From positions 1-64,000 of the forward strand of contig DAHWNL010000082.1 in the NCBI GenBank assembly GCA_027339965.1: 64,000 bases of DNA. Reading direction: 5' to 3'. Under the pieces are notes generated by a model. The model made no database searches. It saw only the letters and a program-made list of their open reading frames with translations, and was not told the origin of the DNA. Positions 1 to 64,000 of the stretch are shown piece after piece. Source of the stretch: Granulicella sp. Lineage in GTDB: Bacteria > Acidobacteriota > Terriglobia > Terriglobales > Acidobacteriaceae. The translations under genes were made by a program, and so were the position numbers. Positions within the stretch are counted from its first letter, which is position 1, and every line of letters starts with the position of its first letter.

Positions 1-141
1 CTGGATCGTCCAACGCAGCTTCGCCTGGCTGGGAAAATGCCGCCGGCTATGGAAGAACTGCGAGCGCAAACTGAACACCAGCCTGCAAATGGTCCACCTG
101 GCATTCCTCAGGCTCCTGCTCAAGAGATCATAAACAGGCCC
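1..141 (+). mobile_element. IS5-family insertion sequence, right end: transposase C-terminus (2..133) plus probable right inverted repeat; truncated by the window edge
   Basis: Frame 2 reads WIVQRSFAWLGKCRRLWKNCERKLNTSLQMVHLAFLRLLLKRS*, matching the IS5-family RWxVERTFAWLxxxRRL C-terminal motif. TCATAAACAGGCCC at 128-141 resembles an IS1031-group end. Confidence 0.8.
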
Positions 142-213
142 GTAGAAAGCTACAAAAACTGTCCAAGCAAACGGAGCCACCGCAGGCAGCCTTCACCCCT
201 TCTGCTTCCCGCA

Positions 214-1827
214 TTACTTGGAATAAAGCCCCCCACTGCCTTTCAGGGTCGGCTTCGCGTTGAAGCTGCCGAAGGTCAGGCCCTCGCCGGAGGCAATATA
301 TTCCTTCATCCTGGCTGACATCTGCCGTGCAATGTCGGGATGAAGCTCCACCACGTTGGTCAGCTCCTGTGGATCTTTCGCCAGATTGTAAAGCTGTGGC
401 TTGTAAGTGCTGAGGGGCGCTCCAGGAAAGACATGATACTGATCCTGCTGCGCTTCCGGCTGCCAGATCTCGGAGTAGCTCCATTCTTTGGTGCGCACCG
501 CTCCCACCCAGCCGTAGGTCTGCACCACGCTGTCGCGGATGGAGCGGGTCTCGCCTGTCACCAGGGGCCAAACGTTGGCTCCGGTCACGCGCGCCGGCGG
601 TTGCAACCCCAGCAGATGAAGCAGCGTGGGCATCACGTCGGGAATCTGTACGAAGCCGTCCACCTTCTTGCCCGCGCCTTCGCCTCCTGGAACCCGGACC
701 ATGAGCGGAACATGCGTAACCTGTCCACGCAGCTTGTCCGGCCCTTTCAGGAACTGGCCGTGCTCGCCCAGCATGGTGCCATGGTCGGACATGAACACCA
801 CCACCGAGTTCTCGAACAATCCCAACTGCTCGATCGTGTCCAGCACCTTGCCGACCCAGTAGTCGACATCCGTCACAGCGCCGGCGTAATTGGCGCGAAA
901 TCTCTGCTTGATCTCGCTGGGAAGGGGAACCGTATCATAAGGCGGCTCGATGAAGCGGGGGTTCCGGGCGTTCGGCATGTACTTCTCCAGGAAGCGCCGG
1001 GGCGGGTCCCACGGCTCATGGGAGTTGAACGACTCCAGGTGTAGATAGAACGGCCGCTCGCCATGGTTTTCCTTCAGCCAGCGGATGCCCTCTTGCATGA
1101 CAATCTGGGTTACCGACTCTCCGTGCCGCTTCCACTTGTTGCGGTTGGCCTTATATTGGCTCAGTTGCGCGTGCAGTCCGGGAAAGCGCGCCAGATACTC
1201 GGCCGAAACCAGATCGCTCACGTCCAGAAGTTTATGCGGCGAGGTGCCGTAGGGGTCCCATTCCAAGCCTCGTACCCACCTCCAGCTATCAAACCCCCGC
1301 TGAAAGTTCTGGCTGGGCTTGAATTCGTGATAGAGGCTGCTGATCAGCGCGTTGATGTAGCCCGATGCACTTAGCGTCTCGCTCAGCGTGACATCCTCGT
1401 TGTAGAGCGCATGCCACCCCGGCAGTTGCACGTTGGCGTGCTGGGGAAAATAATAAAAGGGAATCACGCGCCGCCCCGTGTAGAGCGTGCGCCGGATGAC
1501 GATGGTGGGCATGCCCTCCGGATACGCATCGTTGAAGACCACCGCATTCTGCGCAAAGCGGTCCAGATTGGGCGTCTCCAGGTTCTCCAGCCACTTGGGT
1601 CCGTAGCAGGCCAGATTGTCGTGGCGAAATGTGTCGCTCACGATCACGATCAGGTTCAGGTTGTTGCCTTGCTGGCGGGGAGGCGGGACGTACGCTGATC
1701 CACACTCCTGGCTCGGTACGGTGGCTTGACTCGCGCTCGCGAATGCCTCACCGGCGCTGGCTCCGGCCGCAATCCCAGCCGCTGCGGTCTTCAGGAAACT
1801 CCTCCGCGAATAGTTCTCCTTCTTCAT
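214..1827 (-). CDS. Tat-exported sulfatase / alkaline-phosphatase-superfamily hydrolase
   Basis: Twin-arginine signal SRRSFLK. Sulfatase-fold motifs IVSDTFRHD, TPNLDRFA, SHEPWDPP, MSDHG and QLYNLAKDPQE. Confidence 0.9.
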   Translation of the reverse strand: MKKENYSRRSFLKTAAAGIAAGASAGEAFASASQATVPSQECGSAYVPPPRQQGNNLNLIVIVSDTFRHDNLACYGPKWLENLETPNLDRFAQNAVVFNDAYPEGMPTIVIRRTLYTGRRVIPFYYFPQHANVQLPGWHALYNEDVTLSETLSASGYINALISSLYHEFKPSQNFQRGFDSWRWVRGLEWDPYGTSPHKLLDVSDLVSAEYLARFPGLHAQLSQYKANRNKWKRHGESVTQIVMQEGIRWLKENHGERPFYLHLESFNSHEPWDPPRRFLEKYMPNARNPRFIEPPYDTVPLPSEIKQRFRANYAGAVTDVDYWVGKVLDTIEQLGLFENSVVVFMSDHGTMLGEHGQFLKGPDKLRGQVTHVPLMVRVPGGEGAGKKVDGFVQIPDVMPTLLHLLGLQPPARVTGANVWPLVTGETRSIRDSVVQTYGWVGAVRTKEWSYSEIWQPEAQQDQYHVFPGAPLSTYKPQLYNLAKDPQELTNVVELHPDIARQMSARMKEYIASGEGLTFGSFNAKPTLKGSGGLYSK

Positions 1828-2272
1828 CGTTTCCCCTCTTTCTGGATTTCTCAGTCTGGCTGTGTTGCTTGATCCGTTTTCAGGTTGTCTTTCTCCAACG
1901 CTGCTATCACCGGGCTAAAGCCTTTATCGACGATGGTAGACGAGCTTTTCTTGCCACGCCAAAATCTCCTCCAATCCTGCCTGTTGCCGGGTGGTCTGGA
2001 GGGAGCCTGCGGTGGCGCTTTCCTTTCGCCACAGCCGACAAGTTCCTTCACATGGTACTCGTAACGGGGGTCACGAACGAGCACGCAAGCAGAAGCCAAC
2101 AACATATCCGCTTCATCATTCTCCTTGAGAAAATTGTGTAGCGGGAGCCGGTTGTTGGGCTGAACTGCGGCGCCGGATGCTTTGGAAAAGAACTTCGCAA
2201 GCCGTCTCCCGGGAGCTTGTGGCATGCGGCAACCGTCTCAGAAGACTGTCACCCGGCAACGGCGTTAAGCAG

Positions 2273-2300
2273 AAAAAGCCCTGTCCCGAAGGACAGGGCT
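2273..2300 (-). terminator. Intrinsic terminator closing the phage late/lysis transcript
   Basis: AGCCCTGTCC-CGAA-GGACAGGGCT perfect 10-bp stem, followed by a T-run on the minus strand, downstream of the last phage gene. Confidence 0.8.
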
Positions 2301-2487
2301 CCGCCACTCACTGGCGGCTTCCACTCATCTGTTGCAGCTCGCTCGCTGGGTCAGCTTACCCGAGTCTGCCTCGTCATCTCTGGATCCATTCCACCGCTGC
2401 CGCCGCTGTCAGACTCCCTTCCCGGCGAACGCGGCGGGCCGACCCTACGGGAACAGACCGTCGGACCCGACCAGCGAAGCGCCCGCA

Positions 2488-2820
2488 TCATGCAATTCCC
2501 GAAGAGCGGACGATCTTTTGCTCCGCCTGCGCTCTCTCCAGATCTCCGGCCGCAGCCTTGGCTCCGTGGTCCTTCTGGAACAGGTTAAGCCCCGCGGAGA
2601 CGATCTTGCCAACCTCCTTGCTGAGCCCGTGGCCATCTTCGGAGTCGATTGCGGCGCGGGTTGAGATCGTCTCGTCGGGAGGACCGCCCAGCAGCGTATT
2701 CGCACACTGGTCAATCGCCACCAGCGATCGTTCCACAAAGCCTTCCTTGGCTACCTGTTGCTGTTCCACTCCAACCTGGGCAGGGGTCAGTGGAGTGATG
2801 GGATTGGACGGATTCTTCAT
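2488..2820 (-). CDS. Phage hypothetical protein (lysis-region family)
   Basis: LVAIDQCANTLLGGPPDETISTR resembles a recurrent small phage protein motif. ATG at 2820 is preceded by an AGGAGG-like RBS. Confidence 0.65.
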   Translation of the reverse strand: MKNPSNPITPLTPAQVGVEQQQVAKEGFVERSLVAIDQCANTLLGGPPDETISTRAAIDSEDGHGLSKEVGKIVSAGLNLFQKDHGAKAAAGDLERAQAEQKIVRSSGIA

Positions 2821-2827
2821 AAGCCTC

Positions 2828-3550
2828 CTATGGCACTCGGTTCTCAAACAGTTGCTGACCCCAGTAAAGTGGTTCCACCATCTCCAGGGCACCATGGATC
2901 ATCGGCCACGATCTACGCACCTTGCAGCCAAAAGTCCGGCAGGGCGACGGAAACAGAAATGCATGGAACTTGTGCTGAAAGTCGGTTGTCGTTGCGTCCA
3001 GGTTGTGGGTAACTTGCTGGGTTTCCTCCAGCGCGGCGGGAATCTCCGGACTCTCTAGCAGCGAATCAAAGTCCTGCAGAGACCGTTGCATCACCGCTTC
3101 GTCCGGTTGCAAACCCTTGGCCGATGCATCCAGATCCTGCGTAGCTGCATCGGCTGACTTCAGCACCGGCGCGATCCCCTCCGTGATGGATCGCAGCGAT
3201 GCTGCCGCGGCGTCAGAGGTCGCGCCGAGCGCATCCACCGTCTGGTTGACGTGCGGCGCAATCGTCCGCAGGCTCTCCATGGCGGCGATCACCTGCGGAG
3301 TTATCTGCTGCTCCTGAATCTGGCTTGTCGCGATCGCATCGCCGCCTTTGGTCACCGCTTTGGTAAAAGCCGCCAGCGTCCCGCAGGGGCCGGGAGCGCA
3401 GGAGCGGTTTACGGTCTCGAGGGCAACATTCGCCTGGGCCAGGGTCCGGTCCAGCGTGCGAACCAGAACCATTGCGCAGGCGGCCACCACCCCGCAGAGG
3501 GTGATGACCGCCAATGAGCCGGCAATCTGCGTGCGTTCAACGTGGGTCAT
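2828..3550 (-). CDS. Membrane-anchored coiled-coil protein, possible spanin-like lysis accessory
   Basis: N-terminal TM segment (GSLAVITLCGVVAACAMVLV), long Ala-rich helical body, two Cys pairs, located in the lysis cassette. Confidence 0.55.
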   Translation of the reverse strand: MTHVERTQIAGSLAVITLCGVVAACAMVLVRTLDRTLAQANVALETVNRSCAPGPCGTLAAFTKAVTKGGDAIATSQIQEQQITPQVIAAMESLRTIAPHVNQTVDALGATSDAAAASLRSITEGIAPVLKSADAATQDLDASAKGLQPDEAVMQRSLQDFDSLLESPEIPAALEETQQVTHNLDATTTDFQHKFHAFLFPSPCRTFGCKVRRSWPMIHGALEMVEPLYWGQQLFENRVP

Positions 3551-3559
3551 TGCGCACCG

Positions 3560-4024
3560 TCAGGCTGCGGCTCCGGCTGGGGCTCCAGCCGCGCCGGTGC
3601 TTGTCGTCGCTGGAACCGCATTGAGCAGCGCCGTAATCTCCGTGCTGATCACGTTGGTGTACTCTTCCACCTTGCTCACCAGGGAAGGATTGCTCACCCG
3701 AACCGCCGCCAGCAGGTTGGGAAGCTCCGCTTGGATGCCGCTCAATAGGCTCGGGAGGCTGGTTGCAGCGTTTACTGTCTTCACGGTCGCCAGCGCAGTA
3801 GCCAGGTCTGCTTTGATGCCGCCCAGAATAGCGTTCGCCTCCTCGCCCAGGGCTGCGCCGCCTCCAACAGTCAGAATCGTCACCACGATCGGCCCAAGGT
3901 AGGTCAACACTCCCTGTGCGATGGAAATCCAGCTCGGAGCCTCTCCGAACAACTTTTTGAAGGCTGCCTCGACCTTGGCTGCGAACGACTTCAAATCTGA
4001 GATTAGCTCGCCAAAAAAACTCAT
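3560..4024 (-). CDS. Phage amphipathic/membrane protein in the lysis cassette
   Basis: Strong RBS (GGAGGAG), amphipathic N-terminus and hydrophobic segment. Confidence 0.6.
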   Translation of the reverse strand: MSFFGELISDLKSFAAKVEAAFKKLFGEAPSWISIAQGVLTYLGPIVVTILTVGGGAALGEEANAILGGIKADLATALATVKTVNAATSLPSLLSGIQAELPNLLAAVRVSNPSLVSKVEEYTNVISTEITALLNAVPATTSTGAAGAPAGAAA

Positions 4025-4038
4025 CGTTTCTTCTCCTC

Positions 4039-4245
4039 CTACTGCATAGGGTTTGCGGTGACTTCACCGAAGTTATTTCTGCCCAGGCGCTGCCCGGTAA
4101 GGATTCCCGTACCGGTGCCCCCAAACGTCAAACCGAAACTCACCAGATCATGCCATCCAAAGCGCGAGCCCAGGCCGATCGTGGCTGCAGCGCCGAAGAT
4201 CAGCGCCAAGGCGATGATCTGTGTCTGCGTCTCCTTATCCTTCAT
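4039..4245 (-). CDS. Small two-TM protein, holin candidate
   Basis: 68 aa with two hydrophobic helices; ATGA overlap with the endolysin stop. Confidence 0.55.
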   Translation of the reverse strand: MKDKETQTQIIALALIFGAAATIGLGSRFGWHDLVSFGLTFGGTGTGILTGQRLGRNNFGEVTANPMQ

Positions 4246-4703
4246 CCCATCGCCTCCTCGGCCGTTGCCTGGCCCAGGAACATCGCGGCCTCCGCCCTGC
4301 GCCGGGCCACCAGTCCCGGCAGCGTCGCGCCGGCCGCATCATGTACCCAGAGGCCAAACTGAGCCGCCGCCCCCTGCATATCGCCGGCGTTCACCTTGCG
4401 CAACAGCTCGGAGCGCTCCAGATTTCCTGTGCCGCAGTTGAAGCAGAAGTCCACCAGGGCGTCGAACTGGTGCTGCTCCAGGGGCTGCTCAACGGCTCTG
4501 TTGACCACAGAGACTGGTTCGGCTACATCGCGCCGCAGCGCCTCTTCCGCCTGCTCTGGCGTCCACGCCAAACCGGCATGAACATCCCGCCCGGTGTGCC
4601 CGTAGCCGATCGTCCACACTCCGCCTGCGTCTCGATAAGCCTCCGTGCGCAGCCCCTCAAAGCTCTTGGTGAGCTGCAATCCCTTTTCGCTGTACCCACG
4701 CAT
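4242..4703 (-). CDS. Phage endolysin, GH24 (T4/P22-like lysozyme)
   Basis: FEGLRTEAYRDAGGVWTIGYGHT with the E-8x-D-5x-T triad, QFDALVDFCFNCG and LPGLVARRRAE. Confidence 0.95.
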   Translation of the reverse strand: MRGYSEKGLQLTKSFEGLRTEAYRDAGGVWTIGYGHTGRDVHAGLAWTPEQAEEALRRDVAEPVSVVNRAVEQPLEQHQFDALVDFCFNCGTGNLERSELLRKVNAGDMQGAAAQFGLWVHDAAGATLPGLVARRRAEAAMFLGQATAEEAMG

Positions 4704-5065
4704 CAGTGCGCCCCCTTCAAGTACTCCTGAATCACCGCCTGCAGCAGCAGTTGCACCACCAGGAAGACACCCATGGCGACGCCGCCATAGACCATCAAAC
4801 GGTCGATCTTGGTTCCATGAGCCTGGATCTGTGCGGTCACCATGCGGAAGGCTCCCTCCTTGCCAAAGAAGTTCTTCCAGTTCGTCTCCAACGTGTCGGT
4901 TCGCCGGAGCAACTCGGTCTGGATCTCCTGAAGCTTAGCGTCACGCACATCATCCACCTTCCTCCGCTCCGCATCCACCTCGTCTCGCGCGCTCAATCGC
5001 GTCTCAATCGCATCCAGCGCGACGCGCACCTCCCCTATGTTCTGCACTCGCCTGGCTACAATCAT
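4703..5065 (-). CDS. Coiled-coil protein with C-terminal TM (holin/XhlA-like)
   Basis: ATG at 5065 after a GAGGAG RBS; C-terminal hydrophobic helix; coupled to the endolysin gene. Confidence 0.55.
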   Translation of the reverse strand: MIVARRVQNIGEVRVALDAIETRLSARDEVDAERRKVDDVRDAKLQEIQTELLRRTDTLETNWKNFFGKEGAFRMVTAQIQAHGTKIDRLMVYGGVAMGVFLVVQLLLQAVIQEYLKGAH

Positions 5066-5447
5066 GGACTCCTCCTCGAAAACACACTCTTGAACAGGAC
5101 GACGCCCTCGCAACATGCGCGGATCAAACTGCCTTCCAACTTGTTCGGTTTGGATGGGAGCCGGCACTTCAACCCCGGCAGTCGATTCCGTGAATGGATC
5201 GCGCCGGAGCAGCGCGGCTTCGGGAGACTCGAGCCGCGGAGCACAGCTACAGGGAAGCCGTCTCATCTCCTCCCGCGATCCGGCTCGGCAGAACTTGTGG
5301 CTCTATGGCATCGATGCGCGGCCTTCCGCTTGGCGCGGCATCATCCACTCCCACCCCTGCCGGCCGTGACCGTCAGCGGATCTGTCAGGCCGGCTCGGCA
5401 ACCCTTCCCCACTTGACCGCCCCACCATACCTAAGCGTCGCAACGAA

Positions 5448-6203
5448 TTAATAGCTGAAAGCACCCAGAATTGCTGTATAACTTGTGCCGTTCGAACTCG
5501 TCATGGCTCCTGTTGCCGAACTCACGATAGTGGTCGATGTATTCCACTCGCAAGCGGCATACGCACTGTCTGTCAGACTGGGTTGATCAACTGCGGCCAA
5601 TGTAGATTGGCTACCGGCCATATCTCCAGCGGAAGCAACTCCTACATGACCATTTACACAGAAGATGTTAATCGTAGGAGCGGCTGTCGAAGTGAACGAC
5701 CCGGAGGTATAGGAAGAAACGTTAGAAGAATTGCTGTTTGTGGAAGAAGTATTTAGTGTGACCGTGGGAGATAGGAACTCTAAAACAATCATCGATTGAT
5801 AGCCAGAATCGCTGGATGGTGTACAGGTGAATGTGCTTGTAGTTACTGGAGTCGACGCTCCAAGAACTAGATAGCTCATCTGCGCCGCGTTGTAGTAGGA
5901 TTCCGCAAGGGCTGTCACAATACTGAAAGAAGTGCTGTTGTAGTTGGCCACAACGGGGACCGTCGCCGCACTATTTTGTCCAGCACCGCAAAATGCTACC
6001 AGCAACTCATTAGGACCTATGTTCATTGCAGGGGTTGTCACCGAGGTACTGGCAGTTGATCCCGTATTTGACACATAGGTATAGCCTAACAAGGTAGGGG
6101 ACGTTGGGGCTGTTCCCAGCGATCCTCCAGTTAGAGACGGCCCCATATCCTGTCTTCCGGCCAGTAGCAACACACCCGCTAGCAGTACGCTCTTCCCGAT
6201 CAT
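5448..6203 (-). CDS. Ser/Thr-rich beta-strand phage protein with signal-peptide-like N-terminus (fibre-associated/adhesin)
   Basis: MIGKSVLLAGVLLLAG N-terminus; low GC; immediately follows the large fibre-like gene. Confidence 0.7.
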   Translation of the reverse strand: MIGKSVLLAGVLLLAGRQDMGPSLTGGSLGTAPTSPTLLGYTYVSNTGSTASTSVTTPAMNIGPNELLVAFCGAGQNSAATVPVVANYNSTSFSIVTALAESYYNAAQMSYLVLGASTPVTTSTFTCTPSSDSGYQSMIVLEFLSPTVTLNTSSTNSNSSNVSSYTSGSFTSTAAPTINIFCVNGHVGVASAGDMAGSQSTLAAVDQPSLTDSAYAACEWNTSTTIVSSATGAMTSSNGTSYTAILGAFSY

Positions 6204-6205
6204 AG

Positions 6206-9200
6206 CTACTCTACTCCAATCGAGAAGGTGATAGCGCTGTAGGTGATGGAGTTGGCCGTCTGGTTACAGACCTCCCACTCCGCGGTATTGGCTGCGCTAG
6301 GCCAGATGTGGAACACCATCCCTCCGACCGCTCCCCAACCTGTAAGAGAAGCCGGGTCTGAAGTATATCCGGAGGATATATGACTACCTGCGCCGCTGGT
6401 ATTCACGCCTGTGATGGTGACTGAAGCCGCAGTGGAACAGCTATTTGCCGTCTGGGTTCCGGAACTGACTGAAAGCGTGGTATCGTTTGGCATCACCACC
6501 GGAGTTCCATTCACCATAGGAGTTTGAGCAAAGTTCATCTGGCCAGTGGCGTTCGATGCAGTAAATAAGCCCTCAAAGGTTGTGCCGCTACCAATACTCA
6601 TCCCAACATTAGTTCCAGTGGCATACAGATTCACTGTGTTCGTCGAGGGAGTTTGGTTGTAGCCCTGAATAGCAGACGTCCCAAGAAGAATTACTGATGG
6701 AACCGCTGTATCTGGGCTTGCGCTTCCGGGAGAACCGCCTATGAAACTAATAGAAGCAGGCGCAACGGTTCCACCCACTGAGAGATTATTACCAATGTTG
6801 AAATAATCATTGATTGGATCTACTCTGAGCCATCTAGCACTTCCAGCATAGAAGAGATAATAAGGGGGAGTGTAAGTTCCAGGACCAGGATTACCTTCGC
6901 CCTCACAAATAATGCAGCCGTTTTCTGCGGGGGCCTGATACAAGGCGAAATCTTGAGTCCATGTTCCATTAGCCACTAACATGATGTTCCCTGGATTATT
7001 TGTTCCAGTTGCTCCATTGGAAACATTTATATTACTGCTTACCCATGCTGGGCCTTGATCCTGAAGAGTTAGTTGGGACTCGTTATTATAAGGAATACTA
7101 CCTTGACCATGCGTGTCGATGATATCACTCTCGCTATATACCGCGGCTGGAGCTTCGACTACAAAGTCCCCACTATTCCAAACTACTTGATTAGGTTGTA
7201 CAATCATGTTGTTTTCGTTGGACGAAGAACTTATAAAAGCCCCAGGATAGAAAGTGTACTCCGGGTAACCCATATTGATGGAGCAAGTTCCATCTGGACC
7301 CTCGTTAGCTCCAGTCTGTGCCCACCCTAGAGATTGGTTCTGGTTATCGTAGCTGTTAACGGTTATCGTATAGCTTCCGTTGAGGTCAGTGTCCACTGTA
7401 CAGCCAGCGACGTTTATTGTTTGCCCAATTGAAAAGTCGAAGATATTCATATAAGGACCGACATGTCCAGGAGGAGCACTTACCGATACAACATTATTTG
7501 TACGAGTCAGAGATACGCTAGCATTATATTGGAGCCCCGCATAGAGAAGTGCAGGAGTTGGGCTAGTTCCTTCTCCAATGCATCCTCCCACAACGCAGTT
7601 CGCAAGAAGAATCTGAGTTGTGGATGTTGCTCCGAGTACCTGATATGCCGCTGGCCAACCACTAGACCCTGATCCCCATGAATTGCTGTTTATAACAAAT
7701 TGACCACAAGGACCGCCCTGCATGATGGGAGAGTTAGATCCGCTCCATCCATGATAGGTAGTAAAAGTAATAGACTGGACGCCGCCACTAGCTGTTCCCA
7801 CGCTGATAATAGGGACTTCCTCTTGATACCATCCGGCCATGCAGGCATCTTCTCCGGCTACAAAACTCCCAGGAGACGCTGGACTTGTTCCCAGCGTTAT
7901 CTGACAGGTGTCTGTGGCGGGGGATAGATTATCCTGTCCGCCCGTAGCTGTGCATGTCCCCACGTTGCCCCATGCGGTGCTTTCTGTCACCGTGGTATTG
8001 CCTATATTGAAGGCGATAGAATCGTTCAAAATAGTTCCAGCGTTTGAGATGAAAGTAGCCTGAGGAGGAGTTGAATTCTGCATATCCAATAAAGTTCCAC
8101 CGGTAGCCCATTCCCATCCTGCTTGTCCCAAGCATCCTTGAGTGTGGCTCTCACAGGCGAAATTGGCTATAGCTAGAGTGGTCGAACCTTTTGTGGGCGC
8201 GGCGAGTTGTCCTTGCATAACAACCGACCCCGCATTTGGATACCCGCAGTCTGAAGTCTCTGTTGTAATTGGTCCCACTACAGGAAGACCTGTAGCGGTC
8301 GAGCATAGACCTTGAGCTGTTGTAAGACCTGGTGCAGAACCAGTTGGGACATAGACTCCCAGAGATTCACCTTGAACGATATTCACTGTTCCGAAATCAG
8401 CAGATGTGAAGGTCTGTGTCCCCGTTCCCGCTGCAAGCGTGATTGGAAGAACTTGATTGATGGTCGCATTGTTTCCAGTTCCGGGAGTCCAGACCACTAT
8501 ATAAGCAGGTCCGGCAGTGGCCGGAGTTTGAGCAAATGGAAGTGAGACGCTAGCAAGAACGCCTGATCCGGTGAAGGTCGAGTTACCACTATTGGCTCCA
8601 TCGAGCAGGAAGGTAACGCCGCTTGGACCTCCACTATAGGCTTCATATAATTCACCGACCGTGGGAGTCGTTAGATTCCCCTGAAAGTATCCCACCTGCT
8701 GCGGTTTGATATTAATGCCAGCCAATCCTTCATCGGAGCCGAAGTAAGCTCCGCCATAGAAGAGCAAATATGCATACTGCCAAGCGGCATCTCCAACCTT
8801 CAAATCGGTAAAGTTGCCGCTGATTCCGTGGTCGATTCCGGGAGAATTATTGAGAAAGTCGATGTTGAGGGCGGTGTGTCCGGCCCAGGGACCGTTGTTG
8901 TTGTAATAACCGGGACCACTCCCATTGAATTGCAAGCCAAGGTTTGTTAGAGGGGTCGCTAAGGTTGTTCCACGGTAATTCACTGTAGCGCCAAAGCTAC
9001 TGTTGGTCTGCGTGACATGTTGCGAGACGGAGGAGGCACCCATGATGCAGTCGCCACTCGCGCAGCTTCCATTGAAGGTGAAGGTGTTGCCGGTCTGACT
9101 CACGCCGCTGCCGGTCAGGGTGATATTCCCATTCACCGAACTCGACGGTCCGGTGATCGAGTTCACCAACGGGCCCGCCAGGGAAGAGTTCGGAATGGCG

Positions 9201-9724
9201 CTCGCGCTCACCGCCAGCGTCGGAGTGGTCGTCGCCGAGGTGACGGTTGGCGTCAGCCAGCTTGGCCAGCTCCCCGTGTCAAAGTTCGTCAGCGTGCCGC
9301 CGCTGTTGGTAATCGTGAAGGTGCTTCCCGACTGCGAGACGGCGTTTCCGGTAAGATACACGGTTCCAGTGGTGATGCCAGAGGGCCCCTGGATCGCGCT
9401 CACGCCGCTTCCAGCCGTGGCGCAGTTGGCCGCGCTAACCGTCCAGACGCCGTCGTTCTCCGCAGGGCAGCCGGTGAGTCCCTCGGTGTCAAGACCGAAG
9501 CCGCCGTTGCTAACCGGCAGAACGCCCTTCACCTGCGGACCCAGGTTGATGGCTTGTGCCGCCGCTGACTGCGCGCATCCGTAGCCAAACAGCAGTGCCA
9601 CGCTGGCCGCCAGACTGAGCAGAACTCTGTTCAAGGGCTGCTTCGCTCTCCAGATCAGGGAAGCAAAGCAGGCGCCGCAAATCCGGCCCCGCTCCGAACG
9701 TTCTCTAAAGAAGTCCAAACGCAT
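6206..9724 (-). CDS. Large tail-fibre/adhesin-like protein
   Basis: Fibre repeat INLGPQVKGVLPVSNGG, duplicated GPS..G...LTG..VSQ.G.TFT unit, G/S/T-rich. Start is ATG 9724 (AGGAG RBS) or TTG 9634. Confidence 0.75.
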   Translation of the reverse strand: MRLDFFRERSERGRICGACFASLIWRAKQPLNRVLLSLAASVALLFGYGCAQSAAAQAINLGPQVKGVLPVSNGGFGLDTEGLTGCPAENDGVWTVSAANCATAGSGVSAIQGPSGITTGTVYLTGNAVSQSGSTFTITNSGGTLTNFDTGSWPSWLTPTVTSATTTPTLAVSASAIPNSSLAGPLVNSITGPSSSVNGNITLTGSGVSQTGNTFTFNGSCASGDCIMGASSVSQHVTQTNSSFGATVNYRGTTLATPLTNLGLQFNGSGPGYYNNNGPWAGHTALNIDFLNNSPGIDHGISGNFTDLKVGDAAWQYAYLLFYGGAYFGSDEGLAGINIKPQQVGYFQGNLTTPTVGELYEAYSGGPSGVTFLLDGANSGNSTFTGSGVLASVSLPFAQTPATAGPAYIVVWTPGTGNNATINQVLPITLAAGTGTQTFTSADFGTVNIVQGESLGVYVPTGSAPGLTTAQGLCSTATGLPVVGPITTETSDCGYPNAGSVVMQGQLAAPTKGSTTLAIANFACESHTQGCLGQAGWEWATGGTLLDMQNSTPPQATFISNAGTILNDSIAFNIGNTTVTESTAWGNVGTCTATGGQDNLSPATDTCQITLGTSPASPGSFVAGEDACMAGWYQEEVPIISVGTASGGVQSITFTTYHGWSGSNSPIMQGGPCGQFVINSNSWGSGSSGWPAAYQVLGATSTTQILLANCVVGGCIGEGTSPTPALLYAGLQYNASVSLTRTNNVVSVSAPPGHVGPYMNIFDFSIGQTINVAGCTVDTDLNGSYTITVNSYDNQNQSLGWAQTGANEGPDGTCSINMGYPEYTFYPGAFISSSSNENNMIVQPNQVVWNSGDFVVEAPAAVYSESDIIDTHGQGSIPYNNESQLTLQDQGPAWVSSNINVSNGATGTNNPGNIMLVANGTWTQDFALYQAPAENGCIICEGEGNPGPGTYTPPYYLFYAGSARWLRVDPINDYFNIGNNLSVGGTVAPASISFIGGSPGSASPDTAVPSVILLGTSAIQGYNQTPSTNTVNLYATGTNVGMSIGSGTTFEGLFTASNATGQMNFAQTPMVNGTPVVMPNDTTLSVSSGTQTANSCSTAASVTITGVNTSGAGSHISSGYTSDPASLTGWGAVGGMVFHIWPSAANTAEWEVCNQTANSITYSAITFSIGVE

Positions 9725-10220
9725 AGAGCACATCTCCTGGTTGTGGGGCCACGGCCAGCGTGATGGTGAATAGCCCGTTGATGATCGCCGTCGTATATCC
9801 CACACCCTCCACCAAAACGGCGGAGTTGTATTGGAGGATCAACAGGGTTGACGGAGCAACCGTCAATGTGAAAACCGTATTCGTTCCATTGATGGTCCCT
9901 GCCGGCGACTGCGCGAACGGCGTCACCCCGGTTCCAGCGCCTCCGGACAAGCTCTGGTCCGGGTAGACCTGCTGCACGATCTCCGGCGCCTGCACCACCA
10001 TCGTATACAGCTGCGTGTTGTCCAGATAACAGCCGATCTGCCCCAGTCCATCGGTCTCCTGCGGATTGGGTGCAGGTGTCCCGCTGGTATCGCTGTACAC
10101 GCTGGCCAGCGGAGTCAGCGTCGCCACATTGGCCGGCTGGGTGAGGAAGTACACCTGGGCTCCGGCGATCGCCTGCCCCTGCGCGGTTTGCACCACGCGG
10201 TCGATTCGTGTGATGGCCAT
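9705..10220 (-). CDS. Phage tail/fibre-attachment protein
   Basis: N-terminal GQAIAGAQVY...NPQETDGLG (tailspike head-binding/CarboxypepD_reg-like); C-terminal GTINGTNTVFTL...AP.PGD.L phage repeat. Confidence 0.7.
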   Translation of the reverse strand: MAITRIDRVVQTAQGQAIAGAQVYFLTQPANVATLTPLASVYSDTSGTPAPNPQETDGLGQIGCYLDNTQLYTMVVQAPEIVQQVYPDQSLSGGAGTGVTPFAQSPAGTINGTNTVFTLTVAPSTLLILQYNSAVLVEGVGYTTAIINGLFTITLAVAPQPGDVLYAFGLL

Positions 10221-10223
10221 CGA

Positions 10224-10913
10224 TCAGGCTCCCGTGATCTTGCAGGTAAACTCGCCCGCTCCGGTTACGCCGCTTGGCAGGGCGCGATAGAACAACCACT
10301 TTTCGGTCACCGTCAGCCCATTGGCGGTCACGGCTCCGTTGGCCACTGTGGCAATGGTTCCAAGGGTCACAAACTGCGCTGGATCAAGGAACATGGAACC
10401 TTGCAGGCTGATGGTGGCCGTAGTGGGCAAGGTGGTGAACTCGCAGACCGCGGTCAGCGTGCGGTCCAGGTCGCCCCCAAAGCTGCTGTTAGCCATGGCC
10501 ACCGCGACGCTGGGGCCCGTTGTGCTGCTCAGCGCCTCAGGAATCTCCGGCTGGGGAACGATCGCAGCGCCCGCATCCGGTGTCGTCGCCAGGTCCGCCG
10601 CCGTCAACGCAAAGGAGACGCTGCCCACGCCGTTGGAGGCAATATCGACCGCCGTCAGAGCCTGGGCGGTCACGTTGAAGGCTCCGCCGTTGGTCACCGT
10701 GCCCTGCACGCTGATCAGCGATCCCGCCGCCGGTATCGAGCCTCCGTGAATCGTCACCCCGAGCGCGGCCACATCCGAGGAGACAGCCACGGAGGTTACA
10801 TACATCTGGGTGGGCGAACGGTCCTGCTCCCAGCTTCCGAACAGGTAAGCGGGAACTCCAGCGTAAAGATAGGGAACGGCAGGGCCAAACGGCGATGCGT
10901 TGAATGCGGGCAT
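10224..10913 (-). CDS. Phage virion structural protein (beta-rich)
   Basis: AAGGAG RBS, clean 229-aa ORF in the tail module. Confidence 0.65.
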   Translation of the reverse strand: MPAFNASPFGPAVPYLYAGVPAYLFGSWEQDRSPTQMYVTSVAVSSDVAALGVTIHGGSIPAAGSLISVQGTVTNGGAFNVTAQALTAVDIASNGVGSVSFALTAADLATTPDAGAAIVPQPEIPEALSSTTGPSVAVAMANSSFGGDLDRTLTAVCEFTTLPTTATISLQGSMFLDPAQFVTLGTIATVANGAVTANGLTVTEKWLFYRALPSGVTGAGEFTCKITGA

Positions 10914-11043
10914 ATCTGCTCCTTAAAATCGAAGTGCCCCGCGCCGGGGCGGTTGTCTTCGGCTCCTACTCAGGGGTGCTTGCCGCCCCGGAACGCTACC
11001 AGGTCGGGGGAGTGCTCTCCATGTTCAGGTAGAGATCGATTCT

Positions 11044-11640
11044 TCAACCCTTTCCCGGCCGGAATCCCAGGCTCCCCAGTCCCTGCATCAGGCCGGTGGC
11101 CTGTTGCAACCATCCAGAGTTGTTGGCGTTCGTCTCCGCATTGATGTCCCCGGCCTGCTGTCCGGCGGCTTGCAGCATGCCGCTGGTGTTGGTCCCATAC
11201 AGACCCTGCAGTTGGTTGGAGGCCGTCTGTTGCTGTTGCTGTTGCAGGTTGGCGTTGGCAGCGCCGATCTGCTCACTGGCATCCGCTGCGGCCTTGGCGC
11301 GTTGCCGCGCGGCGTCATCCAGCACGGCTGAAAGACTCCCACTGTTGTGCGTCTGGGCCGCGTTTTGCATTGCCCTGCCGGCGATCGCCGAGGTGGCTCC
11401 GCCGGCGCCGGCATCCGCTGCGGAAAGCATGCTGCTCAACTGCTGCTGGCTGTACCCCTGCGGGTGCTGCAGCTCGCCGGTCAGAAACGGCGTCAGCGTG
11501 CTGGAAATTCCACTCGCCTGCGCCCCTAACCCTGAACTCGTATTGGCCGCCGTCGTTGCGGCGTTTGCTGCCTGGCCTGTTGCTGATCTCATCGTGTCCT
11601 CCGCGTCCATAGATGCCAGCCCGGACGGTCCTTCTCCCAA
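11044..11640 (-). CDS. Small DNA-ejection/pilot protein (P22 gp7-like)
   Basis: A/Q/S/G-rich helical protein after the GNAT-like gene, the position of P22 gp7. Confidence 0.6.
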   Translation of the reverse strand: MGEGPSGLASMDAEDTMRSATGQAANAATTAANTSSGLGAQASGISSTLTPFLTGELQHPQGYSQQQLSSMLSAADAGAGGATSAIAGRAMQNAAQTHNSGSLSAVLDDAARQRAKAAADASEQIGAANANLQQQQQQTASNQLQGLYGTNTSGMLQAAGQQAGDINAETNANNSGWLQQATGLMQGLGSLGFRPGKG

Positions 11641-11978
11641 CCCAACTGCGCTAACCGCTTGTCAAAGCCAATCTCCGCAACGGCTGCATGAATCTCATCC
11701 AGCCCGCGCGCCCTGGCCTCCTCCAGCACGGCAGTCTGCAACTGCCGCATCGCGTCCATCTTGTTCCGCGGCCGCCCCGCCGGATCCAGAAACAGCATCG
11801 TCTCGGCGCATAACTTCAGCACTCCAGCGGCAACGATCCTTCCTTCATGCACCTTCACCTTCTTCACAAAGAAAAAGGCGTCGCTCAAATCGGGGAACGC
11901 ATAGTCGATCCCCTGCCGGGCATGCATCTTGCGCAAGCCTTCGACGTCCTCTGGTAAAAAATCTCGAATCAATGTCAC
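11589..11978 (-). CDS. GNAT-like virion assembly protein (P22 gp14/T7 gp13 position)
   Basis: GTG start overlapping the upstream stop; IRDFLPED start and EARARGLDEIHA...RLAQLGW end are GNAT-like. Confidence 0.55.
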   Translation of the reverse strand: MTLIRDFLPEDVEGLRKMHARQGIDYAFPDLSDAFFFVKKVKVHEGRIVAAGVLKLCAETMLFLDPAGRPRNKMDAMRQLQTAVLEEARARGLDEIHAAVAEIGFDKRLAQLGWEKDRPGWHLWTRRTR

Positions 11979-12565
11979 ACCGTCCTTTTGGCGGCCGGCG
12001 GTGAACCCCGCAGCAGCGTCTTGCCCAATCCTGACCCGCCTTGCTGACCGTTGCCGCTGGCCGTGCCGCTGCCGGTGGAAGGCAACAGAGTCAACTGCGT
12101 GCTCCCGGCCATCTTTACCGCCGTGGGAGAATCCCCGCCGTAGACCACCGGAGCGCTGGGCGGGCTGCCCGGCATCTGCGAGTAGCTGCGCACATACCAA
12201 CTCTGCGCGTTGCCGCTGGAGTCCAGGGTAGGAAGTGGAAACGGATGGCTGGTGCGGCTGGCTCCGTGGTCGATCACGATCGGCCTTGTAAAGCTCGGGC
12301 TATTCGCCACTTCAGTGAAGTATCGTATCCCTCGCTGCAGCGGCGCATTGTCAGTAATCGAAACGTGCATCATCTCACCGGCTACGGCCACATCCACCCT
12401 TTGGGGTGAATTCGGCGCGTTCACCTGCCCGACCGCTGCAACCCCCGCCGCCTGCGCCACCGAATTCACCGCAACCTGAAACTTGGTCCGCAGCAGAACT
12501 CCCAGCTTTGGCCACACCCTTTCCACCTCAGACAGAAGATCGCCCCCATCCAGATTGGCCATCAC
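11975..12565 (-). CDS. Phage tail protein, hypothetical
   Basis: Translationally coupled ORF directly after the nozzle gene. Confidence 0.6.
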   Translation of the reverse strand: MMANLDGGDLLSEVERVWPKLGVLLRTKFQVAVNSVAQAAGVAAVGQVNAPNSPQRVDVAVAGEMMHVSITDNAPLQRGIRYFTEVANSPSFTRPIVIDHGASRTSHPFPLPTLDSSGNAQSWYVRSYSQMPGSPPSAPVVYGGDSPTAVKMAGSTQLTLLPSTGSGTASGNGQQGGSGLGKTLLRGSPPAAKRTV

Positions 12566-15500
12566 CTCACCCCCGTCAGCACGTTATGGGGATGTCGCTT
12601 GCCCGTCAGCACCACATTGCTGATCTCCATCTTTCCGGTGGTGGAGAACTCCAGAAACGTCCGCGTCGCCGCAAAGTTCAATGGAGCTTCATGAATCTGC
12701 ACGCAAGGCTCAGAGAGGGGAAAGCCTCCCGGCAGCGTCCAGGGGAAGTACCCTGTGCTGCTGTCGGTCGGCCCTAGCAGCGTATTGGGTAAAAGGCGCA
12801 GGTTCAGCGTGCCGACTCCCGCCACCTGGTGCGTCACGTAGCTCCATAGTTTGCGGAACAGACCCAGAAGCGGCATCTGCGCAGCTTTGCTTGAGTTCAC
12901 CCATCCGTAGGTTGTATAAAGCGACTGGATCGGCGCTCCGTCATCGGTGGGAACCTCGCCTGGCTGCAGCTTGGTATTCAGGCGGTAGATCTTCGAGTTC
13001 CCGAGTCCATTGCAAAACCGCATCTCGCTGTCGAGCAGGGTGATCTCGCCGGTGGAGGCCAGGCTGACGGCTCCATTGCGACTCACCGCATTGGCATAGG
13101 GGCTCTGAATCTGCCAGATGGACCACTTGCGACGCATGTCGGTATCCATCAGCGTCCCGAACATCGTTGTGTGTACGCCGATCATGCTCTGCAGCTCGGA
13201 GCCCGTATCGCATCCCTGGTAGTTACACATCAGAATCACGTTGGGCGCAGTGGGCGCGGAATTAGGCGGCGCGTTGGGGAGCCAGAAGTTCGGCGTAGGC
13301 AACGGCACGCCCACGTACAGTTTGCGGTGGGTTACGTCCACCTTGACCCAGATCGAGCTGGCGGCGCTCCAGTTGAGGGCGTCCCAAATGGGAAAGATCT
13401 CCTCCATGATTCTGCCCGGCTGGCCGCCTTCGAACAGGTACAGCCCGTTGCGGCAGGCCTCCACGATCCACTGCGGGCCGAAGTCGTAGGCGTTGATTGC
13501 GCAGGCTCCGGCGCGCTGGGCCACCTCCGGTTCGTTCCAGTCGCCGGGCTCCTGATTGCCGCTGGACTGCAGGGAGTACATGCTGGCCTGCTTGAGGGCG
13601 TAGAAAGTGTCGTACATGATGACGGCGCCGTTGACCGGCTGCTGGTTTTCGCTGGTAAAGCCGACCACCCCGGTTACGCCGTCCACGCTCTCGGGATTAT
13701 TGGCATAACTGAAGTAGACGCTGGTGGAATCCACCGGCGCGTTGGTGGGAAAGATCTCGATGCGATCGATCTCGACGTCGGCTCCGGGGGCCAGACTGGC
13801 GGCGTAGAGTTGTAGCGTCAGGCCGGTGGGAACGGTGGTGAAGGCCGAGGTGAGCAGCGTGCCGGTGAGAGTCTGCATCTGGGTGCTCAGTTGCGCCAGC
13901 GGGATGGTGAAGGAACCAAGGATGGCGCCGTTGCTCTCCAGCGCGACCACCAGGCTTCCGCCGGAGTTGCCCGCAGGGGCGCGGGCGGTGACGCGCGCGC
14001 TGTAGAGCGTGTTGGGATCCAGGATGGGTTGCAGGTACGCGTCCTGGTAGGCCGACTGCTGAATCTTGCCGGCCTGGGTCAGGGTTCCAGCGCTGGAGTT
14101 CCTGATGTAGTAACTGTTGCCGAAGACGGGCGAGGCCAACAGGCTGCCGTAGGCGTCCGCGGCGGACCATCCCAAGGGCATCAACTGGCCACCCGGCAGG
14201 TAGCCTCCGTCGAAGCTGAGGTTGATGAAGTTCTGAATCTTGTTCTGACACAGGCCGTAGGCATTCCGGCCCGCGTAGCGAACGATCCAGCCGGGGTTGC
14301 CGATCTCGATCAGGTTGAAGAGGTTGTTGGCGTAGATATCGATTGCCTCAGCCTGTACCAGCGCACTGTCAGGGAAGGAGAAGCTGGCAGTGGTGGAGAC
14401 GTTGTCCAGGATGAACAGGCTGCTGGCGGTGTAAGTCGTTCCCTGCACGATGTACTGCACCGCAGTCGGAAGGGTGAAGAAGTTGGCTCCAGGCACGCCG
14501 TTGGATCCGGACTCCGTAAGCGCGATGCCGCGCGCCACCACGTTGGGCGGACCAATGGGAATCTGCGCGGCCAGAATTGAAGTGGTGTTGTCGGGGATAT
14601 CGAAGGTGACCGGAGGGCTGGGAGCGGTGTAGTAGCCGTTGCGGGTGATGAAGAAGACCACGCCCTGCTTGGTTCCGGGGCTGATGTACTGGCCTACCCC
14701 GGTGACGGTGATCTGCCCGCCCGTTGCATCGCCATAGATGGGCGAGGTGGAGCCGCCCAGGGTGAGCAGGCCGGGATCGAAGCAGAACTCAGTTCCGGCA
14801 GTTGTGGCCTGGCCCTGCTCCTGCTGAGCGGGATAGTTGGTGACGGCGGAGAAGCCCTGGATGGTGAAGGTTCCGATGTTGCTTCCGCTGACCGCGCTGA
14901 TGATCATATTGACGCCGTTGAGCGAACCGTTGGCGTTCAGCGTGCCGGTAATGGTGACCATCTGCCCTGCGGCGGGGTTGGCTCCGGAGATGACGGCGTA
15001 GCTATAGGTGGCTACTCCGGCGCTGAGGCTGGTCTGGGTGATGGTTATCGCGCCGGAGTTCAGTGTCTGCGCGATGGGCCAGGTGGCGTTCCAGGCGGCC
15101 ACGGAGCTGCCGGTGACCACGGCGCTGGAGCCCGTGGAGAGTTGCGGGACCGGCGACTGGGTGGTCATGGTGGCCAGGGTGATCTGGTAGTTGGCCGTAT
15201 AGCCTGCATTCCCGCTGCCGGCGTAAAAGAGATACTGGTTGGTGGGGACAACATAGGTGTAGTAGTAAAACTGCCGCGGCTGGCCTGGGGGCGAGGCCAG
15301 TCCCACGCTGGTCACCTGGGCGGTGATGGGCCCCTGCGGCTCCGCTACGCCGGTAAAGGAGGTGTACAGGTAGACGGCGCTGCCGCTGTTGAAGGCGTTC
15401 ACTAGCGTAGCATCCTCTCCGGTCTGGGTGGAGTCGGCGTAGTAGATTGTGACGACGTTGCCGGGCGAGGTGGATCCGGGTCCGGTGGACTGCAGGAAGT

Positions 15501-16503
15501 AGGCATAGCCCCAGCTCCTGGCCGGAGGCTGGGTAATGCTCTCCACAGCGTAGCTGGTGGTGGACGCGCTGGAGGCGGAGAAGACTGGCGAAGCTCCCGG
15601 GCCCACCTGGGAGATTCTGTCGATCCACTGGCCGTTGTACTGGCGCGGAATATCGCTGCCGGTGGTGAGGTTGTTGAAGGCTAGATACTGCACGCCGGGC
15701 CCATTGACGCCGCTGGCGAAAGAGCCGGGGGTGACGCCGCTGAACAGCAGGTTGAGCACGCCGGGCTCCCGGGCGACGTCCTCCATCCAGAAGTTGCCGT
15801 CCGCATCCAGCGAGAGGTTCTGCGCGTCGCCGTTCTGGTTGACGAAGGTGGTGATGAAGTTGAAGTTCGCGTTGGAGGTGGTCTGACCCACCTGAACGGT
15901 TACGTAATTCAGCAACGCCTGCGCGCCGCTGAAGGCGGACGTAGCCGAGATCTGCACGCCGAACTGTTGATTGTTGATGTCGTCGCAGCTGAACGCGGCT
16001 CCCCAAAGATCATTGGCGCTGCCCAGCGTGACGGTCCCCTGCAGCGATGGCAGAGTGACCGATTTGGCTGTTCCCACAGCGGCTCCGGCCTTGAGCAACT
16101 GCACGCTGAGGTTGACTACGGAGGCTCCAAAGCCGGAGATGGCCACGCTGATGCCAGTGGGCGTCACTGTCTGCGGCAGGCTGAAGTTGAACTCGCTCAC
16201 GGTAAGCAGATTGGCGCTGGAGGCGTTGACACTCGCGTAGCTGGTTCCGTTGGCCAGGATGGCGCTGGCGTCGGCCCAGGTGGAGCTGGCCGCGGTCTGG
16301 CCCGGATTGGGGCCGGAGCCGGCGGCCGCATAGCTGTAAACGCTCTGCAGGGGAGCGCGCGTCTGCGCGCTTCCCACCAGAAAGTCCATGTCATAGTTGC
16401 GCGGACTGGCACCCTCCGGAAGGTTCTCCGGGCGAATGAAGGCGACGAGGCCCCCATAGGTATCCAGGCTCACGGACTCAACAGCCGGGTTGATGTTATG
16501 CAT
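12562..16503 (-). CDS. Podovirus tail nozzle/stabilisation protein (P22 gp10/T7 gp12-like) with inserted beta-sandwich domains
   Basis: N-terminal YGGLVAFIRPENLPEGASPRNYDMDF, beta-propeller-like C-terminal third, 1313 aa. Confidence 0.7.
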   Translation of the reverse strand: MHNINPAVESVSLDTYGGLVAFIRPENLPEGASPRNYDMDFLVGSAQTRAPLQSVYSYAAAGSGPNPGQTAASSTWADASAILANGTSYASVNASSANLLTVSEFNFSLPQTVTPTGISVAISGFGASVVNLSVQLLKAGAAVGTAKSVTLPSLQGTVTLGSANDLWGAAFSCDDINNQQFGVQISATSAFSGAQALLNYVTVQVGQTTSNANFNFITTFVNQNGDAQNLSLDADGNFWMEDVAREPGVLNLLFSGVTPGSFASGVNGPGVQYLAFNNLTTGSDIPRQYNGQWIDRISQVGPGASPVFSASSASTTSYAVESITQPPARSWGYAYFLQSTGPGSTSPGNVVTIYYADSTQTGEDATLVNAFNSGSAVYLYTSFTGVAEPQGPITAQVTSVGLASPPGQPRQFYYYTYVVPTNQYLFYAGSGNAGYTANYQITLATMTTQSPVPQLSTGSSAVVTGSSVAAWNATWPIAQTLNSGAITITQTSLSAGVATYSYAVISGANPAAGQMVTITGTLNANGSLNGVNMIISAVSGSNIGTFTIQGFSAVTNYPAQQEQGQATTAGTEFCFDPGLLTLGGSTSPIYGDATGGQITVTGVGQYISPGTKQGVVFFITRNGYYTAPSPPVTFDIPDNTTSILAAQIPIGPPNVVARGIALTESGSNGVPGANFFTLPTAVQYIVQGTTYTASSLFILDNVSTTASFSFPDSALVQAEAIDIYANNLFNLIEIGNPGWIVRYAGRNAYGLCQNKIQNFINLSFDGGYLPGGQLMPLGWSAADAYGSLLASPVFGNSYYIRNSSAGTLTQAGKIQQSAYQDAYLQPILDPNTLYSARVTARAPAGNSGGSLVVALESNGAILGSFTIPLAQLSTQMQTLTGTLLTSAFTTVPTGLTLQLYAASLAPGADVEIDRIEIFPTNAPVDSTSVYFSYANNPESVDGVTGVVGFTSENQQPVNGAVIMYDTFYALKQASMYSLQSSGNQEPGDWNEPEVAQRAGACAINAYDFGPQWIVEACRNGLYLFEGGQPGRIMEEIFPIWDALNWSAASSIWVKVDVTHRKLYVGVPLPTPNFWLPNAPPNSAPTAPNVILMCNYQGCDTGSELQSMIGVHTTMFGTLMDTDMRRKWSIWQIQSPYANAVSRNGAVSLASTGEITLLDSEMRFCNGLGNSKIYRLNTKLQPGEVPTDDGAPIQSLYTTYGWVNSSKAAQMPLLGLFRKLWSYVTHQVAGVGTLNLRLLPNTLLGPTDSSTGYFPWTLPGGFPLSEPCVQIHEAPLNFAATRTFLEFSTTGKMEISNVVLTGKRHPHNVLTGVR

Positions 16504-16509
16504 GGGCTC

Positions 16510-16872
16510 TTACTCGCCGCGCAGGAACTCAAGGCGAAAGCCGATGGTATCGGCGTTGATGGCGGCTCCGCTGACCAGCTCCGCGCCGGCCTGGTAGATG
16601 CGCAGCGTCTGGTGCACCGTGTCGTAGAGATACTGGTACGTCCCGCCAGCCAGTGACTGGATGCTGGTCCAGACCGGAGTGGGTGTGAGGAAGTTGGGGA
16701 GGAAGGCTTCTCCGGCGGCGTTCACAAAGGTGAACGCGCAGGGGATGCCGTTGGTGGCGTAGTCGCCGCCGGAGCTGAGCGCCGCGGTTCCAAAGAGAAC
16801 CTGATGCCGCTGGGTGTTATCGACGCCATAGGGCTCGGCGTTGACGCTGAGAGTCAGGGTTGCTTCTGCCAT
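16510..16872 (-). CDS. Phage structural protein, hypothetical
   Basis: AAGGAG RBS, 120 aa, in the virion operon. Confidence 0.6.
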   Translation of the reverse strand: MAEATLTLSVNAEPYGVDNTQRHQVLFGTAALSSGGDYATNGIPCAFTFVNAAGEAFLPNFLTPTPVWTSIQSLAGGTYQYLYDTVHQTLRIYQAGAELVSGAAINADTIGFRLEFLRGE

Positions 16873-16892
16873 GATGTTCTCCTTGAAGTTGG

Positions 16893-17714
16893 TTAGAGAT
16901 CGTCATTCCACTGCGCGAAGTTCCCGACGGCCTGGTGGCCGAACTCACGGCGCAAGCTCTCCTGCCGCTGGGCGGCGCGCACCGTCTGCAGCATCAGATC
17001 GCCGATGCTTCCTCCATCGCCGTCCATGCCCTGACTGGCCAGGGTCGCGGCGGGAAGCTGATCGGGTGAGAAGCGGCGCGCATAGAGCACCAGCATCCGG
17101 TCCACGATGGCGTCCTGCGAGTCCAGCACCGGAACATAGGTCGTGCAGAAGTTCAGGTTGTCCCCCAGGATGGGAGGCAGCGCGATCTTGCAGCGCAGGC
17201 GCAGGTCCACGCTCTCCAGCGCTCCCGGCATCCACAGGGCGTTGCCGCGCCACTCATAGATGCGGTTGACGCCGCTCTGTTGCAGGGGCGGCAGGCCGTC
17301 GGGCGCGGCTTGCAAGGGAAAGAAGTCAGCGCCGGAGCCGTTCACCCGCTCCCATACCCGGTCGACGCCCATGGCTCCTGCGGGCAAGGTCCACTGGGCG
17401 TGGTTCTGGAAGCCGTCGAAGTAGCCCAGAAATCCCAGGCTGACCTGCACAGCCGGGTTGGGCTGCTCCAGCGCAGGCAGCCCCAGCAGGAGGTAGTTGT
17501 CCAGGATGAGCGCCGGGTCTCCGATGCTGCGCAGTTTGCGGTAGACCCAGCGGATGGCGGCGTTGAGGAACGGCAGCGTAAAGGGCGCCGTATTGGTGGC
17601 GATGATGCCGCCCTGCGGGCCATCCATCCCTCCGCCGTCGTCGTTGACCAGCGAGCGGAACAGGTCCATCATCCCTTGCAGATTAGGGTAGCGGATTGGA
17701 TAATTTACGGACAT
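16893..17714 (-). CDS. Head-tail adaptor (P22 gp4/T7 gp11-like)
   Basis: Helical N-terminus with FLNAAIRWVYRKL, beta middle, helical C-terminus; upstream of the nozzle gene. Confidence 0.55.
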   Translation of the reverse strand: MSVNYPIRYPNLQGMMDLFRSLVNDDGGGMDGPQGGIIATNTAPFTLPFLNAAIRWVYRKLRSIGDPALILDNYLLLGLPALEQPNPAVQVSLGFLGYFDGFQNHAQWTLPAGAMGVDRVWERVNGSGADFFPLQAAPDGLPPLQQSGVNRIYEWRGNALWMPGALESVDLRLRCKIALPPILGDNLNFCTTYVPVLDSQDAIVDRMLVLYARRFSPDQLPAATLASQGMDGDGGSIGDLMLQTVRAAQRQESLRREFGHQAVGNFAQWNDDL

Positions 17715-17798
17715 AAGCTCCTGAGATTAGACTTCGCAGGCGGCAGCGGCGGCCTTACGCCGAGACATGGAGCGTGGGAGGGCCGCCGCTGCAGCGCC

Positions 17799-18656
17799 TT
17801 ACGAAGAGCGAGGACGCGCAGAAGAACGCTTGGCCGGGGCATCTTCACTCCACCAGCGCTGCTCCTCCGGCACATCGGACTTGTTTCTGACGCCGGCCAT
17901 GACGGCCTTTTGCCAGTCCAGGATGCAGAGCGTGCCGCCCAGGGCCGTGCTCTTGTGGAAGGCGACGTTTTTCTTGATGGGATCGCCGCAGTTGGGGCAA
18001 TCCACGGTGGGCGCCATCGGTTTGTGGTACTCGCGCTGCTCGCCGAAGTAGTCCAGCGCCATGCGCAGATCCGTACCCTCTTCGCCTTTCAGCATGGCTT
18101 GCAGGCCGGGGCGGTCCGTCACCTCCAGCTCGTCGGCCTGGGCCATCAGGGCGCGGTAGTAGCGCTCACGGCGCAGCTCGGCGCGGCGAATCTCCTCTTC
18201 GCTGGGTGTCTCCTGCAGGCTGATGAACAGGCCCTGCGCGAACAGATCGCTGCCGCGGCTGGTGGAGAAGTAGGCAGCCATCTCGGGCGCGGCGTTCCAG
18301 TCCGGATCGTTGGTGGGATTGTTCGGATTCAGCAGGTCGATGGTGCAGCGCAGCCCGTCGTGCGCCTCGCCGCGGAACTTGCCGGTATCGGTGTTATGCA
18401 CCTTCTGCATCAGCGGATCAGGAATGCGCGTGACCAGAGCGTAGCGCCGGCCTTTGGGGCAGGCGCGCAGACGGAACTTGATCCACAGCGGAGGCCGGTC
18501 GACGATGAACTCGCGCGGCGAGACGGTAAAGATGTAGATGAAGCGCTCGGGTGGCCGCAGCATATTGCGGTCGATGCGTGGATCCCACGAATCCGCGTTC
18601 ATCTTCTGCATCAGAGGCTGAACCTCCGGGTCATCCAAGCCATGTAAGGTTGCCAT
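17799..18656 (-). CDS. Phage hypothetical protein with C-terminal Zn-ribbon
   Basis: CPNCG...H...C motif; AAGGAG RBS. Confidence 0.65.
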   Translation of the reverse strand: MATLHGLDDPEVQPLMQKMNADSWDPRIDRNMLRPPERFIYIFTVSPREFIVDRPPLWIKFRLRACPKGRRYALVTRIPDPLMQKVHNTDTGKFRGEAHDGLRCTIDLLNPNNPTNDPDWNAAPEMAAYFSTSRGSDLFAQGLFISLQETPSEEEIRRAELRRERYYRALMAQADELEVTDRPGLQAMLKGEEGTDLRMALDYFGEQREYHKPMAPTVDCPNCGDPIKKNVAFHKSTALGGTLCILDWQKAVMAGVRNKSDVPEEQRWWSEDAPAKRSSARPRSS

Positions 18657-18681
18657 TCTGTCTCCTTGGGTAGATTGAGGC

Positions 18682-19371
18682 TCAAAAGCCTGCTTCGCTC
18701 AACTGCATCAGGCCGCGGGGCATGCGGGCGGCAATGGCCATGGCCTGGCGCATGCCTCGCTCCATGACCTCCACCTTTTTCGCCAGCACGCTGGTGCGGC
18801 AGCCCTGGTTGGTGTAGCTGGCGGTTGCGCCACGGAAGGCCGGCGCGCAGTCGGCTTTGGCCTCCAGCATCTCGTCCAGCAGCTCATTCTCAGCCAGCTC
18901 GGCTTCCAGCTTGAGAGCTGCGGCTTTTTCTTCCTCGTTGAGCGCCTGCCAGAACTTCACCGCCGGCAGCATCACGTCCACCAGGAAGCTGCTCAGCTCC
19001 AGAATCTCGGCGCGCATCCGGCCGTCGACCGACTCATAGTGAACCAGGCGCTGGAGCACGACATACTGTCCGTGGAAGGGATAGTCGCCCAGCTCCTGCA
19101 GCCCGGTGGCCTCATCGCGGTGCTGATAGTACCAGCGCGTGGGCGAGCCGAAGTCCTGCGCTGGCTTCCACATCATCAGCAGCCAGCAGGGTTCTTTGCC
19201 GCCTACCAGAAAGTCGCGATAACCCAGGAAGCCGTCCCTGGCCCAGTAGCCTCCGGCGCGCGCCGTGGCGCACTCGCTCCAGAGCAGCTTGAAGACCGGC
19301 TCGCCGTATGGGTTGGTTCCACCCTGACGGGTGAAGGCGTCCTGAAACTCAGGGGGGCACTGCCTATGCAC
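18682..19371 (-). CDS. Phage hypothetical protein
   Basis: GTG start at 19371 overlapping the GroES-like gene end; aromatic-rich globular sequence (GGTNPYGEPVFKLLW). Confidence 0.6.
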   Translation of the reverse strand: MHRQCPPEFQDAFTRQGGTNPYGEPVFKLLWSECATARAGGYWARDGFLGYRDFLVGGKEPCWLLMMWKPAQDFGSPTRWYYQHRDEATGLQELGDYPFHGQYVVLQRLVHYESVDGRMRAEILELSSFLVDVMLPAVKFWQALNEEEKAAALKLEAELAENELLDEMLEAKADCAPAFRGATASYTNQGCRTSVLAKKVEVMERGMRQAMAIAARMPRGLMQLSEAGF

Positions 19372-19783
19372 GGTCCGGCTCTCCGCTGGAAGAGGCAGAG
19401 GGTGCGGACTCTTCCGAAGGCAACTTCCCGTGGGTATCGGCCACGCGGATGATGAAGGTGCGCACCTCATCGCGGGTGAAGGCGCGCTCGCCTGCCTGCT
19501 GCGTGCGCAGGTTGATGTACTCGCGCCCATACTCGCTGCAGTGCACCACATCACCTGCCTTGTAGGGCATGGGCATCAGCACGCCGGCCATGGGAACGCC
19601 GTCTCCCACGGCGAGCACGCGGCCGGTCATCGCCTTGGCGGCAAAGCGCTCGCTGCGCTCCAGGGTGAGTCCGCCGGGCGTGACGATGCGGTTGTCGTGC
19701 ACCGGAATCTCTTCGACGAAGATGCGATCCAGCACCGGCTGAAATGGGATAGGCGCTCGTCCATTGATCAAGGGAAGGCTCAT
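19364..19783 (-). CDS. GroES/Cpn10-like co-chaperonin
   Basis: FQPVLDRIFVE, TPGGLTL mobile loop, GRVLAVGDG and YKAGDVVHCSEYG follow the Cpn10 consensus PLxDRVLV..T.GGI...G.VvAVG.G...vKvGD.V...Y.G. Confidence 0.85.
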   Translation of the reverse strand: MSLPLINGRAPIPFQPVLDRIFVEEIPVHDNRIVTPGGLTLERSERFAAKAMTGRVLAVGDGVPMAGVLMPMPYKAGDVVHCSEYGREYINLRTQQAGERAFTRDEVRTFIIRVADTHGKLPSEESAPSASSSGEPDRA

Positions 19784-19805
19784 GTCTCTTCTGTCTCTCT
19801 TTCAT

Positions 19806-19842
19806 AAAAACTTGAGGGAGGGTGAAGAATCACCCTCCCTCA
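19806..19842 (-). terminator. Intrinsic terminator downstream of the capsid gene
   Basis: Perfect 13-bp stem TGAGGGAGGGTGA-AGAA-TCACCCTCCCTCA followed by AGTTTTT on the minus strand. Confidence 0.75.
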
Positions 19843-19883
19843 GGCACAGCGGTTCGGCCTGGAAGGTCAGGCTTCCGTGCCAT

Positions 19884-19925
19884 CCCACCCTTCGCGCAAC
19901 CTGCCGCGCGAAGGGTGGGGCGCCC
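19884..19925. repeat. REP-like palindrome
   Basis: 14-bp stem CCCACCCTTCGCGC/GCGCGAAGGGTGGG with a GCGCCC tail; same architecture as 38049 and 45683. Confidence 0.6.
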
Positions 19926-19954
19926 GGCGGTTTTGCTCAGGGTTGGGAGCCAGC

Positions 19955-20024
19955 GCCAGATCTGCGGCGCCAGATCTGCGGAACTAGATCTGCGGAACTA
20001 GATCTGAGGCGCTAGATCTGAGGT
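19955..20024. repeat. Five tandem 14-bp repeats including the capsid stop codon
   Basis: GCCAGATCTGCGGC, GCCAGATCTGCGGA, ACTAGATCTGCGGA, ACTAGATCTGAGGC, GCTAGATCTGAGGT. Confidence 0.9.
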
Positions 20025-21352
20025 ACTGGGCAACCCTGAACGTAGAACTGATCCTTGGGATCCGAGCAGACCAACTGCAGGCCGCACTCGTAGCCGAAGG
20101 TGATGGAGTCGTAGTAGGTATACCCGCTGGTCGCCGCCGGAGTGGGAGCGATGGTATTGCCCGGGGTCCACTCATGCAGGCGAGTGTCAAACAGCACGCC
20201 GACGTACCAGTCCTTGGGATTGAAGCGCTGGATCTGGGTGGGATCGGCGGTGCTGGAGTAGACGACGGGACGCCCGAAGAGAGTCTTCTGCATGAACTTC
20301 TTCGAGGTGTCCACCACCGTGTCGCCGTCCTGGTCCAGGCGGGTGATGCCTGGGTTGTAGTAGTTATTGGAGGCGGCGACGCCCTGAGCGAAGTTCGTGT
20401 AGTAGAACTCGTTGGCGTCGTCCGGCTCTTCCTCGCCGTGGCCGTCGCCGCGGGCGCGCGCAATAAGCGCCTCAATGCGCTGCGCCATGGCGCTGGTGAT
20501 GGCTCCGGAGCCGTTCAGGTTGATGGTCGGCGTGGAGAGCCGGCCGGGATAGAGCGCCTTGTTGATGCCGGCGATGGTGCCGGTGGATCCGTTGGCGATC
20601 CAGTACTTGGAGCCGTAGATGGAGCTGCCGGCGGCTCCGGTGGCGCCCATCACCACCAGGATGTTGCCGGTGGCTGTTCCGGCAGGCAACACGGTGGAGA
20701 ACCAGAGCGTCTGCGCCACCGGATCCACATAGCTGATGGTGGCCGTGCCCAGAGCGGTTCCACCCACCGCAGGCAGAATCTGGATCACCTGCTGATCGGT
20801 GAAGCCAGCCACCGTGGTCAGGCCGCTGATGTAGCTGGTCTGCGCGCCGGCGCCGGAGCCGGAGCTGACGGTGGCGGTGGAGGGAATGCTGGCGATGGTG
20901 CCGGAGCCGTCCCCGTTGAACAGGCCCTCGATGCCGTTCTCAAAGGAGCGCAGGCTCTGCTTCATCTCCTCCTTGTTCACCTTCACCAGGCCGCGGTCTT
21001 TGCCGTCAGTGGCCTGCTGGGTCAGGTTGGAGATCTCGCAGGTGTTGATGATGCGCACCGGAGCGGCGACAAAGGCGTCCGTGGTGGAGCCGGTGCCGCG
21101 CGGCCACATGGCGATGCTGCTGGAGGTGTCGGCGGCGAACTGCTGAATGCCGGCCCCGCCCTGGGCGCGGAATGGCACCCGCAGCGGCTGGCGCTGCACG
21201 CCGCCGGCGCTGGTCATATTGCTGATGGGGACCTTCTTGCCGTCCTTCATCAGGCGCTGCTGCAACTTGTTGAAGCGGGCCTGATAGTCGGGAATCTGAT
21301 CCACGAATGCTTCCAGTTCTACCGCCTCATACGCTAACTCTGTAACTGGCAT
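20012..21352 (-). CDS. Major capsid protein (HK97 fold, P22-coat-like)
   Basis: 446 aa after the scaffold; helix ending FENGIEGLFNGDGSG; C-terminal ECGLQLVCSDPKDQ; followed by a terminator. Confidence 0.8.
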   Translation of the reverse strand: MPVTELAYEAVELEAFVDQIPDYQARFNKLQQRLMKDGKKVPISNMTSAGGVQRQPLRVPFRAQGGAGIQQFAADTSSSIAMWPRGTGSTTDAFVAAPVRIINTCEISNLTQQATDGKDRGLVKVNKEEMKQSLRSFENGIEGLFNGDGSGTIASIPSTATVSSGSGAGAQTSYISGLTTVAGFTDQQVIQILPAVGGTALGTATISYVDPVAQTLWFSTVLPAGTATGNILVVMGATGAAGSSIYGSKYWIANGSTGTIAGINKALYPGRLSTPTINLNGSGAITSAMAQRIEALIARARGDGHGEEEPDDANEFYYTNFAQGVAASNNYYNPGITRLDQDGDTVVDTSKKFMQKTLFGRPVVYSSTADPTQIQRFNPKDWYVGVLFDTRLHEWTPGNTIAPTPAATSGYTYYDSITFGYECGLQLVCSDPKDQFYVQGCPVPQI

Positions 21353-21522
21353 ATTTTTGCCCTTCCGGAGCAATGGGATAGGCCGCAGGCGGGCCCAACC
21401 TGCGGCTTGCCTGCGCCTTCGCGATGTCTCTGTTGTCTCTGGGTGCTACGAAAGGCCGGAAGGCGACGCGTTTAACGAGGTAGCGATCTCGCACCTGCGG
21501 CTTCAAAAAAATCTCTACTCCA

Positions 21523-22941
21523 CTACGCGGGCCGAACCCACTTCACGCGGTTCCCGTTCTTCAGGGTGTAGATCCCGTTCCACTGGTCCGCCTCCGGCGT
21601 GCGGCGGTAGTCGATCTGATCGGGAGATGGCTTGGCGCTCACAATCGTCGGAGCCCCGCTGCGGGCATCGCCCTGCCGCGCCGTGGGCTGCACCCGTCGG
21701 GACTGGACCTGCGCCGCGCCCAGGAAGCGGCCATAACGCGCCTTGACGACTCCTTCCACCACGGTCTTGTAGTGACGGTTGATGGCGGCCTTGACGAAGT
21801 TCGCCACCGTGGCCGGATCCGGGTTCTTCTGCTTGTGGTAGATGCCCATCTGCTTCAGGTAGGCGGTGTCGGCCTGCCCCAGCTCCTTGAGCCGGGAGCG
21901 AAAGGCATGGAACAGATCTTCTGTCGCGGCCGCATCCAGGCGAAGTCTGGAGGCGAAGGGACGAAAGGCTTCCTCCAGCTTCTGCTTCTCGTAGCCGGCC
22001 ACCTGGGGAATGATGTGGTTGCTCCAGTGGGCCTGCTGCTGTTGCCGCTCGAAGCGGCTGCGCTCCAACTCGAAGGCGCGGCGCTCGGGATCGAGGGGAG
22101 CGGACTTGAGGCTGGCCGCCTTCTCCTCGGTCGTGCGGTAGAACTGCGCAATGCTGCGCAGCAGTCTTCCGACGGAGTCCAGCTTTGCCTTGTCGTCCAG
22201 ATGCGCGGCGTTCATCACCTCCACCATGCGGCTCAGGTCGGCGGTGAGGGACGCTCCGGCCAGGGTGGTCATCAGGTGCGGCAGCATGGCGGAGGAGAAG
22301 GCCTCCGGGTCAGCGCGCTGGACGCGGTCCAGAAAGGCGGGCGCGAGCTTGGCCAGGCCGGCGTCGAACTCCGGGCCCAGGACGTCCAGCGCTCGCGGGT
22401 CGCCGGTACCCAGCGCCTGGTCCAGAGCATCGGACTCGGCCGCACGCTCCTGAAGATCGGCGACGGCTTCCGCGCCGCCGACGCTCTCCAGCAGCGCATA
22501 CTTCTGGCGGATGCCGTTGATCCCCTCGGGGTCAATCTGGGCGATCTGCTGCGCCTTGTAAAAGTCGGCGCGAACTTGTTTGGCGAACTTCTGGCTCTCG
22601 GGCGTCGCCTCCAGTCGCTTCAGCCACTCGCGGAACTCCCGCGAGCCAGGGCCGGCTTCGTCCTTCTCTTCCTCGGCGCCGGTCTGCGGATCTCCGTCCT
22701 CATCAACCGCGTCTGCCTCTGCCGGACCTGCGCCGGCTTCGGAGGCTCCCGGCCCGTCGATCTCTGCGGGGTCAGCCTCGGATGCTGCGAAGCCCGAGCT
22801 GTCCGAAGCCGACGACTCGGACAGGGCAACGGCCGCATCCTCTGCCTGCGCCCACAGCCAGGCCAGTACGCCACCGTGGTTCGTTGCCGCTGTGTCTGGA
22901 ACTTCGATCGCGCGTGGAACTTCCATCTCTCTGATCTCCAT
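21523..22941 (-). CDS. Capsid scaffolding protein
   Basis: Acidic low-complexity N-terminus, helical charged body, directly upstream of the capsid gene; start uncertain. Confidence 0.65.
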   Translation of the reverse strand: MEIREMEVPRAIEVPDTAATNHGGVLAWLWAQAEDAAVALSESSASDSSGFAASEADPAEIDGPGASEAGAGPAEADAVDEDGDPQTGAEEEKDEAGPGSREFREWLKRLEATPESQKFAKQVRADFYKAQQIAQIDPEGINGIRQKYALLESVGGAEAVADLQERAAESDALDQALGTGDPRALDVLGPEFDAGLAKLAPAFLDRVQRADPEAFSSAMLPHLMTTLAGASLTADLSRMVEVMNAAHLDDKAKLDSVGRLLRSIAQFYRTTEEKAASLKSAPLDPERRAFELERSRFERQQQQAHWSNHIIPQVAGYEKQKLEEAFRPFASRLRLDAAATEDLFHAFRSRLKELGQADTAYLKQMGIYHKQKNPDPATVANFVKAAINRHYKTVVEGVVKARYGRFLGAAQVQSRRVQPTARQGDARSGAPTIVSAKPSPDQIDYRRTPEADQWNGIYTLKNGNRVKWVRPA

Positions 22942-23108
22942 GTCTCTGACTCTCTTTTCCCGCCTCTGGTCTTCCCGCCTCTGGTCTTCCCGCTTCTGGC
23001 TCATCTGTCTCTGGTGTCTCTGCCGCCTCTTGATGTCTCTGGCTTTTCTGCCGTCTCTGGATAGGTGTTCGTCGTCTCGGCTGCGCGCCCCGGCCGGCCG
23101 ATGCTGTC

Positions 23109-23885
23109 TTACTTCACCAGCTTGGATGGAACGGCGAATCCCATCGCCACGCTGGGAGGCTCGATCGGAGCATCCGGCCCCTTGGGCATGGGCGGCAAGG
23201 AGAGCAGGCCTTTGAGCCGCGTGAAGGGATGGTCCAGCAACTCGCCCAGGGGCCGTTCGGCGATCCACTCGTCGGCTCTGCCGGCCAGCGAGTTGTCGGG
23301 CGGAGGAACGGCCAGCAACTGGCGGATGGGCCGCTCCAGCGCAGCCTTGGTGGTATCCCAGCGCTGCAGTTGCTCGGGGGTCATCACGGGCTTCAACTGG
23401 TCCTGCGCCTGGGTCAGGTCTTCGACCATGCGAGCCTGTTGCTCCGGGTTGTAGTCTCCAATGGACTTTTGCGGATCGGCCTGCAAGCCCGCCACGCCGC
23501 CGTAGTCATAGTCCTTGAGCAGCGGAGGTCCGGGAGCGAGGGATTGGATGGTGCGCAGAAAGTCTCCGTTGCGCGAGTTCTGGAAGACGTGTGTCGCCTC
23601 ATGCGCGGCCACCGGTTGGGTGTAGAGGCCGGGCTGAGCCACGTCGATCTTCTCCGCTCCCGGCTGCACATAGGCAATGGTTCCCGCAGAACCTTCGGCA
23701 TAAGCGCCGCTGGGGTCATAGCCCATCAGTGTCTGGATGGGCCGGGACGCTGCCCAGTCGGGAGCGCCTGCGTTGGTGGTCTGCTGCACCTGCTGTTGCA
23801 GGCGCTGCTGGGCGTTCTGCGACGTATTCGGGCGCAGGTTCGGAATGGATGGCGAAATCCCCATCACCTCAGCCTCCTGATGCAT
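23109..23885 (-). CDS. Zincin-like metallopeptidase-domain protein
   Basis: AAHEATHVFQ (HExxH) plus a downstream YNPEQQARMVED third-ligand motif. Confidence 0.65.
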   Translation of the reverse strand: MHQEAEVMGISPSIPNLRPNTSQNAQQRLQQQVQQTTNAGAPDWAASRPIQTLMGYDPSGAYAEGSAGTIAYVQPGAEKIDVAQPGLYTQPVAAHEATHVFQNSRNGDFLRTIQSLAPGPPLLKDYDYGGVAGLQADPQKSIGDYNPEQQARMVEDLTQAQDQLKPVMTPEQLQRWDTTKAALERPIRQLLAVPPPDNSLAGRADEWIAERPLGELLDHPFTRLKGLLSLPPMPKGPDAPIEPPSVAMGFAVPSKLVK

Positions 23886-23972
23886 GAATGTTCTTGGTTG
23901 TGTGGTGCTCGGAGGAGCACGACTCCGGCCATTGCGCGCTGTGCGGCCTCAGCGCAGCCCGGGCGAAAAGCC

Positions 23973-26648
23973 TCAGCGCAGCCTGCCCGAGCGATTGATC
24001 GCGCTGGTCTTCACCTTCACCGGCGTGCCATTGGGGTCAATCCCGATTTGCTCCACGGTGGTCTCGTGCGGCACCATTTGGGTCTGGGGGATGAAGTCCT
24101 CGGGCTTGGCGGCGACGCCCAGCGCGGTGAGCGCCTCGGCCTGCACGGCGGGCGGCAGCTTGTCCACGGCTACCGTCGCGCTGGCCTTCACCGGCAGAAG
24201 TTGAACGGGCGTCAGCTTCTCGGCCATCTCCTCATGCTGCCGCCAGTGCAGGAGAAGGTTCTGGTAGACGGCCTGCTGCTCGGGAGTTCCGTTCTTGAAC
24301 TTGCGGCCCTCGGGGGAGTTCAGCTTGGCCAGGGTGATGGCCGCCTCAACGGCGTGGTTCTCGCTGCCGTCCTGCGCTACCGGAACGCTGGAGACCAGCG
24401 GCTGCGTGCTCCTGAGTTGTTGCAGCCGGCTCTCCAGTTGCGGCAACTGCTGCTGTAACTGGACCAGCGTCTGTTGGCCCTGCGGCGTCTGCGCCTCGGG
24501 ATGGGTGAGGCCGCGCGCGATCAGTTGCCGGAGCGGAAGGATCTGCTCTTCCAGCTCCGCAATCGCCGGGTTCTCAATGGGCCCGGTGGAGGTGAGCAGC
24601 TCGAACTCGCCCTGCTGCTTCTCCACCGCGCCCAGGCCGGGAAGATGCAGCCCGCTGAGGCTGGGCATCTGGGCGAAGTAAGGAAGGTTCTGCACGTCGT
24701 TGACGATGGAGCGGTAGAGTTCGACGCTACTGCTGGCCTGGATGAGCGCGGCGGTCTGGGCCTCCTGCTCGGCCAGCGTCTGGGGGATCTCCAGGCTCTC
24801 GGCGTAGCAGAGCGCGTCGCCGCGCAGGTTCTCCAGCTCCACCACCAGGCGCTGCTGGCCGGGCGTGCGGCTGCGGATCCGGGTCTTGCGGTTGAGCGCG
24901 GCGGCCTTGGCCGCCTGCGTGGCGGAGCGGGCCAGCCCCTGGCAGATCTGCGACCACGGAGCGGAGAAGACCTGCAGGCTCTGGTCGCGGTTCAGCGCCG
25001 CCTCGCCCACGGTACCGGTCTGGCCCTGGCCGAACATGGCGGGTGTGGCGCCATCCATGGCCTCCGGAGCGCCGTTCACCAGCCACTGCACAAACTCCAT
25101 CAGGCCGGTGGTGGGGGTGGGCACATTCTCAATGCCGGTGATGTCCTGGATGCGCTGACCGGCCTCCAGCATCACCGGCGTCATGCGCGCCGGATCGTTG
25201 GTCTGCTGGTTGATGGCCTCCACGTCAATGGGGCCGCTGGCGGCAAAGCGGCGCGGCACGCAGCCCACAAAGTAGCGCACCAGCAGGCCGATGTTCTGGT
25301 TCAGAATCTTCTGCAGGGGCAGATAGTTGGCTCCGATGGAACGGCGGCTCTGCCCGTCGGAGACCCGTGGATGGCGGATTTCGATGTGATCGTCCAGACA
25401 CTCGTTGCGCACCAGGGCAAGCTGAGAGCCGGCGTGGGTCACGCGCAGCCCATCGGGAAAGTTTTCAAAGAACGCCGCGCGGGTGTGCTTGTCCTGGATG
25501 GCGTGGTACTGGCTGGGTCGGAACCAGGTGTGGGTCTCGGTGGCGTCCTTCATGCAGCTCGCGCCCGTAGCGCTGGAGTTCTGCACGGCCAGGCGGACGT
25601 TGATGCGCGCCATGCGGTCGAAGGAATCGCTGCCGCCGCCGGAGGACTGCCCGGCCTCGATCTTGTCCGCGACCCAGGGGTAGCGCTCGCGCAGGATGTC
25701 CACATCCTGCTCGGTGGAGATGCGCACCCACCCCATCTCATAGATGTCGTCGGCGTAGATGGGAACCTTGCTCTCCAGCACGCCGTAGGCAGAGGTGATC
25801 TCGCAGATGGCCGGCGCGTCGGCGGTCTCTTCCGGCTCGCTTGCGCTTGCAGCGTCCTCGCCGCTGGCAGCTTCTTCGCTCTCCGCAGCGTCTGCGCCGC
25901 CGGTTTGCGAAGCGGGGGCTGCGCCGCCGGCCAGAGCATTCTGCGCAGCGGCGCTAACGGAGGCTTCCAGCTCGGTCTCCGGCGTGACGCCCTCGGCCGG
26001 GCCCGCGCCAAAGACGCGCTCCTGCTCCGGCGTCTCCGTGCCCCAGCGCTGCTGGTCCGCCACCGAGCGGGTCCACAGGACCACGCGGCCGTCGGTGTAG
26101 AAGTAGCGGCAGACGCGGGCCAGCACGCTCTTGATGTCCGAGTCCAACTGCCACACCTTGACGTAGCGGTTGGCCTCCTCGGCGGCGGTCTGGTCCGGTG
26201 GGCTGTCCGGATCCTTGGGCATGAACTTCAGCCCCGGAACCTCGCGCCCCAGCGCCGCGGTGATCTTGTCCTCGCGGGCTCCATAGACGTTCACCGGAAA
26301 GAGCTTCATGGCGTTGCCGGTGGCCATGATGGAGGCGGGAGTGGCCGCGCCGCCGCCGCCGTAGAGCCCCATGCCCCGGGCTCCGTTGGTGAGGAACTGG
26401 TAGCCGCGGGAGAACAGACGCGCCTCCCAGGCCTGCAGCACCTCAAAGATCCGGGCGCTGCTGTCCTGCATGGAGGCCATGCGGGTCAGGTCCTCGACGG
26501 CGCCTTTGTAGCCGCCGAGCTGGTCGGGGCCGAAGATGGGCTCCGGAGAGACATCCACGGCGGCGTAGCGGCCTGGCGCTGGGTTCTGATCCGCAGACAG
26601 CGGTTCAAGTCGCAGGCCCGCGGGCCGTTGTGTGCTGTGTTTGCTCAT
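23973..26648 (-). CDS. Portal protein (P22-like, long)
   Basis: About 890 aa between terminase and scaffold; P..D..AAEEAN..VK, GATPAMFGQ..TVGEAALNRDQS and a coiled-coil C-terminal barrel. Confidence 0.8.
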   Translation of the reverse strand: MSKHSTQRPAGLRLEPLSADQNPAPGRYAAVDVSPEPIFGPDQLGGYKGAVEDLTRMASMQDSSARIFEVLQAWEARLFSRGYQFLTNGARGMGLYGGGGAATPASIMATGNAMKLFPVNVYGAREDKITAALGREVPGLKFMPKDPDSPPDQTAAEEANRYVKVWQLDSDIKSVLARVCRYFYTDGRVVLWTRSVADQQRWGTETPEQERVFGAGPAEGVTPETELEASVSAAAQNALAGGAAPASQTGGADAAESEEAASGEDAASASEPEETADAPAICEITSAYGVLESKVPIYADDIYEMGWVRISTEQDVDILRERYPWVADKIEAGQSSGGGSDSFDRMARINVRLAVQNSSATGASCMKDATETHTWFRPSQYHAIQDKHTRAAFFENFPDGLRVTHAGSQLALVRNECLDDHIEIRHPRVSDGQSRRSIGANYLPLQKILNQNIGLLVRYFVGCVPRRFAASGPIDVEAINQQTNDPARMTPVMLEAGQRIQDITGIENVPTPTTGLMEFVQWLVNGAPEAMDGATPAMFGQGQTGTVGEAALNRDQSLQVFSAPWSQICQGLARSATQAAKAAALNRKTRIRSRTPGQQRLVVELENLRGDALCYAESLEIPQTLAEQEAQTAALIQASSSVELYRSIVNDVQNLPYFAQMPSLSGLHLPGLGAVEKQQGEFELLTSTGPIENPAIAELEEQILPLRQLIARGLTHPEAQTPQGQQTLVQLQQQLPQLESRLQQLRSTQPLVSSVPVAQDGSENHAVEAAITLAKLNSPEGRKFKNGTPEQQAVYQNLLLHWRQHEEMAEKLTPVQLLPVKASATVAVDKLPPAVQAEALTALGVAAKPEDFIPQTQMVPHETTVEQIGIDPNGTPVKVKTSAINRSGRLR

Positions 26649-26778
26649 ACGCTGTTCCACCGTCTCCCCGGCTCCGCCTTTGGTGTGGATCGCATCCCCA
26701 GACGCCGCAAGACGCTGCAAGACGCTGAACGACCGCAGCCTGCGGCCCTCGCCGCCATGGCCGGCGTAGCGCGGTCTG

Positions 26779-26979
26779 TTAGCCGACCTGCCGCATCTTG
26801 CGGAAACCCTCGGCGGCGAAGGCGCGCCGGCGCAGCAACGGGTCTTTGGAGCGCTCGGCCGCCTTCAGCGTCTCGTCCGGAATCGGCTCTCCCAGCGGAA
26901 TGCCAAGCTGCTCATGCAGCGCTCCCTTCTTGATCTCGAAGGATCCCTTCTTGCCCAAATTCACGCGTTCCAACTTCAT
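26779..26979 (-). CDS. Small basic phage protein (portal-associated family)
   Basis: IKKGALHEQLGIPLGEPIP...RRRAFAAEGFRKM, a recurrent small phage motif. Confidence 0.65.
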   Translation of the reverse strand: MKLERVNLGKKGSFEIKKGALHEQLGIPLGEPIPDETLKAAERSKDPLLRRRAFAAEGFRKMRQVG

Positions 26980-27339
26980 GCTTGGCCTCTCTTTTCTTTC
27001 CGTGCGCGCAGGCGCAGGGTTGGTTGCCGCCGACAATCTCGTCCACCGCAAGGGCAGCGCACCACGGCCGGAGGGTTCCGGCTGGGTGCAGATGCATCGG
27101 CTTCTTCTGATTTCGGTTGTTGTTTTGATGAAACCGCCGGGCTCGGCAGGGCGCTGACTGCGCTGGATGTCTCTACTGCGTCGCGCGGTTCTCAAGGAGC
27201 CGCGAAGGATTGCATTCGAGACGAAAGGATTCTTTCTGAGCAACAGCTATCGCAAAGAGGCAATGGAGTAGCCCGCACCCCGGAAGGTTTCGGGGAGCCT
27301 CCTCGGCCGCCAGCCAGACCCCTGCGGGCTGCTTCCGCG

Positions 27340-27699
27340 CTAAAGCAGTGGCAGGAGATGCGTCTTCAGTTTCGTCAGATAGCCTTCGGCTTCCCTGACG
27401 TTCAGAGCCGTGAATTGAGGAGGCTCGTAGCGAGCGTTGTATCCGAAGTACTTCAGGTGAGCGTACTCGCTCTTCACCTTGCGGAGCTCGCTATCAGTGG
27501 CAACGCATCTGTCGCGCGTCGTATGCGAGCGGAGATGTTCATTTCGGTCCTTGGCGAGATAGGCCTCTACATAGTGCATCGCTGTATAGAAGGAGATCGT
27601 CAGCTTCCAATCGATTCTGGATTGGGAAGCAGTGTCCAGGAGGTCGTAAACCTCTTAATTTCCCTCCGCTTTGGCTACATGCTCGTCTCTGGTAGGCAC
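27340..27699 (-). pseudogene. HEPN-domain protein interrupted by an in-frame TAA
   Basis: GTG 27699: MPTRDEHVAKAEGN*EVYDLL...DWKLTISFYTAMHYVEAYLA...RSH..R...NARYE. The stop at 27655-27657 is in frame with both halves. Confidence 0.75.
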
Positions 27700-27704
27700 C
27701 GGAA

Positions 27705-28133
27705 CTATCCCTTGCGCGCAAAGACCACCTTCGCCGAAGACGAAATCTCGCCGGGCCTGCCCTGGGAGGACACCAGGTTGAAATCGAAGCTGGTGTCGGG
27801 GAAGGCATCGATGATTGCGAACTGCTTCTCGAAGATCCTTTCCCGAACCTCGGCTGAGGGTTGAGAGGCTACAACCCACACTAGCAGGTTACCTTCCGCG
27901 TGCTCCGTCAGTACATGCTGAACCGCATCGACCGCAGCAAAATCCAGGCCAATCGCGGTCTCAACGTCAGTGGCGACCGCGGACTGGATCCTCTCGCCGC
28001 TGCCTTCGCCGCTCTGCAGTCGAAGTTGTCTTTGGTAAATCTCGTAGGAGTCGACGCGAAAAGAGTGCCTCCCCTCGCCGTAGCGGGAGGGTGATGAGAG
28101 AACTGTGCCCATGACGCCCATCGCGAAAAACAT
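27705..28133 (-). CDS. MNT (minimal nucleotidyltransferase)-like partner protein
   Basis: LLVWVV...RERIFEKQFAIIDAFPDTSFDFNLV beta-alpha-beta pattern next to the HEPN gene; no clear GS/DxD motif. Confidence 0.5.
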   Translation of the reverse strand: MFFAMGVMGTVLSSPSRYGEGRHSFRVDSYEIYQRQLRLQSGEGSGERIQSAVATDVETAIGLDFAAVDAVQHVLTEHAEGNLLVWVVASQPSAEVRERIFEKQFAIIDAFPDTSFDFNLVSSQGRPGEISSSAKVVFARKG

Positions 28134-28140
28134 GACGAAC

Positions 28141-28422
28141 CTACTGTGCGGCTTTGCCCGGGGTGGCCGGAGTGATCCGCTTTCTTAAATCAGGATGAGG
28201 AGACACCCCGACGATGTTCTGAAATTGAAACTGATAAAGTGGATCGCCGCTGTCCGGGTTGGTTGCATCCAGCCTTATCGCCTCAACCAACACGAGCTTC
28301 GCCTTGACCTTCGAGCCGTCTGCGAGTGTGTATTCAGCCCAAGGTTCGGATGTGCTCTCTACCGTGACAGGCTCGCCGGTGACTGGGCTGTTGTTGAGGA
28401 TGTATGTCTGCTTTTGCGACAT
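28141..28422 (-). CDS. Small beta-rich hypothetical protein heading the HEPN cassette
   Basis: EPWAEYTLADGSKVKAKLVL...GDPLY.FQFQNIV; purine-rich RBS; lower GC. Confidence 0.7.
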   Translation of the reverse strand: MSQKQTYILNNSPVTGEPVTVESTSEPWAEYTLADGSKVKAKLVLVEAIRLDATNPDSGDPLYQFQFQNIVGVSPHPDLRKRITPATPGKAAQ

Positions 28423-28683
28423 AGCTTCTTCTTCCCCTTGCGGTTCAGAAAGGGTAGCACACCCTGTCCATAGCCGAGCTCTCTCAAGACAGTTCAAAAA
28501 GCGCAAAGCTGCGGCGGATGGCAACCGCATGGCTCTTGACGCGGCACCGTATGGGGAGGTCGTTCCACGAGCACCGTCCTTCGTCATTCCAGATGGACTG
28601 AAGATGCTGACATCATTTTACTCTGCTGCGGGTTGGTCGGTGCCGTTTCGGCTTTTTCCGCAGCGTGAACACCGCCTGCGTGT

Positions 28684-29106
28684 TCATCGCGCCGGCCATC
28701 CGTCGCCGTCATTCTCATCGCCATCCTCACCCAGGCCGTCACTGTCTGTGTCATCCTGGCCGTTGTCCGCCTCGCCCTTCACGCCGGACACCTGGGCTGC
28801 AAACCGGTGCGCCGCCTCGCGCGTCGGATGCTCCGTGTTATGCGCGTGGCCGTCATAGTGCTCCGCGTGGACGGTGTGCTTGCTGGCCGAGTGCAGGATG
28901 TTCACCTCGATCGCCGGGCCGTGACGGCGCGCGATCGCCGGACCATCGAACTCGGGCTGGGCTTGGCTGGCGGGCTCTTGCGCCAGCTCGGCAGGGCGCG
29001 CGGCAGGGCGCACAGCGGAGCGCGCGGCAAAGCGAGCATCGGCGCGCCGCGCCGTCTCCCGGTTGGTGTGACGCGATCCGTCTTTGGCGACAAAAGGGCT
29101 TGCCAT
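28684..29106 (-). CDS. Phage hypothetical protein (His-rich, acidic tail)
   Basis: AAGGAG RBS; lies between terminase and portal. Confidence 0.6.
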   Translation of the reverse strand: MASPFVAKDGSRHTNRETARRADARFAARSAVRPAARPAELAQEPASQAQPEFDGPAIARRHGPAIEVNILHSASKHTVHAEHYDGHAHNTEHPTREAAHRFAAQVSGVKGEADNGQDDTDSDGLGEDGDENDGDGWPAR

Positions 29107-29127
29107 CGGTATCTCTCCTTCAAAGGG

Positions 29128-29547
29128 TCACTTCGATTCCACAAACTCTTCCAGATTCCTGGCTTGCACCTGATCCCAGTCCGGCACGGCGACCGCCACG
29201 CGTCTGCGCCGCTCGGCCACCGGCTCCAGCAGTAGGCTGAGGCGCTCCTGCGCCGCATCCAGCTTCCCCAGCTCCGCGATCGCCCGGTCGCGAAGGCCGC
29301 GCAGCTCGCTGAGCGTCTCCGCCTGCACATCCTTGCCGAGCTTCGCCTGGTAGCCGATCTCCTGCGCTCGCTCCAGCAGAATCTCCACCTGCACGCGCAG
29401 CCGGGAGACGCCCTCCACCAGCGCAGCCTGGCGCGGCAGCATCTGCGCGATCCCCTGCGCCATCCGCTCCATCTGCGCGGAGCTACCGCGGATCGCCCGG
29501 ATCTCCTCGCCCCAAAGCCAATCCCTCACGCGCTCACGCATCGTCAT
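29128..29547 (-). CDS. Phage coiled-coil hypothetical protein
   Basis: ATG 2 nt after the terminase stop; helical charged sequence. Confidence 0.6.
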   Translation of the reverse strand: MTMRERVRDWLWGEEIRAIRGSSAQMERMAQGIAQMLPRQAALVEGVSRLRVQVEILLERAQEIGYQAKLGKDVQAETLSELRGLRDRAIAELGKLDAAQERLSLLLEPVAERRRRVAVAVPDWDQVQARNLEEFVESK

Positions 29548-29548
29548 C

Positions 29549-31099
29549 TCAAAGCTCCCAGTACGGTCGAACCGTGTTCTTCCGGCTGCGCCGCTCGGTC
29601 TCGGCCAGGCGGATAAAGTGTCTTTCGCGCTCGGTGGGCGCGGCCTCAATCTGCAGGCGCACCTGATCCTCATGGCGCATCTTCGCCGGCGAGCCCAGGA
29701 TGTGATAGATCCCGTAGCCGGCGCCCTGCAGCGGATCGTCGCCCAGAAAGCCGGCGATCTTCTCCTGGTGCACATCGTCGCGCGGGGCCATCTTGATGCA
29801 CTCGATCAGCCGCGGGCACTCGCTGGAGATGATCCAGTTGGCCCGCTGGATCGGCGCGCCCTCGGCGGTCTTGCCCACCGTCACGCGGCGGCGCAGCATG
29901 TTGTACATGGTCTGCTCGCGCCCCAGCTTATCGCTGCCCGCATTCATGGGCATGGGTAAAGGATACTGGCGCAGGATGCGGCCCATGCGCATGGCCACGC
30001 TGTTGGGGTTGGCCCCATAGCTCTTGGTGGTCTGGTCGGCAAAGGCGTCGTGGGAAAAGGGAAAGCTGACGAAGCTGGGCATCCGGCCGTCCTCGTCCAG
30101 GCTCTCGCGGATGATCATCTCGGCCAGCATCTCCGGGTCGTGATGCTTTACCAGCCGCTCCTTGCAGGTGCGCACCACGCCAAAGTCATCCATGGAGTGC
30201 CAGTAGATGGCCGCCCAGTGCTCAAAGCCCCAGTCGCCGGAGATCCAGCGCCGATGCCAGGGCTGAGCCACGCACTCGCTGGGATCGCAGACGTTCTCGG
30301 CCTCGTCAAAGGCGCCGTAGAAGTAGCCGCCCACCACGTCCCACACGCCGAACTGCATGGCCTCGCGAATGGCCTTGGGGTAGCTCTCCAGGTTGCGCAG
30401 AAAGCTGGGATCGCTGGCGTAGATCGGGTTGTCCAGGTAGGTGCAAGGGAAGTAGGCGTAGTCGGCGGGGTTGTAGGCGCGCCGCTGATCCTCATCCATC
30501 TCATCGCAGGGTTTGTGCTCTACAAACACCTTGCGCACCCAGGGAGCGCCCACGCCGATAGGGTTGCCCGCGCCATCCTTGGTGCAGTACGGATCCACCG
30601 GGCAGCGGTTCCAGGCCGCGGTGGCGTTCCACTGCTCAAAGGTGAACTCGCACAGCTCGTCGTAGAAGATCTTGCGCCACTGCCCCTGATAGCTCCAGGC
30701 ATCGTGCTCATGCTGCATGGAACCGAAGACGGTGGTGGCTCCGTTGAGCCAGGTCACGGTGCGCCGTCCGGAGCCGGACAGGCTCTTGTACAGCTCGCGT
30801 GGCACCAGCTCCTGAAAGCGGGTGAGCAGGGTGCTCTCCAGCATCGGCTGCGTGCGGCGCAGCATCAGCGTGTGGACGTGCGGGGCCACGTCCGGCGAGA
30901 ACTCATTGCAGCTCACCATGTGTTCCACGATGCCGCAGGCGGTCTTGCCCGGCCCCGCCGCTCCGCCCAGAAAGTTGAACGGGGCCACCGAGCCGTGGAA
31001 GAGCCGCTGCTTGGGATAGGGACTGTAACGCTGCTTGAAGTTGATCCTGAGCAACTTCTGATGAAAGTCCTCGGCAAATCGTTCTACGCCGGTCTGCAT
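29549..31099 (-). CDS. Terminase large subunit
   Basis: YPKQ Q-motif, Walker A GGAAGPGKT, Walker B IFYDE, coupling motif AGNP, RNase H-like SGDWG and GDD. Confidence 0.93.
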   Translation of the reverse strand: MQTGVERFAEDFHQKLLRINFKQRYSPYPKQRLFHGSVAPFNFLGGAAGPGKTACGIVEHMVSCNEFSPDVAPHVHTLMLRRTQPMLESTLLTRFQELVPRELYKSLSGSGRRTVTWLNGATTVFGSMQHEHDAWSYQGQWRKIFYDELCEFTFEQWNATAAWNRCPVDPYCTKDGAGNPIGVGAPWVRKVFVEHKPCDEMDEDQRRAYNPADYAYFPCTYLDNPIYASDPSFLRNLESYPKAIREAMQFGVWDVVGGYFYGAFDEAENVCDPSECVAQPWHRRWISGDWGFEHWAAIYWHSMDDFGVVRTCKERLVKHHDPEMLAEMIIRESLDEDGRMPSFVSFPFSHDAFADQTTKSYGANPNSVAMRMGRILRQYPLPMPMNAGSDKLGREQTMYNMLRRRVTVGKTAEGAPIQRANWIISSECPRLIECIKMAPRDDVHQEKIAGFLGDDPLQGAGYGIYHILGSPAKMRHEDQVRLQIEAAPTERERHFIRLAETERRSRKNTVRPYWEL

Positions 31100-31162
31100 T
31101 CGCTCTCCTGCGTCTGTGTTCTCGCGCCGTCCGCGCCGGCTTCGGGCTGGCACCGGGATCGG

Positions 31163-31882
31163 TCAGCCCTGTTGGGGGTCCGACCGGCGTTGCGGGCGCG
31201 GTACATCGTGGATGAGCTGTACGCCCAGCGTTCCAGAGTGCTCCACACGTTCCGTGAACAGGCGAAGATACCGGCCCAGCATCTCCAGGCTTTTGAGTTT
31301 GTCGGCCAGCTTGATCTTCTTCATCTCGCCGCCGTCCTGCATCTGGCGAAGATCCAGTCCGGCGATCGCCGCGGCTTCATCCTCGCCCATCTGGCCGGGC
31401 GGGAGCAGGTTGCCGTTGGCGTCGAAGATCCGGCGAGGATCGAAGAAGGCCAGCTTGGCCATCTCGTCCAGGACGCGCTCGGCGGTGATCTCGCGCCTGG
31501 CCATCTCCTTCTGCGCCTGCTCGGCAACGATGCGGGCCAGCTTCGGGTTGCGGGCGAGGCGTGAGGATTGATGGGCCGCGGTGGACTCGCTGTAGCCGGC
31601 AGCGCGCGCTGCGCGCGAGGCGTTGAATCCGTTGCCGAGATACTCGGCGACAAACAGGCGCTGGCGGAGCGACAGGGAGTCCAGCTCGGCGCGCAGGTCG
31701 TCGGGAAGCTCGACGGCCTGGCTTTGATCTTTACCTGCGGCGAGGCTCTGGTCTGGGCTCGCCGCCGTGCTCTGTTCTCTTCCAGCGGCGAGGCTCTGCT
31801 GTTTGCCTGCGGCGCGGCCCCGGCGGCGCGCAGCCTTCATCGCGGCGTCTTTGGCTGCGTCTTTCCGCGCTTTGGAGTTCAT
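31163..31882 (-). CDS. Terminase small subunit (Terminase_2-like)
   Basis: RQRLFVAEYL..FNASRAARAAGYS...ITAERVLDEMAKLAF...KIKLADKLKSLEMLGRYL.LF. Confidence 0.92.
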   Translation of the reverse strand: MNSKARKDAAKDAAMKAARRRGRAAGKQQSLAAGREQSTAASPDQSLAAGKDQSQAVELPDDLRAELDSLSLRQRLFVAEYLGNGFNASRAARAAGYSESTAAHQSSRLARNPKLARIVAEQAQKEMARREITAERVLDEMAKLAFFDPRRIFDANGNLLPPGQMGEDEAAAIAGLDLRQMQDGGEMKKIKLADKLKSLEMLGRYLRLFTERVEHSGTLGVQLIHDVPRPQRRSDPQQG

Positions 31883-31883
31883 C

Positions 31884-32444
31884 TCAACCTTTCCCGACCC
31901 CCGCCAGATCCACGCGCAGGCTGGGGGCTTTGGTGGTGACGCGGAAGCAGGCGCGCACCAGCTCGCTCACCCGGTTGCGGATTCTTGCAGGGAGCTCCAG
32001 CGCGCGCAGCACATCGTCCGGGCCCTTCACAATGTGGTAGCTCACCTGGCGGGTGAAGAAGCGCTCCGCCGCGCCCTCCGGCAGGTTCTTCTCCAGGTAA
32101 CCGCGGAAGGCCTCACAGGCGGCGTCATCCATCTGCACCAGGGTTCCGGTGGTGGCCACGGCGCAGTGATGCAGGCCCTGCAGACGGCGGCTCTTGCTGG
32201 TGGAATGGACGCCGTAGGCTTCAATCCACTCCAGCAGCTTCGCCTTGCGCTCGTCACAGGTCTCCTGGAGCGAGCGCTGCACGTCTCTTTGCTGGAGCAG
32301 CGAGCTTTGCAGAGCGGCGTACTCTTCAATCAGCGCGTCGATCTGGCGCGGCGCGGGCGGCTGGCTGGGCGGCTGGCTGGGCGCAGGCCGACCGGGGGAC
32401 AAAGCGGGAGTATCTGGGGACAAAACAGGTGTGCCTGGGGTCAT
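31884..32444 (-). CDS. Helical phage protein, Mu Gam-like architecture
   Basis: N-terminal coiled coil, then KSRRL beta segment; the resemblance is weak. Confidence 0.45.
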   Translation of the reverse strand: MTPGTPVLSPDTPALSPGRPAPSQPPSQPPAPRQIDALIEEYAALQSSLLQQRDVQRSLQETCDERKAKLLEWIEAYGVHSTSKSRRLQGLHHCAVATTGTLVQMDDAACEAFRGYLEKNLPEGAAERFFTRQVSYHIVKGPDDVLRALELPARIRNRVSELVRACFRVTTKAPSLRVDLAGVGKG

Positions 32445-32464
32445 CGTCTCTCTCCGGTGAAGCA

Positions 32465-32836
32465 TCAGGCGGAGCGGCGCAGCAGGTAGGCCGCAGCAGC
32501 GGCGAGCGCGGCGTGGGGGACGGCAGCCTGGGAGCCGCATGCGGCTGCGGCCGGCTGGGCAGAGGGCTGGCGGCGCGGGCGGCCAACCAGCGTCAGCTTC
32601 TTCTGCCGCTGCGCCTCCTTCTCCATCTCCTCGCGCATGGCGGCGCGATACTGGCGCTCGGCGCGGGCTCGCTCCGGATCTTCCTTCCACTGCTCGCAGG
32701 GCGCATGCTCGGCTTCAGCCTCTTCGCGCTGGGAGAGCATGGCCTCCGGGTCGCGCAGCATGCGCCGCGGAATCTCGACGCACTCTCCGCAAAGGGTGCA
32801 CTCCAGACACTGGTCCCGGTCATTCATTCGGATCAT
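32465..32836 (-). CDS. Small Zn-binding phage protein
   Basis: CLECTLCGEC...H..C; ATGA coupling. Confidence 0.55.
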   Translation of the reverse strand: MIRMNDRDQCLECTLCGECVEIPRRMLRDPEAMLSQREEAEAEHAPCEQWKEDPERARAERQYRAAMREEMEKEAQRQKKLTLVGRPRRQPSAQPAAAACGSQAAVPHAALAAAAAYLLRRSA

Positions 32837-33591
32837 GCGGCGACGCTCCTGGCGCTTCCCGCCTGCGCCTGTCCTGCTTGCGGGTGGTTGCTGCGCGAGT
32901 GCTGGACTCGCCGTGGATCGGCCGGCTGGAGTGGGAGCGAGCCGGAGAGGGAGGGGGATTGCGCGTCCTGGGTCGAGGGCAGGATGCAGAAGCTGCTGGA
33001 GCGCCAGGCAGCGCGCTCGCGTTCCAGCACCGCCGCCCCCACAAACGTCAGCCGCCACAGACGCCAGATCTTGCTGCGCATGTCGCGTACATGGCCGCCG
33101 ACCATCTCAAAGCTCATACCCAGAGAGCCCGCGCCCCGCTCCGCATCCTCGCGGGCCGCGCGAGCGACGATCTCCGGGAAGTCCCGGGCGTAGACCAGGC
33201 CGCGCACGCGAAGCTGCTTGCCGTGGATGGCGGCCGCGGTGATGATCCCGGCCTTCTGCCGGGGATTGTGGCCGCTCCAGTCATCTCGGAAGTTCACCGC
33301 CATGCCGATCAGGCTGGGCAGCGCCGCGGCAACGGCCTCGCGCGACAGAATGATGCGATGGCCGCGAGCGCCATCCGGAGCCTTGTCGCTGGGCGTCTCG
33401 ATCAGGGTGAGCACGCCTTCAAAGGCCGCCCGGTTCGGATGCAGCGCCACCTCCGGCAGCGCCGCCAGCGCCGCCTCCGGCACGGCCGGCGAGGGGTCGC
33501 CCGCGGAGCGGCCGGCGGCAGCGCATGGGGATGCGGCGGCAGCGCCTGCGGGTGAGCCGAGGGGAGCGTTCACGAGCGCTCCAACTCGCAC
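32833..33591 (-). CDS. Prohead (HK97/assemblin-fold) serine protease-like protein
   Basis: FEGVLT, His in WSGHN, GLVYARDFP, catalytic-Ser motif LGMSFE, LTFVGAAVL..RAAW. Confidence 0.65.
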   Translation of the reverse strand: MRVGALVNAPLGSPAGAAAASPCAAAGRSAGDPSPAVPEAALAALPEVALHPNRAAFEGVLTLIETPSDKAPDGARGHRIILSREAVAAALPSLIGMAVNFRDDWSGHNPRQKAGIITAAAIHGKQLRVRGLVYARDFPEIVARAAREDAERGAGSLGMSFEMVGGHVRDMRSKIWRLWRLTFVGAAVLERERAAWRSSSFCILPSTQDAQSPSLSGSLPLQPADPRRVQHSRSNHPQAGQAQAGSARSVAA

Positions 33592-34202
33592 GCGGCGAGG
33601 CCGGCTTGGTCCTGTCCGCTGCGCCTTTGTCTCCCCGGTAAGCAGGTTTCTTCCGGCGCTCCATGCCCGCCTGCTGCTTCTGGCGGTCTTTGTCCTTTTT
33701 TCTTCTCTGTTTCTGTTTGTCTCCGCCGGCCGGCTGCGTGGAGCAGGTTCTCCGCCACACGCCGGTCCTCAGCCGAGATTCTGGGCCGCACCGCCACCGC
33801 CTTGGTGTCGCCAATCAGCGGCCAGACCTTGAAGCGCAGCACCTCCGCGCGCTGCCGTCGCGTCAGCCGCTGCCGGCCGTCGGCGGCCAGGGCGACGGCG
33901 TGGGTGGTGGCCACGGTAAGGGTGCAGGGCGTGGGGTGCTCCCAGTTGGTGGGCTGCAGCGCCCGTATGCCCACAGGCTGCACCTGCAGCTCGCCCTGCG
34001 GCGTGGCTACCTCGCGGGAGACCCAGACCGCCTCGCCGCCATCGACCATGGCCTGCGCCTGGCGCGCGGAGATCAGGCGGAAACTCCACTCCGTCCAGCG
34101 CTCGCTGGGCTGAATGTAGGCAAAGTGCGCCACCATCCGGCTGTAAGGGTTCACGGCTCGCTGGGCAGGCGCAGAGGGCCGGCGGCGTTGGCGTCTACGC
34201 AT
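33570..34202 (-). CDS. First late-operon gene, hypothetical
   Basis: ATG 34202 with GGGAG RBS; globular core (WSFRLIS...WPLIGDTKAVAVRPR). Confidence 0.55.
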   Translation of the reverse strand: MRRRQRRRPSAPAQRAVNPYSRMVAHFAYIQPSERWTEWSFRLISARQAQAMVDGGEAVWVSREVATPQGELQVQPVGIRALQPTNWEHPTPCTLTVATTHAVALAADGRQRLTRRQRAEVLRFKVWPLIGDTKAVAVRPRISAEDRRVAENLLHAAGRRRQTETEKKKGQRPPEAAGGHGAPEETCLPGRQRRSGQDQAGLAACELERS

Positions 34203-34335
34203 GGCATCTCCCGGGCAGGGTCGGTGGAAGGTTCGTTGAAGCCGCGGAGGGACGCTGCGCGGAGATTGCGAGCGCAGCGCGCCGGGGCGCAGCCGAGCGC
34301 CCCGGCGCAAGGGCCCAGCGCAGGACTGCCAAGAC

Positions 34336-34359
34336 AAAACCCCATGGCGGGCCATGGGG
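34336..34359 (-). terminator. Intrinsic terminator within the late-operon leader
   Basis: CCCCATGG-CGGG-CCATGGGG stem followed by TTTTGTCTT on the minus strand. Confidence 0.6.
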
Positions 34360-34759
34360 CTGCGGAGAGCGACGTGAGATGAGGAGGGCAGCGGTAGCAC
34401 CGGCGTGCGCGTCCAGCCCGGGAAGGCAGCCCAACGCAAGCCCGGCGCGAAATGCAAGCCCAGGGCTGGATGCACCCTCAAGGCTGTGCGGCCCGTCTGC
34501 GGACACACCTCGGCGTCCCAGGGGTGGCCTGCTCAGAGTGAGGTCCGTCGTTATCCGGCTGGGAAGCGGCTTCGCCTGCCGGGCGCACTCGATTCGATTG
34601 TGGGGAGGTGATGTGGGCGGTGGAAGAGCGGATCTGGGTGGGTGGTGTCTTGTGTTCTCGGTTGCCTTGCGGCTGTTGCCCGGCCGGCTGCGGTTTGTGG
34701 CCCGCAGACCTTTGGGGGTCGCACACCCTTGTTCTTTATGCTCAAAAGAAGCTAGGCTA

Positions 34760-34788
34760 ATCCTATTCATCCCACTCTCCGCCGTCAA
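34760..34788 (-). promoter_or_regulatory. sigma70-type late promoter
   Basis: TTGACG-17 bp-TAGGAT on the minus strand. Confidence 0.7.
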
Positions 34789-34860
34789 GCCCTGCCTGTG
34801 GAAAACTTTCATGTCTGGGGTGATCTTCCCGGGTCGATCGCTTGGGTTGGAGATCTTCCG

Positions 34861-34930
34861 GCTGGCCTCTTGGAGCTGGCCTCTTGGGGCTGGCCTCTTG
34901 CTATTGGTCCGCTTTGCTGTTGGTCCACTG
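34861..34930. repeat. Tandem repeats upstream of the late promoter
   Basis: GCTGGCCTCTTG three times at 14-bp period, then TGCTRTTGGTCC twice at 16-bp period. Confidence 0.8.
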
Positions 34931-35067
34931 GCCGCGAGCTCTTGCCCGGGCTCCTCTTTCCCTCAGCGGGTGGCCGTCGTCCGCTGTCTCCGTCTGCCCT
35001 CCGCTCCGGCCCAAGCCGCGGGCCCGGCGCGGCAGGCTGGGCGCAGCAGGTTGGGAGACAGAGTGGT

Positions 35068-36750
35068 TCAGCCTGGCGCGGCGCGCGGCTCGGCTTCCAG
35101 CACAGCGCGGACCCACAGCGGCGCCTCCTGCGCGTAGATAGGCACGCCTCGCTGGCGCATTCGCCGCCAGTAGCCGAGCGCGGCTTGCCGCTGTTCTGCC
35201 TCACGCCGCTCCGTCTCGCTCATCCCTGCCTGGCTCTGCTCGGTTGCTTGCCGCGCGGCTCCGCGCCGGGGGGGCGCGCTGGGCTCGCCGCTTTCCAGCC
35301 GTGCGGTCTCCTGGACGGGGGCTGGGGAATCTGCAGCGCTGCGGCAGGTTTGTACGCTGCGGCAGGCTGCGGCACCGCGCCAGCTCTCCATGTTGCAGCA
35401 GCTTGTTGCGCTGCGCAGGATGCCGGGCTCGCGATAGCGCTCGGCCTGCGCAGCGGCTGCCAGACCCGGAGCGCCGTGGCGGCCCTGCGGCGGCATGACT
35501 TGCGCTCGGCGCGGCCAGGCCTCCGGCTCAGCCCACAGGCCGTCGCCAAAGAACCGGGAGAATCCCCACTGGATCTGCAGCTCCTGACGCCGGCACAGCT
35601 CGCGATACTGTCGCCAACGCTCCACCATGCGCGCGGCCAGGGCCTGCAGCGCGCGCTCTGCGGGCGGCGCAGGGCAGCCCTGTTGCGCGGCGTCCGCACC
35701 TGTCGGCACCCGGGCGGCGCATCGCATCGCCAGCTCGAACTGGCGGTTGAGCAGCGACTCCAGCCGCCGGGTCGCGGAGACGCCACTCTGCTCGAGCACC
35801 CAGCGCGCGGCCCCGACGAACGCAGAGAGCTGGAGCGCCGGCTCCGGCTGGCTGGCGGCCGAGCTCCCAATCCCCGCCGAACCACCCGGCCCCCCTTGGG
35901 GGGTGGGGGGGGTGTGGCTGTCTTCTCTCTCTGGTTCTTTCTTTAAAAGATGGAAGGATATCCCCGGTTGGGACACCAGAGCGCTCTGCTGGGACACCGC
36001 AGCCGCAGGCTGGGACACCGGATCGCTCTGCTGGGATACCAGTGCGTCGAGCTGGGACAAGGACGTCTCGGCGGGCGTCTCGCAGCCAGCCTGGGCGGCA
36101 GCCTTGCAAGCAGCGTCCAGGGCCGGCTCCGATGGGCCTGGGACTGAACCAACCGCAGGAAACAGCGTCGGCGCCAGATCAAGCTGCGCCGGAGCTGGCA
36201 TCGAGCCAACGGATGCGGAGGAGACCTTCGCCTGGATGCTCCTTTGGCTGTGCAGTTCGGCCAGGCGGCGGCGCAGCTCCGGCTCGCCCACCCTCGCCAG
36301 CTCGCGCAACGCCACGAGCTGGTAAGCCGAAGGTCGCCGGCTGGAGCCTTTGCTCTCCAGCACCATCCCCAACTGCACCAGCTCGCGCAGCTTGCGGTGC
36401 GCCGTGGAGCGGGAGACGCAGCTCTCCCGCGCCAGCGCCTCCACGGTCACCGGCAGCTCGGCCCGCGCCGCCGCCAGCGGCGCCAGCCGGGTCATGGCCA
36501 CGTAGACCATCCCGCCCTCCGGGCCGATCAGGGGCAGAAACACCCGGAAGAACTCATGCTCAACGTAACACCAGCCGCCCTGGCTGGTGCTGCGCAGGTC
36601 GGCGTTGCGCACACCCGCGCGAAAACCCGCTCCAAGGCCCGCGCCAGCGTCTCCCCGCGGGCCGCCGCGTCCTCTAGGCGGACGATCGGCCTTGGGGCCG
36701 CCCAGCCCGTAGCCGCCCGGCTCCTGGCCGCTGCTCCAGGCGCTCGTCAT
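35068..36750 (-). CDS. Phage replication initiator (N-terminal wHTH, lambda O/DnaD-like architecture)
   Basis: wHTH TVEALARESCVSRSTAHRKLRELVQLGMV, internal iteron-coded repeats, TPPTPQGG linker, C-terminal WGFSRFFGDGLW. Confidence 0.75.
   Translation of the reverse strand: MTSAWSSGQEPGGYGLGGPKADRPPRGRGGPRGDAGAGLGAGFRAGVRNADLRSTSQGGWCYVEHEFFRVFLPLIGPEGGMVYVAMTRLAPLAAARAELPVTVEALARESCVSRSTAHRKLRELVQLGMVLESKGSSRRPSAYQLVALRELARVGEPELRRRLAELHSQRSIQAKVSSASVGSMPAPAQLDLAPTLFPAVGSVPGPSEPALDAACKAAAQAGCETPAETSLSQLDALVSQQSDPVSQPAAAVSQQSALVSQPGISFHLLKKEPEREDSHTPPTPQGGPGGSAGIGSSAASQPEPALQLSAFVGAARWVLEQSGVSATRRLESLLNRQFELAMRCAARVPTGADAAQQGCPAPPAERALQALAARMVERWRQYRELCRRQELQIQWGFSRFFGDGLWAEPEAWPRRAQVMPPQGRHGAPGLAAAAQAERYREPGILRSATSCCNMESWRGAAACRSVQTCRSAADSPAPVQETARLESGEPSAPPRRGAARQATEQSQAGMSETERREAEQRQAALGYWRRMRQRGVPIYAQEAPLWVRAVLEAEPRAAPG
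35969..36060. repeat. Five iterons at exact 21-bp spacing (putative ori inside the rep gene)
   Basis: TGGGACACC at 35969, 35990 and 36011, TGGGATACC at 36032, TGGGACAA at 36053; AT-rich TTCTTTCTTTAAAAGA next to them. Confidence 0.8.
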
Positions 36751-36854
36751 GCCACCACCACCGCCAGCAGCGCCGCCGACAAAGCCAGCAGCCACCAAAG
36801 GGACCGCCTCAGTTCCTCACTCACACTACGCTCCTAAACCTGATATGCAATTGA

Positions 36855-36883
36855 ATAGTCGTACGTATTAGACAATTTGTCAA
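36855..36883 (-). promoter_or_regulatory. Putative early promoter for rep
   Basis: TTGACA-17 bp-GACTAT in an AT-rich patch; the -10 is weak. Confidence 0.5.
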
Positions 36884-37144
36884 GCGCATGCCTGCGCATA
36901 GAGCCAAATTTGACTCAACAAGCAATAAAAGAGAGTGCACTTGAGGAAAGCGGCGTACGCCTTTGGTCACATGGCCTCGAACACACAGGAGGTCTCTTTA
37001 CCCGCGAGAGGATCTGGAGATCGCCGCGGGTCGGTTGCAGTGGGCGCCGGCCGGGGGATAAGGCCGGAAGCCATGGCCAGGCGTGGCCAGCAGCGGCGGC
37101 AGAAGGGAGTGGCAGGAGGGTTCTGGGCTTGCCGCCTGGGGTGG

Positions 37145-37262
37145 ACAAGCAGCTTTCGTGTTGCCGGGCATCCCGAACAGGGCTTGCAGCGGCGTTTTCC
37201 TGGGGGGAGAAACGCCTATCGAAGTTCAGGTACCCTCTCCATCGGCACGGAAGGTGCTTTTA
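37145..37262. repeat. ~117-bp MITE-like palindromic element, copy A
   Basis: Clearly homologous to 45787-45902; ends on the TAA stop of the repressor gene. Confidence 0.75.
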
Positions 37263-37898
37263 GCGTCTGCGGTACTGCCGGTGCTCCACCATCACTCCGG
37301 CGATGCGCAGCGCCAGCCGGTCGGACCGCAGCGGAGCGTGCAGCGCATTGAGGGGGACCAGTTCGAAGACGTCGATGCCGTTCTCATTGATGCCGGCGCT
37401 GCGATACTGGCGGAAGCTCGCCTCTCCGCTCGGTTCCGTAGCCACCACAAAGTCCCCTGGCGAGGGTTGAAGGGTGGGGTCGATCACCACCATATCTCCG
37501 GGCTGGAACCTGGGCTCCATCGAATCGCCCTTGATACGCATCGCAAATGTGCTCGGCGGATGCTCTAGATCGGTCACAATGCTCTCCCGTGGCTCCTCAT
37601 CTTTTGGGCGGTCTGCGGAGGCGGTCCATCGGCCGATCTGTTCGTAGTCGAGCACCGGTATCCTTCGCCATCCCAGAGGAACTTCCTCGACGTTACTCCG
37701 GCTGCCGGATGCATACAAAACATCGACGGAGACTCCCAGCGCCCCGGCGATCTTCAGCAGGGTCTCGCGGCTGTAATAGGCGCCCCGCTCCACCCGGGAG
37801 AGAAAGGGCCCCGAGATCCCCGCCAGCGTGGCCAGCTTCGTCACCGTCCATCCCAGACGCTCTCTGCGCTTCCTGATCTCCGAACCGATGTCTGCCAT
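37260..37898 (-). CDS. CI/LexA-like repressor (XRE HTH + S24 domain), autocleavage residues substituted
   Basis: HTH IRKRRERLGWTVTKLATLAGISGPFLSRVERG; GDSMEP Ser retained; EQIG in place of VQAG; ASFRQY in place of ATFKKY. Confidence 0.9.
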   Translation of the reverse strand: MADIGSEIRKRRERLGWTVTKLATLAGISGPFLSRVERGAYYSRETLLKIAGALGVSVDVLYASGSRSNVEEVPLGWRRIPVLDYEQIGRWTASADRPKDEEPRESIVTDLEHPPSTFAMRIKGDSMEPRFQPGDMVVIDPTLQPSPGDFVVATEPSGEASFRQYRSAGINENGIDVFELVPLNALHAPLRSDRLALRIAGVMVEHRQYRRR

Positions 37899-38048
37899 GC
37901 ATTGATTGTGAGTGCATAGTCTTACCTGATATTACTTATTACGTATTATTTTTGCCATACGCAATGTGCCGTACCGGATCGGGACCAAGATTGGGAATCG
38001 TGCCGATCTCCGCTCGCGTGGCGAGCCCGAGGAGGGAGTTCCTCGAAT

Positions 38049-38083
38049 CCCACATCTCAAAAAAGCCGAGATGGGGGGCACCC
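38049..38083 (+). repeat. REP-like palindrome
   Basis: CCCACATCTC-AAAAAAGCC-GAGATGGGGGGCACCC; near-identical inverted copy at 45683-45716. Confidence 0.75.
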
Positions 38084-38103
38084 AATTTCTGTCAGCGCGA
38101 AGC

Positions 38104-38766
38104 TCAGCGCCCGGGGCTGGGGCGCTCCAGGCCGCGGATATGGCGCTGCAACAGCTCAGCGGCCCGCGCCGGGTCGCCCGCCTGTAGCGCCGCGACAATC
38201 TGGCGGTGCGCCTGGTTGGAGGTGGGCTTCCAGGCCGTGGCGCGCAGCACCGAGAAGATTACCCGGGAGCCGGCCCGTTGCAGCTCGTCCAGCATCTCCA
38301 GCAGCCGCGGCATCTGGCAGGGCGCGGCCAGCTCGCGGTGAAAGTTCCGGTTGGCCTGTTCCCACTCCTCCAGCGTCTGGGCCTGCTCGCAGGCCAGCAT
38401 GGCCCGCTCGATCCGTTCCACGCAGCCGGAGGTCAGCTTGGCCGCCGCGTGGGTCAGCGCCAGCGTCTCCAGCGCGGCGCGAATCTCCACAATCTCCTGC
38501 ATCGCCGCCCGGTCCAAGGGCGCTACCCGCACCCCGCGGCGCGGCTCGCTCACCGCCAGCCACTGCGAACGCAGGAGTTGAAACGCCTCTCGCACCGGGA
38601 CGTGGCTGGAGCCGAACTCCTGTGCGATCCGGTCCTGGCGCAGCGCAGCTCCCGGGGGAAGCTCGCCGATGACGATGCGCTCGGCCAGCGCCAGCGCGAT
38701 GCGTTCCGCTACGGTCTCCGCCATGGGGGTCGTCTTCTCATCACCTTCCCGCCGTCTCTTCATCAT
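38104..38766 (-). CDS. bioR: GntR/FCD-family regulator, BioR-like
   Basis: GntR wHTH (LRQDRIAQEFGSSHVPVREAF) plus FCD domain; divergent from the bio operon, with BioR-box-like sites between them. Confidence 0.75.
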   Translation of the reverse strand: MMKRRREGDEKTTPMAETVAERIALALAERIVIGELPPGAALRQDRIAQEFGSSHVPVREAFQLLRSQWLAVSEPRRGVRVAPLDRAAMQEIVEIRAALETLALTHAAAKLTSGCVERIERAMLACEQAQTLEEWEQANRNFHRELAAPCQMPRLLEMLDELQRAGSRVIFSVLRATAWKPTSNQAHRQIVAALQAGDPARAAELLQRHIRGLERPSPGR

Positions 38767-38812
38767 CCTCCCGTTGTGGTCTTCACCATCTTCGCGCCGT
38801 GTTCTCTCATTT

Positions 38813-38900
38813 TTGTAGATTATCTATGAGCTGACTGTCACCGTCACCTGCGCTGCTATACTTGGGCTGCAAATCGGCAGGAGCAATCTATTATCTATGG
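38813..38900. promoter_or_regulatory. BioR-box-like operators
   Basis: TTGTAGATTA (38813), TTATCTATGA (38820) and TTATCTATGG (38891) versus the BioR consensus TTATMKATAA. Confidence 0.6.
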
Positions 38901-38956
38901 ATTGTTCCGCGTCCGGTGGATCGGAGTCCAGCGTGCCCCTGAACGATGAACTTGTC

Positions 38957-39952
38957 ATGCCCTCGGCGAACCCCAGCCCGCCGCCCCAGCCCTCCCCGGA
39001 GACCGGCCGCTGGAGCCGGGCCGAAGCGCTGGCGCTCTACGCTCTACCGTTCCATGATCTGCTCTTCCGCGCGCACACCGTCCATCGCGAAAACTTTCAT
39101 CCCAATCAGATTCAGCTCAGCCAGTTGCTCAGCATCAAGACCGGGGGATGCTCGGAGGACTGCGGCTACTGCAGCCAGTCCGCGCGCAGCGCCACGGGCG
39201 TGAACGCCACTCAACTGATGGATGTGGATCGGGTGCTGCGGGAGGCGCGGGCGGCCAAGGCCGGCGGCGCTACCCGCTACTGCATGGGCGCTGCGTGGCG
39301 CAGCCCCAGGCCGGCCGACATGCCGGCTGTCCAGGCCATGGTGCGCGGGGTGAAGGCTCTGGGGCTGGAGACCTGCATGACGCTGGGCATGCTCTCCAGC
39401 GAGCAGGCCGAATCCCTCGCCGAGGCTGGCCTGGATTTCTACAACCATAACATCGACACCTCCGAACGCTTCTATCCGCAGATCATCACCACCCGCAGGT
39501 TTCAGGACCGGCTGGAGACGCTCGAGCATGTGCGCCGGGCGGGCATCAAGGTCTGCGCGGGCGGAATTCTGGGGATGGGCGAGACCGCCGAGGATCGCAT
39601 CGAGATGCTGCTCACGCTGGCCAACCTGCCCGCCCCGCCGGAGAGCGTGCCCATCAACATGCTGATTCCCATTCCAGGCTCCAAGCTGGCCGGGGCCGCG
39701 CCGGTGGACCCGCTGGAGTTTGTCCGCGTCATCGCGCTGGCCCGCATCCTGATGCCGCAGTCCCATATACGGCTCTCCGCGGGGCGGAAGGAGATGAGCG
39801 ACGAGCTGCACGCGCTGTGCTTCTTTGCCGGAGCGAACTCGATCTTTGTGGGCGAAACGCTGCTCACGGCCGCCAATCCGGGGGTGGACCGGGATACGCA
39901 GCTTCTGGCCCGGCTGGGAATCACGCCGGAGCCGGCCTCCGGAGAAGCGTGA
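38957..39952 (+). CDS. bioB: Biotin synthase
   Basis: [10 protein letters not shown] radical-SAM motif, [22 protein letters not shown]. Confidence 0.97.
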
Positions 39953-41172
39953 TGCGGCCCGGGTCAGCGCAGTCTGGGCCGGCGCCGCTCGGGAATGAAT
40001 CAGCGCCGTCTGAGACGGAATCAGCCCGGCCCTGGGCCGGGTCAGCCCCCTATCGGGCTGCGCTCACCCAGCTCGACCGCAAAGCGCGGCTGCGCCGCCT
40101 GGCGCGGCCCGGCGGCTACGACTTCACCTCCAACGACTATCTGGCGCTGGCCGGCTCCGCAGCGATGCGCGCGGGCGTTCTGGCCGCGCTGGAGCGGGGC
40201 GTTCCGGTGGGCGCGGGCGGCTCGCGCCTGCTGCGCGGCAACCACGCCGAGCATGAGGCGCTGGAGCAGGAGGCGGCCGCTTTCTTTCACTCGCCGCGGA
40301 TGTTGTATTTTGGCAGCGGCTACATGGCCAACCTGGCGATCCTGGCCACGCTGCCGCAGCGCGGCGATCTGGTGGCGCACGATGAGCTGATCCACGCCAG
40401 CGCCCATGCCGGCATGGGCGCGGGGCGTGCTGAGACGGTCAGCGTGGCCCACAACGACGCCAATGCCTTTGAAGATGCGCTGCGCCGCTGGCGCGCGGCC
40501 GGGGGCCGAGGGCGTCCGTGGATCGCCGTGGAGAGCCTTTACTCCATGGACGGCGACCGGGCTCCGCTGGCTGAGCTGGCCAAGCTGGCCGAGCGCTATG
40601 ACGGCTTTTTGCTGGTGGATGAGGCGCACGCCACCGGAGTGCATGGGCCGCGGGGCCGCGGGCTGGCTGCCGGGCTGGAGGGCCGGGAGAACGTGGTGGC
40701 GCTGCACACCTGCGGCAAGGCGCTGGGTGCGGAAGGCGCGCTGGTGGGGGCAAGCGCGGTGCTCTGCGAGTATCTGGTGAATCACGCGCGGCCATTCATG
40801 TACTCCACTGCGCCCTCGCCGCTGGCTGCGGCCGCGGTGCGGCAGGCGCTGAAGATTCTGGCCGAGGAGCCGGAGCGGCGGCTAAGGCTGCACGAGCTGA
40901 TCGACGCGGCCAACCGGAGGCGTCAAGCCGGCCTGGGCGCCCCGGGCAGCGGCACGCAGATTCTGCCGGTCATCCTGGGTGAGAACGCCCGCGCGCTGCG
41001 CCTGGCCGCGCGCATGCAGGCCGAGGGGTTTGACCTTCGCGCCATCCGCCCGCCGACCGTCCCGGCCGGCACGGCGCGGCTGCGCATCGCCATCACGCTG
41101 AACGTGGACGCTGCCGTGGTCGAGCGCATGTTCGCGCATCTGGCGGCGGCGATAGCTGAGGAGGACGCATGA
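39952..41172 (+). CDS. bioF: 8-amino-7-oxononanoate synthase
   Basis: [45 protein letters not shown]. Confidence 0.95.
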
Positions 41173-41825
41173 GCCTGCGAGTGGTGGTGACCGGAACCGA
41201 TACGGGGATTGGGAAGACGGCGTTCTCCGCAGCCTTGACCGATGCGCTGGACGGCTGTTACTGGAAGCCGGTGCAGTCCGGGCTGGAGGAAGAGACGGAC
41301 AGCGAGACGGTGCATCGGCTGGGGCGGATCCCCCGCGAGCGGATCTTTGCCGAGGCGTGGCGGCTGCGGACGCCGGCGTCTCCGCATCTCTCGGCGGAGC
41401 TGGACGGCGTGGCGATTCAGCCCGCGGCGCTGCAACCGCCCGCATGCAGCCGGCCGCTGGTCATCGAGGGCGCGGGCGGTCTGCTGGTTCCGCTTACCCG
41501 CGGGGAGACCTTTGCCGACGTCTTTGCCCGCTGGCGGATTCCCACCATTCTGTGCGCCCGGACCGAGCTGGGCACCATCAACCACACGCTGCTGTCGCTG
41601 GAGGCGATGCGGCGGCGGCGGATTCCGGTGCTGGGCCTGGCCTTCATCGGCGAGCAGCGCAGCGATACGCAGCGCACCCTTGCGGAGATGGGCGAGGTGC
41701 GCGTGCTGGGCCGACTGCCCTGGCTGAAGCCTTTGACCCCGGAGAGCCTGCGCGCGGCTGTGCGGGAGAACTTTGATCTCTCGCCGGTCTTCGCTCTGGC
41801 GCGAGTTGAGGAGAGACCGGCATGA
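41169..41825 (+). CDS. bioD: Dethiobiotin synthetase
   Basis: [32 protein letters not shown]. Confidence 0.96.
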
Positions 41826-43120
41826 ACGACGCGAAGGCTAGCTCGCCGGTGTGGCATCCCTTTACCCAGCACGCGCTGGACCCGGTGACCACCCGGGTGG
41901 TCAGCACCGAGGGGGCGTATCTCATCGACGAGCACGGCCGCCGGATTCTGGATGCCATCTCGTCCTGGTGGGTGATTACGCATGGGCATCGCCATCCGGC
42001 GATCATGGAGGCTATTCAGAGGGCGGCGGAGAGCCTGGATCAGGTGATCTTTGCAGAGTACACCCACCAGCCGGCCGAGGATCTGGCCCGCGGACTGATC
42101 CGCCTGGCGCCGCCCGGGTTGACGCGCGTCTTCTACTCCGATAGCGGCTCGACCAGCGTCGAGGCGGCGCTGAAGATGGCGCTTGGCTTCTTCTACAACA
42201 GCGGCGTTCCGCGCTCGCGCATTGTGGTGATGGAGCACAGCTATCACGGCGATACGATTGGGGCCATGTCCATTGGCGAGCGCGGGGTCTTCAATGCGCC
42301 TTACCAGCCGCTCCTGTTTGATGTGGACGCCATCCCTTTCCCCGAACCGGGGCGCGAACAGGAGACGCTGGATGCCTTGGAGCGTCTCTGCCGCGGCGGG
42401 CAGGTGGCGGCGCTCATCGTCGAGCCGCTGCTGCTGGGCGCGGGCGGCATGAAGATGTATCCGCCGCGGATGCTGGCCGAGCTCCAGCGAATCGCGCAGC
42501 GGCATCAGACGCTGTTTATCGCCGATGAGGTGATGACCGGCTGGGGCCGGACCGGCACGCTGTTCGCCTGCGAGCAGGCCGGCGTGGCTCCGGATATCCT
42601 TTGCACCTCCAAGGGCATCACCGGCGGAGCTGTGCCGCTGGCGGCCACGCTGTGCAGGGAGGAGATCTTCGCCGCGCACCTCTCCCGCGACCGCCGGCGC
42701 ACCTTCTTTCACTCCAGCTCCTACACGGCGAACCCGATTGCCTGCGCGGCGGGGTTGGCCAACCTCGAGGTATGGAGTTCGGAGCCGGTGGCCGAGCGCA
42801 TCGCCGGGCTGGAGCGGATGCACCGCGAGCGGCTGGCGCGCTTCCGCCAGGATGCGCGCTTCCGCAACGTCCGGCAGTGCGGGACCATCGTGGCCTTGGA
42901 TCTTGACGTGCCGGCCACGGGCTATCTCGCGGAGGTGGGGCTGGAGTTGAAGCGCTTCTTCCGCGGGCGGGATCTGTTGATCCGTCCGCTGGGCAACGTG
43001 ATCTACCTGATGACGCCGTACTGCGTGACCGCGGACGAGCTTGACCAGGCCTATGCGGCCATCGACGAGGCGGCTGACCTGCTGCGTCAGGCTGGGCCGT
43101 TTAAGGCTGGGCGACGATGA
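41822..43120 (+). CDS. bioA: DAPA aminotransferase
   Basis: [45 protein letters not shown]. Confidence 0.96.
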
Positions 43121-44112
43121 GAGCGCCGGCGAGCCGGCTGGCGGGCCTGGGCCACGCCGTTCCACAGCGGCGCGTGGAGAACGCCGAGATCGAGCAGCGG
43201 CTGGGTCTGGAGCCCGGCTGGATCGAGCGCCGCACAGGCATCCGCGCGCGGCGCTGGGCGGAGCCGGCGCAGACGCTGACCGAGCTGGCCGGGCAGGCCG
43301 CCGCCATGGCGCTGGAGAGCGCCGGCGTGGTGCGCGCGGAGGTAGGGCTGACGCTGTTGGCCACCTCGACGCCAGACCATCTGCTGCCGCCCTCGGCGCC
43401 GTTGCTTACGCATCGGTTGCGTCTGTCCAACTCCGGAGCGATCGACCTCACCGGCGCGTGCGCGGGTTTTCTCTATGCCTTGACGCTGGCCGATGGGTTT
43501 GTGAGAACCCAGGGCAAAGCTGTGCTGATCGTGGCCGCGAATCTGCTCAGCCGGCGCATCAACCCCGCGGAGACGGCCAGCTCGATCCTGTTTGCCGACG
43601 CGGCTGGGGCCGTGCTGCTGGCTCCGTCACGCTCGCCGGCGTCGGGCGTTCGAAGCGTCGATCTGGCCTCCGATGGCAGCCAGTACGATCTGATCTCGAT
43701 TCCCGCCGGGGGAAGCCAACGGCCGTTCGTGGCCGGCATGGACCCCAGTGAGCTGCGGATGACCATGAGCCACGGCAGAGCGCTCTTCGCGCAGGCCGTG
43801 CGCATGATGACCGAGTGCTCGGCGCGTGCGCTGCGCCAGGCCGGCCTGAGGGCGGAGGAGATCGATCGGTTTGTCCCCCACCAGGCCAACCTCCGCATTC
43901 TGGACGCGGTCTGCGCGAACCTGGGCATCTCCAACCACAAGATGGTGCAAACTCTGCACGAGTTTGGCAATTCCTCGGCCGCCACTATCCCATTGTCCTT
44001 GTCTCTCTCGCATCAGGAGCGGCCTTTGGCCCCCGGGGAGCGGCTGTTGCTCACCGCGGCTGGCGCAGGGCTGTTGGGCGGCAGTGTGGTCTGGGCCGTG
44101 GGCCAGGACTGA
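43117..44112 (+). CDS. bioZ: FabH-like 3-ketoacyl-ACP synthase III, BioZ
   Basis: GACAGF, HQAN and GNSSAA catalytic triad; last gene of bioBFDA, coupled by ATGA. Confidence 0.8.
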
Positions 44113-44141
44113 AGCGGTCACGCTGCTATCCTGCTTGCATC

Positions 44142-45668
44142 ATGCGTCTTTCGTTCGCCGCAGATCGCGCCGCCGTTCTGGTAGTTTGCCTCCCCGCTCT
44201 TCTTGCCCTCGCCGCCGTTCTTCGCCCATCCACCGTGCTGGCTTCATCCGCGCAGCAGCCTGCATGGCCGCCCGCCGCGCCGGCCGCGCCCGGCTCGCCA
44301 GGGCTTTCTGCCGAGACCGCCGGCCAGGTGGCCGCGATCGCGCAGAAGGTGCTGGCGCAGAGTGGCGTTCCTTCCGCCTCCATCGGCATCGTGCAGAATG
44401 GCAAGATCGTCTACACCCAGGCCTTCGGGCTGGCGCGGGTCGCTCCGGCGCTGCCCGCGCAGGCATCCATGGCTTATCCGATCGGCTCCATCTCCAAGCA
44501 GTTCACGGCCACGGCGATGCTGCTGCTGCAACAACAGGGCAAGCTCTGTCTGGAGGATCCGGTGAGCAAGTACTTTCCGGAGCTCACCGCCTCTCATCAG
44601 GTGCGGCTCATCAATCTGCTCACCCATACCTCCGGCTACCAGGACTACGCGCCTCAGGACTACACCATTCCCGCCTGGAAGCTGCCCGGGCATCCGCTGC
44701 GCATTGTGCAAGAGTTTGCGGGCAAGCCGTTGGACTTTGCTCCTGGGACGCAGTGGCAGTACTCCAACACCAACTTTGTGCTGGCCGCGCTGATCGTGCA
44801 GAAGGTGAGCGGCGAACCCTTCGCCAGATTCCTGCGCGACAATGTGCTGAAGCCCGCGGGCCTGGAGGGCGTCCTGAACCTGAACACGCAGCAGTCCCGT
44901 CTGCAGGTCACCGGTTATATGCGCTACGCCCTGGCGCCCATCACTCCCGCGGCGCTGGAGGCTCCCGGATGGTACTTCGGCGACGCTGACCTGGCCATGA
45001 CCGCGGGCCAACTGCTGCAATGGGATCTGACCCTTATCAACCGGTCGCTGCTGAGCCCGGCCGGCTATCAGGAGATGGAGACGCCCTTCTTCCTCGCCAA
45101 TGGCCGGAACTCGCACTACGGCCTGGGCGTGGAGGTGCGGCAGCAGGAGGGCCGTCGCGTCCTGGAACACTCCGGGGAGGTAGGCGGCTTCGTCGCCGAA
45201 GATGTGGTCTATCCCGAGGACCGGGCCGCCATCGTCGTGCTCACCAACCAAGAGGCGTCCGAAGCCGCCGACCAGATCGCGCGCCAGATCGCTCCGCTGA
45301 TTCTCCCCGCGAAGTCTGCGGCCGCCGCCTCATCGGCCAACCCGGCTCTGGCCACGGCGCAGGGCTTCGCGCCCCAACTGCAGAAGGTGCTGGCCGGGCT
45401 GCAGAAGGGCAAGATCGACCGCGCCCTGTTCACCGCCGACTGCAACGACTACTTTGATGCGGCGGCGCTGGGCGACTACCGCTCCAGCCTCTCCCCCATG
45501 GGCTCGCTCAGCGCCGTCGCCGCCTCGACCGCCGAGCTGCGCGGCGGAATGACCTTTGGCCTCTACCGCGCCGTCTTCTCCGGTGGGACCACCGTGTTGA
45601 TCACCGTCTATCTGGAGCCCGACGGCCGGATCGAGCAACTGTTAGTGGTTGGCAAGGCCGGGGAATGA
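44142..45668 (+). CDS. Exported serine hydrolase (beta-lactamase/PBP-like)
   Basis: Signal peptide, SISK (SxxK), LLTHTSG, YSN, HSG. Confidence 0.9.
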   Translation: MRLSFAADRAAVLVVCLPALLALAAVLRPSTVLASSAQQPAWPPAAPAAPGSPGLSAETAGQVAAIAQKVLAQSGVPSASIGIVQNGKIVYTQAFGLARVAPALPAQASMAYPIGSISKQFTATAMLLLQQQGKLCLEDPVSKYFPELTASHQVRLINLLTHTSGYQDYAPQDYTIPAWKLPGHPLRIVQEFAGKPLDFAPGTQWQYSNTNFVLAALIVQKVSGEPFARFLRDNVLKPAGLEGVLNLNTQQSRLQVTGYMRYALAPITPAALEAPGWYFGDADLAMTAGQLLQWDLTLINRSLLSPAGYQEMETPFFLANGRNSHYGLGVEVRQQEGRRVLEHSGEVGGFVAEDVVYPEDRAAIVVLTNQEASEAADQIARQIAPLILPAKSAAAASSANPALATAQGFAPQLQKVLAGLQKGKIDRALFTADCNDYFDAAALGDYRSSLSPMGSLSAVAASTAELRGGMTFGLYRAVFSGGTTVLITVYLEPDGRIEQLLVVGKAGE

Positions 45669-45682
45669 GCCCCTGCAGGTGC

Positions 45683-45716
45683 GGGTGCCCGACATCTCGG
45701 TTTTTTGAGATGTGGG
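45683..45716 (-). repeat. REP-like palindrome
   Basis: Reverse complement CCCACATCTCAAAAAACCGAGATGTCGGGCACCC. Confidence 0.75.
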
Positions 45717-45786
45717 TTCGCAGGATGTCTCTGCTGCCTGCGCTCTGTACCGCTGCGCATCGGCTTCGATCCTCGGTGAGTCGCCC

Positions 45787-45902
45787 TGTAGCATTTTCAG
45801 TGTTGCTGGGTACACCGGAGAGGGCGTGCAGTGGCGTTTTCATTGGGGAAAACGCCCACGGAGGTCGGGGCGTCGCGTTACACCTGCACTGAAAACCCTT
45901 TA
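45787..45902. repeat. ~116-bp MITE-like palindromic element, copy B
   Basis: Terminal inverted TTTTCAGTG/CACTGAAAA, central GGCGTTTTC/GAAAACGCC hairpin; ends on the TAA of the adjacent gene. Confidence 0.75.
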
Positions 45903-48068
45903 GTTCTGGAATTTGGAGGGGTCGCGCTGGAAGATCACCTGGCGGCTGTGGCTGGAGGCGCGAATCTCCGGAGTGCTGCCGTCGTTGAGAATCACCTGCG
46001 TCGGCAGGGAGGCTACGACGACCCGCGTGGTGGCGTTCGAGAAGCCGGGGATGTGGATGAGCGTGGTGGTGGTGAAGGTTCCGGAGCGCACCGAGAGAGG
46101 GACATCCACGGCGGGAGCGCCGTCGTTGTGAACTGTCACCGAAACCAGCCAGCCGGCGTCGTGTCCCTTGCCGGCCGGGAGCCGGCTGGGTTCCACGTCG
46201 ACGATGGAGAGGTCAGGAAGGCCGCGGTCGCGAAGGATCCAGTCGGAAAAGAACCAGCCCAGGTCTTTGCCGCTGGTCTTTTCCAGCAGCCTTTCAAAGG
46301 CCACGGCCTGAACCGCGGCATCGTCCGTGTTGAAGAGGCCGTTCTTCTCGGCGGTCTCTTCCCGCCAGAGGGTGAGGGCCTGCTGCAGGGCCGGTTCGCC
46401 GGCGATGTTGCGCAGCATCCACCAGACCGCGGCTGCTTTGCGCCGGTAGTACAGCTCATTGCCAGCCGAGATCAGAGGCTCGCCAGCGGGAGCGAAGGCG
46501 GCGTCGGCCTGCTGCTCGGAGTCAAAGCTGACCTCGGCGATGTTCAATGGCTGAATCAGGTTGTTGAGGGCTAGGATGGCGGCCGAGCGGCCTTGCGTCT
46601 GCTCGATCCAGAGCAGGCTGATGAACTGCGCGAGGCCCTCGTCAAACCAAGGCTGGCCAGTCTGGATCCAGGCATGGGTAAGAGAGTGGGCCAGCGCCGG
46701 GCTGGAGGCCGAAGAGGAGAGTTTGCGGATGGGAGCCACCAGCAGCGCCAGATCTTCAAACGGATCGCCGGGGTGGTCCAGCACGCTGAGCGGCACAAGA
46801 GGCGTCGGACCAAACCAGGCTTGCAACAAGGGCGCGATGCGCTCGGCGGAGTCCGCCAGCGCCGGTAGAGCGTCCGGGTCAGAACTTTCTACCGAGAGCA
46901 CATCCACGGGGCCGGCCGGGTGGCTGGCCGGAGACGCGTTCGGCCGCACCCCGGGCTGTGGCGGCGATAAGGATGAGGAGATGGAGGCGGAGGGAGGCAT
47001 GGAGACCGGCGCCAGGGCTACCTCCGGCTGCTGGACCACAAACAGGCTGGGCTGGCGGAAGTCGAGAGGCTCGGCAGGGAAGTCGGCGGTGGCGATGCCA
47101 GTGCCGTCGGAGACGGAGGGGTCATCCGGATGGGGAGCCAGGCGCAGGCCGCGGCCACAGAAGTAAGCTGCCACGGGCGGCGCGCCACGGTAGACAACGG
47201 CCAGCCGGAGGTGGACAGTCGCCTGCTCTTCCGCCAGTCGCTGCCGCCCGATGGCCTGGAAGAGCTTGGCTCCGTCGCCCAGGAAGAGCTGCGGCGAGGC
47301 TGCGGGATACCACAGGACATCGCCAAAGCCGCGCAGAGCGACGATAACGGTCGGCGGAGACGGAGGCGCCGGAGCGACGTCTCCCGAACTGCTGCTGAAG
47401 TTGAGTGCAGACTGGACAGGGTTGGAACCCACCGCATCCCAGTCGGCGGCCACCGCCTCAGCGGGGGAGGCGCCGATGCGCTCCAGGCGATGACCGCTCG
47501 CATGCAGCGTGCCGGAGTATACGGTGTCCAGGGTGATGGCCGCTCCCGGATCCAGCGGCGAGGGCAGGTCAAGGATCGCCTCTGAGCACTTGCCGGTGTG
47601 GTCGGCGTCGGTATCGATCAGGTGTTGGGCCAGGGGAAGCTGCACAACGCGGGCGGCCGACGGCTGGCCGCTGCCGGAGGGAAGAAGGCTGGCGCTGGCC
47701 CAGATCAGGGAGGAAGAGATCTGCAGCGCAATCCGGGAGAGCGGCTGGTTGCCGATGTTGCGCAGCGTGACCCGGGCGCGCATGGTCATCTCGCCATTGG
47801 CGGGATCCAGACGCGCGTCCAGGTCATAGGCGGTGAAGAGCAGGGAAGAACGCTGGGCGTCGGTCAGCACCGGTCCAGAGGGAGTCTGGCCCGCAACGGC
47901 TGCCGGCGGTTGCGGAGGAGCATCGTCATCCGGGGTGGGGGGTGGTTCGCCGTGGCTCTGGAACAGGACCTGGCCGCGAGGCGGCGGCAGGGGCGGCTCG
48001 GCGGGGGTGGATTGGGCGTGCGCGGCCAGGCTTGTCACCAGAAGGGTGAGAAGGCTCAGGCAGACCAT
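45900..48068 (-). CDS. Exported M1-aminopeptidase/gluzincin-like protein, degenerate active site
   Basis: Signal peptide; LAHSLTHAW...WFDEGLA; YYRRKAAAVWWMLR; KDLGWFFSDW. Confidence 0.75.
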   Translation of the reverse strand: MVCLSLLTLLVTSLAAHAQSTPAEPPLPPPRGQVLFQSHGEPPPTPDDDAPPQPPAAVAGQTPSGPVLTDAQRSSLLFTAYDLDARLDPANGEMTMRARVTLRNIGNQPLSRIALQISSSLIWASASLLPSGSGQPSAARVVQLPLAQHLIDTDADHTGKCSEAILDLPSPLDPGAAITLDTVYSGTLHASGHRLERIGASPAEAVAADWDAVGSNPVQSALNFSSSSGDVAPAPPSPPTVIVALRGFGDVLWYPAASPQLFLGDGAKLFQAIGRQRLAEEQATVHLRLAVVYRGAPPVAAYFCGRGLRLAPHPDDPSVSDGTGIATADFPAEPLDFRQPSLFVVQQPEVALAPVSMPPSASISSSLSPPQPGVRPNASPASHPAGPVDVLSVESSDPDALPALADSAERIAPLLQAWFGPTPLVPLSVLDHPGDPFEDLALLVAPIRKLSSSASSPALAHSLTHAWIQTGQPWFDEGLAQFISLLWIEQTQGRSAAILALNNLIQPLNIAEVSFDSEQQADAAFAPAGEPLISAGNELYYRRKAAAVWWMLRNIAGEPALQQALTLWREETAEKNGLFNTDDAAVQAVAFERLLEKTSGKDLGWFFSDWILRDRGLPDLSIVDVEPSRLPAGKGHDAGWLVSVTVHNDGAPAVDVPLSVRSGTFTTTTLIHIPGFSNATTRVVVASLPTQVILNDGSTPEIRASSHSRQVIFQRDPSKFQN

Positions 48069-48222
48069 GCGCAGGGTGCGGGGTGTAGGCAAGATGAAGG
48101 ACTCCGTGAAGCACGAACAGGATCGTAGATCGTTGGCCAAGCCATTCGACGGCGGCCGGGAAGCAGGTGCGATGAAAGATGGTCCGAAGCCGGGTTTGCC
48201 GCGAACGGTCTTCGGCGGGAGG

Positions 48223-49044
48223 TCAGGAGCCCAGCCCTTTGCGAGGCTTGGCCGCCTGCGACGGCGGCGGGGTTGCCGGGGTGTCTGGTTGCTGGTCTCC
48301 GCGGCGCTGGCGCATGGCCTCATACATCACCACAGCTCCCGCGACGGAGACATTGAGAGAGCTGACGCTGCCCGCCATGGGGATGCGCAGAAGATGGTCG
48401 CAGGTACGCTTGACCAGGTCATGCAGACCGGAGCCCTCCCGGCCCAGGACCAGACAGATGTCTTGGCGGAAGTCGAAGGCGGTGTACTCCTTGGCGCCGC
48501 GTTCGTCCAATCCGACGATCCAGATGTTGTGCTTCTTCATGGTCTCCAGGGCGCGGGTAATGTTGACTGTCTGGGCGATGCGCATGTGCTCGCTGGCTCC
48601 CGCCGAGGCTTTGCAGGCGACCGCCGAGAGAGGAGCGGAGCGGCGCTCCGGAAGCAGGACGCCGTCAATGCCGGCTCCGTCGGCGGAGCGGAGCAGCGCA
48701 CCCAGGTTGTGAGGGTCCTCGATGCCATCCAGGGCGAGGAAGAATCGGTGGCCTGCGCTGCCCGCAGGGCTTGGCAGCGCAAGGAGATCCTCCGGGCTGA
48801 GCAGTTTGCGCTCCCGCAGAAAGGCGGCGATGCCCTGATGAGCGTCGGTTCGGCAGTGCCGGGTAAGCTGCTCGCGAGGCTCGCTGGCGATCCGGATGCC
48901 TTCCGCTCGGGCGAGATCAAGAACTGCCTCCAGGCGAGGATCACGGCGGGACTCCCGCTCCCGAGCCACACTGATATGGTCCAGGCGGCGAGAGCCGGAG
49001 CGGAGGGCCTCTTCGACAGGATGCAGGCCGTAGAGAACTTCCAT
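48223..49044 (-). CDS. rlmB: 23S rRNA G2251 2'-O-methyltransferase
   Basis: YGLHPVEEAL, HQG, DPHNLGALLRSA, GREGSG, IPMAGSVSSLNVSVA. Confidence 0.93.
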   Translation of the reverse strand: MEVLYGLHPVEEALRSGSRRLDHISVARERESRRDPRLEAVLDLARAEGIRIASEPREQLTRHCRTDAHQGIAAFLRERKLLSPEDLLALPSPAGSAGHRFFLALDGIEDPHNLGALLRSADGAGIDGVLLPERRSAPLSAVACKASAGASEHMRIAQTVNITRALETMKKHNIWIVGLDERGAKEYTAFDFRQDICLVLGREGSGLHDLVKRTCDHLLRIPMAGSVSSLNVSVAGAVVMYEAMRQRRGDQQPDTPATPPPSQAAKPRKGLGS

Positions 49045-49104
49045 CTGTTCAGTGTACCGGTTGAACCCCGGCCGCTGCAGGGCCACGAACCGGCCAATCG
49101 GTTC

Positions 49105-49473
49105 TCACTCGCCTTTGATCAAGCGGTCGGCGCGGTGGTATGAGCCCAGGTTGAAGGTGTTGTGGTATCCCTTGGCCTTCAGGCGTCTGGCGGCAACACC
49201 GCTGCGAGCCCCGCTGTGGCAGTGCAGCAGCAGGATCCGGGAACGGTCCGGACAGCGATGGGAGATGGCGGCTTCAATCTGCTGCAAGGGGATGTTGATG
49301 GCCTTGGGCAGATGGCCGGAGTTGTACTCGGCTGGAGTGCGCACGTCGATGATCAGGGCGCCGTCGCGGAGGTACTGCGGGATCTTCTCCGCCGCGGCCT
49401 GCCCGGAGCGCCGCCAGAAGTAAAAGATGGCGAAGAGCAGCGCAACAAGGAGAAGCGTGTAGCCGGAGTGCAT
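49105..49473 (-). CDS. Membrane-anchored rhodanese-domain protein
   Basis: IIDVRTPAEY..GHLP.AINIP, HCHSGARS. Confidence 0.9.
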   Translation of the reverse strand: MHSGYTLLLVALLFAIFYFWRRSGQAAAEKIPQYLRDGALIIDVRTPAEYNSGHLPKAINIPLQQIEAAISHRCPDRSRILLLHCHSGARSGVAARRLKAKGYHNTFNLGSYHRADRLIKGE

Positions 49474-49620
49474 AGGGTCTGCCTCACTGTTGGTGGGGGC
49501 GGAGGGCCCGGAGAGCGGCCTTCGGGCTGACAACGTCCTGCGTGGTGGGGCCGTCCCGGTTCCGCCTCTGTTTGAGAATAATCGAAAAGTGGATTCGAGT
49601 TCGCCTGCTTTGCAACCGCC

Positions 49621-50136
49621 TCATCCGCGGCCGCCTCCTTGACTCCCACCGCCAAAAGTTGGATTCAACCGCCAAAAAGAGAAGTTGAGGGCCGCTGCGA
49701 AGCTGACCCAGAGGAGGTAGGGCAGCATTAGCCAGCTCGCCGGCGGGGAGATGGGCCGCATGGAGACCAGTGTCGCCAGAATCAGGGCCCAGAGCAGGAT
49801 GATCTCGCCAAAGGCGGCCCCCGGTCTTCGCGCTCCGAAAAAGATCGCCGGCCACAAGGCGTTGCACAGCAGTTGCAACAGAAACAGCAGCAGAGCCGAT
49901 GGCACGCCCAGAGCCCCCCAGCGGCGCCATACCAGCCAGGCGGCCACTCCCATGGTGAGGTAGAGCGCCGACCAGACTGGACCAAAGACCCAGTTCGGCG
50001 GGGCCCAGGAGGGCCTGCGCAACGTGGCGTACCAGCCTCGAAGCGCGGGCATGGTGAACAGCGACCCAACCCCTCCGGCCGCGAAACAGACACCGACGGA
50101 GACCACAAGAGCCGTCGCTTGCTGAATGGTTGTCAT
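49621..50136 (-). CDS. tspO: TspO/MBR family tryptophan-rich sensory protein
   Basis: WYATLRRPSWAPPNWVFGPVW, LPYLLWVSFAAALN. Confidence 0.93.
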   Translation of the reverse strand: MTTIQQATALVVSVGVCFAAGGVGSLFTMPALRGWYATLRRPSWAPPNWVFGPVWSALYLTMGVAAWLVWRRWGALGVPSALLLFLLQLLCNALWPAIFFGARRPGAAFGEIILLWALILATLVSMRPISPPASWLMLPYLLWVSFAAALNFSFWRLNPTFGGGSQGGGRG

Positions 50137-50576
50137 AGGTCTCTTCCTCCTCCGGGCCGGAGCTTTCGCCCGCCGGCCAGGTGATCGGTCGCCGGGCCGG
50201 TTGCGGCGGCCTGTTGGCCTTCGCGGCGGAAGCTCTGTGTTGACGATATGGATCATGCCGCTGGAAAGGCAAACCATCCCCGGCTGTCACGACCGCCCCG
50301 GCGTCCCGGACAGCGCTCCTGCCGCCCGGTCTTGACCCCGGTCCATGCGGGGCGCGTGGCCAACGGCTCGGCTGGATTCATGGTCCGCGCCGGCCCTTCG
50401 GCAGACATTGCGGAAGAGCAGCCTGGCGAATGGTCCGCATGGCGGATGGTCTGCCGGGCGCATCGACAGTGCGCGGGCCGCGCCTGCGGCGCTCTTGTGC
50501 GGGATTTTCATCTGGGCAGGGAAGTGTTCAGCCCCCGAGATTTCCACAGGCCCATGATTTTAATGAAAACGATGAC

Positions 50577-50606
50577 TTGACAGCGCTCCGCACAAAAGTC
50601 TATAAG
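50577..50606 (+). promoter_or_regulatory. sigma70-type promoter for the TBDR
   Basis: TTGACA-18 bp-TATAAG in an AT-rich intergenic region. Confidence 0.6.
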
Positions 50607-50876
50607 TGTTTCGTTCTTCTGGATGAGTTTTATGCCCATTTGTTAAGGGTTACATTTGTTGATGAAAAAGTTTTTGCTCGACTCCGCTGCTGTCTTCCGT
50701 CCGTCCAGACCCGCAATTTTCTCTCCACCAATCGTTTGCGCACGACCGGCGGCAGGGCCGGCGCGGGACCATTCCGCCCGGTCGCCTGACTGCGGAGAAC
50801 TCGCATTCCGGGGCGGCGCTTACGGGCGATTCGCAGCCAGGCAGGCAGTAGAAGTAACTGAAGTTCGGAGGCTTTC

Positions 50877-53800
50877 ATGAAGAGACAGATTCTTTTGGAA
50901 ACGGCATTTTTGTTTGCGGCGTGTGCGTCCATGGCATCCGCTCAGGCGACAAACTCGGGAGATATCCGGGGCACGGTCACGGATGAAAGCGGAGCTGTCA
51001 TTCCCGGTGTCGTCGTAACCGTAGACGATGTGAGCAAGGATGTGACGCGCACCTTCAAGACGGACAGCGCCGGGCTGTACGACACCGGCTCCATCGTCCC
51101 CGACCAGTACATCCTGACCTTCACCAAGCCGGGCTTCAAGACCTATAGTCAAGGCCCAATCACGCTTCAGGTGGGCCTGCTCGGGTTGAATGTGAACCTC
51201 ACCGTTGGGTCCACAACGCAGAAGGTCACGGTCACCGCGAACGCGCCGCTGCTCAATACCACCTCACCCGAGCTCTCCACCACGCTGACGTCGGAGACCA
51301 TGACGCAACTGCCCCAAGTGACGCCGGTGGCCAACTGGCAGTCCTTCATCATCCTGGCGCCGGGCACATCGGGATATCAGGGAGGAAGCAATAATGCTCT
51401 GAATCCCGGCGTATCCGGAGTCTCGGCGAACGGAAGCCAGCCATTTTCCACGGCCCTGATGGACGGCGCAACCGTGTCCTCGCCACAGAGCAACGATATT
51501 GCCGTACCCGTGGTCTTTGACGCCATCTCGCAGGTCAAGATCAGCGATTCGCTCTTCTCCGCGGAGTATGGGACGGGCGGAGCCATCTATAACCAGATCA
51601 GCAAGGGCGGCACGGATCAGTTTCATGGCGAGGCTTACGAGTACTTCCAGAACAACGCCTTGAATGCCGCGCCCTACTCCTTTGGCACCAACGCTCCGGT
51701 GCCCATTCTGCATTACAACGAATTTGGAGGCAACGTCGGCGGCCCCGTTTTGCGGAGACGCATGTTCTTCTTCTTCGACTACGACAAAATCGTCGACAAT
51801 GGCGGAGCGGCGAACGGCTTCATCAATGTTCCCAGCCAGGCGATGCGGAATGGAGATTTCACCGGGCAGAACACCATCTACGACCCAACCACCCAGACGA
51901 TCGACGCCAATGGCGTTGTGCATCGCCAGTCCTTTGCTCAGGAATATGGCAACGGCAACAAGATCCCTGCGGCCTTGATCGACCCCGTCGCTCAGGCCAT
52001 TCAGGCCTACTATCCGGCGCCAAATGTGCCGGGTACAGTGGTCAACGGCATCCCAACCAAGAATTACTTTTACAACGTTCCTGCTCCAAATCCCTATTCA
52101 CGATACTTCGGCCGTCTCGACTATGACATTACGCCTTCGAACCGTTTTACGGCCTCTGAGGCCTGGGGTGACAAGGGCAGCGTGACGCTCAACCAGGGGC
52201 TCTGCCCGATCGACTGCTATACCTCTTATATCGAAAACAGCAATGCCCAGGTCTCCGACGTGTGGAGCATCACTCCCAATCTGGTCAATGAGGCGCGCTT
52301 TGGCTTCGACGACGAACTGGACTTCTTCGTTCCTTACAGCCTGAACGAAAATTTCCCCCAGAAGCTGGGCTGGCAGTTTGCCAAAGATAATCTCTTCCCC
52401 ATCATCAATATCATCGATGAATATGGCCTGACGCCTGGCGTCAATGCCGTCTACAAGGAGTTTGTCTTCGACCCATCCGATATCGTGACTCTGATCCGCG
52501 GACGTCACGTGCTGACATTTGGAGGAGAGTTCCTGGTAGAGAGGCTGGATTCCACCCCCTGGGGCAACTTGAATCCCGGGACCATGGGCTTCACGGGAGT
52601 GTATACGGCCTCGACGCAGGGCGCGCAGAATACGAGCGGTTCAGCCTATGCGGATTTTCTGCTGGGTGAAGCCAGAAGCTGGGGCGCGAGCATCACGCCG
52701 GAGTACGGTGGCCGCCTGAAGGTGCCGCAGATGTTTGTCCAGGATGACATCAAGCTTCGCCCCAACCTTACCATCGATCTCGGTTTGAGATGGATGGGAT
52801 TGACCGGGTGGCATGAGGTTCATGGCGACGAAAGAGCGTTCAGCAAGACGATTGTGAATCCTGCCACTAATACGCTCGGGGCCATGTGGTACGCGGTAAC
52901 TCACGTCGGCGGACGCACCAGTCTGCAGGCTCCCATCTGGACGACGCTCATGCCGCGTGTGGGCGTCTCCTGGCAGCCCTTCAAATATACGAGCGTGCGC
53001 TCTGGATTTGGTGTGTACACCTATCCCTGGTCAGCGGACAACTCCGGCGGAGGGCTGGGCGCGGCCTTTGCTACCAGCGGCAACGAGGCGGACTTTACCA
53101 ATGGCGTCGATCCGGTGGTATTGCTGAATTCAGATGGCAATACCAACTACCAGGGTGCCTCGGGATCCAGCATCAACTCCCGCTACCAGAAAGCGCCTCT
53201 TGCTCCAAACTCCTTCAACGGGCAGGGCGTCGGCTATGAGCAGTATCAAAGGCCGGTTCCGATTCTGTATCAGTGGAATTTGGCCGTTCAGCAACAACTC
53301 TCTCCAAACACCTCATTCCAGATCGCCTACGTCGGAAGTCATGGCGCCAACCAGGGCTTCACGACAGATCTGAATCAGGTGCCGGAGAGCAAACTTGCGC
53401 CCAATGACACACAGGCAGGCACCAACGCGCGACCCTATCCGAACTTTGAAGGTATCACCGGCTATATAGCGGAAGGTATCTCCAATTACCACTCCCTCCA
53501 GCTCACATTGGAGAAGCGTATGAGCCAGGGGTTGCAGTTCAACGTGAACTATACCTGGGCGCACTTCCTCGACGAGCAGGACACCTCCGGGCAGGGCGGC
53601 TATTTCGGCGTCCAGAAGTTCCAGAATGGCTATGTGCCATCCGCCAACTACGGTCCTTCCAACTTTGATATCGCGGATGCGGTGAAAGGGGAGGCCATTT
53701 ACAATATCCCAATCGGCAAGGGAAGGCAGTTCCTGAACAACAGCACTCTGATCGATGAGACGATCGGAGGCTGGATCCTGTCCACCACCGTGGTGGCGCA

Positions 53801-54209
53801 GACGGGCAGCCCGTTCACGGTCACCATGGCGAACGATGTCAGTTACAGCCAGGCTGGAGAGCAGTATCCAAACCAGGTTGGAAATCCGCACCTTGCCAAT
53901 CGCAGCGTGAATGAATGGTTTAACGTGGCTGCCTTCGCGTCACCCGGTCCTGCGACATTCGGAGATGTTCATCGGAATAGCCTTTACGGTCCGGACTTGT
54001 CCGATGTAGACGTAGCGCTAGGCAAGACCTTCCCAATTCCTCTTCGTGAGGGCATGAGCTTCGAATTCCAGGCCGAAGTTCAAAACCTCCCCAACCATCC
54101 CAGCTTCGCCTTGCCGGATCCACTGATCGGTCCTGGACATATCGGCCAGATCACCGGGGTTACCGTGGGAGGCCGATCCATGCAACTGGTGGCGCGGTTC
54201 CAGTTCTAA
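50877..54209 (+). CDS. TonB-dependent receptor, Oar-like with CarboxypepD_reg N-domain
   Basis: Signal peptide, GTVTDESGAVIPG, KGGTDQFHGEAYEYFQN, QDDIKLRPNLTIDLGLRW, C-terminal MQLVARFQF. Confidence 0.93.
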   Translation: MKRQILLETAFLFAACASMASAQATNSGDIRGTVTDESGAVIPGVVVTVDDVSKDVTRTFKTDSAGLYDTGSIVPDQYILTFTKPGFKTYSQGPITLQVGLLGLNVNLTVGSTTQKVTVTANAPLLNTTSPELSTTLTSETMTQLPQVTPVANWQSFIILAPGTSGYQGGSNNALNPGVSGVSANGSQPFSTALMDGATVSSPQSNDIAVPVVFDAISQVKISDSLFSAEYGTGGAIYNQISKGGTDQFHGEAYEYFQNNALNAAPYSFGTNAPVPILHYNEFGGNVGGPVLRRRMFFFFDYDKIVDNGGAANGFINVPSQAMRNGDFTGQNTIYDPTTQTIDANGVVHRQSFAQEYGNGNKIPAALIDPVAQAIQAYYPAPNVPGTVVNGIPTKNYFYNVPAPNPYSRYFGRLDYDITPSNRFTASEAWGDKGSVTLNQGLCPIDCYTSYIENSNAQVSDVWSITPNLVNEARFGFDDELDFFVPYSLNENFPQKLGWQFAKDNLFPIINIIDEYGLTPGVNAVYKEFVFDPSDIVTLIRGRHVLTFGGEFLVERLDSTPWGNLNPGTMGFTGVYTASTQGAQNTSGSAYADFLLGEARSWGASITPEYGGRLKVPQMFVQDDIKLRPNLTIDLGLRWMGLTGWHEVHGDERAFSKTIVNPATNTLGAMWYAVTHVGGRTSLQAPIWTTLMPRVGVSWQPFKYTSVRSGFGVYTYPWSADNSGGGLGAAFATSGNEADFTNGVDPVVLLNSDGNTNYQGASGSSINSRYQKAPLAPNSFNGQGVGYEQYQRPVPILYQWNLAVQQQLSPNTSFQIAYVGSHGANQGFTTDLNQVPESKLAPNDTQAGTNARPYPNFEGITGYIAEGISNYHSLQLTLEKRMSQGLQFNVNYTWAHFLDEQDTSGQGGYFGVQKFQNGYVPSANYGPSNFDIADAVKGEAIYNIPIGKGRQFLNNSTLIDETIGGWILSTTVVAQTGSPFTVTMANDVSYSQAGEQYPNQVGNPHLANRSVNEWFNVAAFASPGPATFGDVHRNSLYGPDLSDVDVALGKTFPIPLREGMSFEFQAEVQNLPNHPSFALPDPLIGPGHIGQITGVTVGGRSMQLVARFQF

Positions 54210-54289
54210 AACCAGGTAGGAGAAGACCCTGCCTTGTCCCTGAGGCAGTCGCAGCGCCCCTGAGGCAGTCCAGCGCGATGTCTGCAAAC

Positions 54290-54348
54290 TCATCCAGAGA
54301 CTCTTTGATCGTGAGCCGCCGGCGCGCGACCGCAGAGTCTCTGGATGA
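54290..54348. repeat. Long hairpin between convergent genes
   Basis: Perfect 15-bp inverted repeat TCATCCAGAGACTCT/AGAGTCTCTGGATGA with a partly paired interior. Confidence 0.7.
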
Positions 54349-54634
54349 ATCGCTTTGAGGGCGCCCATCTGTTGCAACCGGAGCCCGGCACGCGGCCCGC
54401 GCCGGCAAATTTGGTGAAGCAGATCCTGGGCAGCCGTTGTCTCGAAATCGTTGCTGCTGGCACTCGCGCAACCCGCAGACGAGTCAGTCAGGGGCGTGCG
54501 GGGCGGCCAGGCGAGGATTCGATTGCCGGTGTTGCCGAAAGATCGCGGCCGGGAGCAGGCTGCCACCGGAGAGAGAGCCGCGTTGGATCCGAGCAAAGAG
54601 CGTCCTTGTTCCACTCTGGCGAGATCGCCGTGGG

Positions 54635-55843
54635 TCACTTTTGGGGTGCGCCGTCAGAGGAATCGGGGCCAACCGACTGAACGCGAATCTGCCGGAAGAC
54701 CTTGCTGAACTGATCCTGCAGCGCCTTGTAGTGCAAAAAGGCGGCCATCTCCTGCTTGGCGGCGGCGGGCTGGCCGGCCTGGCGGTAGAGCATGCTCAAC
54801 CGGTAATGCGCCACGATGTTCGTAGGGTCCTCTTTGACTGCTTCTTGTAGCAGAGCCATCGCCTGGTGTGGATGCTTCATATAGGTCAGCATCTTCGCCA
54901 TGTCGGTTTGCGCCTCGCCATCGGAGGGCTGGAGCGCCAGCGCACGCTTGAAGTCCTGCTCCGCCGCCTTCCAGTTCTCCTTGCTTGCTTCCACCTCTCC
55001 CAGGCCTCGCCAGGAGCCTTCATCATACTGGTTGACGGCTAGCGCTGCCTTGTATTCCGGGCCGGCTTGCGCCTGAAGCTTTGGATTGGAAGAGAGATGC
55101 AGCAGCTCGGCCAGCTCATAGTGCGCGCCGGGCAACTTGGGGTTCAGCCGCAGCGCCTTCTGGTATTCAGCAATGGCCGCCGGATTATCTCCCTGGCGCA
55201 CCAACTCGTGGGCCATCATGATCTGCATCTCCGCGGAGTCAGGGGCCACCACAACCATACTGAGCAGCGTCTGGTCCATGAGGCGCGAGTACACCTGATA
55301 GACCACCGACAGGATATAGGGGTCGTCGGGCGCCGCGCTTTGCAACTCCGCGGCCGCAGAGGCGGCTTGATCCAGCTTTCCCTCGGCAGTGTCATCTTCG
55401 ATGAGCGCCAATCCAGCTTCGATCTGTATCTTTTTATCCTGCAAATGCCGGAAGGCGGTCTTCAGGTCGGTGCGTGCTCCGTCGAGATTGCCCATGCGCT
55501 CTTCGGCGATACCCAGCAAAGCCTGAATCTTGTAGAGGTCGGGTTGCAATTGCAGAGCGGACCGGAGCCGCGCGGCGGCTTCAGGGTACTGCCCTTGAAA
55601 GTAGAGCAGCACACCCAGATTTCCGAGCGCATCCACATCGTTCGGCTCCAGCGCGACGATCTTGCGGAGCACGGGAATGGCGCGATCAGGCTGCTGTTGC
55701 TGTAGATCCTGCTGAAGCTCGCGATTCAGATCTGCCAGTTGCGCGGCCGCGTCCGTGGCGCCGGTTTGCGCGAAGAGCGGCTGCGGCAGCAAGAGCGGTA
55801 TTGCGGCGATGAAGCTGCTGAAGAACGGTGTTTTGATACGCAT
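54635..55843 (-). CDS. Exported TPR-repeat protein
   Basis: Signal peptide; several A..Y..AL.L.P TPR units. Confidence 0.9.
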   Translation of the reverse strand: MRIKTPFFSSFIAAIPLLLPQPLFAQTGATDAAAQLADLNRELQQDLQQQQPDRAIPVLRKIVALEPNDVDALGNLGVLLYFQGQYPEAAARLRSALQLQPDLYKIQALLGIAEERMGNLDGARTDLKTAFRHLQDKKIQIEAGLALIEDDTAEGKLDQAASAAAELQSAAPDDPYILSVVYQVYSRLMDQTLLSMVVVAPDSAEMQIMMAHELVRQGDNPAAIAEYQKALRLNPKLPGAHYELAELLHLSSNPKLQAQAGPEYKAALAVNQYDEGSWRGLGEVEASKENWKAAEQDFKRALALQPSDGEAQTDMAKMLTYMKHPHQAMALLQEAVKEDPTNIVAHYRLSMLYRQAGQPAAAKQEMAAFLHYKALQDQFSKVFRQIRVQSVGPDSSDGAPQK

Positions 55844-55904
55844 CGAGCCTTCCTGTCGCCGCCCATCTTGTCTCCAGTTCATCAGGCGATGGGCCAGCGT
55901 CCAT

Positions 55905-56924
55905 CTAGTTTGGGCCGGCGCCGCATGCGGATACGCATGTCACGCCGGTCTTTGTGTCGATCGTCCATGGCGAGGGCGGAGGAAGCAGCATCGTGCCGTC
56001 GCCCATTTGCAGCGGCATCCAGAGATAGCGTGAATCCCAGAGCGACCGCGGCTTCCAGATATCGCCCATGAAGACGACCGTGGTTTGCTTCTTCCCCGTC
56101 ACCTTGAAGAGCATGGTGGACTGCGAACCATAAGTATCCTGGGATGCGGGAGCAATCTGCTTGAACTCGCTCCACGGACCGGAGAGAGCTTTGGCTGTCG
56201 CGTAGACATTCGGATTGGGGCGCCACCCGGTCATGTGCGAGCCGAGCACGTAATAAATCCCCTGATCATGCACCAGGGCTCCTCCCTCCAGCGGCATAGC
56301 GAGAAAAGCGGTCTGCTTCTCAATGCTCAGCCGATCAGCGGAAAGCTGCGCAATGTAGAAGCCGTGGGAGGGCCGGGACTCGAAGATCAGATAGGCGGAG
56401 CCGTCATCGTCGACAAATTGCCCGATGTCACGGGATTCCAGGCCCAGCGGCCGGAAGCTGCGGACGTATTTGTAGGGGCCGGTGATGCGGCTGCTGATCG
56501 CGGTGGCGACATGGGCATATCTGTAGTGGGCGTTGTCCAGGTGCATGTACATGACGAAGTGGTGCGTCAGCGGGCTGTAATAGACCTTCGGCCGCTCGAG
56601 TACCCAGTGAGGGCCAAGATGTTCAGGATCGGAGAGCTGCAATGCGTACCCGCGAAACTTCCAATGCTCCAGATCGGATGAAGAATAACAGGTCACGGAA
56701 TGTTTGCGCGGATCCTGACCTGTGGATCGGTCTTCACCAAACCAGTACCAGGTGTGGCCGTAGTGCAGTATGCCGCCGCCGTGAGCCTGGATTGGCTGTC
56801 CCCGATTGTCCAGCCAAACGGCTCCGGGCCGGATCTGGTTTGAGGAAGCGGCCTGGGAGAGGCAGGGTAGAAGAGCGGCCAGCAAAGCCACCGCCAATGA
56901 CTGGAAACCCTTTACATTTGGCAT
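55905..56924 (-). CDS. GH43 glycoside hydrolase (GH43_24-like)
   Basis: IQAHGGG, YYW-type WYWFGE, ERPKV, SRDIGQFVDDDG, YGSQ, YLWMPL. Confidence 0.88.
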   Translation of the reverse strand: MPNVKGFQSLAVALLAALLPCLSQAASSNQIRPGAVWLDNRGQPIQAHGGGILHYGHTWYWFGEDRSTGQDPRKHSVTCYSSSDLEHWKFRGYALQLSDPEHLGPHWVLERPKVYYSPLTHHFVMYMHLDNAHYRYAHVATAISSRITGPYKYVRSFRPLGLESRDIGQFVDDDGSAYLIFESRPSHGFYIAQLSADRLSIEKQTAFLAMPLEGGALVHDQGIYYVLGSHMTGWRPNPNVYATAKALSGPWSEFKQIAPASQDTYGSQSTMLFKVTGKKQTTVVFMGDIWKPRSLWDSRYLWMPLQMGDGTMLLPPPSPWTIDTKTGVTCVSACGAGPN

Positions 56925-57401
56925 AGCGCCGATAAACTCCTGAAAGCCAAGGTCATCTGCCGCGCCGCCTGGAAGACAAGCCACCTGGAAGACAAGCCGA
57001 TCGGAGGCTCAATGCATGCGCGGATCTTCCGGCCGGCAAACCCTGAGTATATCTTCCGACCGGCGCTTTTCCAATCGATCTTCTGCTCGGGTTTTGCGCG
57101 CTCGGGTCTTGCGCCATGGGGCAAGCTCTCACGATTCATTGCTGCAGACCGAAGATCTTGAAGAGCCGCCATCTTTGGCCGTCTTGTTGAAGGAGGGTTG
57201 GGCGTACGCGGTGGCTCCGGGGTTACACTTCGGGCCGCAGACGGCTCAAGTTTGCAGCGCCCAGGCCGCGGAGCGGCATGGCGCGGCGCAACCTGCGGCT
57301 TGGGATCCCCGGCAGCGGGAGCGGCAAACCTGCCGCTGTCCCAGCGTCCGGCAACTCCGGCACCGCCGCCGGCTTCGGCTTGCGGCCGATTACGGCCCAA
57401 A

Positions 57402-60122
57402 TTAAGCCTGCAACGCCAGCACAAGATGGCTCTGCGCCGCGAGCTTCAGGGGCTGATGGAAGCGGAAGATGGTGCGGCCGTCGGCGGCTTCGCTCGTATG
57501 TGGCTCGATCGCTGCGTTGCGATGGGCCGTGGTCGTCTTACCCGTGCCGCTGATCTCACAGGACCGGCAGGTGAGGCTGCCTTCCAGTACCTGGAGCCTA
57601 AACTGACGGCCATGCTCGTTTTGAGCATAGGAGAACGATCCCCATCCGGTGCCCGATGCCCAGAAGCAGCGGAAGCTTTGGTGAGCGACTCGCGGGATGG
57701 CGACCACCGCTTGCAGGTTTCCATCGAAGTGGAATCCGCTCAGGGCTGCCACGGCAGACCACGAGGCCATCGCTCTCGCATAGTGGTGTCCGCACTCCGC
57801 CTCATCCCATGGGTTGCGCTTTTCGCCGTCGTATCTGGCGCGAACGTTGTGAATGCACTCCACGCCCTCCGCGACCATCCCGTAGCAGAGCATCAGCGTC
57901 GCAGCCGAGTACTCGAAGCCGGTCATCACCTCAGCAAAATACGGAAAGGGGATGCGTGGGCGAGATCCGTTGCCGTAATCACAGATCACAAGCGCCGCTT
58001 CGCCGTTCAAGGCGAAGGTCCGTTCCACGTTGTTATGGTCCACCAAAGTCGGCTTGTGGTTATAGGTGTGGATGGACTTCAGGGTCTCCCGCACGTGCTC
58101 GGGAGAAACCAGGTCTCCCAGGTTCATCACACAGGCCAGATATTGGCCCATCATCTGATCCACCAGACAGCCTTCGCCCAACTGGAACTGAGGATGTTCC
58201 GGGTTCAAGCCGTGAGCGCCGATGCGCAGGCTTGGATAGATCTTTTCCAGAGAAAATCCCTTGATCTGCTGGATATAGAACTCGGAATTGAACAGGTTGG
58301 CATCAATCCACTGGCGGCCTTGCTCAAAGAGCTGTCTGTACTCCGCCGCCATGGAACGATCTTCCACGGCCAGCGCCATCTCCTCCGCGGCCCGGAGTGC
58401 GCCCAGATAGTAGATGCCGCACAGCGGGTTGGGACCGAAAAACGCCACGTCATAGGTGTTGTTCTGCACGCCGATCGCGACCCCGCGCCGTTCCGGGTCC
58501 CATCCGCCCTGAACCCAGGCGAACGAAACAGCCTCGCGGATGCGCGGCCACATCGAGTGCAGCCAATCGCGGTCTCCGGAGAGCTTCCAGTCGAGATAGG
58601 CGTGCATGATCTGACCCATGTGGCCGTCGGCGGCGATGATCGAGGTTCTGTCAATGCCGTCGGGAAGCAGTTGGCGGGAGTGGATCGCCCCGGCGTCGTC
58701 TTCGGAGAAGCCGAAGGCTGCTTTACGCATCGACAAGGCGAAGGAGGGAAACAGGAAGGAGGTAGCCGTCTCATAACTCCACACATGGGTACAGTTGCCA
58801 AAACAACAGCCGGCGTTGTTGTTGCTGCCTTCAAATCCGTGAAACTCTCCATCCGCCGTGCGAAAGCAGGTGGTGGAAGCCAGTGTGGAGAGGTTGGCGC
58901 CGGCTGCTTCCTTCACGGCATCGGGCAGGGTGCTTTCGCGCAGCACCTGGGAGAATTGCCGAGTTCTGCGCTCCAGATCTTCAAGATGGTTTGCCGTGTA
59001 CAGGGCCGCGTCCCAGGCATCCCGAAAGCGTTGGGAGTAGAAGTTGCCAATCAAGGTCTTTTCTTTGCCCGCCGGCGCTTGCCATCCGCACCACTGCGGC
59101 GTGCGATTTGGAAAATGCCAGGCCAGCAGAAACGTGAAGTGGCGGGACTGCCCCGCGGCCAGCGAAGCGGATTGGCAGAGAGACCCCACCCGATTTCGCT
59201 CCTCGGGCTCGCCATCGAGTTGTCCGTTGGCTGAAAAGGCATCCCAAAACAGCAGCGGAGAGCTCCACCATGCGCCTTGCGGCCAGCCACGCCAGAAGGT
59301 GATCTTTGCGCCGGCATCCGGTATGGCCGCCAGGACGAAACTGCCCTGCATCGGGTCGTCCTGCGGCAATCCGGGATTGCTCAGGATGAGCCCCTGCAGC
59401 CGTCCTTGCATTCGATGTTCATTCAGCCTCTTGCCTGCCATCTCCGGAGTTCCGTTGTTGACCGGGTTATCGATGGAAAAGCAGATGCTCGCCTTGACCG
59501 CTTTCAAGCCGGGATTGTCAACGCGATAGCGCAGAATGGCCACGGGCAATCCTGAGTCATCCGGGTCATGGGGGATAAACGGCGAGAAGGCATCAAGACT
59601 CACCTGGACGGGCAGTACGGCATCTTGAAAATCGATATGCGCCAGCGGATACTCGCCGGTGAAGGTTGCACCCTGCAGACGAGTCAGTCCCGGCGCGTTT
59701 TGCGAACCCAGTCCGTCTTCTCCCTGATAGGGAGGAAGAAGACGCGATTCCAGTACATGCGCGATGGGCGGAGCGTCACCGGACTGTGCCCAGATCGAGG
59801 GAAAGGCATATGGGGGCGAGAATCCCTGATTGGGGCGATTGAAGATCTCCCAGTCACGCAGTTGGCCACGGCCGCCAAGGCCCAGACTGCCGGCGGCTAC
59901 GCCTCCCAAAGGGAAGGAGATCATCTTCAAATGGGAGCCCTCAAAGACCCTTGGATACGCAACCTTTCCGGAAGGTGCAAAGCTCGAAGCTGCTCCGCCC
60001 GCCGCTTCTGCAGCCACTGCTTTGCCCGGCAGTGGCCAGCGGGCGGGCTGTGCCGCTGTGCCAAGGGTGACCGCTGCCTGCTTGAGAAACTCCCGGCGCG
60101 GCAATTTGGGATCATTTGTCAC
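57402..60122 (-). CDS. Tat-exported GH116 (GBA2-like) beta-glycosidase
   Basis: PRREFLK; FPLGGVAAG, FSPFIP, GFEG, CTHVW, AADG, NTYD, DEAECGHHYARAM. Confidence 0.9.
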   Translation of the reverse strand: MTNDPKLPRREFLKQAAVTLGTAAQPARWPLPGKAVAAEAAGGAASSFAPSGKVAYPRVFEGSHLKMISFPLGGVAAGSLGLGGRGQLRDWEIFNRPNQGFSPPYAFPSIWAQSGDAPPIAHVLESRLLPPYQGEDGLGSQNAPGLTRLQGATFTGEYPLAHIDFQDAVLPVQVSLDAFSPFIPHDPDDSGLPVAILRYRVDNPGLKAVKASICFSIDNPVNNGTPEMAGKRLNEHRMQGRLQGLILSNPGLPQDDPMQGSFVLAAIPDAGAKITFWRGWPQGAWWSSPLLFWDAFSANGQLDGEPEERNRVGSLCQSASLAAGQSRHFTFLLAWHFPNRTPQWCGWQAPAGKEKTLIGNFYSQRFRDAWDAALYTANHLEDLERRTRQFSQVLRESTLPDAVKEAAGANLSTLASTTCFRTADGEFHGFEGSNNNAGCCFGNCTHVWSYETATSFLFPSFALSMRKAAFGFSEDDAGAIHSRQLLPDGIDRTSIIAADGHMGQIMHAYLDWKLSGDRDWLHSMWPRIREAVSFAWVQGGWDPERRGVAIGVQNNTYDVAFFGPNPLCGIYYLGALRAAEEMALAVEDRSMAAEYRQLFEQGRQWIDANLFNSEFYIQQIKGFSLEKIYPSLRIGAHGLNPEHPQFQLGEGCLVDQMMGQYLACVMNLGDLVSPEHVRETLKSIHTYNHKPTLVDHNNVERTFALNGEAALVICDYGNGSRPRIPFPYFAEVMTGFEYSAATLMLCYGMVAEGVECIHNVRARYDGEKRNPWDEAECGHHYARAMASWSAVAALSGFHFDGNLQAVVAIPRVAHQSFRCFWASGTGWGSFSYAQNEHGRQFRLQVLEGSLTCRSCEISGTGKTTTAHRNAAIEPHTSEAADGRTIFRFHQPLKLAAQSHLVLALQA

Positions 60123-60214
60123 GGTTGCCTCCGTGTCTGCTCAGTATCCAGCATCTACGAGGGAATTGGCGCATCGTCATGCCTCATTCTTCAATATCAT
60201 AGGGTGTCGTGGCC

Positions 60215-60460
60215 CGGGCAAACGCATTTCAAAACGCCTCCAGGAGTTTGAATAAGAAACGGTCATCCCAGCCGGCGCGTTTGAATTTTCCGCGCAGAGA
60301 GCCTTTGGACCCTTCCGTTTGCATGGCGTTGATGGCCATGTGGCGCAGTACGGCCAGATTGTGCGCGCCATTTCCGGCCCTGGTGCGGTCCTGATCTTCA
60401 TTCATCACCACGTCCAATCGCCACTGCAGGCGTTTCTCGACGTCCCGGTGCCGGCGAGCC
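60215..60460 (-). mobile_element. ISAs1-family transposase 3' remnant with degenerate right end
   Basis: HRDVEKRLQWRLDVVMNED..R...GAHNLAVLRHMAIN...SLRGKFKRAGWD*, then TGAAATGCGTTTGCCCG; no upstream transposase portion. Confidence 0.85.
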
Positions 60461-60465
60461 ACCTG

Positions 60466-60603
60466 ATGGTCTCGCTCCGGGCTTTGGCGGGATGCGGCGG
60501 TTTGCAGGACCAGACGCCGATGGGTACGTCGATGGTGACGATCAGCGCCACGGGAGGGGGCATCTCGCAGAGCCTGACGATAGCCGTCAGTGTGGAGAAG
60601 TAA
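60466..60603 (+). pseudogene. C-terminal remnant of an Ig-like secreted protein
   Basis: LAGCGG...TPMGTSMVTISATGGGISQSLTIAVSVEK*, abutting the ISAs1 scar. Confidence 0.55.
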
Positions 60604-60899
60604 CTGTGTCGGGATTGGCGCCGCTGCGAACCTTTCGATTGCAGGCCTGCGCGCAATGACAGAGGCACCTGGGAAGGGGGGTGCTTCAGGCGCAACATTG
60701 GGCGGCTGCGCCCGATCCTTGCAGGCAGAGCGAAGGAGGGTCAGCCTGGGAAGCTGACCCCTCCGGATGAGGCGATGGACGGGCGTGCATGGAGGAGTGC
60801 GTGTTGTCTTTCGCCAAAATCTGCTCTGCGCGTCCACAGATTCGAGGTTGCTGGCTGGAAGCCTGCTTCCGCTGGAGCCGTTAGCGGTCTGTGAGTGGA

Positions 60900-62210
60900 C
60901 TACGGTTTGCGAAAGAAGTTGAGATTGATCGCGGCAGCCATGGCGCGGAAGCCGGCGTCGTTGGGGTGCAGGTGATCGCCGCTGTCGTAGGCCGGAGCGA
61001 AGGCGCCGGGGTTGGCGGGGTCGCGCGTGGCTTTGGCGAAGTCGACAAAGCCGTCAAGCTGCCGGGTGGTGCGTATCCAGTGGTTGACAGCTTGGCGGAC
61101 GGCCTCGCCGGCCGGGGACGAGTACCCGGCGCCCATGTAGGGCGTCAGCGTGGCACCAAAGACCTTGATGCCGTGGGCGTGGGCGCGCGCGGCCATCTGC
61201 GCGATGCCGGTGATCAGATCCTGCGCGGTGACGATGTCATGGGGGTTGGTGGAATTGTAGGCGACGCCGATGTCGTTGATCGACTCCAGAATTATGAGGT
61301 ATTTGACGCCCGGAGGCGCCAGCACCTCGCTGTCAAAGCGGGAGAGAGCGTTGGGGCCGAAGCCGTCGTGCAGCACGCGATTGCCGCCGATACCCATGTT
61401 GATGACGCCCAGATTGCGGGTGGCGGGGTCTGCCTGCAGGCGGGCGGCCAGATCATCCGGCCAGGTGGCGTTGGCCCCGCTGGTGCTGTGCCAGCCGTCG
61501 GTGATGCTGTCGCCAAAGGCAACTACAGTGGCTCCGTGCGGCGCTGCCACCTCGACATCCTTGAGAAAGTCGTAGTAGCTCATCTTGCTGGGGCTGTTCA
61601 GCGTGACGGCGTCGATCGGCGAGCCGCCGGACACGTAGTTGGTCTGGAGCGCGAGCCCATGCTGGGTGATGGTGGCGATCCTCTGGGAGGGAATGCTGAG
61701 CGTGATGGCCAGGTTCGAGAGCGAAGCGGCTGTCAAGTTGACAGGATCACTTACCGCGACCGCGCCGGGAGGAATGGTGATGGAGGGCTTGCCGTTGAAG
61801 CTGAGCCGGACAGAGGAGCCCGGCTGGATGGCTCCGCCGCTCCAGTCCGACGCAGGGAGTGCCACCGCGGCCGCGCCGATGTTCAGGGGGTTCACGCCCT
61901 GCTCATTGGTCAGCGTCACGCGGATCGTGGAACCGCCCAGGGAGAGGTGAACGATCTGGCGAAGCGTGGTCGGCACGGTGAAGGCATCTTCCCGGTTGAC
62001 CTCCGCCACCGGCGCGGTGGACCAGCTTGCAACCCAGTGGGGTTGCGCGCTGCTCTGCGCCGAGAGCGAGGGGGTGACGAGAGCAAAGCCGGCGGCCGCA
62101 AGGACGAAGCCGGCGGTCAGGGGGGCGAAGTTGGCGGTTAGCTGGGAACGGCGCACGCTGAATCTCCTCAAGGGCGAAGTGGCACAGAAGGTTGACAGGC
62201 AGTGTTGCAT
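60900..62210 (-). CDS. Exported SGNH/GDSL hydrolase
   Basis: WVASWS, TLRQIVH, FGDSITDG, GIGGNR, ESIND, GDHLHPND; start uncertain. Confidence 0.9.
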   Translation of the reverse strand: MQHCLSTFCATSPLRRFSVRRSQLTANFAPLTAGFVLAAAGFALVTPSLSAQSSAQPHWVASWSTAPVAEVNREDAFTVPTTLRQIVHLSLGGSTIRVTLTNEQGVNPLNIGAAAVALPASDWSGGAIQPGSSVRLSFNGKPSITIPPGAVAVSDPVNLTAASLSNLAITLSIPSQRIATITQHGLALQTNYVSGGSPIDAVTLNSPSKMSYYDFLKDVEVAAPHGATVVAFGDSITDGWHSTSGANATWPDDLAARLQADPATRNLGVINMGIGGNRVLHDGFGPNALSRFDSEVLAPPGVKYLIILESINDIGVAYNSTNPHDIVTAQDLITGIAQMAARAHAHGIKVFGATLTPYMGAGYSSPAGEAVRQAVNHWIRTTRQLDGFVDFAKATRDPANPGAFAPAYDSGDHLHPNDAGFRAMAAAINLNFFRKP

Positions 62211-62514
62211 GCGGCGGCGGGCTCGCGAAATCGGGAACCCAAGGCTTACCGGGTAAGCTTTTCGAGCCATCGGCACGGCGTCAAGTCTATCGGAGGAGAC
62301 GGCGGGCTGTCACGCCGAGCGGAATCGCACGCAGCGCGAAGAGGACGGAGTGCCCCTGCGCCGCCTGCCGGCAGTCTGTTGCCACGCAGGAGCCGGACGG
62401 CGGATTGGGGATTGACTCAAGACCGTCATATGCTGCGCCCGGGGTGGGTTTTAGGCTTGGGAGATGGATCCCAGCGATCCCGAGGGCGCTGAGGGAAGGC
62501 TCCCTGGAGAGAGG

Positions 62515-62679
62515 ATGCGCCGCACAGCATGGATTTGGGCGATTGGTTCCGCAGCCTGGACCTTCGACGCCATCGTCAACCTGCACTATCACAACCGGCC
62601 GCACGCCGAGCTGGCGCTGATGGTTGCCATCATGTTCGCGATTGCGTGGGCCTATTACTCCCGCGCGCAGGGCCGTTAG
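62515..62679 (+). CDS. Small two-TM membrane protein
   Basis: MRRTAWIWAIGSAAW...ALMVAIMFAIAWAYY with a GGAGAG RBS. Confidence 0.6.
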   Translation: MRRTAWIWAIGSAAWTFDAIVNLHYHNRPHAELALMVAIMFAIAWAYYSRAQGR

Positions 62680-62748
62680 GACCCAAACACCGCGCCAAAG
62701 CTGGCTGCTTCGGCGCGGCTTGCGGAGACATCCAGGCTCCCCGGCGGG

Positions 62749-63621
62749 CTACTTGCCCATCACCCGCTGCATGGTCGCGCCGATCTCGGCGGGCGAAACG
62801 GCCACGTGGATTCCGGCCGCACGCATCGCCTCCATCTTGCTCTGCGCAGTTCCTTCGCCACCGGAGATGATGGCTCCCGCGTGGCCCATGCGCCGCCCCG
62901 GCGGGGCTGTCTGTCCGGCGATGAAGCCCACCACCGGCTTTTTGACATGCTCGCGGACGTACGCGGCGGCGGCCTCCTCATTGCTGCCGCCAATCTCTCC
63001 AATCATGACGATCGCCTCGGTGTCGGGATCCTCATTGAGCAGCTTGAGCGCATCCACATGGGTGGTTCCAACGATAGGGTCGCCGCCGATGCCGATGGCT
63101 GTGGACTGCCCGATGCCGCGCTCAGACAACTGGTAGACCGCCTCATAGGTCAGGGTCCCGGAGCGGGAGATGATGCCGACGGAACCTTCCTTGTGAATCA
63201 GTCCGGGCATAATGCCGATCTTAGCTTTGCCCGGCGAGATGACTCCGGGACAGTTGGGTCCGATCAGCCGCGACCTGGAGTTCTTCACGACCTCCCAGAC
63301 ACGCACCATATCCAGCACGGGAATTCCTTCCGTGATGCAGACGATGAGGGGAATGCCGGCGGCTGCGGCCTCCAGAATTCCATCCGCGGCTGCGGGCGGG
63401 GGTACAAAGATCACGGTGGCGTTGGCGCCAGTCTCGCGGACCGCCTCCTCCACGGTGTTGAACACCGGCCAACCTTCGTGGATCATGCCTCCCTTGCCGG
63501 GCGTGACGCCACCGACAACCTTGGTTCCATAGTCCGCGCAGCCCCGGGCATGAAACGATCCTTCACGTCCGGTGATTCCCTGCACAATGAGCCGAGTTCC
63601 TTTGCCGACGAGTACTGACAT
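62749..63621 (-). CDS. sucD: Succinyl-CoA synthetase alpha subunit
   Basis: [36 protein letters not shown]. Confidence 0.97.
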
Positions 63622-63821
63622 GTACCTATTCTCTCCTTGGAAACTTGCTGTTGAGGGCGCTGGCGGCAGATGGTGACTGGGAGAACGTCTTGCGAGAGTC
63701 GATCTGCCGGGGCGATGTTGTCTGTCGGATGCTCTCTCTTTTCCTCTTGCTGTGGGATGCTGCCAGAGAGGCGACGACGATTTCTGCTGTTCTGCCGGGA
63801 AGAGCCGGCTGTGGGGGACGG

Positions 63822-64000
63822 CTAGTTTTGCTGCCGCGTGGCGCCGCCGGCGGCTGCAACCACCAGGTCCGCGGCCTCCTTCATGGTGGCGCCCACCTGG
63901 AAGTTCAGCCCGGACTCCGCCAGGATCTTCCTTCCTTCTTCCACGTTGGTGCCCTCCAGCCGCAGGACGATGGGCAGAGAGACGTTCAGGTTTCGGGCCG
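63822..64000 (-). CDS. sucC: Succinyl-CoA synthetase beta subunit, C-terminal part
   Basis: [47 protein letters not shown]...*, upstream of sucD; runs off the window. Confidence 0.93.

Follow-up and report, generated by a model that had tools for sequence, protein, structure and literature searches.

Is a near-complete set of short-tailed phage genes with no recognisable means of excision a working prophage, a decaying one, or an element that its host lineage keeps? The question is raised by a compact prophage-like block of ~36 kb (cluster size about 35.7 kb) at positions 2272–37999 of the window, that is, the whole 64,000-nt stretch of Granulicella DNA (genome G000) analysed here. An initial annotation had described this block as a candidate domesticated podovirus-derived particle system, immobile and GTA-like.

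Layout and boundaries of the element

Every credible gene of the element lies on the minus strand and the genes are tightly packed (Table 1), as first described. The originally proposed span, 2273..37950, held at the left end, where a terminator-like hairpin starts at 2272, but not at the right end, which lies at 37999. The sequence to the left of the hairpin differs between the G007, G009, G019 and G096 (contig C218) copies. The right terminus carries the motif ...GATYGGGAAC-N3-ATYGGGAATC, which is conserved in all six copies, and it ends where relatives begin a divergent cro-like gene. Backbone GC (0.62–0.70) indeed resembles that of the flanks (0.59–0.70), and a host-type repeat does sit inside the element; the same dispersed repeat has many copies in G019, G005 and G067. 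In agreement with the reported lack of att repeats and a flanking tRNA, no tRNA was found in the window, no consistent direct repeat occurred at both element ends, and terminal inverted repeats were absent, the right terminus having no inverted counterpart at the left end.

Table 1. Features of the element in window coordinates
Feature	Position	Strand	Basis
Terminator-like hairpin (left boundary)	2272..2309	-	kept in G007, G009, G019 and G096:C218 copies
Last gene, 135 aa	2488..2895	-	PHROG 3342, E 1.4e-8; dN/dS 0.15-0.22
Three small lysis-associated ORFs (240, 154, 68 aa)	2828..4245	-	hydrophobic segments; dN/dS 0.06-0.22
Endolysin (phage lysozyme)	4242..4703	-	PF00959, E 2.8e-45; PHROG 7
ORF, 187 aa, C-terminal hydrophobic helix; putatively holin-like	4703..5266	-	translation
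Low-GC fibre/receptor-binding module, putative (251 aa + 1199 aa)	5448..9805	-	GC 0.49-0.53
Four conserved virion ORFs (171, 229, 198, 196 aa)	9705..12565	-	dN/dS 0.03-0.17
Beta-rich tail protein, 1313 aa; nozzle or spike candidate	12562..16503	-	composition
Head-to-tail adaptor, short-tailed-phage type	16893..17714	-	AF2 model + Foldseek
Conserved virion-module protein, 285 aa	17799..18656	-	invariant C..C..H..C motif
GroES/Cpn10-like co-chaperonin	19364..19783	-	PF00166, E 4e-7; PHROG 3188
Major capsid protein candidate, 453 aa	20012..21373	-	follows scaffold-like gene
Scaffold candidate, acidic, helical, 581 aa	21523..23268	-	position + composition; dN/dS 0.13-0.25
Portal candidate, 915 aa	23973..26720	-	ESM Atlas neighbours; dN/dS 0.08-0.12
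Variable small ORFs between terL and portal	26779..29106	-	copy comparison
Large terminase (terL)	29549..31153	-	PF03237 and PHROG 979, E 1.8e-19
Small terminase (terS)	31163..31882	-	PF03592, E 1.7e-28
Three conserved early ORFs (~190, 235, 200 aa, conserved parts)	31884..34508	-	frame plot
Replication initiator, winged HTH; lambda O/DnaD-like by organisation	35068..36798	-	HTH_IclR + HTH_36 matches
Iteron array, CTGGGAYACC-like cores, 21-nt spacing	35966..36070	.	within initiator gene
Dispersed host repeat copy	37154..37260 (37154-37225 for the copy count)	.	79 other copies in G000
HTH + S24 repressor	37260..37898	-	PF00717, PF01381, PHROG 4; dN/dS 0.10-0.16
AT-rich promoter/operator-like region	37899..37999	.	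ends in conserved right terminus

Packaging, virion and lysis genes of a short-tailed phage

The core morphogenesis and lysis set listed initially was recovered in part. Pfam or PHROG matches identified terS, terL, the GroES/Cpn10-like co-chaperonin and the endolysin, and the adaptor was confirmed by fold: its AF2 model (pLDDT 85) matched adaptors of the short-tailed phages A4, Moo19, GP4, VP1, N4, SU10 and crAss001 in the PDB by Foldseek (E 1e-7 to 5e-4; best match E 1e-7, probability 1.0), with T7 gp11 weaker. The portal assignment is a lead, taken from ESM Atlas neighbours that are viral clusters, some labelled P22_portal or SU10_portal (score 0.95–0.97); the protein had no Pfam and no PDB match. 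Gene order, composition and conservation suggest the identities of the capsid, scaffold, nozzle and fibre proteins, none of which matched a family even at PHROG E ≤ 5. The capsid candidate, which also had no PDB sequence match, shares 96–99% amino acid identity with its counterparts in G005, G007, G009 and G019 (dN/dS 0.03–0.05).

In the 285-aa virion-module protein, C220, C223, H234 and C244 are invariant across 49 homologues; its model is confident (pLDDT 88), yet it had no PDB match at E ≤ 0.001. The 1313-aa tail protein is present at full length in G007, G009 and G019 (dN/dS 0.09–0.13). Its beta-rich composition led us to reject it as a tape measure. The four ORFs next to it had no family match, and the Q/A/G-rich 198-aa product is probably ejection-protein-like. 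No long helical tape-measure-like ORF lies between the capsid and lysis genes, and no tail tube or sheath gene was recognised, as judged by lack of family matches. With an adaptor present and tape measure, tube and sheath absent, the virion module is that of a short-tailed phage of podovirus morphotype.

The holin-like ORF has a dN/dS of 0.06–0.36 over its conserved part, and the three small lysis-associated ORFs, which had no family match, may have holin or spanin roles. At the packaging end, terL shares 91–96% amino acid identity with five other copies, and a pac site is expected in terS by analogy with P22, as presented in the available part of the source (PMC8575938). Three of the ORFs in the terL–portal gap (27340–28587) are confined to the G005 and G067 copies. 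The suspected swap of the fibre module was borne out, since besides its low GC it shows 47–79% amino acid identity with saturated dS, against 83–100% identity for neighbouring genes.

Loss of the integration arm and of repressor cleavage residues

Profiles for integrase, resolvase and DDE transposase (PF00589, PF00239 and PF00665) had no match at E ≤ 1 on the contig (C12), and no Pfam recombinase was found in 33 chosen stop-to-stop frames of ≥70 aa, covering both strands of 31.8–38.1 kb and the left end. This agrees with the absence of an integrase noted at the outset. As most element proteins had no family match in Pfam or PHROG, a recombinase of an unrecognised family is possible. By gene content, the site-specific recombinase and att repeats of a functional temperate prophage are missing, as are the DDE transposase and terminal inverted repeats of a transposable Mu-like phage, with which the iteron/initiator-type origin of the element also contrasts.

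The repressor was said to lack its autocleavage residues, and this proved two-thirds right: in the alignment the catalytic Ser (GDSM) is kept, while Arg replaces the catalytic Lys and Ile-Gly the Ala-Gly site. All six clade repressors have Arg for Lys, and IG, VS or VG in place of AG. The Ala-Gly site and Ser/Lys dyad of RecA-stimulated self-cleavage are therefore incomplete.

The initiator is more variable than the late genes (44–60% amino acid identity, dN/dS 0.36–0.48 in four fully aligned copies), and its counterparts in relatives carry HTH_36, one also with DnaD_N. Within the iteron array, a repeat search returned four overlapping 42-nt units and a motif scan five CTGGGAYACC-like cores (starts 35968–36052); the same scan found three cores each in G005, G007, G009 and G019, so that phased iterons occur in all five copies having the origin region assembled. 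The origin sits within the initiator gene. The three early ORFs between terS and the initiator are conserved in G007, G009 and G019, with no Pfam match in the frames scanned.

More distant relatives, the IMG/VR records behind loci L069 and L091, retain what the element has lost. Both have a tyrosine integrase and a divergent HTH (cro-like) gene, and in their repressors the Ala-Gly site and catalytic Lys are intact. Like the element, they have an initiator of HTH_36 type and late genes transcribed one way, and gene order is the same; they differ in also having HTH_17 or other small genes; the L069 early region is ~11.4 kb, compared with 6.1 kb here. No near-identical integrase-bearing phage was found, the closest having at most 77% terL identity (L069, whose repressor was matched at DNA level only, 66%) and 61% repressor identity (L091, tblastn). 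Since the int/xis/cro arm is missing from all six clade copies and the cleavage residues with it, and these relatives keep both, the two losses are derived and shared.

Could the element nonetheless be an ordinary active temperate podovirus, using a novel or a host recombinase and mimicking vertical inheritance by re-integrating at the same site in close hosts? We regard this as unlikely. The many ORFs without a family match leave room for it, and working phages with non-cleavable repressors induced via antirepressors are known. The negative recombinase and repeat searches count against it, as does the coincidence of int, xis and cro loss with cleavage-residue loss in six of six copies.

Distribution of the element in one Acidobacteriaceae clade

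Among 101 genomes searched, all of them metagenome bins broken into many contigs, the block is present in five further species (G005, G007, G009, G019 and G067). Ranked by identity of two host proteins, these and G096 are the six species nearest to G000, all other genomes being at ≤76%. The element thus occurs in six of the seven closest species, G000 included, of one Acidobacteriaceae clade. At least four genomes show synteny at its left locus, beside pfkB/sulfatase; in G005 and G067 the assembly does not span the left junction. The search of related genomes proposed at the outset, for the same module at a syntenic locus without an integrase, thus came out in its favour. G096 has a 355-nt remnant of the left end around the last gene at the syntenic locus rather than a clean empty site, plus a second left end that adjoins other sequence.

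The right terminus adjoins at least three unrelated flanks: a PPIase gene in G007, G009 and G019, GntR/bio genes in G000, and repeats followed by a C37-like segment in G005. Contigs from three studies bridge the right junction, which points to a stable site. Contig C37 probably joins C12 in G000, from synteny with G096. The single right terminus with different right flanks, like the second left end of G096 at another locus, would suit an active podovirus. Against such activity, the G009 copy holds ~10 kb of host-type cargo within its packaging and head modules, including a PIN/protease pair and, where the terL–portal gap begins on its terL side, a 7.5-kb efflux operon, and at contig level depth was 1:1 for element and flank in four metagenomes, with no amplification and no alternative joint at 38000 in four runs. 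In G019, a putative membrane transporter gene (420 aa) lies beside the left end. The inner host repeat, the G009 efflux operon and PIN/protease pair, and the G019 transporter gene were counted as signs of long residence.

Purifying selection and co-divergence with the host

Across 33 element genes compared by NG86, late genes had dN/dS of 0.03–0.3, far below 1. No conserved reading frame was broken, all nine flagged stops falling either within over-extended N-termini or close to the C-terminus. A decaying defective prophage, useless to phage and host and still awaiting erosion, would account for the missing integrase arm, the reduction of G096 to a remnant, and the inserted host repeats and cargo. 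It is already contradicted by this selection, which persisted while synonymous divergence among six species rose to about 1, by the unbroken frames and by the conserved iterons, and we consider it highly improbable.

The synonymous divergence of the copies about equals that of flanking host genes. Relative to G000, with host ranges pooled from few genes (n=1 for G019; n=3, one partial, for G067), dS of element late genes and host genes was, respectively, about 0.06–0.19 and 0.08–0.19 for G067, 0.13–0.40 and 0.28–0.39 for G005, 0.44–1.03 and 0.54 for G019, 0.66–1.21 and 0.71–0.97 for G007, and 0.67–1.25 and 0.78–1.12 for G009. Such parity in five of five comparisons argues against an active phage. 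In favour of one, the late module common to G007 and G009 is about one-third the age of its flanks (dS 0.05–0.25, about 0.11, against 0.20–0.61, about 0.37, for eight flanking host genes). With dS so far below that of the flanks, this module must have moved between the two lineages after their split. Fibres, terS and initiator are mosaic, as in circulating phages, which also suits an active podovirus. The initial view of a host-kept podovirus-derived element therefore stands for retention, integrase loss, selection and co-divergence; 'immobile' was too strong, given the young module, the differing right flanks and the second left end of G096. Of the outcomes that the initial annotation had listed as refuting it, none was encountered.

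Selection on virion, lysis and repressor genes would also be expected of a domesticated killer or defence element, which would make competitor-killing particles (tailocin/PBSX-like), or act through lysis-mediated release with superinfection immunity, gene transfer not being the selected function. The swapped fibre module of foreign GC recalls tailocin specificity switching, and accessory or defence-like inserts such as the G009 PIN/protease pair fit as well. Yet terS, terL, portal and origin, superfluous for a DNA-free killer particle, are also kept under selection, and we judge this reading quite improbable.

A proposed history of the element

The integration genes and the SOS switch are lost, yet the rest is intact and under selection in six species, which gives the element a host-retained look, neither that of a normal prophage nor of a rotting one. 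For the observed gene content, losses, distribution, selection and co-divergence, we lean towards a grounded temperate phage with a short-tailed, P22/SU10/N4-type adaptor, whose lysogeny arm was lost in the clade ancestor and which has since been inherited mostly with the chromosome. Its own ancestor would have had a canonical arm with a tyrosine integrase, an excisionase-like HTH gene and an S24 repressor open to SOS cleavage, next to a divergent cro-like gene. This arm, together with the Ala-Gly site and catalytic Lys of the repressor, would have been lost in the ancestor shared by the clade copies. Afterwards, the block would have been passed down mostly beside the pfkB/sulfatase locus; repressor, iterons, packaging, virion and lysis genes would have stayed under purifying selection, while fibres, initiator and small accessory genes were exchanged and host cargo and repeats accumulated.

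For such a grounded phage, a non-RecA trigger may relieve the repressor, allowing the initiator to fire the iteron origin in situ. Without excision, terminase would start at pac in terS and fill heads in one direction, across the late genes and on into the host DNA to the left, and lysis would free short-tailed particles with element DNA and adjacent host DNA. That particles are made, and that they package host DNA as GTAs do, are predictions from the gene set, and the cycle would match in nature what locked-in P22 prophages and lateral transduction show.

More tentatively, and on balance doubtfully, the locked-in podovirus may have been turned into an engine of chromosomal gene mobilisation in Acidobacteriaceae, through in situ amplification, headful packaging and spread of host DNA. 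Its own initiator and iteron origin would amplify the element and neighbouring chromosome, headfuls would run from terS through the late genes into the pfkB-side flank, and particles would carry host DNA and the late module between related species for homologous recombination. An engine of this kind would account for the clade-wide co-divergence as well as for the young G007/G009 late module.

Relation to known systems

Locked-in P22 prophages were reportedly described by Youderian in 1988. In the part of a later account available, their DNA is replicated in situ and packaged by headfuls, in one direction set by pac in terS (PMC8575938). Judged from the same portion (PMC8575938), the element resembles them in pairing terS/terL of putative headful type with a short-tailed virion module and as an excision-incapable prophage keeping its own origin; the in situ replication and unidirectional packaging into host DNA of P22 and staphylococcal lateral transduction are here predicted from genes. 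Locked-in P22 prophages are laboratory mutants and lateral transduction is a transient phase of excision-competent phages, according to that text (PMC8575938), whereas the locked state of the element is natural, occurs in six species and is of long standing (dS as high as about 1). No similarity to P22 could be detected in the sequences of its proteins.

RcGTA has a siphovirus-like tail, in contrast to the short-tailed adaptor type found here. Like GTAs (RcGTA-type, BaGTA, VSH-1 and Dd1), as portrayed in the accessible sections of two sources, the element is a cluster of phage-derived head, tail and lysis genes that lacks an integrase, vertically inherited at clade level under purifying selection and co-diverging with its host (PMC11841831, PMC10883770). 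Lack of integrase and excision functions, chromosomal fixation, vertical inheritance and selection are thus shared with GTAs, the young G007/G009 module being the exception. Unlike described GTAs, which have no replication or immunity genes of their own and are under host-regulator control, it keeps a phage repressor, initiator and iteron origin, and the 'GTA-like' label fails on these.

Domesticated defective prophages were reportedly treated by Bobay et al. in 2014. As far as the partial text of another source extends, grounded prophages share with the element lost mobility, long vertical retention, purifying selection and use as a renovation site for cargo and recombination (PMC6379469). 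Most described examples are partial remnants in enterobacteria, whereas across Acidobacteriaceae species the element keeps a near-complete set of late, lysis and replication genes.

Acidobacteria are a dominant soil phylum, and domesticated phage particles are well described in few lineages only. Our literature search, over partly available texts, found none of podovirus type or from Acidobacteria. The element would represent a dated intermediate between temperate phage and GTA, with mobility and SOS coupling gone and selection across species still acting on all the genes for replication, immunity, packaging, virion and lysis. If adjacent host DNA is packaged, it would be a natural lateral-transduction system kept by a host lineage. 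Prophage callers would score the element as intact, though it has no recognisable means of excision, and such calls call for caution.

Layout of the element and its replication genes

The G000 source genome comprises 3.8 Mb in 88 contigs; the window covers bases 1–64,000 of contig C12, which is 79,638 bases long. The prophage-like block at 2272–37999 (the element) is best read as a grounded short-tailed prophage retained by its host lineage. Its credible ORFs share the minus strand and are packed almost end to end, in agreement with the initial annotation that every gene, including the repressor, points one way. Family searches identified the repressor, initiator, terminase, Cpn10-like and lysozyme genes, while the remaining ORFs had no Pfam or PHROG match, even at PHROG E ≤ 5. 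In the lambda-O arrangement, the origin lies within the initiator gene. A repeat search found an iteron array inside the winged-HTH gene, and a motif scan located five CTGGGAYACC-like cores with 21-nt spacing there. Upstream of terS, an unusual place for a protease, the early region encodes a 252-aa protein without a Pfam or PHROG match; its GMSFE motif and a segment containing H are reminiscent of prohead proteases of the HK97 type.

Features of the element and its flanks, with dN/dS across copies
Feature	Position	Strand	Basis or remark	dN/dS
150-nt repeat	1–150		dispersed family
Sulfatase	214–1827		left flank
Terminator-like hairpin	2272–2309		left boundary
Phage lysozyme	4242–4703	-	family searches (Pfam/PHROG)
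Adaptor (273 aa)	16893–17714		structure model	0.08–0.14
Virion-module protein (285 aa)	17799–18656
Cpn10-like gene	19364–19783	-	family searches (Pfam/PHROG)
Capsid candidate				0.03–0.05
Portal candidate (915 aa)				0.08–0.12
terL	29549–31153	-	family searches (Pfam/PHROG)	0.04–0.11
terS	31163–31882	-	family searches (Pfam/PHROG)
Early-region protein (252 aa)	32833–33591
Winged-HTH protein (initiator)	35068–36798	-	family searches (Pfam/PHROG); 44–60% aa identity, four fully aligned copies	0.36–0.48
Iteron array	35966–36070		four overlapping 42-nt units
CTGGGAYACC-like cores	starts 35968–36052		motif scan
~75-nt host repeat	37154–37225		dispersed family
HTH+Peptidase_S24 repressor	37260–37898	-	family searches (Pfam/PHROG)	0.10–0.16
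Dispersed repeat	38028–38086		dispersed family
GntR and biotin genes	38104–44000		right flank

Integration functions and element ends

No Pfam recombinase was detected in 33 chosen stop-to-stop frames of at least 70 aa, taken from both strands of 31.8–38.1 kb and the left end. When the whole genome was searched in six frames at E ≤ 1, PF00589 had 10 matches, PF00239 had 0 and PF00665 had 7, none of them on C12 (the controls, in the same order, were positive in 14/14, 13/14 and 11/14 genomes). Nor was any direct repeat of at least 8 nt consistent across the four genomes with both ends assembled. The window contains no tRNA, and the nearest tRNA-Met is ~4.6 kb from the element end in three related genomes (G007, G009 and G019), with host genes between. 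Thus, the absence of a recognisable integrase, att repeat and flanking tRNA, as first described, held. A Mu-like transposable phage was rejected: the contig had no DDE match, terminal inverted repeats were absent, and the right terminus occurs once in the genome, with no inverted copy of it at the left end.

In all six copies of the element, the right terminus reads ...GATYGGGAAC-N3-ATYGGGAATC, ~101 nt upstream of the repressor start. Scanning IMG/VR with this pattern matched 11 loci, none related to the element. GATYGGGAAYC was dropped as an operator motif because it is not enriched (7 window matches versus 4.2 expected). Host-type repeats inside the element, also part of the initial description, are represented by a ~75-nt sequence with 79 other copies in the genome. 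Three dispersed repeat families occur in and beside the element, and a ~55-nt repeat has eight other copies in the genome. The 150-nt repeat is found at several contig ends (C25, C65 and C87), where it probably caused the assembly break.

Elsewhere in G000, a tyrosine recombinase gene (C48:571–1032) lies beside a tRNA-Met (near C48:1215–1305), ~2.5 kb from a gene for a SurA-like PPIase. Host genes set it apart from the element, and it is probably part of a different integrated element. The PPIase locus also adjoins genes for a BsuBI/PstI-type restriction endonuclease and an Eco57I-type methylase (C48:7730–10092).

The element is present in six of seven species of a host clade

A search of related genomes for the same module without an integrase, as initially proposed, found it in five more species. 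TerL at 90–94% amino acid identity was encoded in four of the 60 other genomes searched (G005, G007, G009 and G019), and terminase matches of ≤34% identity in 20 further genomes represent other phages. DNA searches added G067, and the whole element is 77–97% identical in these five genomes. As host markers, we compared the PPIase (C48:3844–5811) and a PfkB kinase (C37:3474–4466) across 101 genomes of the genus. G005, G096 and G067 were closest to G000 (87–96%), followed by G019, G007 and G009 (77–87%), with all others at ≤76%. Since these markers place the six genomes nearest G000, the element is present in six of the seven species of the clade. The tallies of the terL, DNA and host-marker searches take in the unpublished genomes G041, G046–G048, G050, G052 and G081, on which no claim rests. 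Scanning metagenomes with the repressor gave two loci, of which one, on a contig of 2 kb, had 61% identity.

Purifying selection and host-like divergence

The Nei–Gojobori method, applied to codon alignments derived from tblastn, provided estimates for 33 element genes, three host genes and further host ORFs; such a dN/dS check was proposed at the outset. The host dS ranges tabulated below pool the three genes and the further ORFs. Antisense shadow ORFs with dN/dS >0.45 (4 of 11 further ORFs) were left out of the host dS sets, and minus- or plus-strand antisense shadows were likewise excluded from the G007–G009 host set. Among the genes tabulated, dN/dS was lowest for the capsid candidate and terL and highest for the initiator; in the fibre genes, synonymous sites were saturated. 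Nine in-frame stops were flagged, all in over-extended N-termini or near the C-terminal end, and at least three phased iterons were found in all five copies with this region assembled.

Synonymous divergence (dS) from G000
Genome	Element late genes	Host genes
G067	about 0.06–0.19	0.08–0.19
G005	0.13–0.40	0.28–0.39
G019	0.44–1.03	0.54 (one gene)
G007	0.66–1.21	0.71–0.97
G009	0.67–1.25	0.78–1.12

Low dN/dS, host-like dS, intact frames and conserved iterons are together the mark of a block inherited with the chromosome for a long time under purifying selection. Set against these values, plain decay of a prophage is very improbable.

Derived losses of the integrase arm and of repressor self-cleavage residues

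Two more distant relatives in IMG/VR, whose sequences continue past the repressor, encode tyrosine integrases. One (L069; terL 77%) also has an HTH_17 gene, a divergent HTH_3 gene beside its S24 repressor and then an HTH_36/DnaD_N initiator, and its early region spans 11.4 kb versus 6.1 kb in the element. In the other (L091; repressor 61%), a divergent HTH_3 gene starts 103 nt from the repressor. The clade copies stop where the divergent HTH gene of these relatives would start, a region of weak alignment. In the repressor alignment, both relatives have Val-Gln-Ala-Gly and Phe-Lys-Gln-Tyr, while the six clade repressors have Ile-Gly, Val-Ser or Val-Gly, together with Phe-Arg-Gln-Tyr, and keep Gly-Asp-Ser-Met; aligned UmuD residues confirm the identity of the changed Lys. 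The initial claim that the repressor lacks its autocleavage residues therefore stands for Ala-Gly and Lys, gone from all six copies, and not for the retained Ser. As both relatives keep the integrase, Ala-Gly and Lys, and the six copies are without them, the losses of the lysogeny arm and self-cleavage apparatus are derived and common to the six.

Flanks, module exchange and mobility

The left flank is syntenic; in G007 and G009, 570 nt separate pfkB from the hairpin. G007, G009 and G019 have a PPIase gene to the right of the terminus, and G000 has GntR and bio genes (with the first ~28 nt and a repeat copy common to G067). In G005, ~790 nt of dispersed repeats come first, followed by a C37:27985-like segment; this flank could stem from a single inversion. 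PPIase and pfkB are 60–170 kb apart in three outgroup genomes, and therefore the element sits at a synteny breakpoint. In G005 and G067, pfkB and the sulfatase share a contig that ends before the element. The order in G096, the seventh species, is pfkB, a GH16 gene, the sulfatase and then the element end, which implies that C37 and C12 of G000 would be neighbours separated by the contig-end repeat. G096 (84% complete) had no match to window 3650–38200 at E 1e-20; it retains a 355-nt remnant (equivalent to window 2301–2655) at the syntenic locus, immediately next to the sulfatase and with host genes for two-component and efflux systems after it, and a second left end (window 2244–3649) at a contig end with a different flank.

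The genes directly right of the element in G000 (GntR, bioB, an aminotransferase and others; GC 0.67–0.71) may form a separately acquired island. Window 38.1–41 kb had no gene-length DNA match in the clade; it matched short repeats and, in more distant genomes, a ~100-nt segment, and a single gene-length match, at 66% identity, occurred among the 60 genomes of the genus searched. Window 44–64 kb is core host DNA, found on other contigs in relatives.

The late modules of G007 and G009 are 96–97% identical (dS 0.05–0.25, about 0.11), while eight flanking host genes have a dS of 0.20–0.61. The initiator/repressor end (79–85% identity), terS (87%) and fibres (71–77%) are more diverged than the flanks. 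Modules must therefore have moved between lineages after speciation. This exchange, the varied sequences right of the terminus and the additional G096 locus argue against strict immobility of an element originally proposed to be immobile. An active phage with an unrecognised recombinase could be invoked for such movement; given no match to the three recombinase profiles on the contig at E ≤ 1 and no consistent att core at the ends, we consider it possible but rather doubtful.

Some copies of the element carry cargo, which in G009 is of host type. There, a 7.5-kb OEP-HlyD-ABC efflux operon lies directly past terL, and a 2.4-kb insert beside the capsid gene encodes a ClpP-like SDH protease together with a protein that has a PIN domain (L012 15527–17100). 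In G019, a gene for a putative membrane transporter of 420 aa sits at the left end. Such cargo fits long chromosomal residence and fits poorly with a self-packaging genome. The efflux cargo (L013, G009:C30, 4427–11520) comprises a CMD-family protein and OEP-HlyD-ABC ATPase-ABC-2 permease genes. The 420-aa protein was rejected as an empty-site marker in G000:C48, being without homology to the C48 gene.

Seventeen metagenome runs from six studies contain all or part of the stretch, none of them RNA runs. In Logan contigs from four runs of four studies, the junction at 38000 was bridged in three studies, and per-contig depth was alike for element and flank (for example, 33–35 versus 33–34 in X2 and 13.5–14 versus 14 in X6). 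Joints with sides of <30 letters were treated as noise. Since contigs are blind to minor forms, depth and bridging reflect only the stable integrated majority state.

Proposed replication and packaging

Locked-in P22 prophages and lateral transduction, as covered in the accessible text of PMC8575938, provide the analogy for a mechanism. By this analogy, the element would replicate in situ from its iteron origin, and headful packaging, beginning at terS, might run across the late genes and on into the host DNA to the left; all of these steps are inferences. Like GTAs, the element is integrase-less, clade-restricted and selected, and to this extent the proposed GTA likeness survives. However, membership fails because the element retains its own repressor, initiator and origin. 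Prophages in Acidobacteria have been reported (PMC5900883, in the portion available), and the accessible parts of the literature searched mentioned neither a domesticated particle of podovirus type nor a GTA from Acidobacteria.

Virion proteins

For the 273-aa protein, 112 homologue clusters were collected and 58 sequences aligned. Its structure model (pLDDT 85) matched the adaptors of A4, Moo19, GP4, VP1, N4, SU10 and crAss001 in Foldseek (E 1e-7 to 5e-4), with T7 gp11 a weaker match, and by its predicted fold it groups with the proteins that join head and tail in short-tailed phages. Among the ESM Atlas neighbours of the 915-aa protein, some carry P22_portal or SU10_portal, a lead towards a portal; neither the portal nor the capsid candidate had a significant match in PDB sequence searches. 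The element contains no long helical tape-measure-like ORF, and the 1313-aa and 1199-aa proteins downstream of the capsid candidate are beta-rich. Taken together, the adaptor placement, the missing tape-measure-like ORF and the beta-rich large proteins support a short-tailed virion, in which the capsid, scaffold, nozzle and fibre labels are putative. That its selected virion genes build a killer or defence particle is unlikely, given that terS, terL, the portal candidate and a conserved origin are kept alongside them.

The fibre region deviates in GC (0.49–0.53 versus 0.62–0.70 in the backbone). The capsid candidate also occurs in loci L085–L088, from metagenome bins of Acidobacteria, Acidobacteriaceae and Granulicella sp. 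Many adaptor homologues (36–71% identity) lie on 44–48 kb contigs, which suggests that genomes of complete relatives are ~9–12 kb longer than the 35.7-kb element. The 285-aa virion-module protein has invariant Cys220, Cys223, His234 and Cys244 in 49 homologues; its AF2 model is confident (pLDDT 88), yet had no Foldseek match in the PDB, and the predicted structure may represent an undescribed virion protein fold.

Follow-up and report, generated by a model that had tools for sequence, protein, structure and literature searches.

The window, i.e. the whole 64,000-nucleotide stretch of DNA from the soil acidobacterium Granulicella sp. that was analysed, carries an apparently complete prophage, in which TerS (PF03592, 1.7e-28), TerL (phrog_979, 1.8e-19) and a lysozyme are present and which belongs to a temperate and probably short-tailed phage. 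A long fibre gene and a short companion gene are flanked by tail-side genes and by the lysis cassette of this prophage, and the region comprises the following features:

10224..10913, minus strand: gene of a 229-aa protein, preceding the candidate anchor gene here and in related viral contigs
9705..10220, minus strand: candidate anchor gene, encoding a signal-less, two-domain beta protein of 171 aa
6206..9724, minus strand: fibre gene, 1172 aa from ATG 9724, stop codon at 6206-6208
5448..6203, minus strand: companion gene, 251 aa, with a hydrophobic leader and 4 Cys
2828..5266, minus strand: lysis cassette, downstream of the fibre genes
4242-4703, minus strand: lysozyme (PF00959, 2.8e-45; phrog_7, 2.2e-57)
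4039-4245, minus strand: 68-aa holin-like protein, role inferred from hydrophobic segments
3560-4024, minus strand: 154-aa membrane protein, inferred from hydrophobic segments
2828-3550, minus strand: 240-aa protein, membrane segment predicted at the N-terminus
within 2828..5266, minus strand: 187-aa ORF, membrane segment predicted at the C-terminus

The prophage is syntenic in four genomes, among which the fibre is 63-79%, the 251-aa gene 49-57%, and the flanking genes 73-96% identical, so that no other large gene of the prophage diverges as much as the fibre, and the 251-aa gene is the most variable of all. Such a divergence of two genes among conserved neighbours is the usual pattern of host-range genes. 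Within the mature fibre, the N-terminal ~180 aa (72-98% identity) and the last ~120 aa are conserved, and the middle is variable and GC-poor (GC 0.495 at 6001-8000). As to position, the gene occupies a tail-fibre place in the virion module, and relatives occur on viral contigs. Membership in a curated fibre or spike family was not found, as the fibre matched no Pfam (E<=0.01), PHROG or NCBIfam family and its family profile matched no PDB sequence; one relative gave weak collagen-repeat PHROG matches only. In the 35 longest family representatives, the only domains recognized were GDSL/SGNH lipase-esterase (6/35) and K1-lyase_C (1/35), which are tailspike-type enzyme domains. The 251-aa protein matched neither Pfam nor PDB sequences, and the 229-aa protein (10224-10913) matched no Pfam, PHROG or NCBIfam family.

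The fibre ORF (6206-9805, minus strand) contains ...LNRVLLSLAASVALLFGYGCAQSAAAQA immediately ahead of INLGPQVKGVLPVSNGG, as well as CASGDC, CESHTQGC, CVVGGC and CIIC, and all strings that an earlier, sequence-only reading of this DNA had quoted were recovered where it had placed them. ATG 9724, which gives a 20-nt overlap with the end of the upstream gene and has an AGGAGA 8 nt 5' within the coding sequence of that gene, is the sole start codon common to five related prophages, in which the frame is open and free of indels. TTG 9634 is not a conserved start, since three of these five have GTA or CTG in its place. The choice of the start is not decisive for what follows, as the signal peptide is retained from either codon; only with ATG 9724 is the 30-residue extension translated. 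The gene product can be divided as follows:

9635..9724, minus strand: N-terminal extension of 30 residues, variable and positively charged, ahead of the signal-peptide core
9551..9634, minus strand: signal-peptide core NRVLLSLAASVALLFGYGCAQSAAAQA, predicted cleavage AAA↓QA or AQA↓I
6209..9550, minus strand: mature fibre, whose 20 Cys make up 10 co-varying pairs

Signal peptides were called by a heuristic rule, by reading the N-termini by eye, and by likeness to a host outer-membrane leader. The rule, which also flags N-terminal membrane anchors, marked 4 of 26 proteins of the window to which it was applied; besides the fibre and the 251-aa protein, these were two small membrane proteins from the lysis cassette. 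By rule and reading, the fibre leader from 9634 consists of NR as n-region, VLLSLAASVALLFGYG as h-region and CAQSAAAQA as c-region. The companion gene starts at 6203, three bases past the fibre stop, with the short hydrophobic leader MIGKSVLLAGVLLLAG↓RQD, in which a K is followed by SVLLAGVLLLAG and then by RQD. Both proteins thus show the predicted n/h/c layout with small residues at -3 and -1, and their h-regions of ~12-16 residues are too short for a membrane anchor. Both leaders also share the AxA↓Q type with a host outer-membrane protein in the window, whose leader (...FAACASMASAQATN at 50877) is of the same style as that of the fibre, and Q is the commonest +1 residue in the signal-peptide-like ORFs of the genome (86/527, against a background of 4.3%). 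Other types of export signals were considered as well. A lipoprotein signal for signal peptidase II, L-[AS]-[GA]-C at the end of the h-region, is not present, the window having FGYGC; lipobox-like strings occur in 13 of 117 leader-bearing relatives, all 13 of which retain AxA↓Q further on, and the host outer-membrane leader likewise has a Cys ahead of ASAQ. No RR motif of a Tat signal (S/T-R-R-x-F-L-K) adjoins the h-region, and Pfam TAT_signal matched the sulfatase of the window, not the fibre or the 251-aa protein.

The leader is retained across the family, although its sequence is not. In a first search, 11/11 complete homologues (P0001-P0006 and P0008-P0012; P0007 is partial) had signal-peptide-like N-termini without conserved sequence, and the same holds for 6/6 complete homologues from viral contigs. 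Among the best 150 matches of a profile search, 22 were N-terminal fragments, 117 had a signal peptide and 11 showed none, so that 117 of the 128 informative N-termini carry the leader. A small residue followed by Q at the predicted site is found in 110 of these 117. The leader of the 251-aa protein is retained in 4/4 locus homologues and in 7/7 aligned sequences, among them that of the 242-aa partner from Granulicella sp. L46. The sequence-only reading had described signal-peptide-like N-termini on the fibre and on the following gene, and had taken both proteins to be Sec-exported. The first point is borne out for both genes, and the second is supported by the leader layout, the host-like AxA↓Q site, the short h-regions and the conservation of the feature without its sequence; cleavage would then follow at the predicted sites.

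The same reading had assumed that the proteins are disulphide-bonded, which fits the distribution of the cysteines. The 20 Cys of the mature fibre form 10 sequence-adjacent pairs that are gained and lost jointly, with 6 discordant cells across 20 homologues, compared to 33 for a shifted pairing and a mean of 49.5 for random pairings, where 6 or fewer occurred in 0/10000. The mature Cys count is even in 105/117 leader-bearing relatives. Disulphide formation in the fibre thus appears plausible from sequence covariation and parity. Even counts are found also in 9 of the 11 relatives without visible signal peptide, and disulphides therefore could form without export. In line with this, the hydrophobic N-terminus might be no export signal at all, but an uncleaved assembly or membrane-contact element, or an untranslated stretch, and the fibre might fold in the cytoplasm and oxidize its cysteines only after release; a disulphide network has been reported for the tail of phage Milano. 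We consider this highly improbable, as the n/h/c layout and AxA↓Q persist in 117 relatives despite unconserved sequence, the leaders match the leaders of the host, the h-regions are too short for anchoring, and many relatives offer no start codon other than one that lies ahead of the hydrophobic stretch and directly adjoins the preceding gene.

If the fibre and its companion are exported, how could they become part of a phage particle? The 171-aa protein (9705-10220), which has no export signal, may provide the link. The N-domain of its model superposes on the tail-bound N-domains of the Pan3, Pam1 and Sf6 spikes, and its C-domain superposes on the N-terminal domain of TSP4 from CBA120, so that the modelled fold is that of a podophage tail-spike N-terminal tail-binding domain. 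The protein is 88-96% identical in related prophages. Its own sequence matched no Pfam or PHROG family, and its family profile had a sole match among PDB sequences (9vyg, E 0.005); PHROG tail-fibre or virion-structural families match 6, 4 and 4 of 45 family members. PF09008 Head_binding matched 0/45 members at E<=0.1. Among Atlas neighbours of the 171-aa protein, PF09008 is found in 29-38% of the members, which can serve as a lead only.

The genomic pairing of the two components is tight. Nine viral contigs have a stand-alone relative of the 171-aa gene and extend far enough beyond it to be assessed, and in 8 of them a signal-peptide ORF directly follows this relative. In the related viral contigs, the order is 229-like gene, 171-like gene and signal-peptide ORF. 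The downstream ORFs encode 569-1440 aa with an even Cys count and start at most ~45 nt from the stop of the 171-aa relative. On one viral contig (L053), the anchor gene is 69% identical and no signal-peptide ORF comes after it. Fused arrangements exist as well, namely a signal-less form on L063 and, on L069 and L070, signal peptide, anchor domain and fibre in a single ORF. The earlier suggestion that the exported proteins may dock onto particles via 9705-10220 has thus gained ground through the missing signal, the spike-like model and the 8/9 pairing, and the 171-aa protein is a candidate for a tail-bound anchor that serves as docking platform for the exported fibre.

We therefore favour, with moderate confidence, a split fibre that consists of a cytoplasmic tail anchor and of exported receptor-binding fibres, which would dock after the inner membrane has been opened by the holin. 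The signal-less 171-aa protein would be mounted on the tail in the cytoplasm by its tail-spike-type N-domain and would offer a domain for docking. The 1172-aa fibre and the 251-aa companion would pass through Sec, would lose their leaders to signal peptidase I at AxA↓Q, and would fold in the periplasm, where ten disulphide bonds could form in the fibre and probably two in the companion. With a separate, unsecreted anchor and an exported fibre and companion, assembly of the fibres onto the particle probably takes place outside the cytoplasm only. Sec delivers proteins only to the periplasm. In this reading, particles and fibres would meet only after the holin has opened the inner membrane, either in the confined space of the envelope or just after the burst, and docking on the pre-mounted anchor would be the last assembly step. 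A gene order compatible with such a role is seen on an SU10-like viral contig (portal PF23899, capsid PF25209, adaptor PF24175), where the genes of capsid and adaptor flank a signal-peptide homologue. In SU10 itself, the long-fibre genes adjoin the adaptor, which carries the fibre dock (PMC9509320).

What else could exported proteins of a phage do? As Sec reaches the periplasm only, they might never join the virion and instead have their function in the envelope of the host cell, be it infected or lysogenic, where they could modify or cut the surface polysaccharide of the cell, mask the receptor, which would serve superinfection exclusion or protect the progeny from debris, or ease release. 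The receptor binder of the particle would then be another protein, e.g. the 1313-aa protein. The polysaccharide-acting SGNH esterase and K1-lyase_C domains of some relatives would suit such a role, as would DUF2961 and CHB_HEX_C in a neighbouring signal-peptide ORF. The 89-kb viral contig L020 has two signal-peptide fibres among nucleotide-metabolism genes, apart from an ordinary tail-fibre gene, L053 has an anchor without such a fibre, and a survey of Porphyromonas gingivalis phages reads signal-peptide genes as host-surface modifiers (PMC10367356). We nevertheless regard an envelope role as rather unlikely, because the genes lie in tail-fibre position with tight start-stop coupling to the tail-spike-type anchor gene (8/9 contigs), and because such proteins take up a large share of small phage genomes, with six consecutive signal-peptide ORFs on L015 and five in the lytic phage Tunturi 1. 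Moreover, the structural block of the SU10-like contig shows no further fibre-like gene, and the analogous proteins of phage phi18:3 are labelled as structural from MS/MS.

A quite improbable further reading is that a phage-derived fibre has been domesticated as a secreted or surface adhesin and that the prophage context is a remnant. Bdellovibrio bacteriovorus encodes 21 MAT proteins that resemble tail fibres, in all of which a conserved beta-rich domain comes after a signal peptide (PMC10769870). In Granulicella sp. L46, moreover, the fibre gene and a 251-like one are neighbours of an integrase, and no structural gene of a phage turned up within 10 kb of them. Against this stand the apparently complete and syntenic prophage and the divergence typical of phage host-range modules, as well as the distribution of the family, which is present in 18/24 same-genus and in 0/16 neighbouring-family genomes, and also on viral contigs. 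The fibre lacks, at the Pfam threshold given above (E<=0.01), the S74 chaperone-protease domain, and together with the prophage context this does not place it in the MAT-fibre class.

The split-fibre reading can be compared with several known systems, although no paper was found that describes exported, signal-peptide-bearing fibres in tailed phages, and tblastn of a phage collection with the fibre and two relatives gave nothing relevant. The MAT fibres resemble the present fibre as tail-fibre-like proteins of trimer type that have a signal peptide, but are encoded by chromosomal genes of a predator, many of them with S74. The five P. gingivalis phage genes likewise follow the signal peptidase I habit of their host, with Gln at +1 according to the Bacteroidetes Q-rule (PMC10367356, PMC5837995), but are described as being of unknown function and are not interpreted as fibres; Acidobacteria are not mentioned in the Q-rule paper.

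Consecutive large proteins with Sec-type leaders ending in small residue↓Q are also present in the cultured Pachyviridae podophages phi18:3 (gp085-gp087, KC821620; Cellulophaga) and phi46:3 (counterparts gp079-gp083, KC821622). For gp085-087, the GenBank label reads 'structural protein, annotation based on experimental MS/MS proteomics analysis', and RefSeq names for relatives are pectate lyase or tail fibre; no text discussing these leaders was found. Detection by MS in a virion preparation could also reflect co-purification. The phi18:3 proteins differ by few Cys (0, 1, 3), by the Bacteroidota host and by not being homologous to the fibre family.

Tunturiibacter phage Tunturi 1 (PP887698) is a cultured podophage from the same host family, Acidobacteriaceae, and its endolysin is 42% identical to that of the window. 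Its gp12, gp13, gp14 ('tail spike'), gp16 and gp17 ('virion structural') have signal peptides and form a block that is flanked by a tail protein and by lysis genes, as here, with AxA↓Q leaders and many Cys in even numbers (in total 20 in gp12, 10 in gp13, 21 in gp14, one of them inside the signal peptide, and 32 in gp17). In contrast to the present phage, Tunturi 1 is lytic, and the fibre-family profile did not match its leader proteins; the terms 'signal peptide', 'tail fib' and 'mass spectrometry' are absent from the main text of its paper.

The classical podophage spikes and fibres (Sf6/P22, Pan3, Pam1, CBA120 TSP4, SU10) are related to the present system by the domains of the 171-aa protein, which superpose on those of Pan3, Pam1, Sf6 and TSP4, and, for SU10, by the comparable position of the fibre genes beside the adaptor. 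The difference lies in the division of labour. In the classical cases, anchor and receptor-binding part are a single signal-less polypeptide that is assembled in the cytoplasm, whereas here the candidate anchor is encoded on its own, and leaders and paired cysteines are found in the distal parts.

The window is a piece of the chromosome of an Acidobacteriaceae-type bacterium. It carries host genes for an outer-membrane protein (CarboxypepD_reg plus OMP_b-brl_4), a GH116 protein, a Tat-signal sulfatase and biotin genes, and of the 13 related genome loci, all but a 1.5-kb contig belong to assemblies of Acidobacteriaceae or Granulicella. The genes considered here lie in a prophage.

Features of the prophage
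about 2.8 to at least 32 kb, minus strand: prophage with TerS, TerL, structural-size ORFs and lysis cassette
in the prophage, minus strand: TerS (PF03592, 1.7e-28; phrog_51, 2.7e-34)
in the prophage, minus strand: TerL (PF03237, 7.1e-5; phrog_979, 1.8e-19)
9705-10220, minus strand: 171-aa protein, the candidate anchor
6206-9724, minus strand: 1172-aa fibre
5448-6203, minus strand: 251-aa companion
in the prophage, minus strand: lysis cassette, lysozyme (PF00959, 2.8e-45) and small membrane proteins

No Pfam or PHROG family matched the structural-size ORFs after the terminase genes. The subsequent order is a 1313-aa protein, proteins of 196, 198, 229 and 171 aa, the fibre, the companion and the lysis cassette, and a promoter and terminator scan of 2500-13000 gave counts not above those in shuffles. 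The gap between the 196-aa and 198-aa genes is occupied by a 129-aa ORF (11589-11978, minus strand) without Pfam or NCBIfam match; in Tunturi 1, described as a plaque-forming podophage of Tunturiibacter (PMC11924767), a similar position of the tail module is taken by a gene annotated as an acetyltransferase. Matches of the window's phage to Tunturi 1 or to an SU10-like contig are limited to fibre and endolysin. The true start of a 187-aa ORF (4703-5266, minus strand) is probably an internal Met around residue 68; its homologues in two fetched loci (L001, L004) have 120-137 aa and align solely to residues 68-187. The 154-aa membrane protein of the lysis region (3560-4024, minus strand), which has no family match, shares 72-87% identity with ORFs of phage regions that are otherwise unrelated, with a relative directly upstream of a signal-peptide fibre in viral contig L020 and another a few kb upstream of the fibre in the prophage type of L006-L012 and L022-L036. 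It is patchy in the genus (10/24 genomes) and was found in 0/16 genomes of the neighbouring family.

The sequence-only reading had proposed that fibre and companion are Sec-exported, disulphide-bonded proteins. Every string it quoted is present in the sequence, and the leader of the fibre is retained whether translation starts at 9724 or at 9634. The ATG at 9724, which gives a 20-nt overlap with the stop of the 171-aa gene, is the sole start common to five related prophages, and in all five neither a stop codon nor an indel interrupts the stretch from there to the hydrophobic core, while its residues vary. The TTG at 9634 was rejected as a conserved start, as three of the five have GTA or CTG in its place. 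Depending on the start, the leader is a canonical one of 28 residues (from 9634) or the same with a basic extension of 30 residues added in front. It ends in GYGCAQSAAAQA, with INLGPQVKG directly after; the host outer-membrane protein in the window begins MKRQILLETAFLFAACASMASAQATN. The N-terminus of the companion is MIGKSVLLAGVLLLAG up to the predicted site and RQD beyond it, and a hydrophobic stretch of 10-13 residues followed by G-(R/K)-Q recurs in 4/4 locus homologues read and in 7/7 sequences of its alignment, among them the 242-aa partner in Granulicella sp. L46.

How general is such a leader? A first search found leaders, unrelated to one another in sequence, in 11/11 complete proteins of 35-99% identity; the complete ORFs in genome loci all have one, as do 6/6 complete homologues in viral contigs. 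Searched with a profile, 1.84 billion representatives yielded 910 matches at E<=1e-3 and 177 at <=1e-30. Among the best 150 of these 910, 22 are N-terminal fragments, 117 have a leader (112 called by a crude rule and 5 by eye) and 11 have none, 8 of the latter being apparently complete and 3 ambiguous. The crude rule flags 4/26 proteins of the window (fibre, companion and two lysis membrane proteins) and made visible false calls in two viral contigs. A small residue followed by Gln marks the site in 110/117 leader-bearing relatives; a lipobox-like string occurs in just 13/117, which also keep the AxA|Q site further on, and the fibre leader itself reads FGYGC; a lipoprotein reading of its Cys was rejected. 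The family is found in 18/24 genomes of the same genus and in 0/16 of the neighbouring family. A tblastn search of 50,697 phage records with the fibre and two relatives as queries gave no relevant match, a metagenome scan using the fibre N-terminus alone returned no relative, and an Atlas look-up of the fibre was uninformative (best score 0.78). The predicted leader is thus a conserved trait and not an accident of one gene. The idea that the hydrophobic N-terminus is no export signal at all would suit the even Cys counts of 9/11 leader-less relatives and a reported phage tail with a disulphide network; set beside leaders that recur without sequence kinship, it appears highly improbable to us.

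The residue after the predicted site fits the host. Across the whole genome, with crude picking of predicted sites, the residue most often found behind an [AVS]xA site in signal-peptide-like ORFs is Gln (86/527, 16.3%, versus 4.3% background), and this preference resembles the ‘Q-rule’ described for Bacteroidetes; the Q-rule paper makes no mention of Acidobacteria. Places in the window tied to this observation are 50877 and 54635-55882.

The mature fibre has 20 Cys, which form 10 pairs when taken in sequence order. Numbered from the 9634 start, these are 56-71, 191-196, 444-463, 494-501, 561-577, 598-643, 680-685, 745-784, 907-910 and 1066-1123. Scoring presence or absence of these pairs across 20 homologues leaves 6 discordant cells, compared with 33 if the pairing is shifted by one and a mean of 49.5 for random pairings, of which 0/10000 reach 6. 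The mature count is even in 20/20 aligned homologues (at crude cleavage sites) and in 105/117 leader-bearing representatives. This looks like the pattern that obligatory disulphides would leave. As 9/11 leader-less relatives also have even counts, and as a disulphide network has been reported for a phage tail, the pattern alone is not proof of export.

The 171-aa protein has no leader and is 88-96% identical among related prophages. Its family comprises 89 proteins, 94-300 aa long; tail-fibre or virion-structural PHROG families match 6, 4 and 4 of 45 members, the window's copy not being among them, and PF09008 matched none of the members searched. Against the PDB, the family profile has one match (9vyg, ‘Tail spike protein’, E 0.005), while profiles of fibre and companion have 0 in sequence searches. 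The confident AlphaFold model (pLDDT 93.3) consists of two beta domains joined at 94-96, and the top three VIA-align hits of its residues 6-90 are phage tail complexes. In CBA120, TSP4 acts as a hub for other tailspikes by way of its N-terminal domains. The idea that the 171-aa protein is akin to the N-domain which follows the leader in other fibres (TTTVQDTVY type) was dropped, as BLAST and a profile HMM gave nothing and hhalign a probability of 0.2.

Within the genus, the 171-aa gene is limited to the three genomes with the window-type fibre, each time directly upstream of it. Viral contigs provided 18 further loci of the family, 9 of them with a stand-alone full-length relative followed by 450 nt of DNA or more. 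In 8 of these 9, an ORF of 569-1440 aa begins within about 45 nt of the relative's stop, and all eight products have a leader with Gln after the site and an even mature Cys count (10, 30, 22, 8, 8, 16, 12, 12); L053 is the sole assessable contig without a leader-bearing ORF at this place. These fibres are otherwise dissimilar (16-28% identity over the first 120 residues), sharing Gln at +1 and, 1-7 residues further on, another Gln, usually in Q-(I/V/L)-(N/R/K). Fusions also occur: in L063 and L067 the anchor N-domain is joined to a leader-less protein of 885 or 464 aa, and in L069 and L070 a single ORF encodes leader, anchor domain and long fibre. As far as gene neighbourhood and predicted leaders tell, the anchor and an exported fibre are a conserved gene pair.

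Tailed-phage assembly is, according to textbooks, cytoplasmic throughout. We consider it fairly probable that the window's phage has a split receptor-binding apparatus, with a tail-mounted anchor and exported fibres that dock at or after lysis. Judging from its fold, the anchor would be mounted on the tail in the cytoplasm, while the fibre and its companion, to go by leaders and Cys pattern, would be exported, trimmed and oxidized in the periplasm. Docking would follow once a holin has removed the barrier between cytoplasm and periplasm, or right after rupture of the envelope. Fibre or spike addition is the last assembly step and works in vitro for P22 and T4, and late docking is therefore physically plausible. 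The chances seem about even for the wider proposal that tailed-phage assembly may finish outside the cytoplasm, with Sec-exported, periplasm-oxidized and signal-peptidase-trimmed fibres docking on a pre-mounted, signal-less anchor only after holin action, so that lysis would be the trigger that turns inert particles infectious, generally in Acidobacteriaceae phages and recurrently in other phyla.

Which other roles could exported fibres have? In the main rival reading, they would have no virion role and act on the cell's own envelope polysaccharide or receptor. In viral contigs the fibre's relatives are part of phage modules, but not every such context is structural: in L020, two leader-bearing fibres lie among nucleotide-metabolism genes, away from the ordinary tail-fibre gene. 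In L018, an SU10-like podophage, the fibre relative sits between capsid and adaptor genes, and consecutive leader-bearing ORFs including fibre relatives number six in L015, four in L019 and two in L020; in L040, the relative is the first of three such ORFs, followed by a lysozyme 56% identical to the window's. An SGNH esterase domain ends 6/35 of the longest relatives and K1-lyase_C 1/35, a tailspike-like trait, and such members are probably fibres with polysaccharide-modifying activity. Weighing these contexts together, we hold a purely non-virion role to be rather unlikely. Leader-bearing members ending in SGNH/GDSL esterase or K1-lyase_C are P0098, P0104, P0134, P0148, P0152, P0157 and P0159. 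Chaperonins, too, are encoded by phages that have runs of such fibres with leaders: a Cpn60-like protein (L015:1882-3627, minus strand, PF00118 5.4e-62) in one, and in Cellulophaga phages phi46:3 and phi18:3 an annotated cpn10 (L051:11805-12407; L052:1718-1972). Another leader-fibre prophage type (L008:15744-20428) has HipA_2-like kinase and DUF3037 genes between terminase-like and portal genes, a block that recurs in L006, L010 and L022-L035.

Domestication by the cell, as a secreted or surface adhesin of phage origin, would find support in Granulicella sp. L46 (L005:10070-13761). There, a 988-aa fibre homologue and a 242-aa companion-like gene, both with leader, adjoin a tyrosine recombinase (PF00589, 1.1e-18), and the 10 kb around them showed no structural gene of a phage. 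A remnant, a satellite-type element and a domesticated pair are all conceivable here. In the window itself the fibre lies between phage genes, and domestication is quite improbable there. Relative to three syntenic prophages, flanking genes have 73-96% identity, the fibre 63-79% and the companion gene 49-57%, a divergence usual in host-range genes. Within the fibre, identity is high over the first 180 and last 60-120 residues and falls to 45-70% in the centre, and the GC content of the gene's centre (6001-8000) is 0.495 versus 0.58-0.66 around it, which suggests a module acquired by recombination from lower-GC phages.

If periplasmic maturation and joining at lysis apply, tailed phages would have a compartmentalized, lysis-gated final assembly step, disulphide-stabilized receptor binders would help to explain persistence in acid soils, and pipelines that discard signal-peptide proteins as non-structural would miss host-range genes of many soil phages; the family alone has 910 representatives at 50% identity. 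As cultured phages with the same trait exist (Tunturi 1-3, Cellulophaga phi18:3), the system can be tested now.

These cultured phages offer the closest comparison, although their leader proteins (phi18:3, phi46:3, Tunturi 1) are not homologous to the window's fibre family. In phi18:3, gp085, gp086 and gp087 begin MKNKITIIMILMSISFGYSQ, MKKTIYILSILLLTISGVSAQ and MKHTFSIVLFFILSIGLNAQ. GenBank describes each of them as ‘structural protein; annotation based on experimental MS/MS proteomics analysis’, and phi46:3 carries the run as well. In Tunturi 1, leaders occur on gp12, gp13, gp14 (‘tail spike protein’), gp16 and gp17 (‘virion structural protein’), a block between tail protein gp11 and the endolysin, with total Cys of 20 in gp12, 10 in gp13, 21 in gp14 (one in the leader) and 32 in gp17. 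The main text of the Tunturi paper (PMC11924767) contains none of the terms ‘signal peptide’, ‘tail fib’ and ‘mass spectrometry’, and our literature search turned up no account of tailed phages whose tail fibres carry Sec leaders. The absence of signal peptides has even been argued as support for the phage origin of a fibre-like protein (PMC6199706), whereas a survey of P. gingivalis phages lists five genes without known function whose leaders conform to the Q-rule (PMC10367356), and Bdellovibrio has chromosomal leader-bearing fibres (PMC10769870). The parts and the export route are known; what is new is their combination and the assembly route that it implies.

Follow-up and report, generated by a model that had tools for sequence, protein, structure and literature searches.

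The window analysed here, a stretch of 64,000 nucleotides, carries a cI-type repressor gene at one end of a 36-kb phage cluster that lacks an integrase and has diverged in step with its hosts. The repressor is predicted not to cleave itself and, on balance, probably silences the particle and lysis genes of the cluster until some other trigger acts. The best reading of the sequences is a prophage domesticated in one clade, with a repressor that is likely locked. The preliminary description of this DNA, which dealt with the repressor, missed the vertically inherited, selected phage cluster around it.

The repressor is predicted not to cleave itself

Like the S24 proteins of the lambda cI/LexA type (lambda cI, VP882 cI), the repressor combines an HTH with an S24 fold and has the Ser nucleophile. 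In contrast to them, it has Arg in place of Lys and Ile-Gly in place of Ala-Gly, and is accompanied by neither cro nor an integrase arm. The predicted structure (pLDDT 86.7) has lambda repressor (PDB 3bdn) as its top Foldseek match. The dN/dS ratio is 0.06 for the HTH, 0.10 for the S24 core, and 0.41 for the linker and cleavage-site region, the last value being suggestive only, since linkers are often variable. These ratios point to purifying selection on the HTH and the S24 core, in agreement with the conserved HTH and fold of the preliminary description, and suggest relaxation of the linker and cleavage-site region. The repressor still looks functional.

The three residue assignments made in that description are borne out. 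Ser126 is retained here and in all 81 members of the family sample described below, and both Ser126 and Glu159 are kept in the orthologues. Arg163 aligns with the first Lys of the UmuD motif TVKK (chain B of PDB 8gmt has Ala at that column), with the TLK lysine of host LexA proteins, and with the TFK lysine in the cI of the closest intact phage relative, IMGVR_UViG_3300036795_000443, which has QAG at the cleavage-site column occupied here by Ile88-Gly89. A misaligned Lys column is ruled out by these LexA, UmuD, and intact-phage alignments. Arg occupies the column in six of six orthologues (codons CGC, CGG, or CGA), and the cleavage site is VS or VG in the four orthologues that have Val at position 88. 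The earlier statement that each change needs more than one nucleotide is true of the codons now in place but not in general: a single step can turn Lys into Arg (AAG to AGG), and Val in four of six orthologues makes the path from Ala through Val to Ile stepwise. Multi-nucleotide change is thereby ruled out as a sign of selection.

Cleavage of S24 proteins requires a Ser-Lys dyad and an Ala-Gly site (PMC3121763; PMC3091678), and the VP882 cI mutants K172A, S130A, and G92D show no cleavage (10.1101/2019.12.16.877910). The repressor has neither the catalytic Lys nor Ala-Gly, and is therefore predicted not to self-cleave. Because the case is built on these published requirements and the VP882 mutants, we infer the loss strongly but do not present it as a measurement: self-cleavage is very likely lost, and RecA-stimulated cleavage is in all probability absent. 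The protein is a predicted non-cleavable variant of the cI kind, and is not to be classed as a self-cleaving S24 member.

Loss of the catalytic lysine recurs in the repressor family

The family sample comprises the query and its 80 closest clusters (50–98% identity, n = 81). The Lys column holds K in 49 members, R in 22, A in 6, S in 2, T in 1, and L in 1, so that the Lys is missing in 32 of 81 and Arg is its commonest replacement (22 of 32). Both Lys and AG are present in 41 members and neither in 18, while 14 have AG without Lys and 8 have Lys without AG. On a quick tree of 88 full-length rows, from which five short proteins and the seven most distant matches were omitted and in which the trait column was kept, the Lys/AG label requires 14 changes, at least eight of them forced by well-supported branches. 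The nearest relatives of the repressor on this tree have AA with Arg or Lys. Both Lys and AG are kept in 63 of 66 distinct IMG/VR relatives, most of which are more distant. A metagenome scan returned distant relatives only, with identity of at most 49%.

Genomic context is available for few family members. The repressors of relatives sit divergently from cro. Cro adjoins the repressors with Lys and AG of L031, L039, L122, G104, and G097, three of which also have an integrase, and it accompanies the degenerate repressors of the complete genomes G015, G018, and G116 as well. No integrase is seen in the stretch fetched around the G015 and G018 loci. In G116, an integrase and a degenerate repressor belong to one prophage inserted beside recA (L286-L287, G116:C1:1619364-1627969). 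Because the Lys has been lost at least eight times, including in this integrase-bearing prophage, the change is recurrent, is not rare in this family, and is not bound to integrase-less elements. The supposed tie between IG/R and such elements, therefore, describes the element of the window, which is integrase-less, but does not extend to the G116 prophage. Similarly, the proposal that selection kept DNA binding and removed induction agrees in its first half with the purifying selection on the HTH and S24 core, but positive selection for the loss is unsupported. At least eight losses in one acidobacterial family suggest that many such prophages are not induced by direct repressor cleavage, a point of consequence for surveys of lysogeny by mitomycin C.

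The element keeps its virion genes and lacks an integrase arm

The repressor gene lies at the end of a 36-kb set of phage genes (terminase, capsid, tail, lysin) on the same strand, which reaches leftward to about 2.2 kb (Table 1). The head, tail, packaging, and lysis genes are intact. A single-sequence fold of the capsid protein has a pLDDT of 31.6.

Table 1 Features of the element and of its surroundings in the window.
Feature	Position	Strand	Basis or remark
Lysis module and left end	2200..5266	-	Endolysin 4242-4703, phrog_7
Fibre gene	6206-9730	-	Diverges much faster than the rest
Putative neck, tail, and fibre genes after the GroES-like gene	within 6206..19783	-	Synteny with the intact phage, conservation
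GroES-like gene	19364-19783	-	Immediately follows the capsid gene; the intact phage has it too
Major capsid protein	20012..21352	-	28 of 62 aligned homologues match phrog_14242 major head protein; PDB 7f38, E 9e-5
Portal-like protein (putative)	23973..26600	-	Position and size only; conserved, no family match
Terminase large subunit	29549..31100	-	Family matches
Terminase small subunit	31163..31882	-	PF03592, phrog_51
Non-coding block, 110 nt	34493-34602	-	82-85% conserved across relatives, about 160 nt beyond the second promoter
Second promoter-like site, TTGACG-17-TAGGAT	34788-34760	-	Conserved, ahead of late genes; no operator-like site
TTTTCCACA	34797-34805	-	Just upstream of the -35 of the second promoter; invariant in five genomes
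HTH protein at replication-initiator position	35068..36750	-	Domain match, synteny; N-terminal part conserved, rest fast-evolving
Hydrophobic 25-aa peptide ORF	36747..36824	-	First in the repressed early operon; start conserved in six-genome alignment
Promoter-like TTGACA-17-GACTAT ahead of early operon (putative)	36855..36883	-	Six-genome alignment; operator-like 36867-36876 in spacer
cI-like repressor, 212 aa, predicted non-cleavable	37260..37898	-	ORF and domain matches (HTH_3, Peptidase_S24), orthologues
Arg163 in catalytic Lys column	37410..37412	-	Codon CGC
Ser126 nucleophile, kept	37521..37523	-	Codon TCG
Ile88-Gly89 in place of Ala-Gly cleavage site	37632..37637	-	ATC 37635-37637, GGC 37632-37634
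Two overlapping ATTA-NN-TAAT-like palindromes upstream of cI, candidate operators	37931..37947	.	
Right boundary	37977..37999	.	Conserved, imperfect direct repeat; relatives are homologous up to 37999
Host flank, outside element: GntR regulator and biotin genes	38104..44112	.	

The arm with cro, xis, and int is absent: the cI start is separated from the boundary by no more than about 100 bp, and relatives have cro at this place. None of the ten PF00589 integrase matches in the genome is on the contig of the window (C12), and no resolvase is found in the whole genome. Four relatives match the window up to exactly position 37999 and continue with a SurA-like gene (three) or a transposase (one). 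No att-type repeat was found as an end-to-end match or among the 20 largest repeat families listed, although very short cores could escape. The junction between cI and the biotin genes is not an assembly join, because contigs from sequencing runs X1 and X4 (two independent studies) bridge it with equal depth inside and outside the element. No DNA match to the GntR, bioB, bioF, bioD, bioA, and fabH-like genes is found in G007, G009, or G019, and we take the block to be a recent arrival beside the element. REP-like repeats with many genomic copies occur at 37147-37246 (inside the element), 38028-38086, 45681-45905, and 1-150.

The closest intact relative named above (L039, L469) is a 39-kb contig of an uncultured temperate phage. 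Its cI, capsid protein, and large terminase subunit are 62%, 79%, and 77% identical to those of the element, its gene order is the same, and its virion module is 44–79% identical. It keeps an integrase, cro, an initiator, and about ten small early genes, and its cI has both AG and Lys. The contig shows the ancestral plan; by comparison, the leftward arm and the majority of the early genes are missing from the element of the window.

Candidate operators, promoters, and LexA boxes

A TTGACA-17-GA(C/T)TAT-like promoter downstream of cI is conserved among relatives, and the intact phage has the same promoter layout there. A sigma-70 consensus scanner called no promoter at 36600-38150. ATTA-NN-TAAT-like palindromes occur in two regions, upstream of cI and at the 36.86-kb promoter, and those chosen on the former rank 1–6 of 1024 on the latter; none of 100 shuffles ranks as well, with the proviso that shuffles ignore relatedness. 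Across the window, the operator motif has 5 matches against 1.95 expected (6 of 100 shuffles), a borderline excess for a motif picked after looking. Three of the five matches fall in these two regions, and the intact phage has a repeated motif of its own at the same two places. The repressor quite likely binds sites of the ATTA-NN-TAAT type, both at its own promoter and at the one at 36.86 kb.

The motif TTTTCCACA upstream of the second promoter resembles a DnaA box. The 110-nt block beyond that promoter has no Rfam match, and no compensatory pair is seen among its 28 predicted pairs in four sequences; it is possibly a structured leader.

A LexA-box matrix was built from 17 sites upstream of lexA and recA, which score 23–31 bits; the host LexA-box-like motif is TTCGC-N6-TTYGC. 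The best site in the element scores 14.8 bits and is not conserved in relatives, and the element has no exact match to the LexA box GTTC-N7-GTTC. Besides those of recA and lexA, strong LexA-box-like sites occur at G000:C27:57951 (27.6 bits) and C63:23885 (25.1 bits).

The element has co-diverged with its hosts

The repressor is present in 6 of 101 genus genomes at 85–100% identity (85–99% in the five related genomes). The carriers all fall in one gyrB clade of seven genomes (SH-aLRT 100), in a tree of 19 of the 96 gyrB-positive genomes, chosen among the closest; G054 enters only the 101-genome denominators and the gyrB and recA match counts. The seventh clade genome, G051 (84% complete), shows the lysis end only, in two copies, one of them degraded. 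Concatenated element genes and host genes give the same unrooted five-genome topology. Over 15 genome pairs, which are not independent, the dS of 28 element genes correlates with that of seven host genes (Pearson r = 0.96), and dN/dS is 0.09–0.17 for the element and 0.08–0.20 for the host, both about 0.1. The 28-gene pool omits the fibre gene (saturated), the HTH protein (poorly aligned), and orf32593 (apparently misframed). The capsid protein is 96–99% identical among relatives at dS 0.24–0.68, and constraint on the head, tail, terminase, and lysin genes matches that on host genes up to a dS of 0.95. Stops occur in only two of 31 element ORF alignments, in the GroES-like gene of G019 and in orf32593 of G009. 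The element has thus been inherited vertically and has co-diverged with its hosts under purifying selection, with one discordant pair of 15. In that pair, G007–G009, the dS is 0.14 for the element and 0.34 for the host, which implies at least one move or recombination event of the element.

The left flank region is common to G007, G009, and G051, and G051 joins it to the sulfatase that flanks the element here. The right flanks differ among genomes, with REP-like repeats or transposases there. The late genes of G009 contain an ABC-transporter cluster and another insertion; the former, a 7.5-kb HlyD/ABC transporter cluster (L022:4068-11579, G009:C30), lies on the opposite strand just after terL. 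The fibre gene has a dS of 1.02 against G050, where the host dS is 0.12, which suggests fibre swaps.

Proposed course of domestication

GTAs are defined by immobilised virion genes, purifying selection, and vertical inheritance (PMC8987985). As far as its genes tell, the element has all three, in common with RcGTA, CcGTA, and BaGTA. In contrast to the known GTAs, it occurs in one small clade and retains, within a single block, a cI of its own together with an initiator-like gene and lysis genes. PBSX is a comparable domesticated defective prophage.

We propose that the prophage was immobilised once, in the ancestor of the clade, and kept for its particles. With the integrase arm lost, induction by DNA damage would kill the cell and yield no excised phage. 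Because induction without excision would only kill the cell, repressor cleavage would no longer have been maintained, and the switch would have decayed while DNA binding was kept. The repressor would keep the particle and lysis genes off, and a trigger other than cleavage would release them in a few cells, through an antirepressor or through the separate 34.78-kb promoter. Our leading guess, offered tentatively, is that the particles would be packaged from the chromosome in place and carry host DNA, in the manner of a GTA; they may have roles in killing or delivery.

If this is true, the element is a GTA caught mid-domestication, with a near-intact free phage relative for comparison. The path from prophage to host tool is an open question, because known GTAs are old and their regulatory rewiring has been erased. 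Here the steps would still be readable beside an intact phage of 62–79% identity: the integrase/cro arm lost, the early genes trimmed, the cleavage switch disabled, and the virion genes selected. A literature search, with most subscription papers outside its scope, returned no paper on this element or its domestication, on a GTA of Acidobacteriaceae, or on S24 phage repressors with Lys changed to Arg; the prophage list behind PMC5900883 might include related elements.

Alternative explanations

A non-cleavable repressor is not the same as an SOS-proof one. According to PMC3121763, the Gifsy repressors GfoR and GftR likewise repress without self-cleavage, and Gifsy prophages are induced by LexA-controlled antirepressors that act across prophages. 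The view that the repressor is SOS-uninducible thus stands for self-cleavage but not for antirepressors acting in trans, and the claim that any induction must use another signal was overstated. If the element were SOS-inducible by way of a LexA-controlled antirepressor or protease whose gene lies elsewhere in the genome, which we regard as quite unlikely, the trigger alone would differ from our proposal. In line with such a trigger, the uncleaved VP882 mutants are still sequestered by Qtip (10.1101/2019.12.16.877910), and host lexA and recA are intact. However, the best LexA-box-like site of the element is unconserved and falls below the range of the training sites, and no ANT-family antirepressor match is found in G000, although small antirepressors would escape such searches. 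In addition, the Gifsy repressors have only 136 aa and come with LexA-controlled antirepressors as partners, whereas here the S24 domain is full and no LexA box is found in the element. The non-cleaving LexA of Synechocystis PCC6803 differs again, being a host regulator that has lost Ser and Ala (PMC3091678). It is very improbable that Arg163 acts as a weak general base and the repressor cleaves slowly. The predominance of Arg among the replacements, its retention in all orthologues along with Ser126 and Glu159, and the 14 of 81 relatives with Ala-Gly but no Lys would suit such a base, but the cleavage site has drifted to IG, VS, or VG, Ala, Ser, Thr, or Leu takes the place of Lys in other lineages, and LexA with Lys156 changed to Arg is said to be non-inducible.

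The element might instead be still mobile, as a helper-dependent or recombination-spread prophage that moves among close relatives by an integrase in trans and whose cI is non-cleavable as in many free relatives. Such mobility, which we consider unlikely, would account for the G007–G009 discordance, and also for the retained initiator-like HTH gene and the differing right flanks, both of which weigh against domestication; the ten integrase matches elsewhere in the genome and the integrase-bearing G116 prophage with its dead repressor fit it too. However, the other 14 pairs show element dS following host dS, the trees agree, there is no cro or xis and no match between the element ends, the left flank is shared, the depth is flat in runs X1 and X4, and the REP-like repeats or transposases lie at the very flanks that differ. 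No likelier is a locked cryptic prophage that serves superinfection immunity and lysis-gene silencing, never makes particles, and decays slowly. The low dN/dS of the HTH agrees with this, as do the possible loss in G051, where the lysis end only is seen, and the insertions in G009, which likewise weigh against domestication; a review states that cryptic prophages keep beneficial genes under purifying selection (PMC13492144). Nevertheless, the head, tail, terminase, and lysin genes, constrained like host genes, are of the kind that the same text names as usually lost. We therefore prefer domestication of a prophage in a single clade, its repressor likely being locked.

A family-wide particle cluster in the same genus

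Another integrase-less, conserved cluster of phage particle genes occurs in the same genus. This family-wide, GTA-like cluster (L390-L391, G049:C5:3685-27141; L409, L411) has its capsid in 69 of 101 genus genomes, mostly at 83–100% identity, and in none of the seven clade genomes. Other genomes also lack this capsid and do not carry the element, so its loss needs no replacement. The site of the cluster, between the genes greA-ruvX-mltG and sucB-lipB-lpd, retains in G000 only the two central genes, for a HipA-like kinase and a DUF3037 protein (G000:C52:949-2702). A divergent fragment of such a cluster is present in G007, on a single 3.6-kb contig.

Four genes of the family-wide cluster are homologous to genes of the element, whereas its terminase, portal, and capsid have no tblastn match to those of the element. 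The fibre gene counterpart is 36–65% identical. In a tree of orf3560 without outgroup, the five element copies form one group among the host-cluster copies. Capture of orf32833 from the family-wide cluster was considered and dropped, because additional copies of it are found close to cI in G116 and G018. Possibly, the element of the clade replaced the older particle system. The full account, in which the clade dropped an ancient GTA-like cluster for a newly tamed, unrelated temperate phage with its cro-xis-int arm lost, an uncleavable repressor, particles of host DNA, and non-SOS control, is doubtful. The apparent swap of clusters suggests a function that persists although its components can be exchanged.

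No LexA-box-like site of at least 14 bits lies ahead of the first gene of the family-wide cluster in G049, and sites of 27.2 and 18.2 bits lie upstream of it in G015 and G018, respectively, hinting that the cluster is under SOS control in some species. A divergent paralogue of the HipA-like kinase is present on contig C70 of G000.
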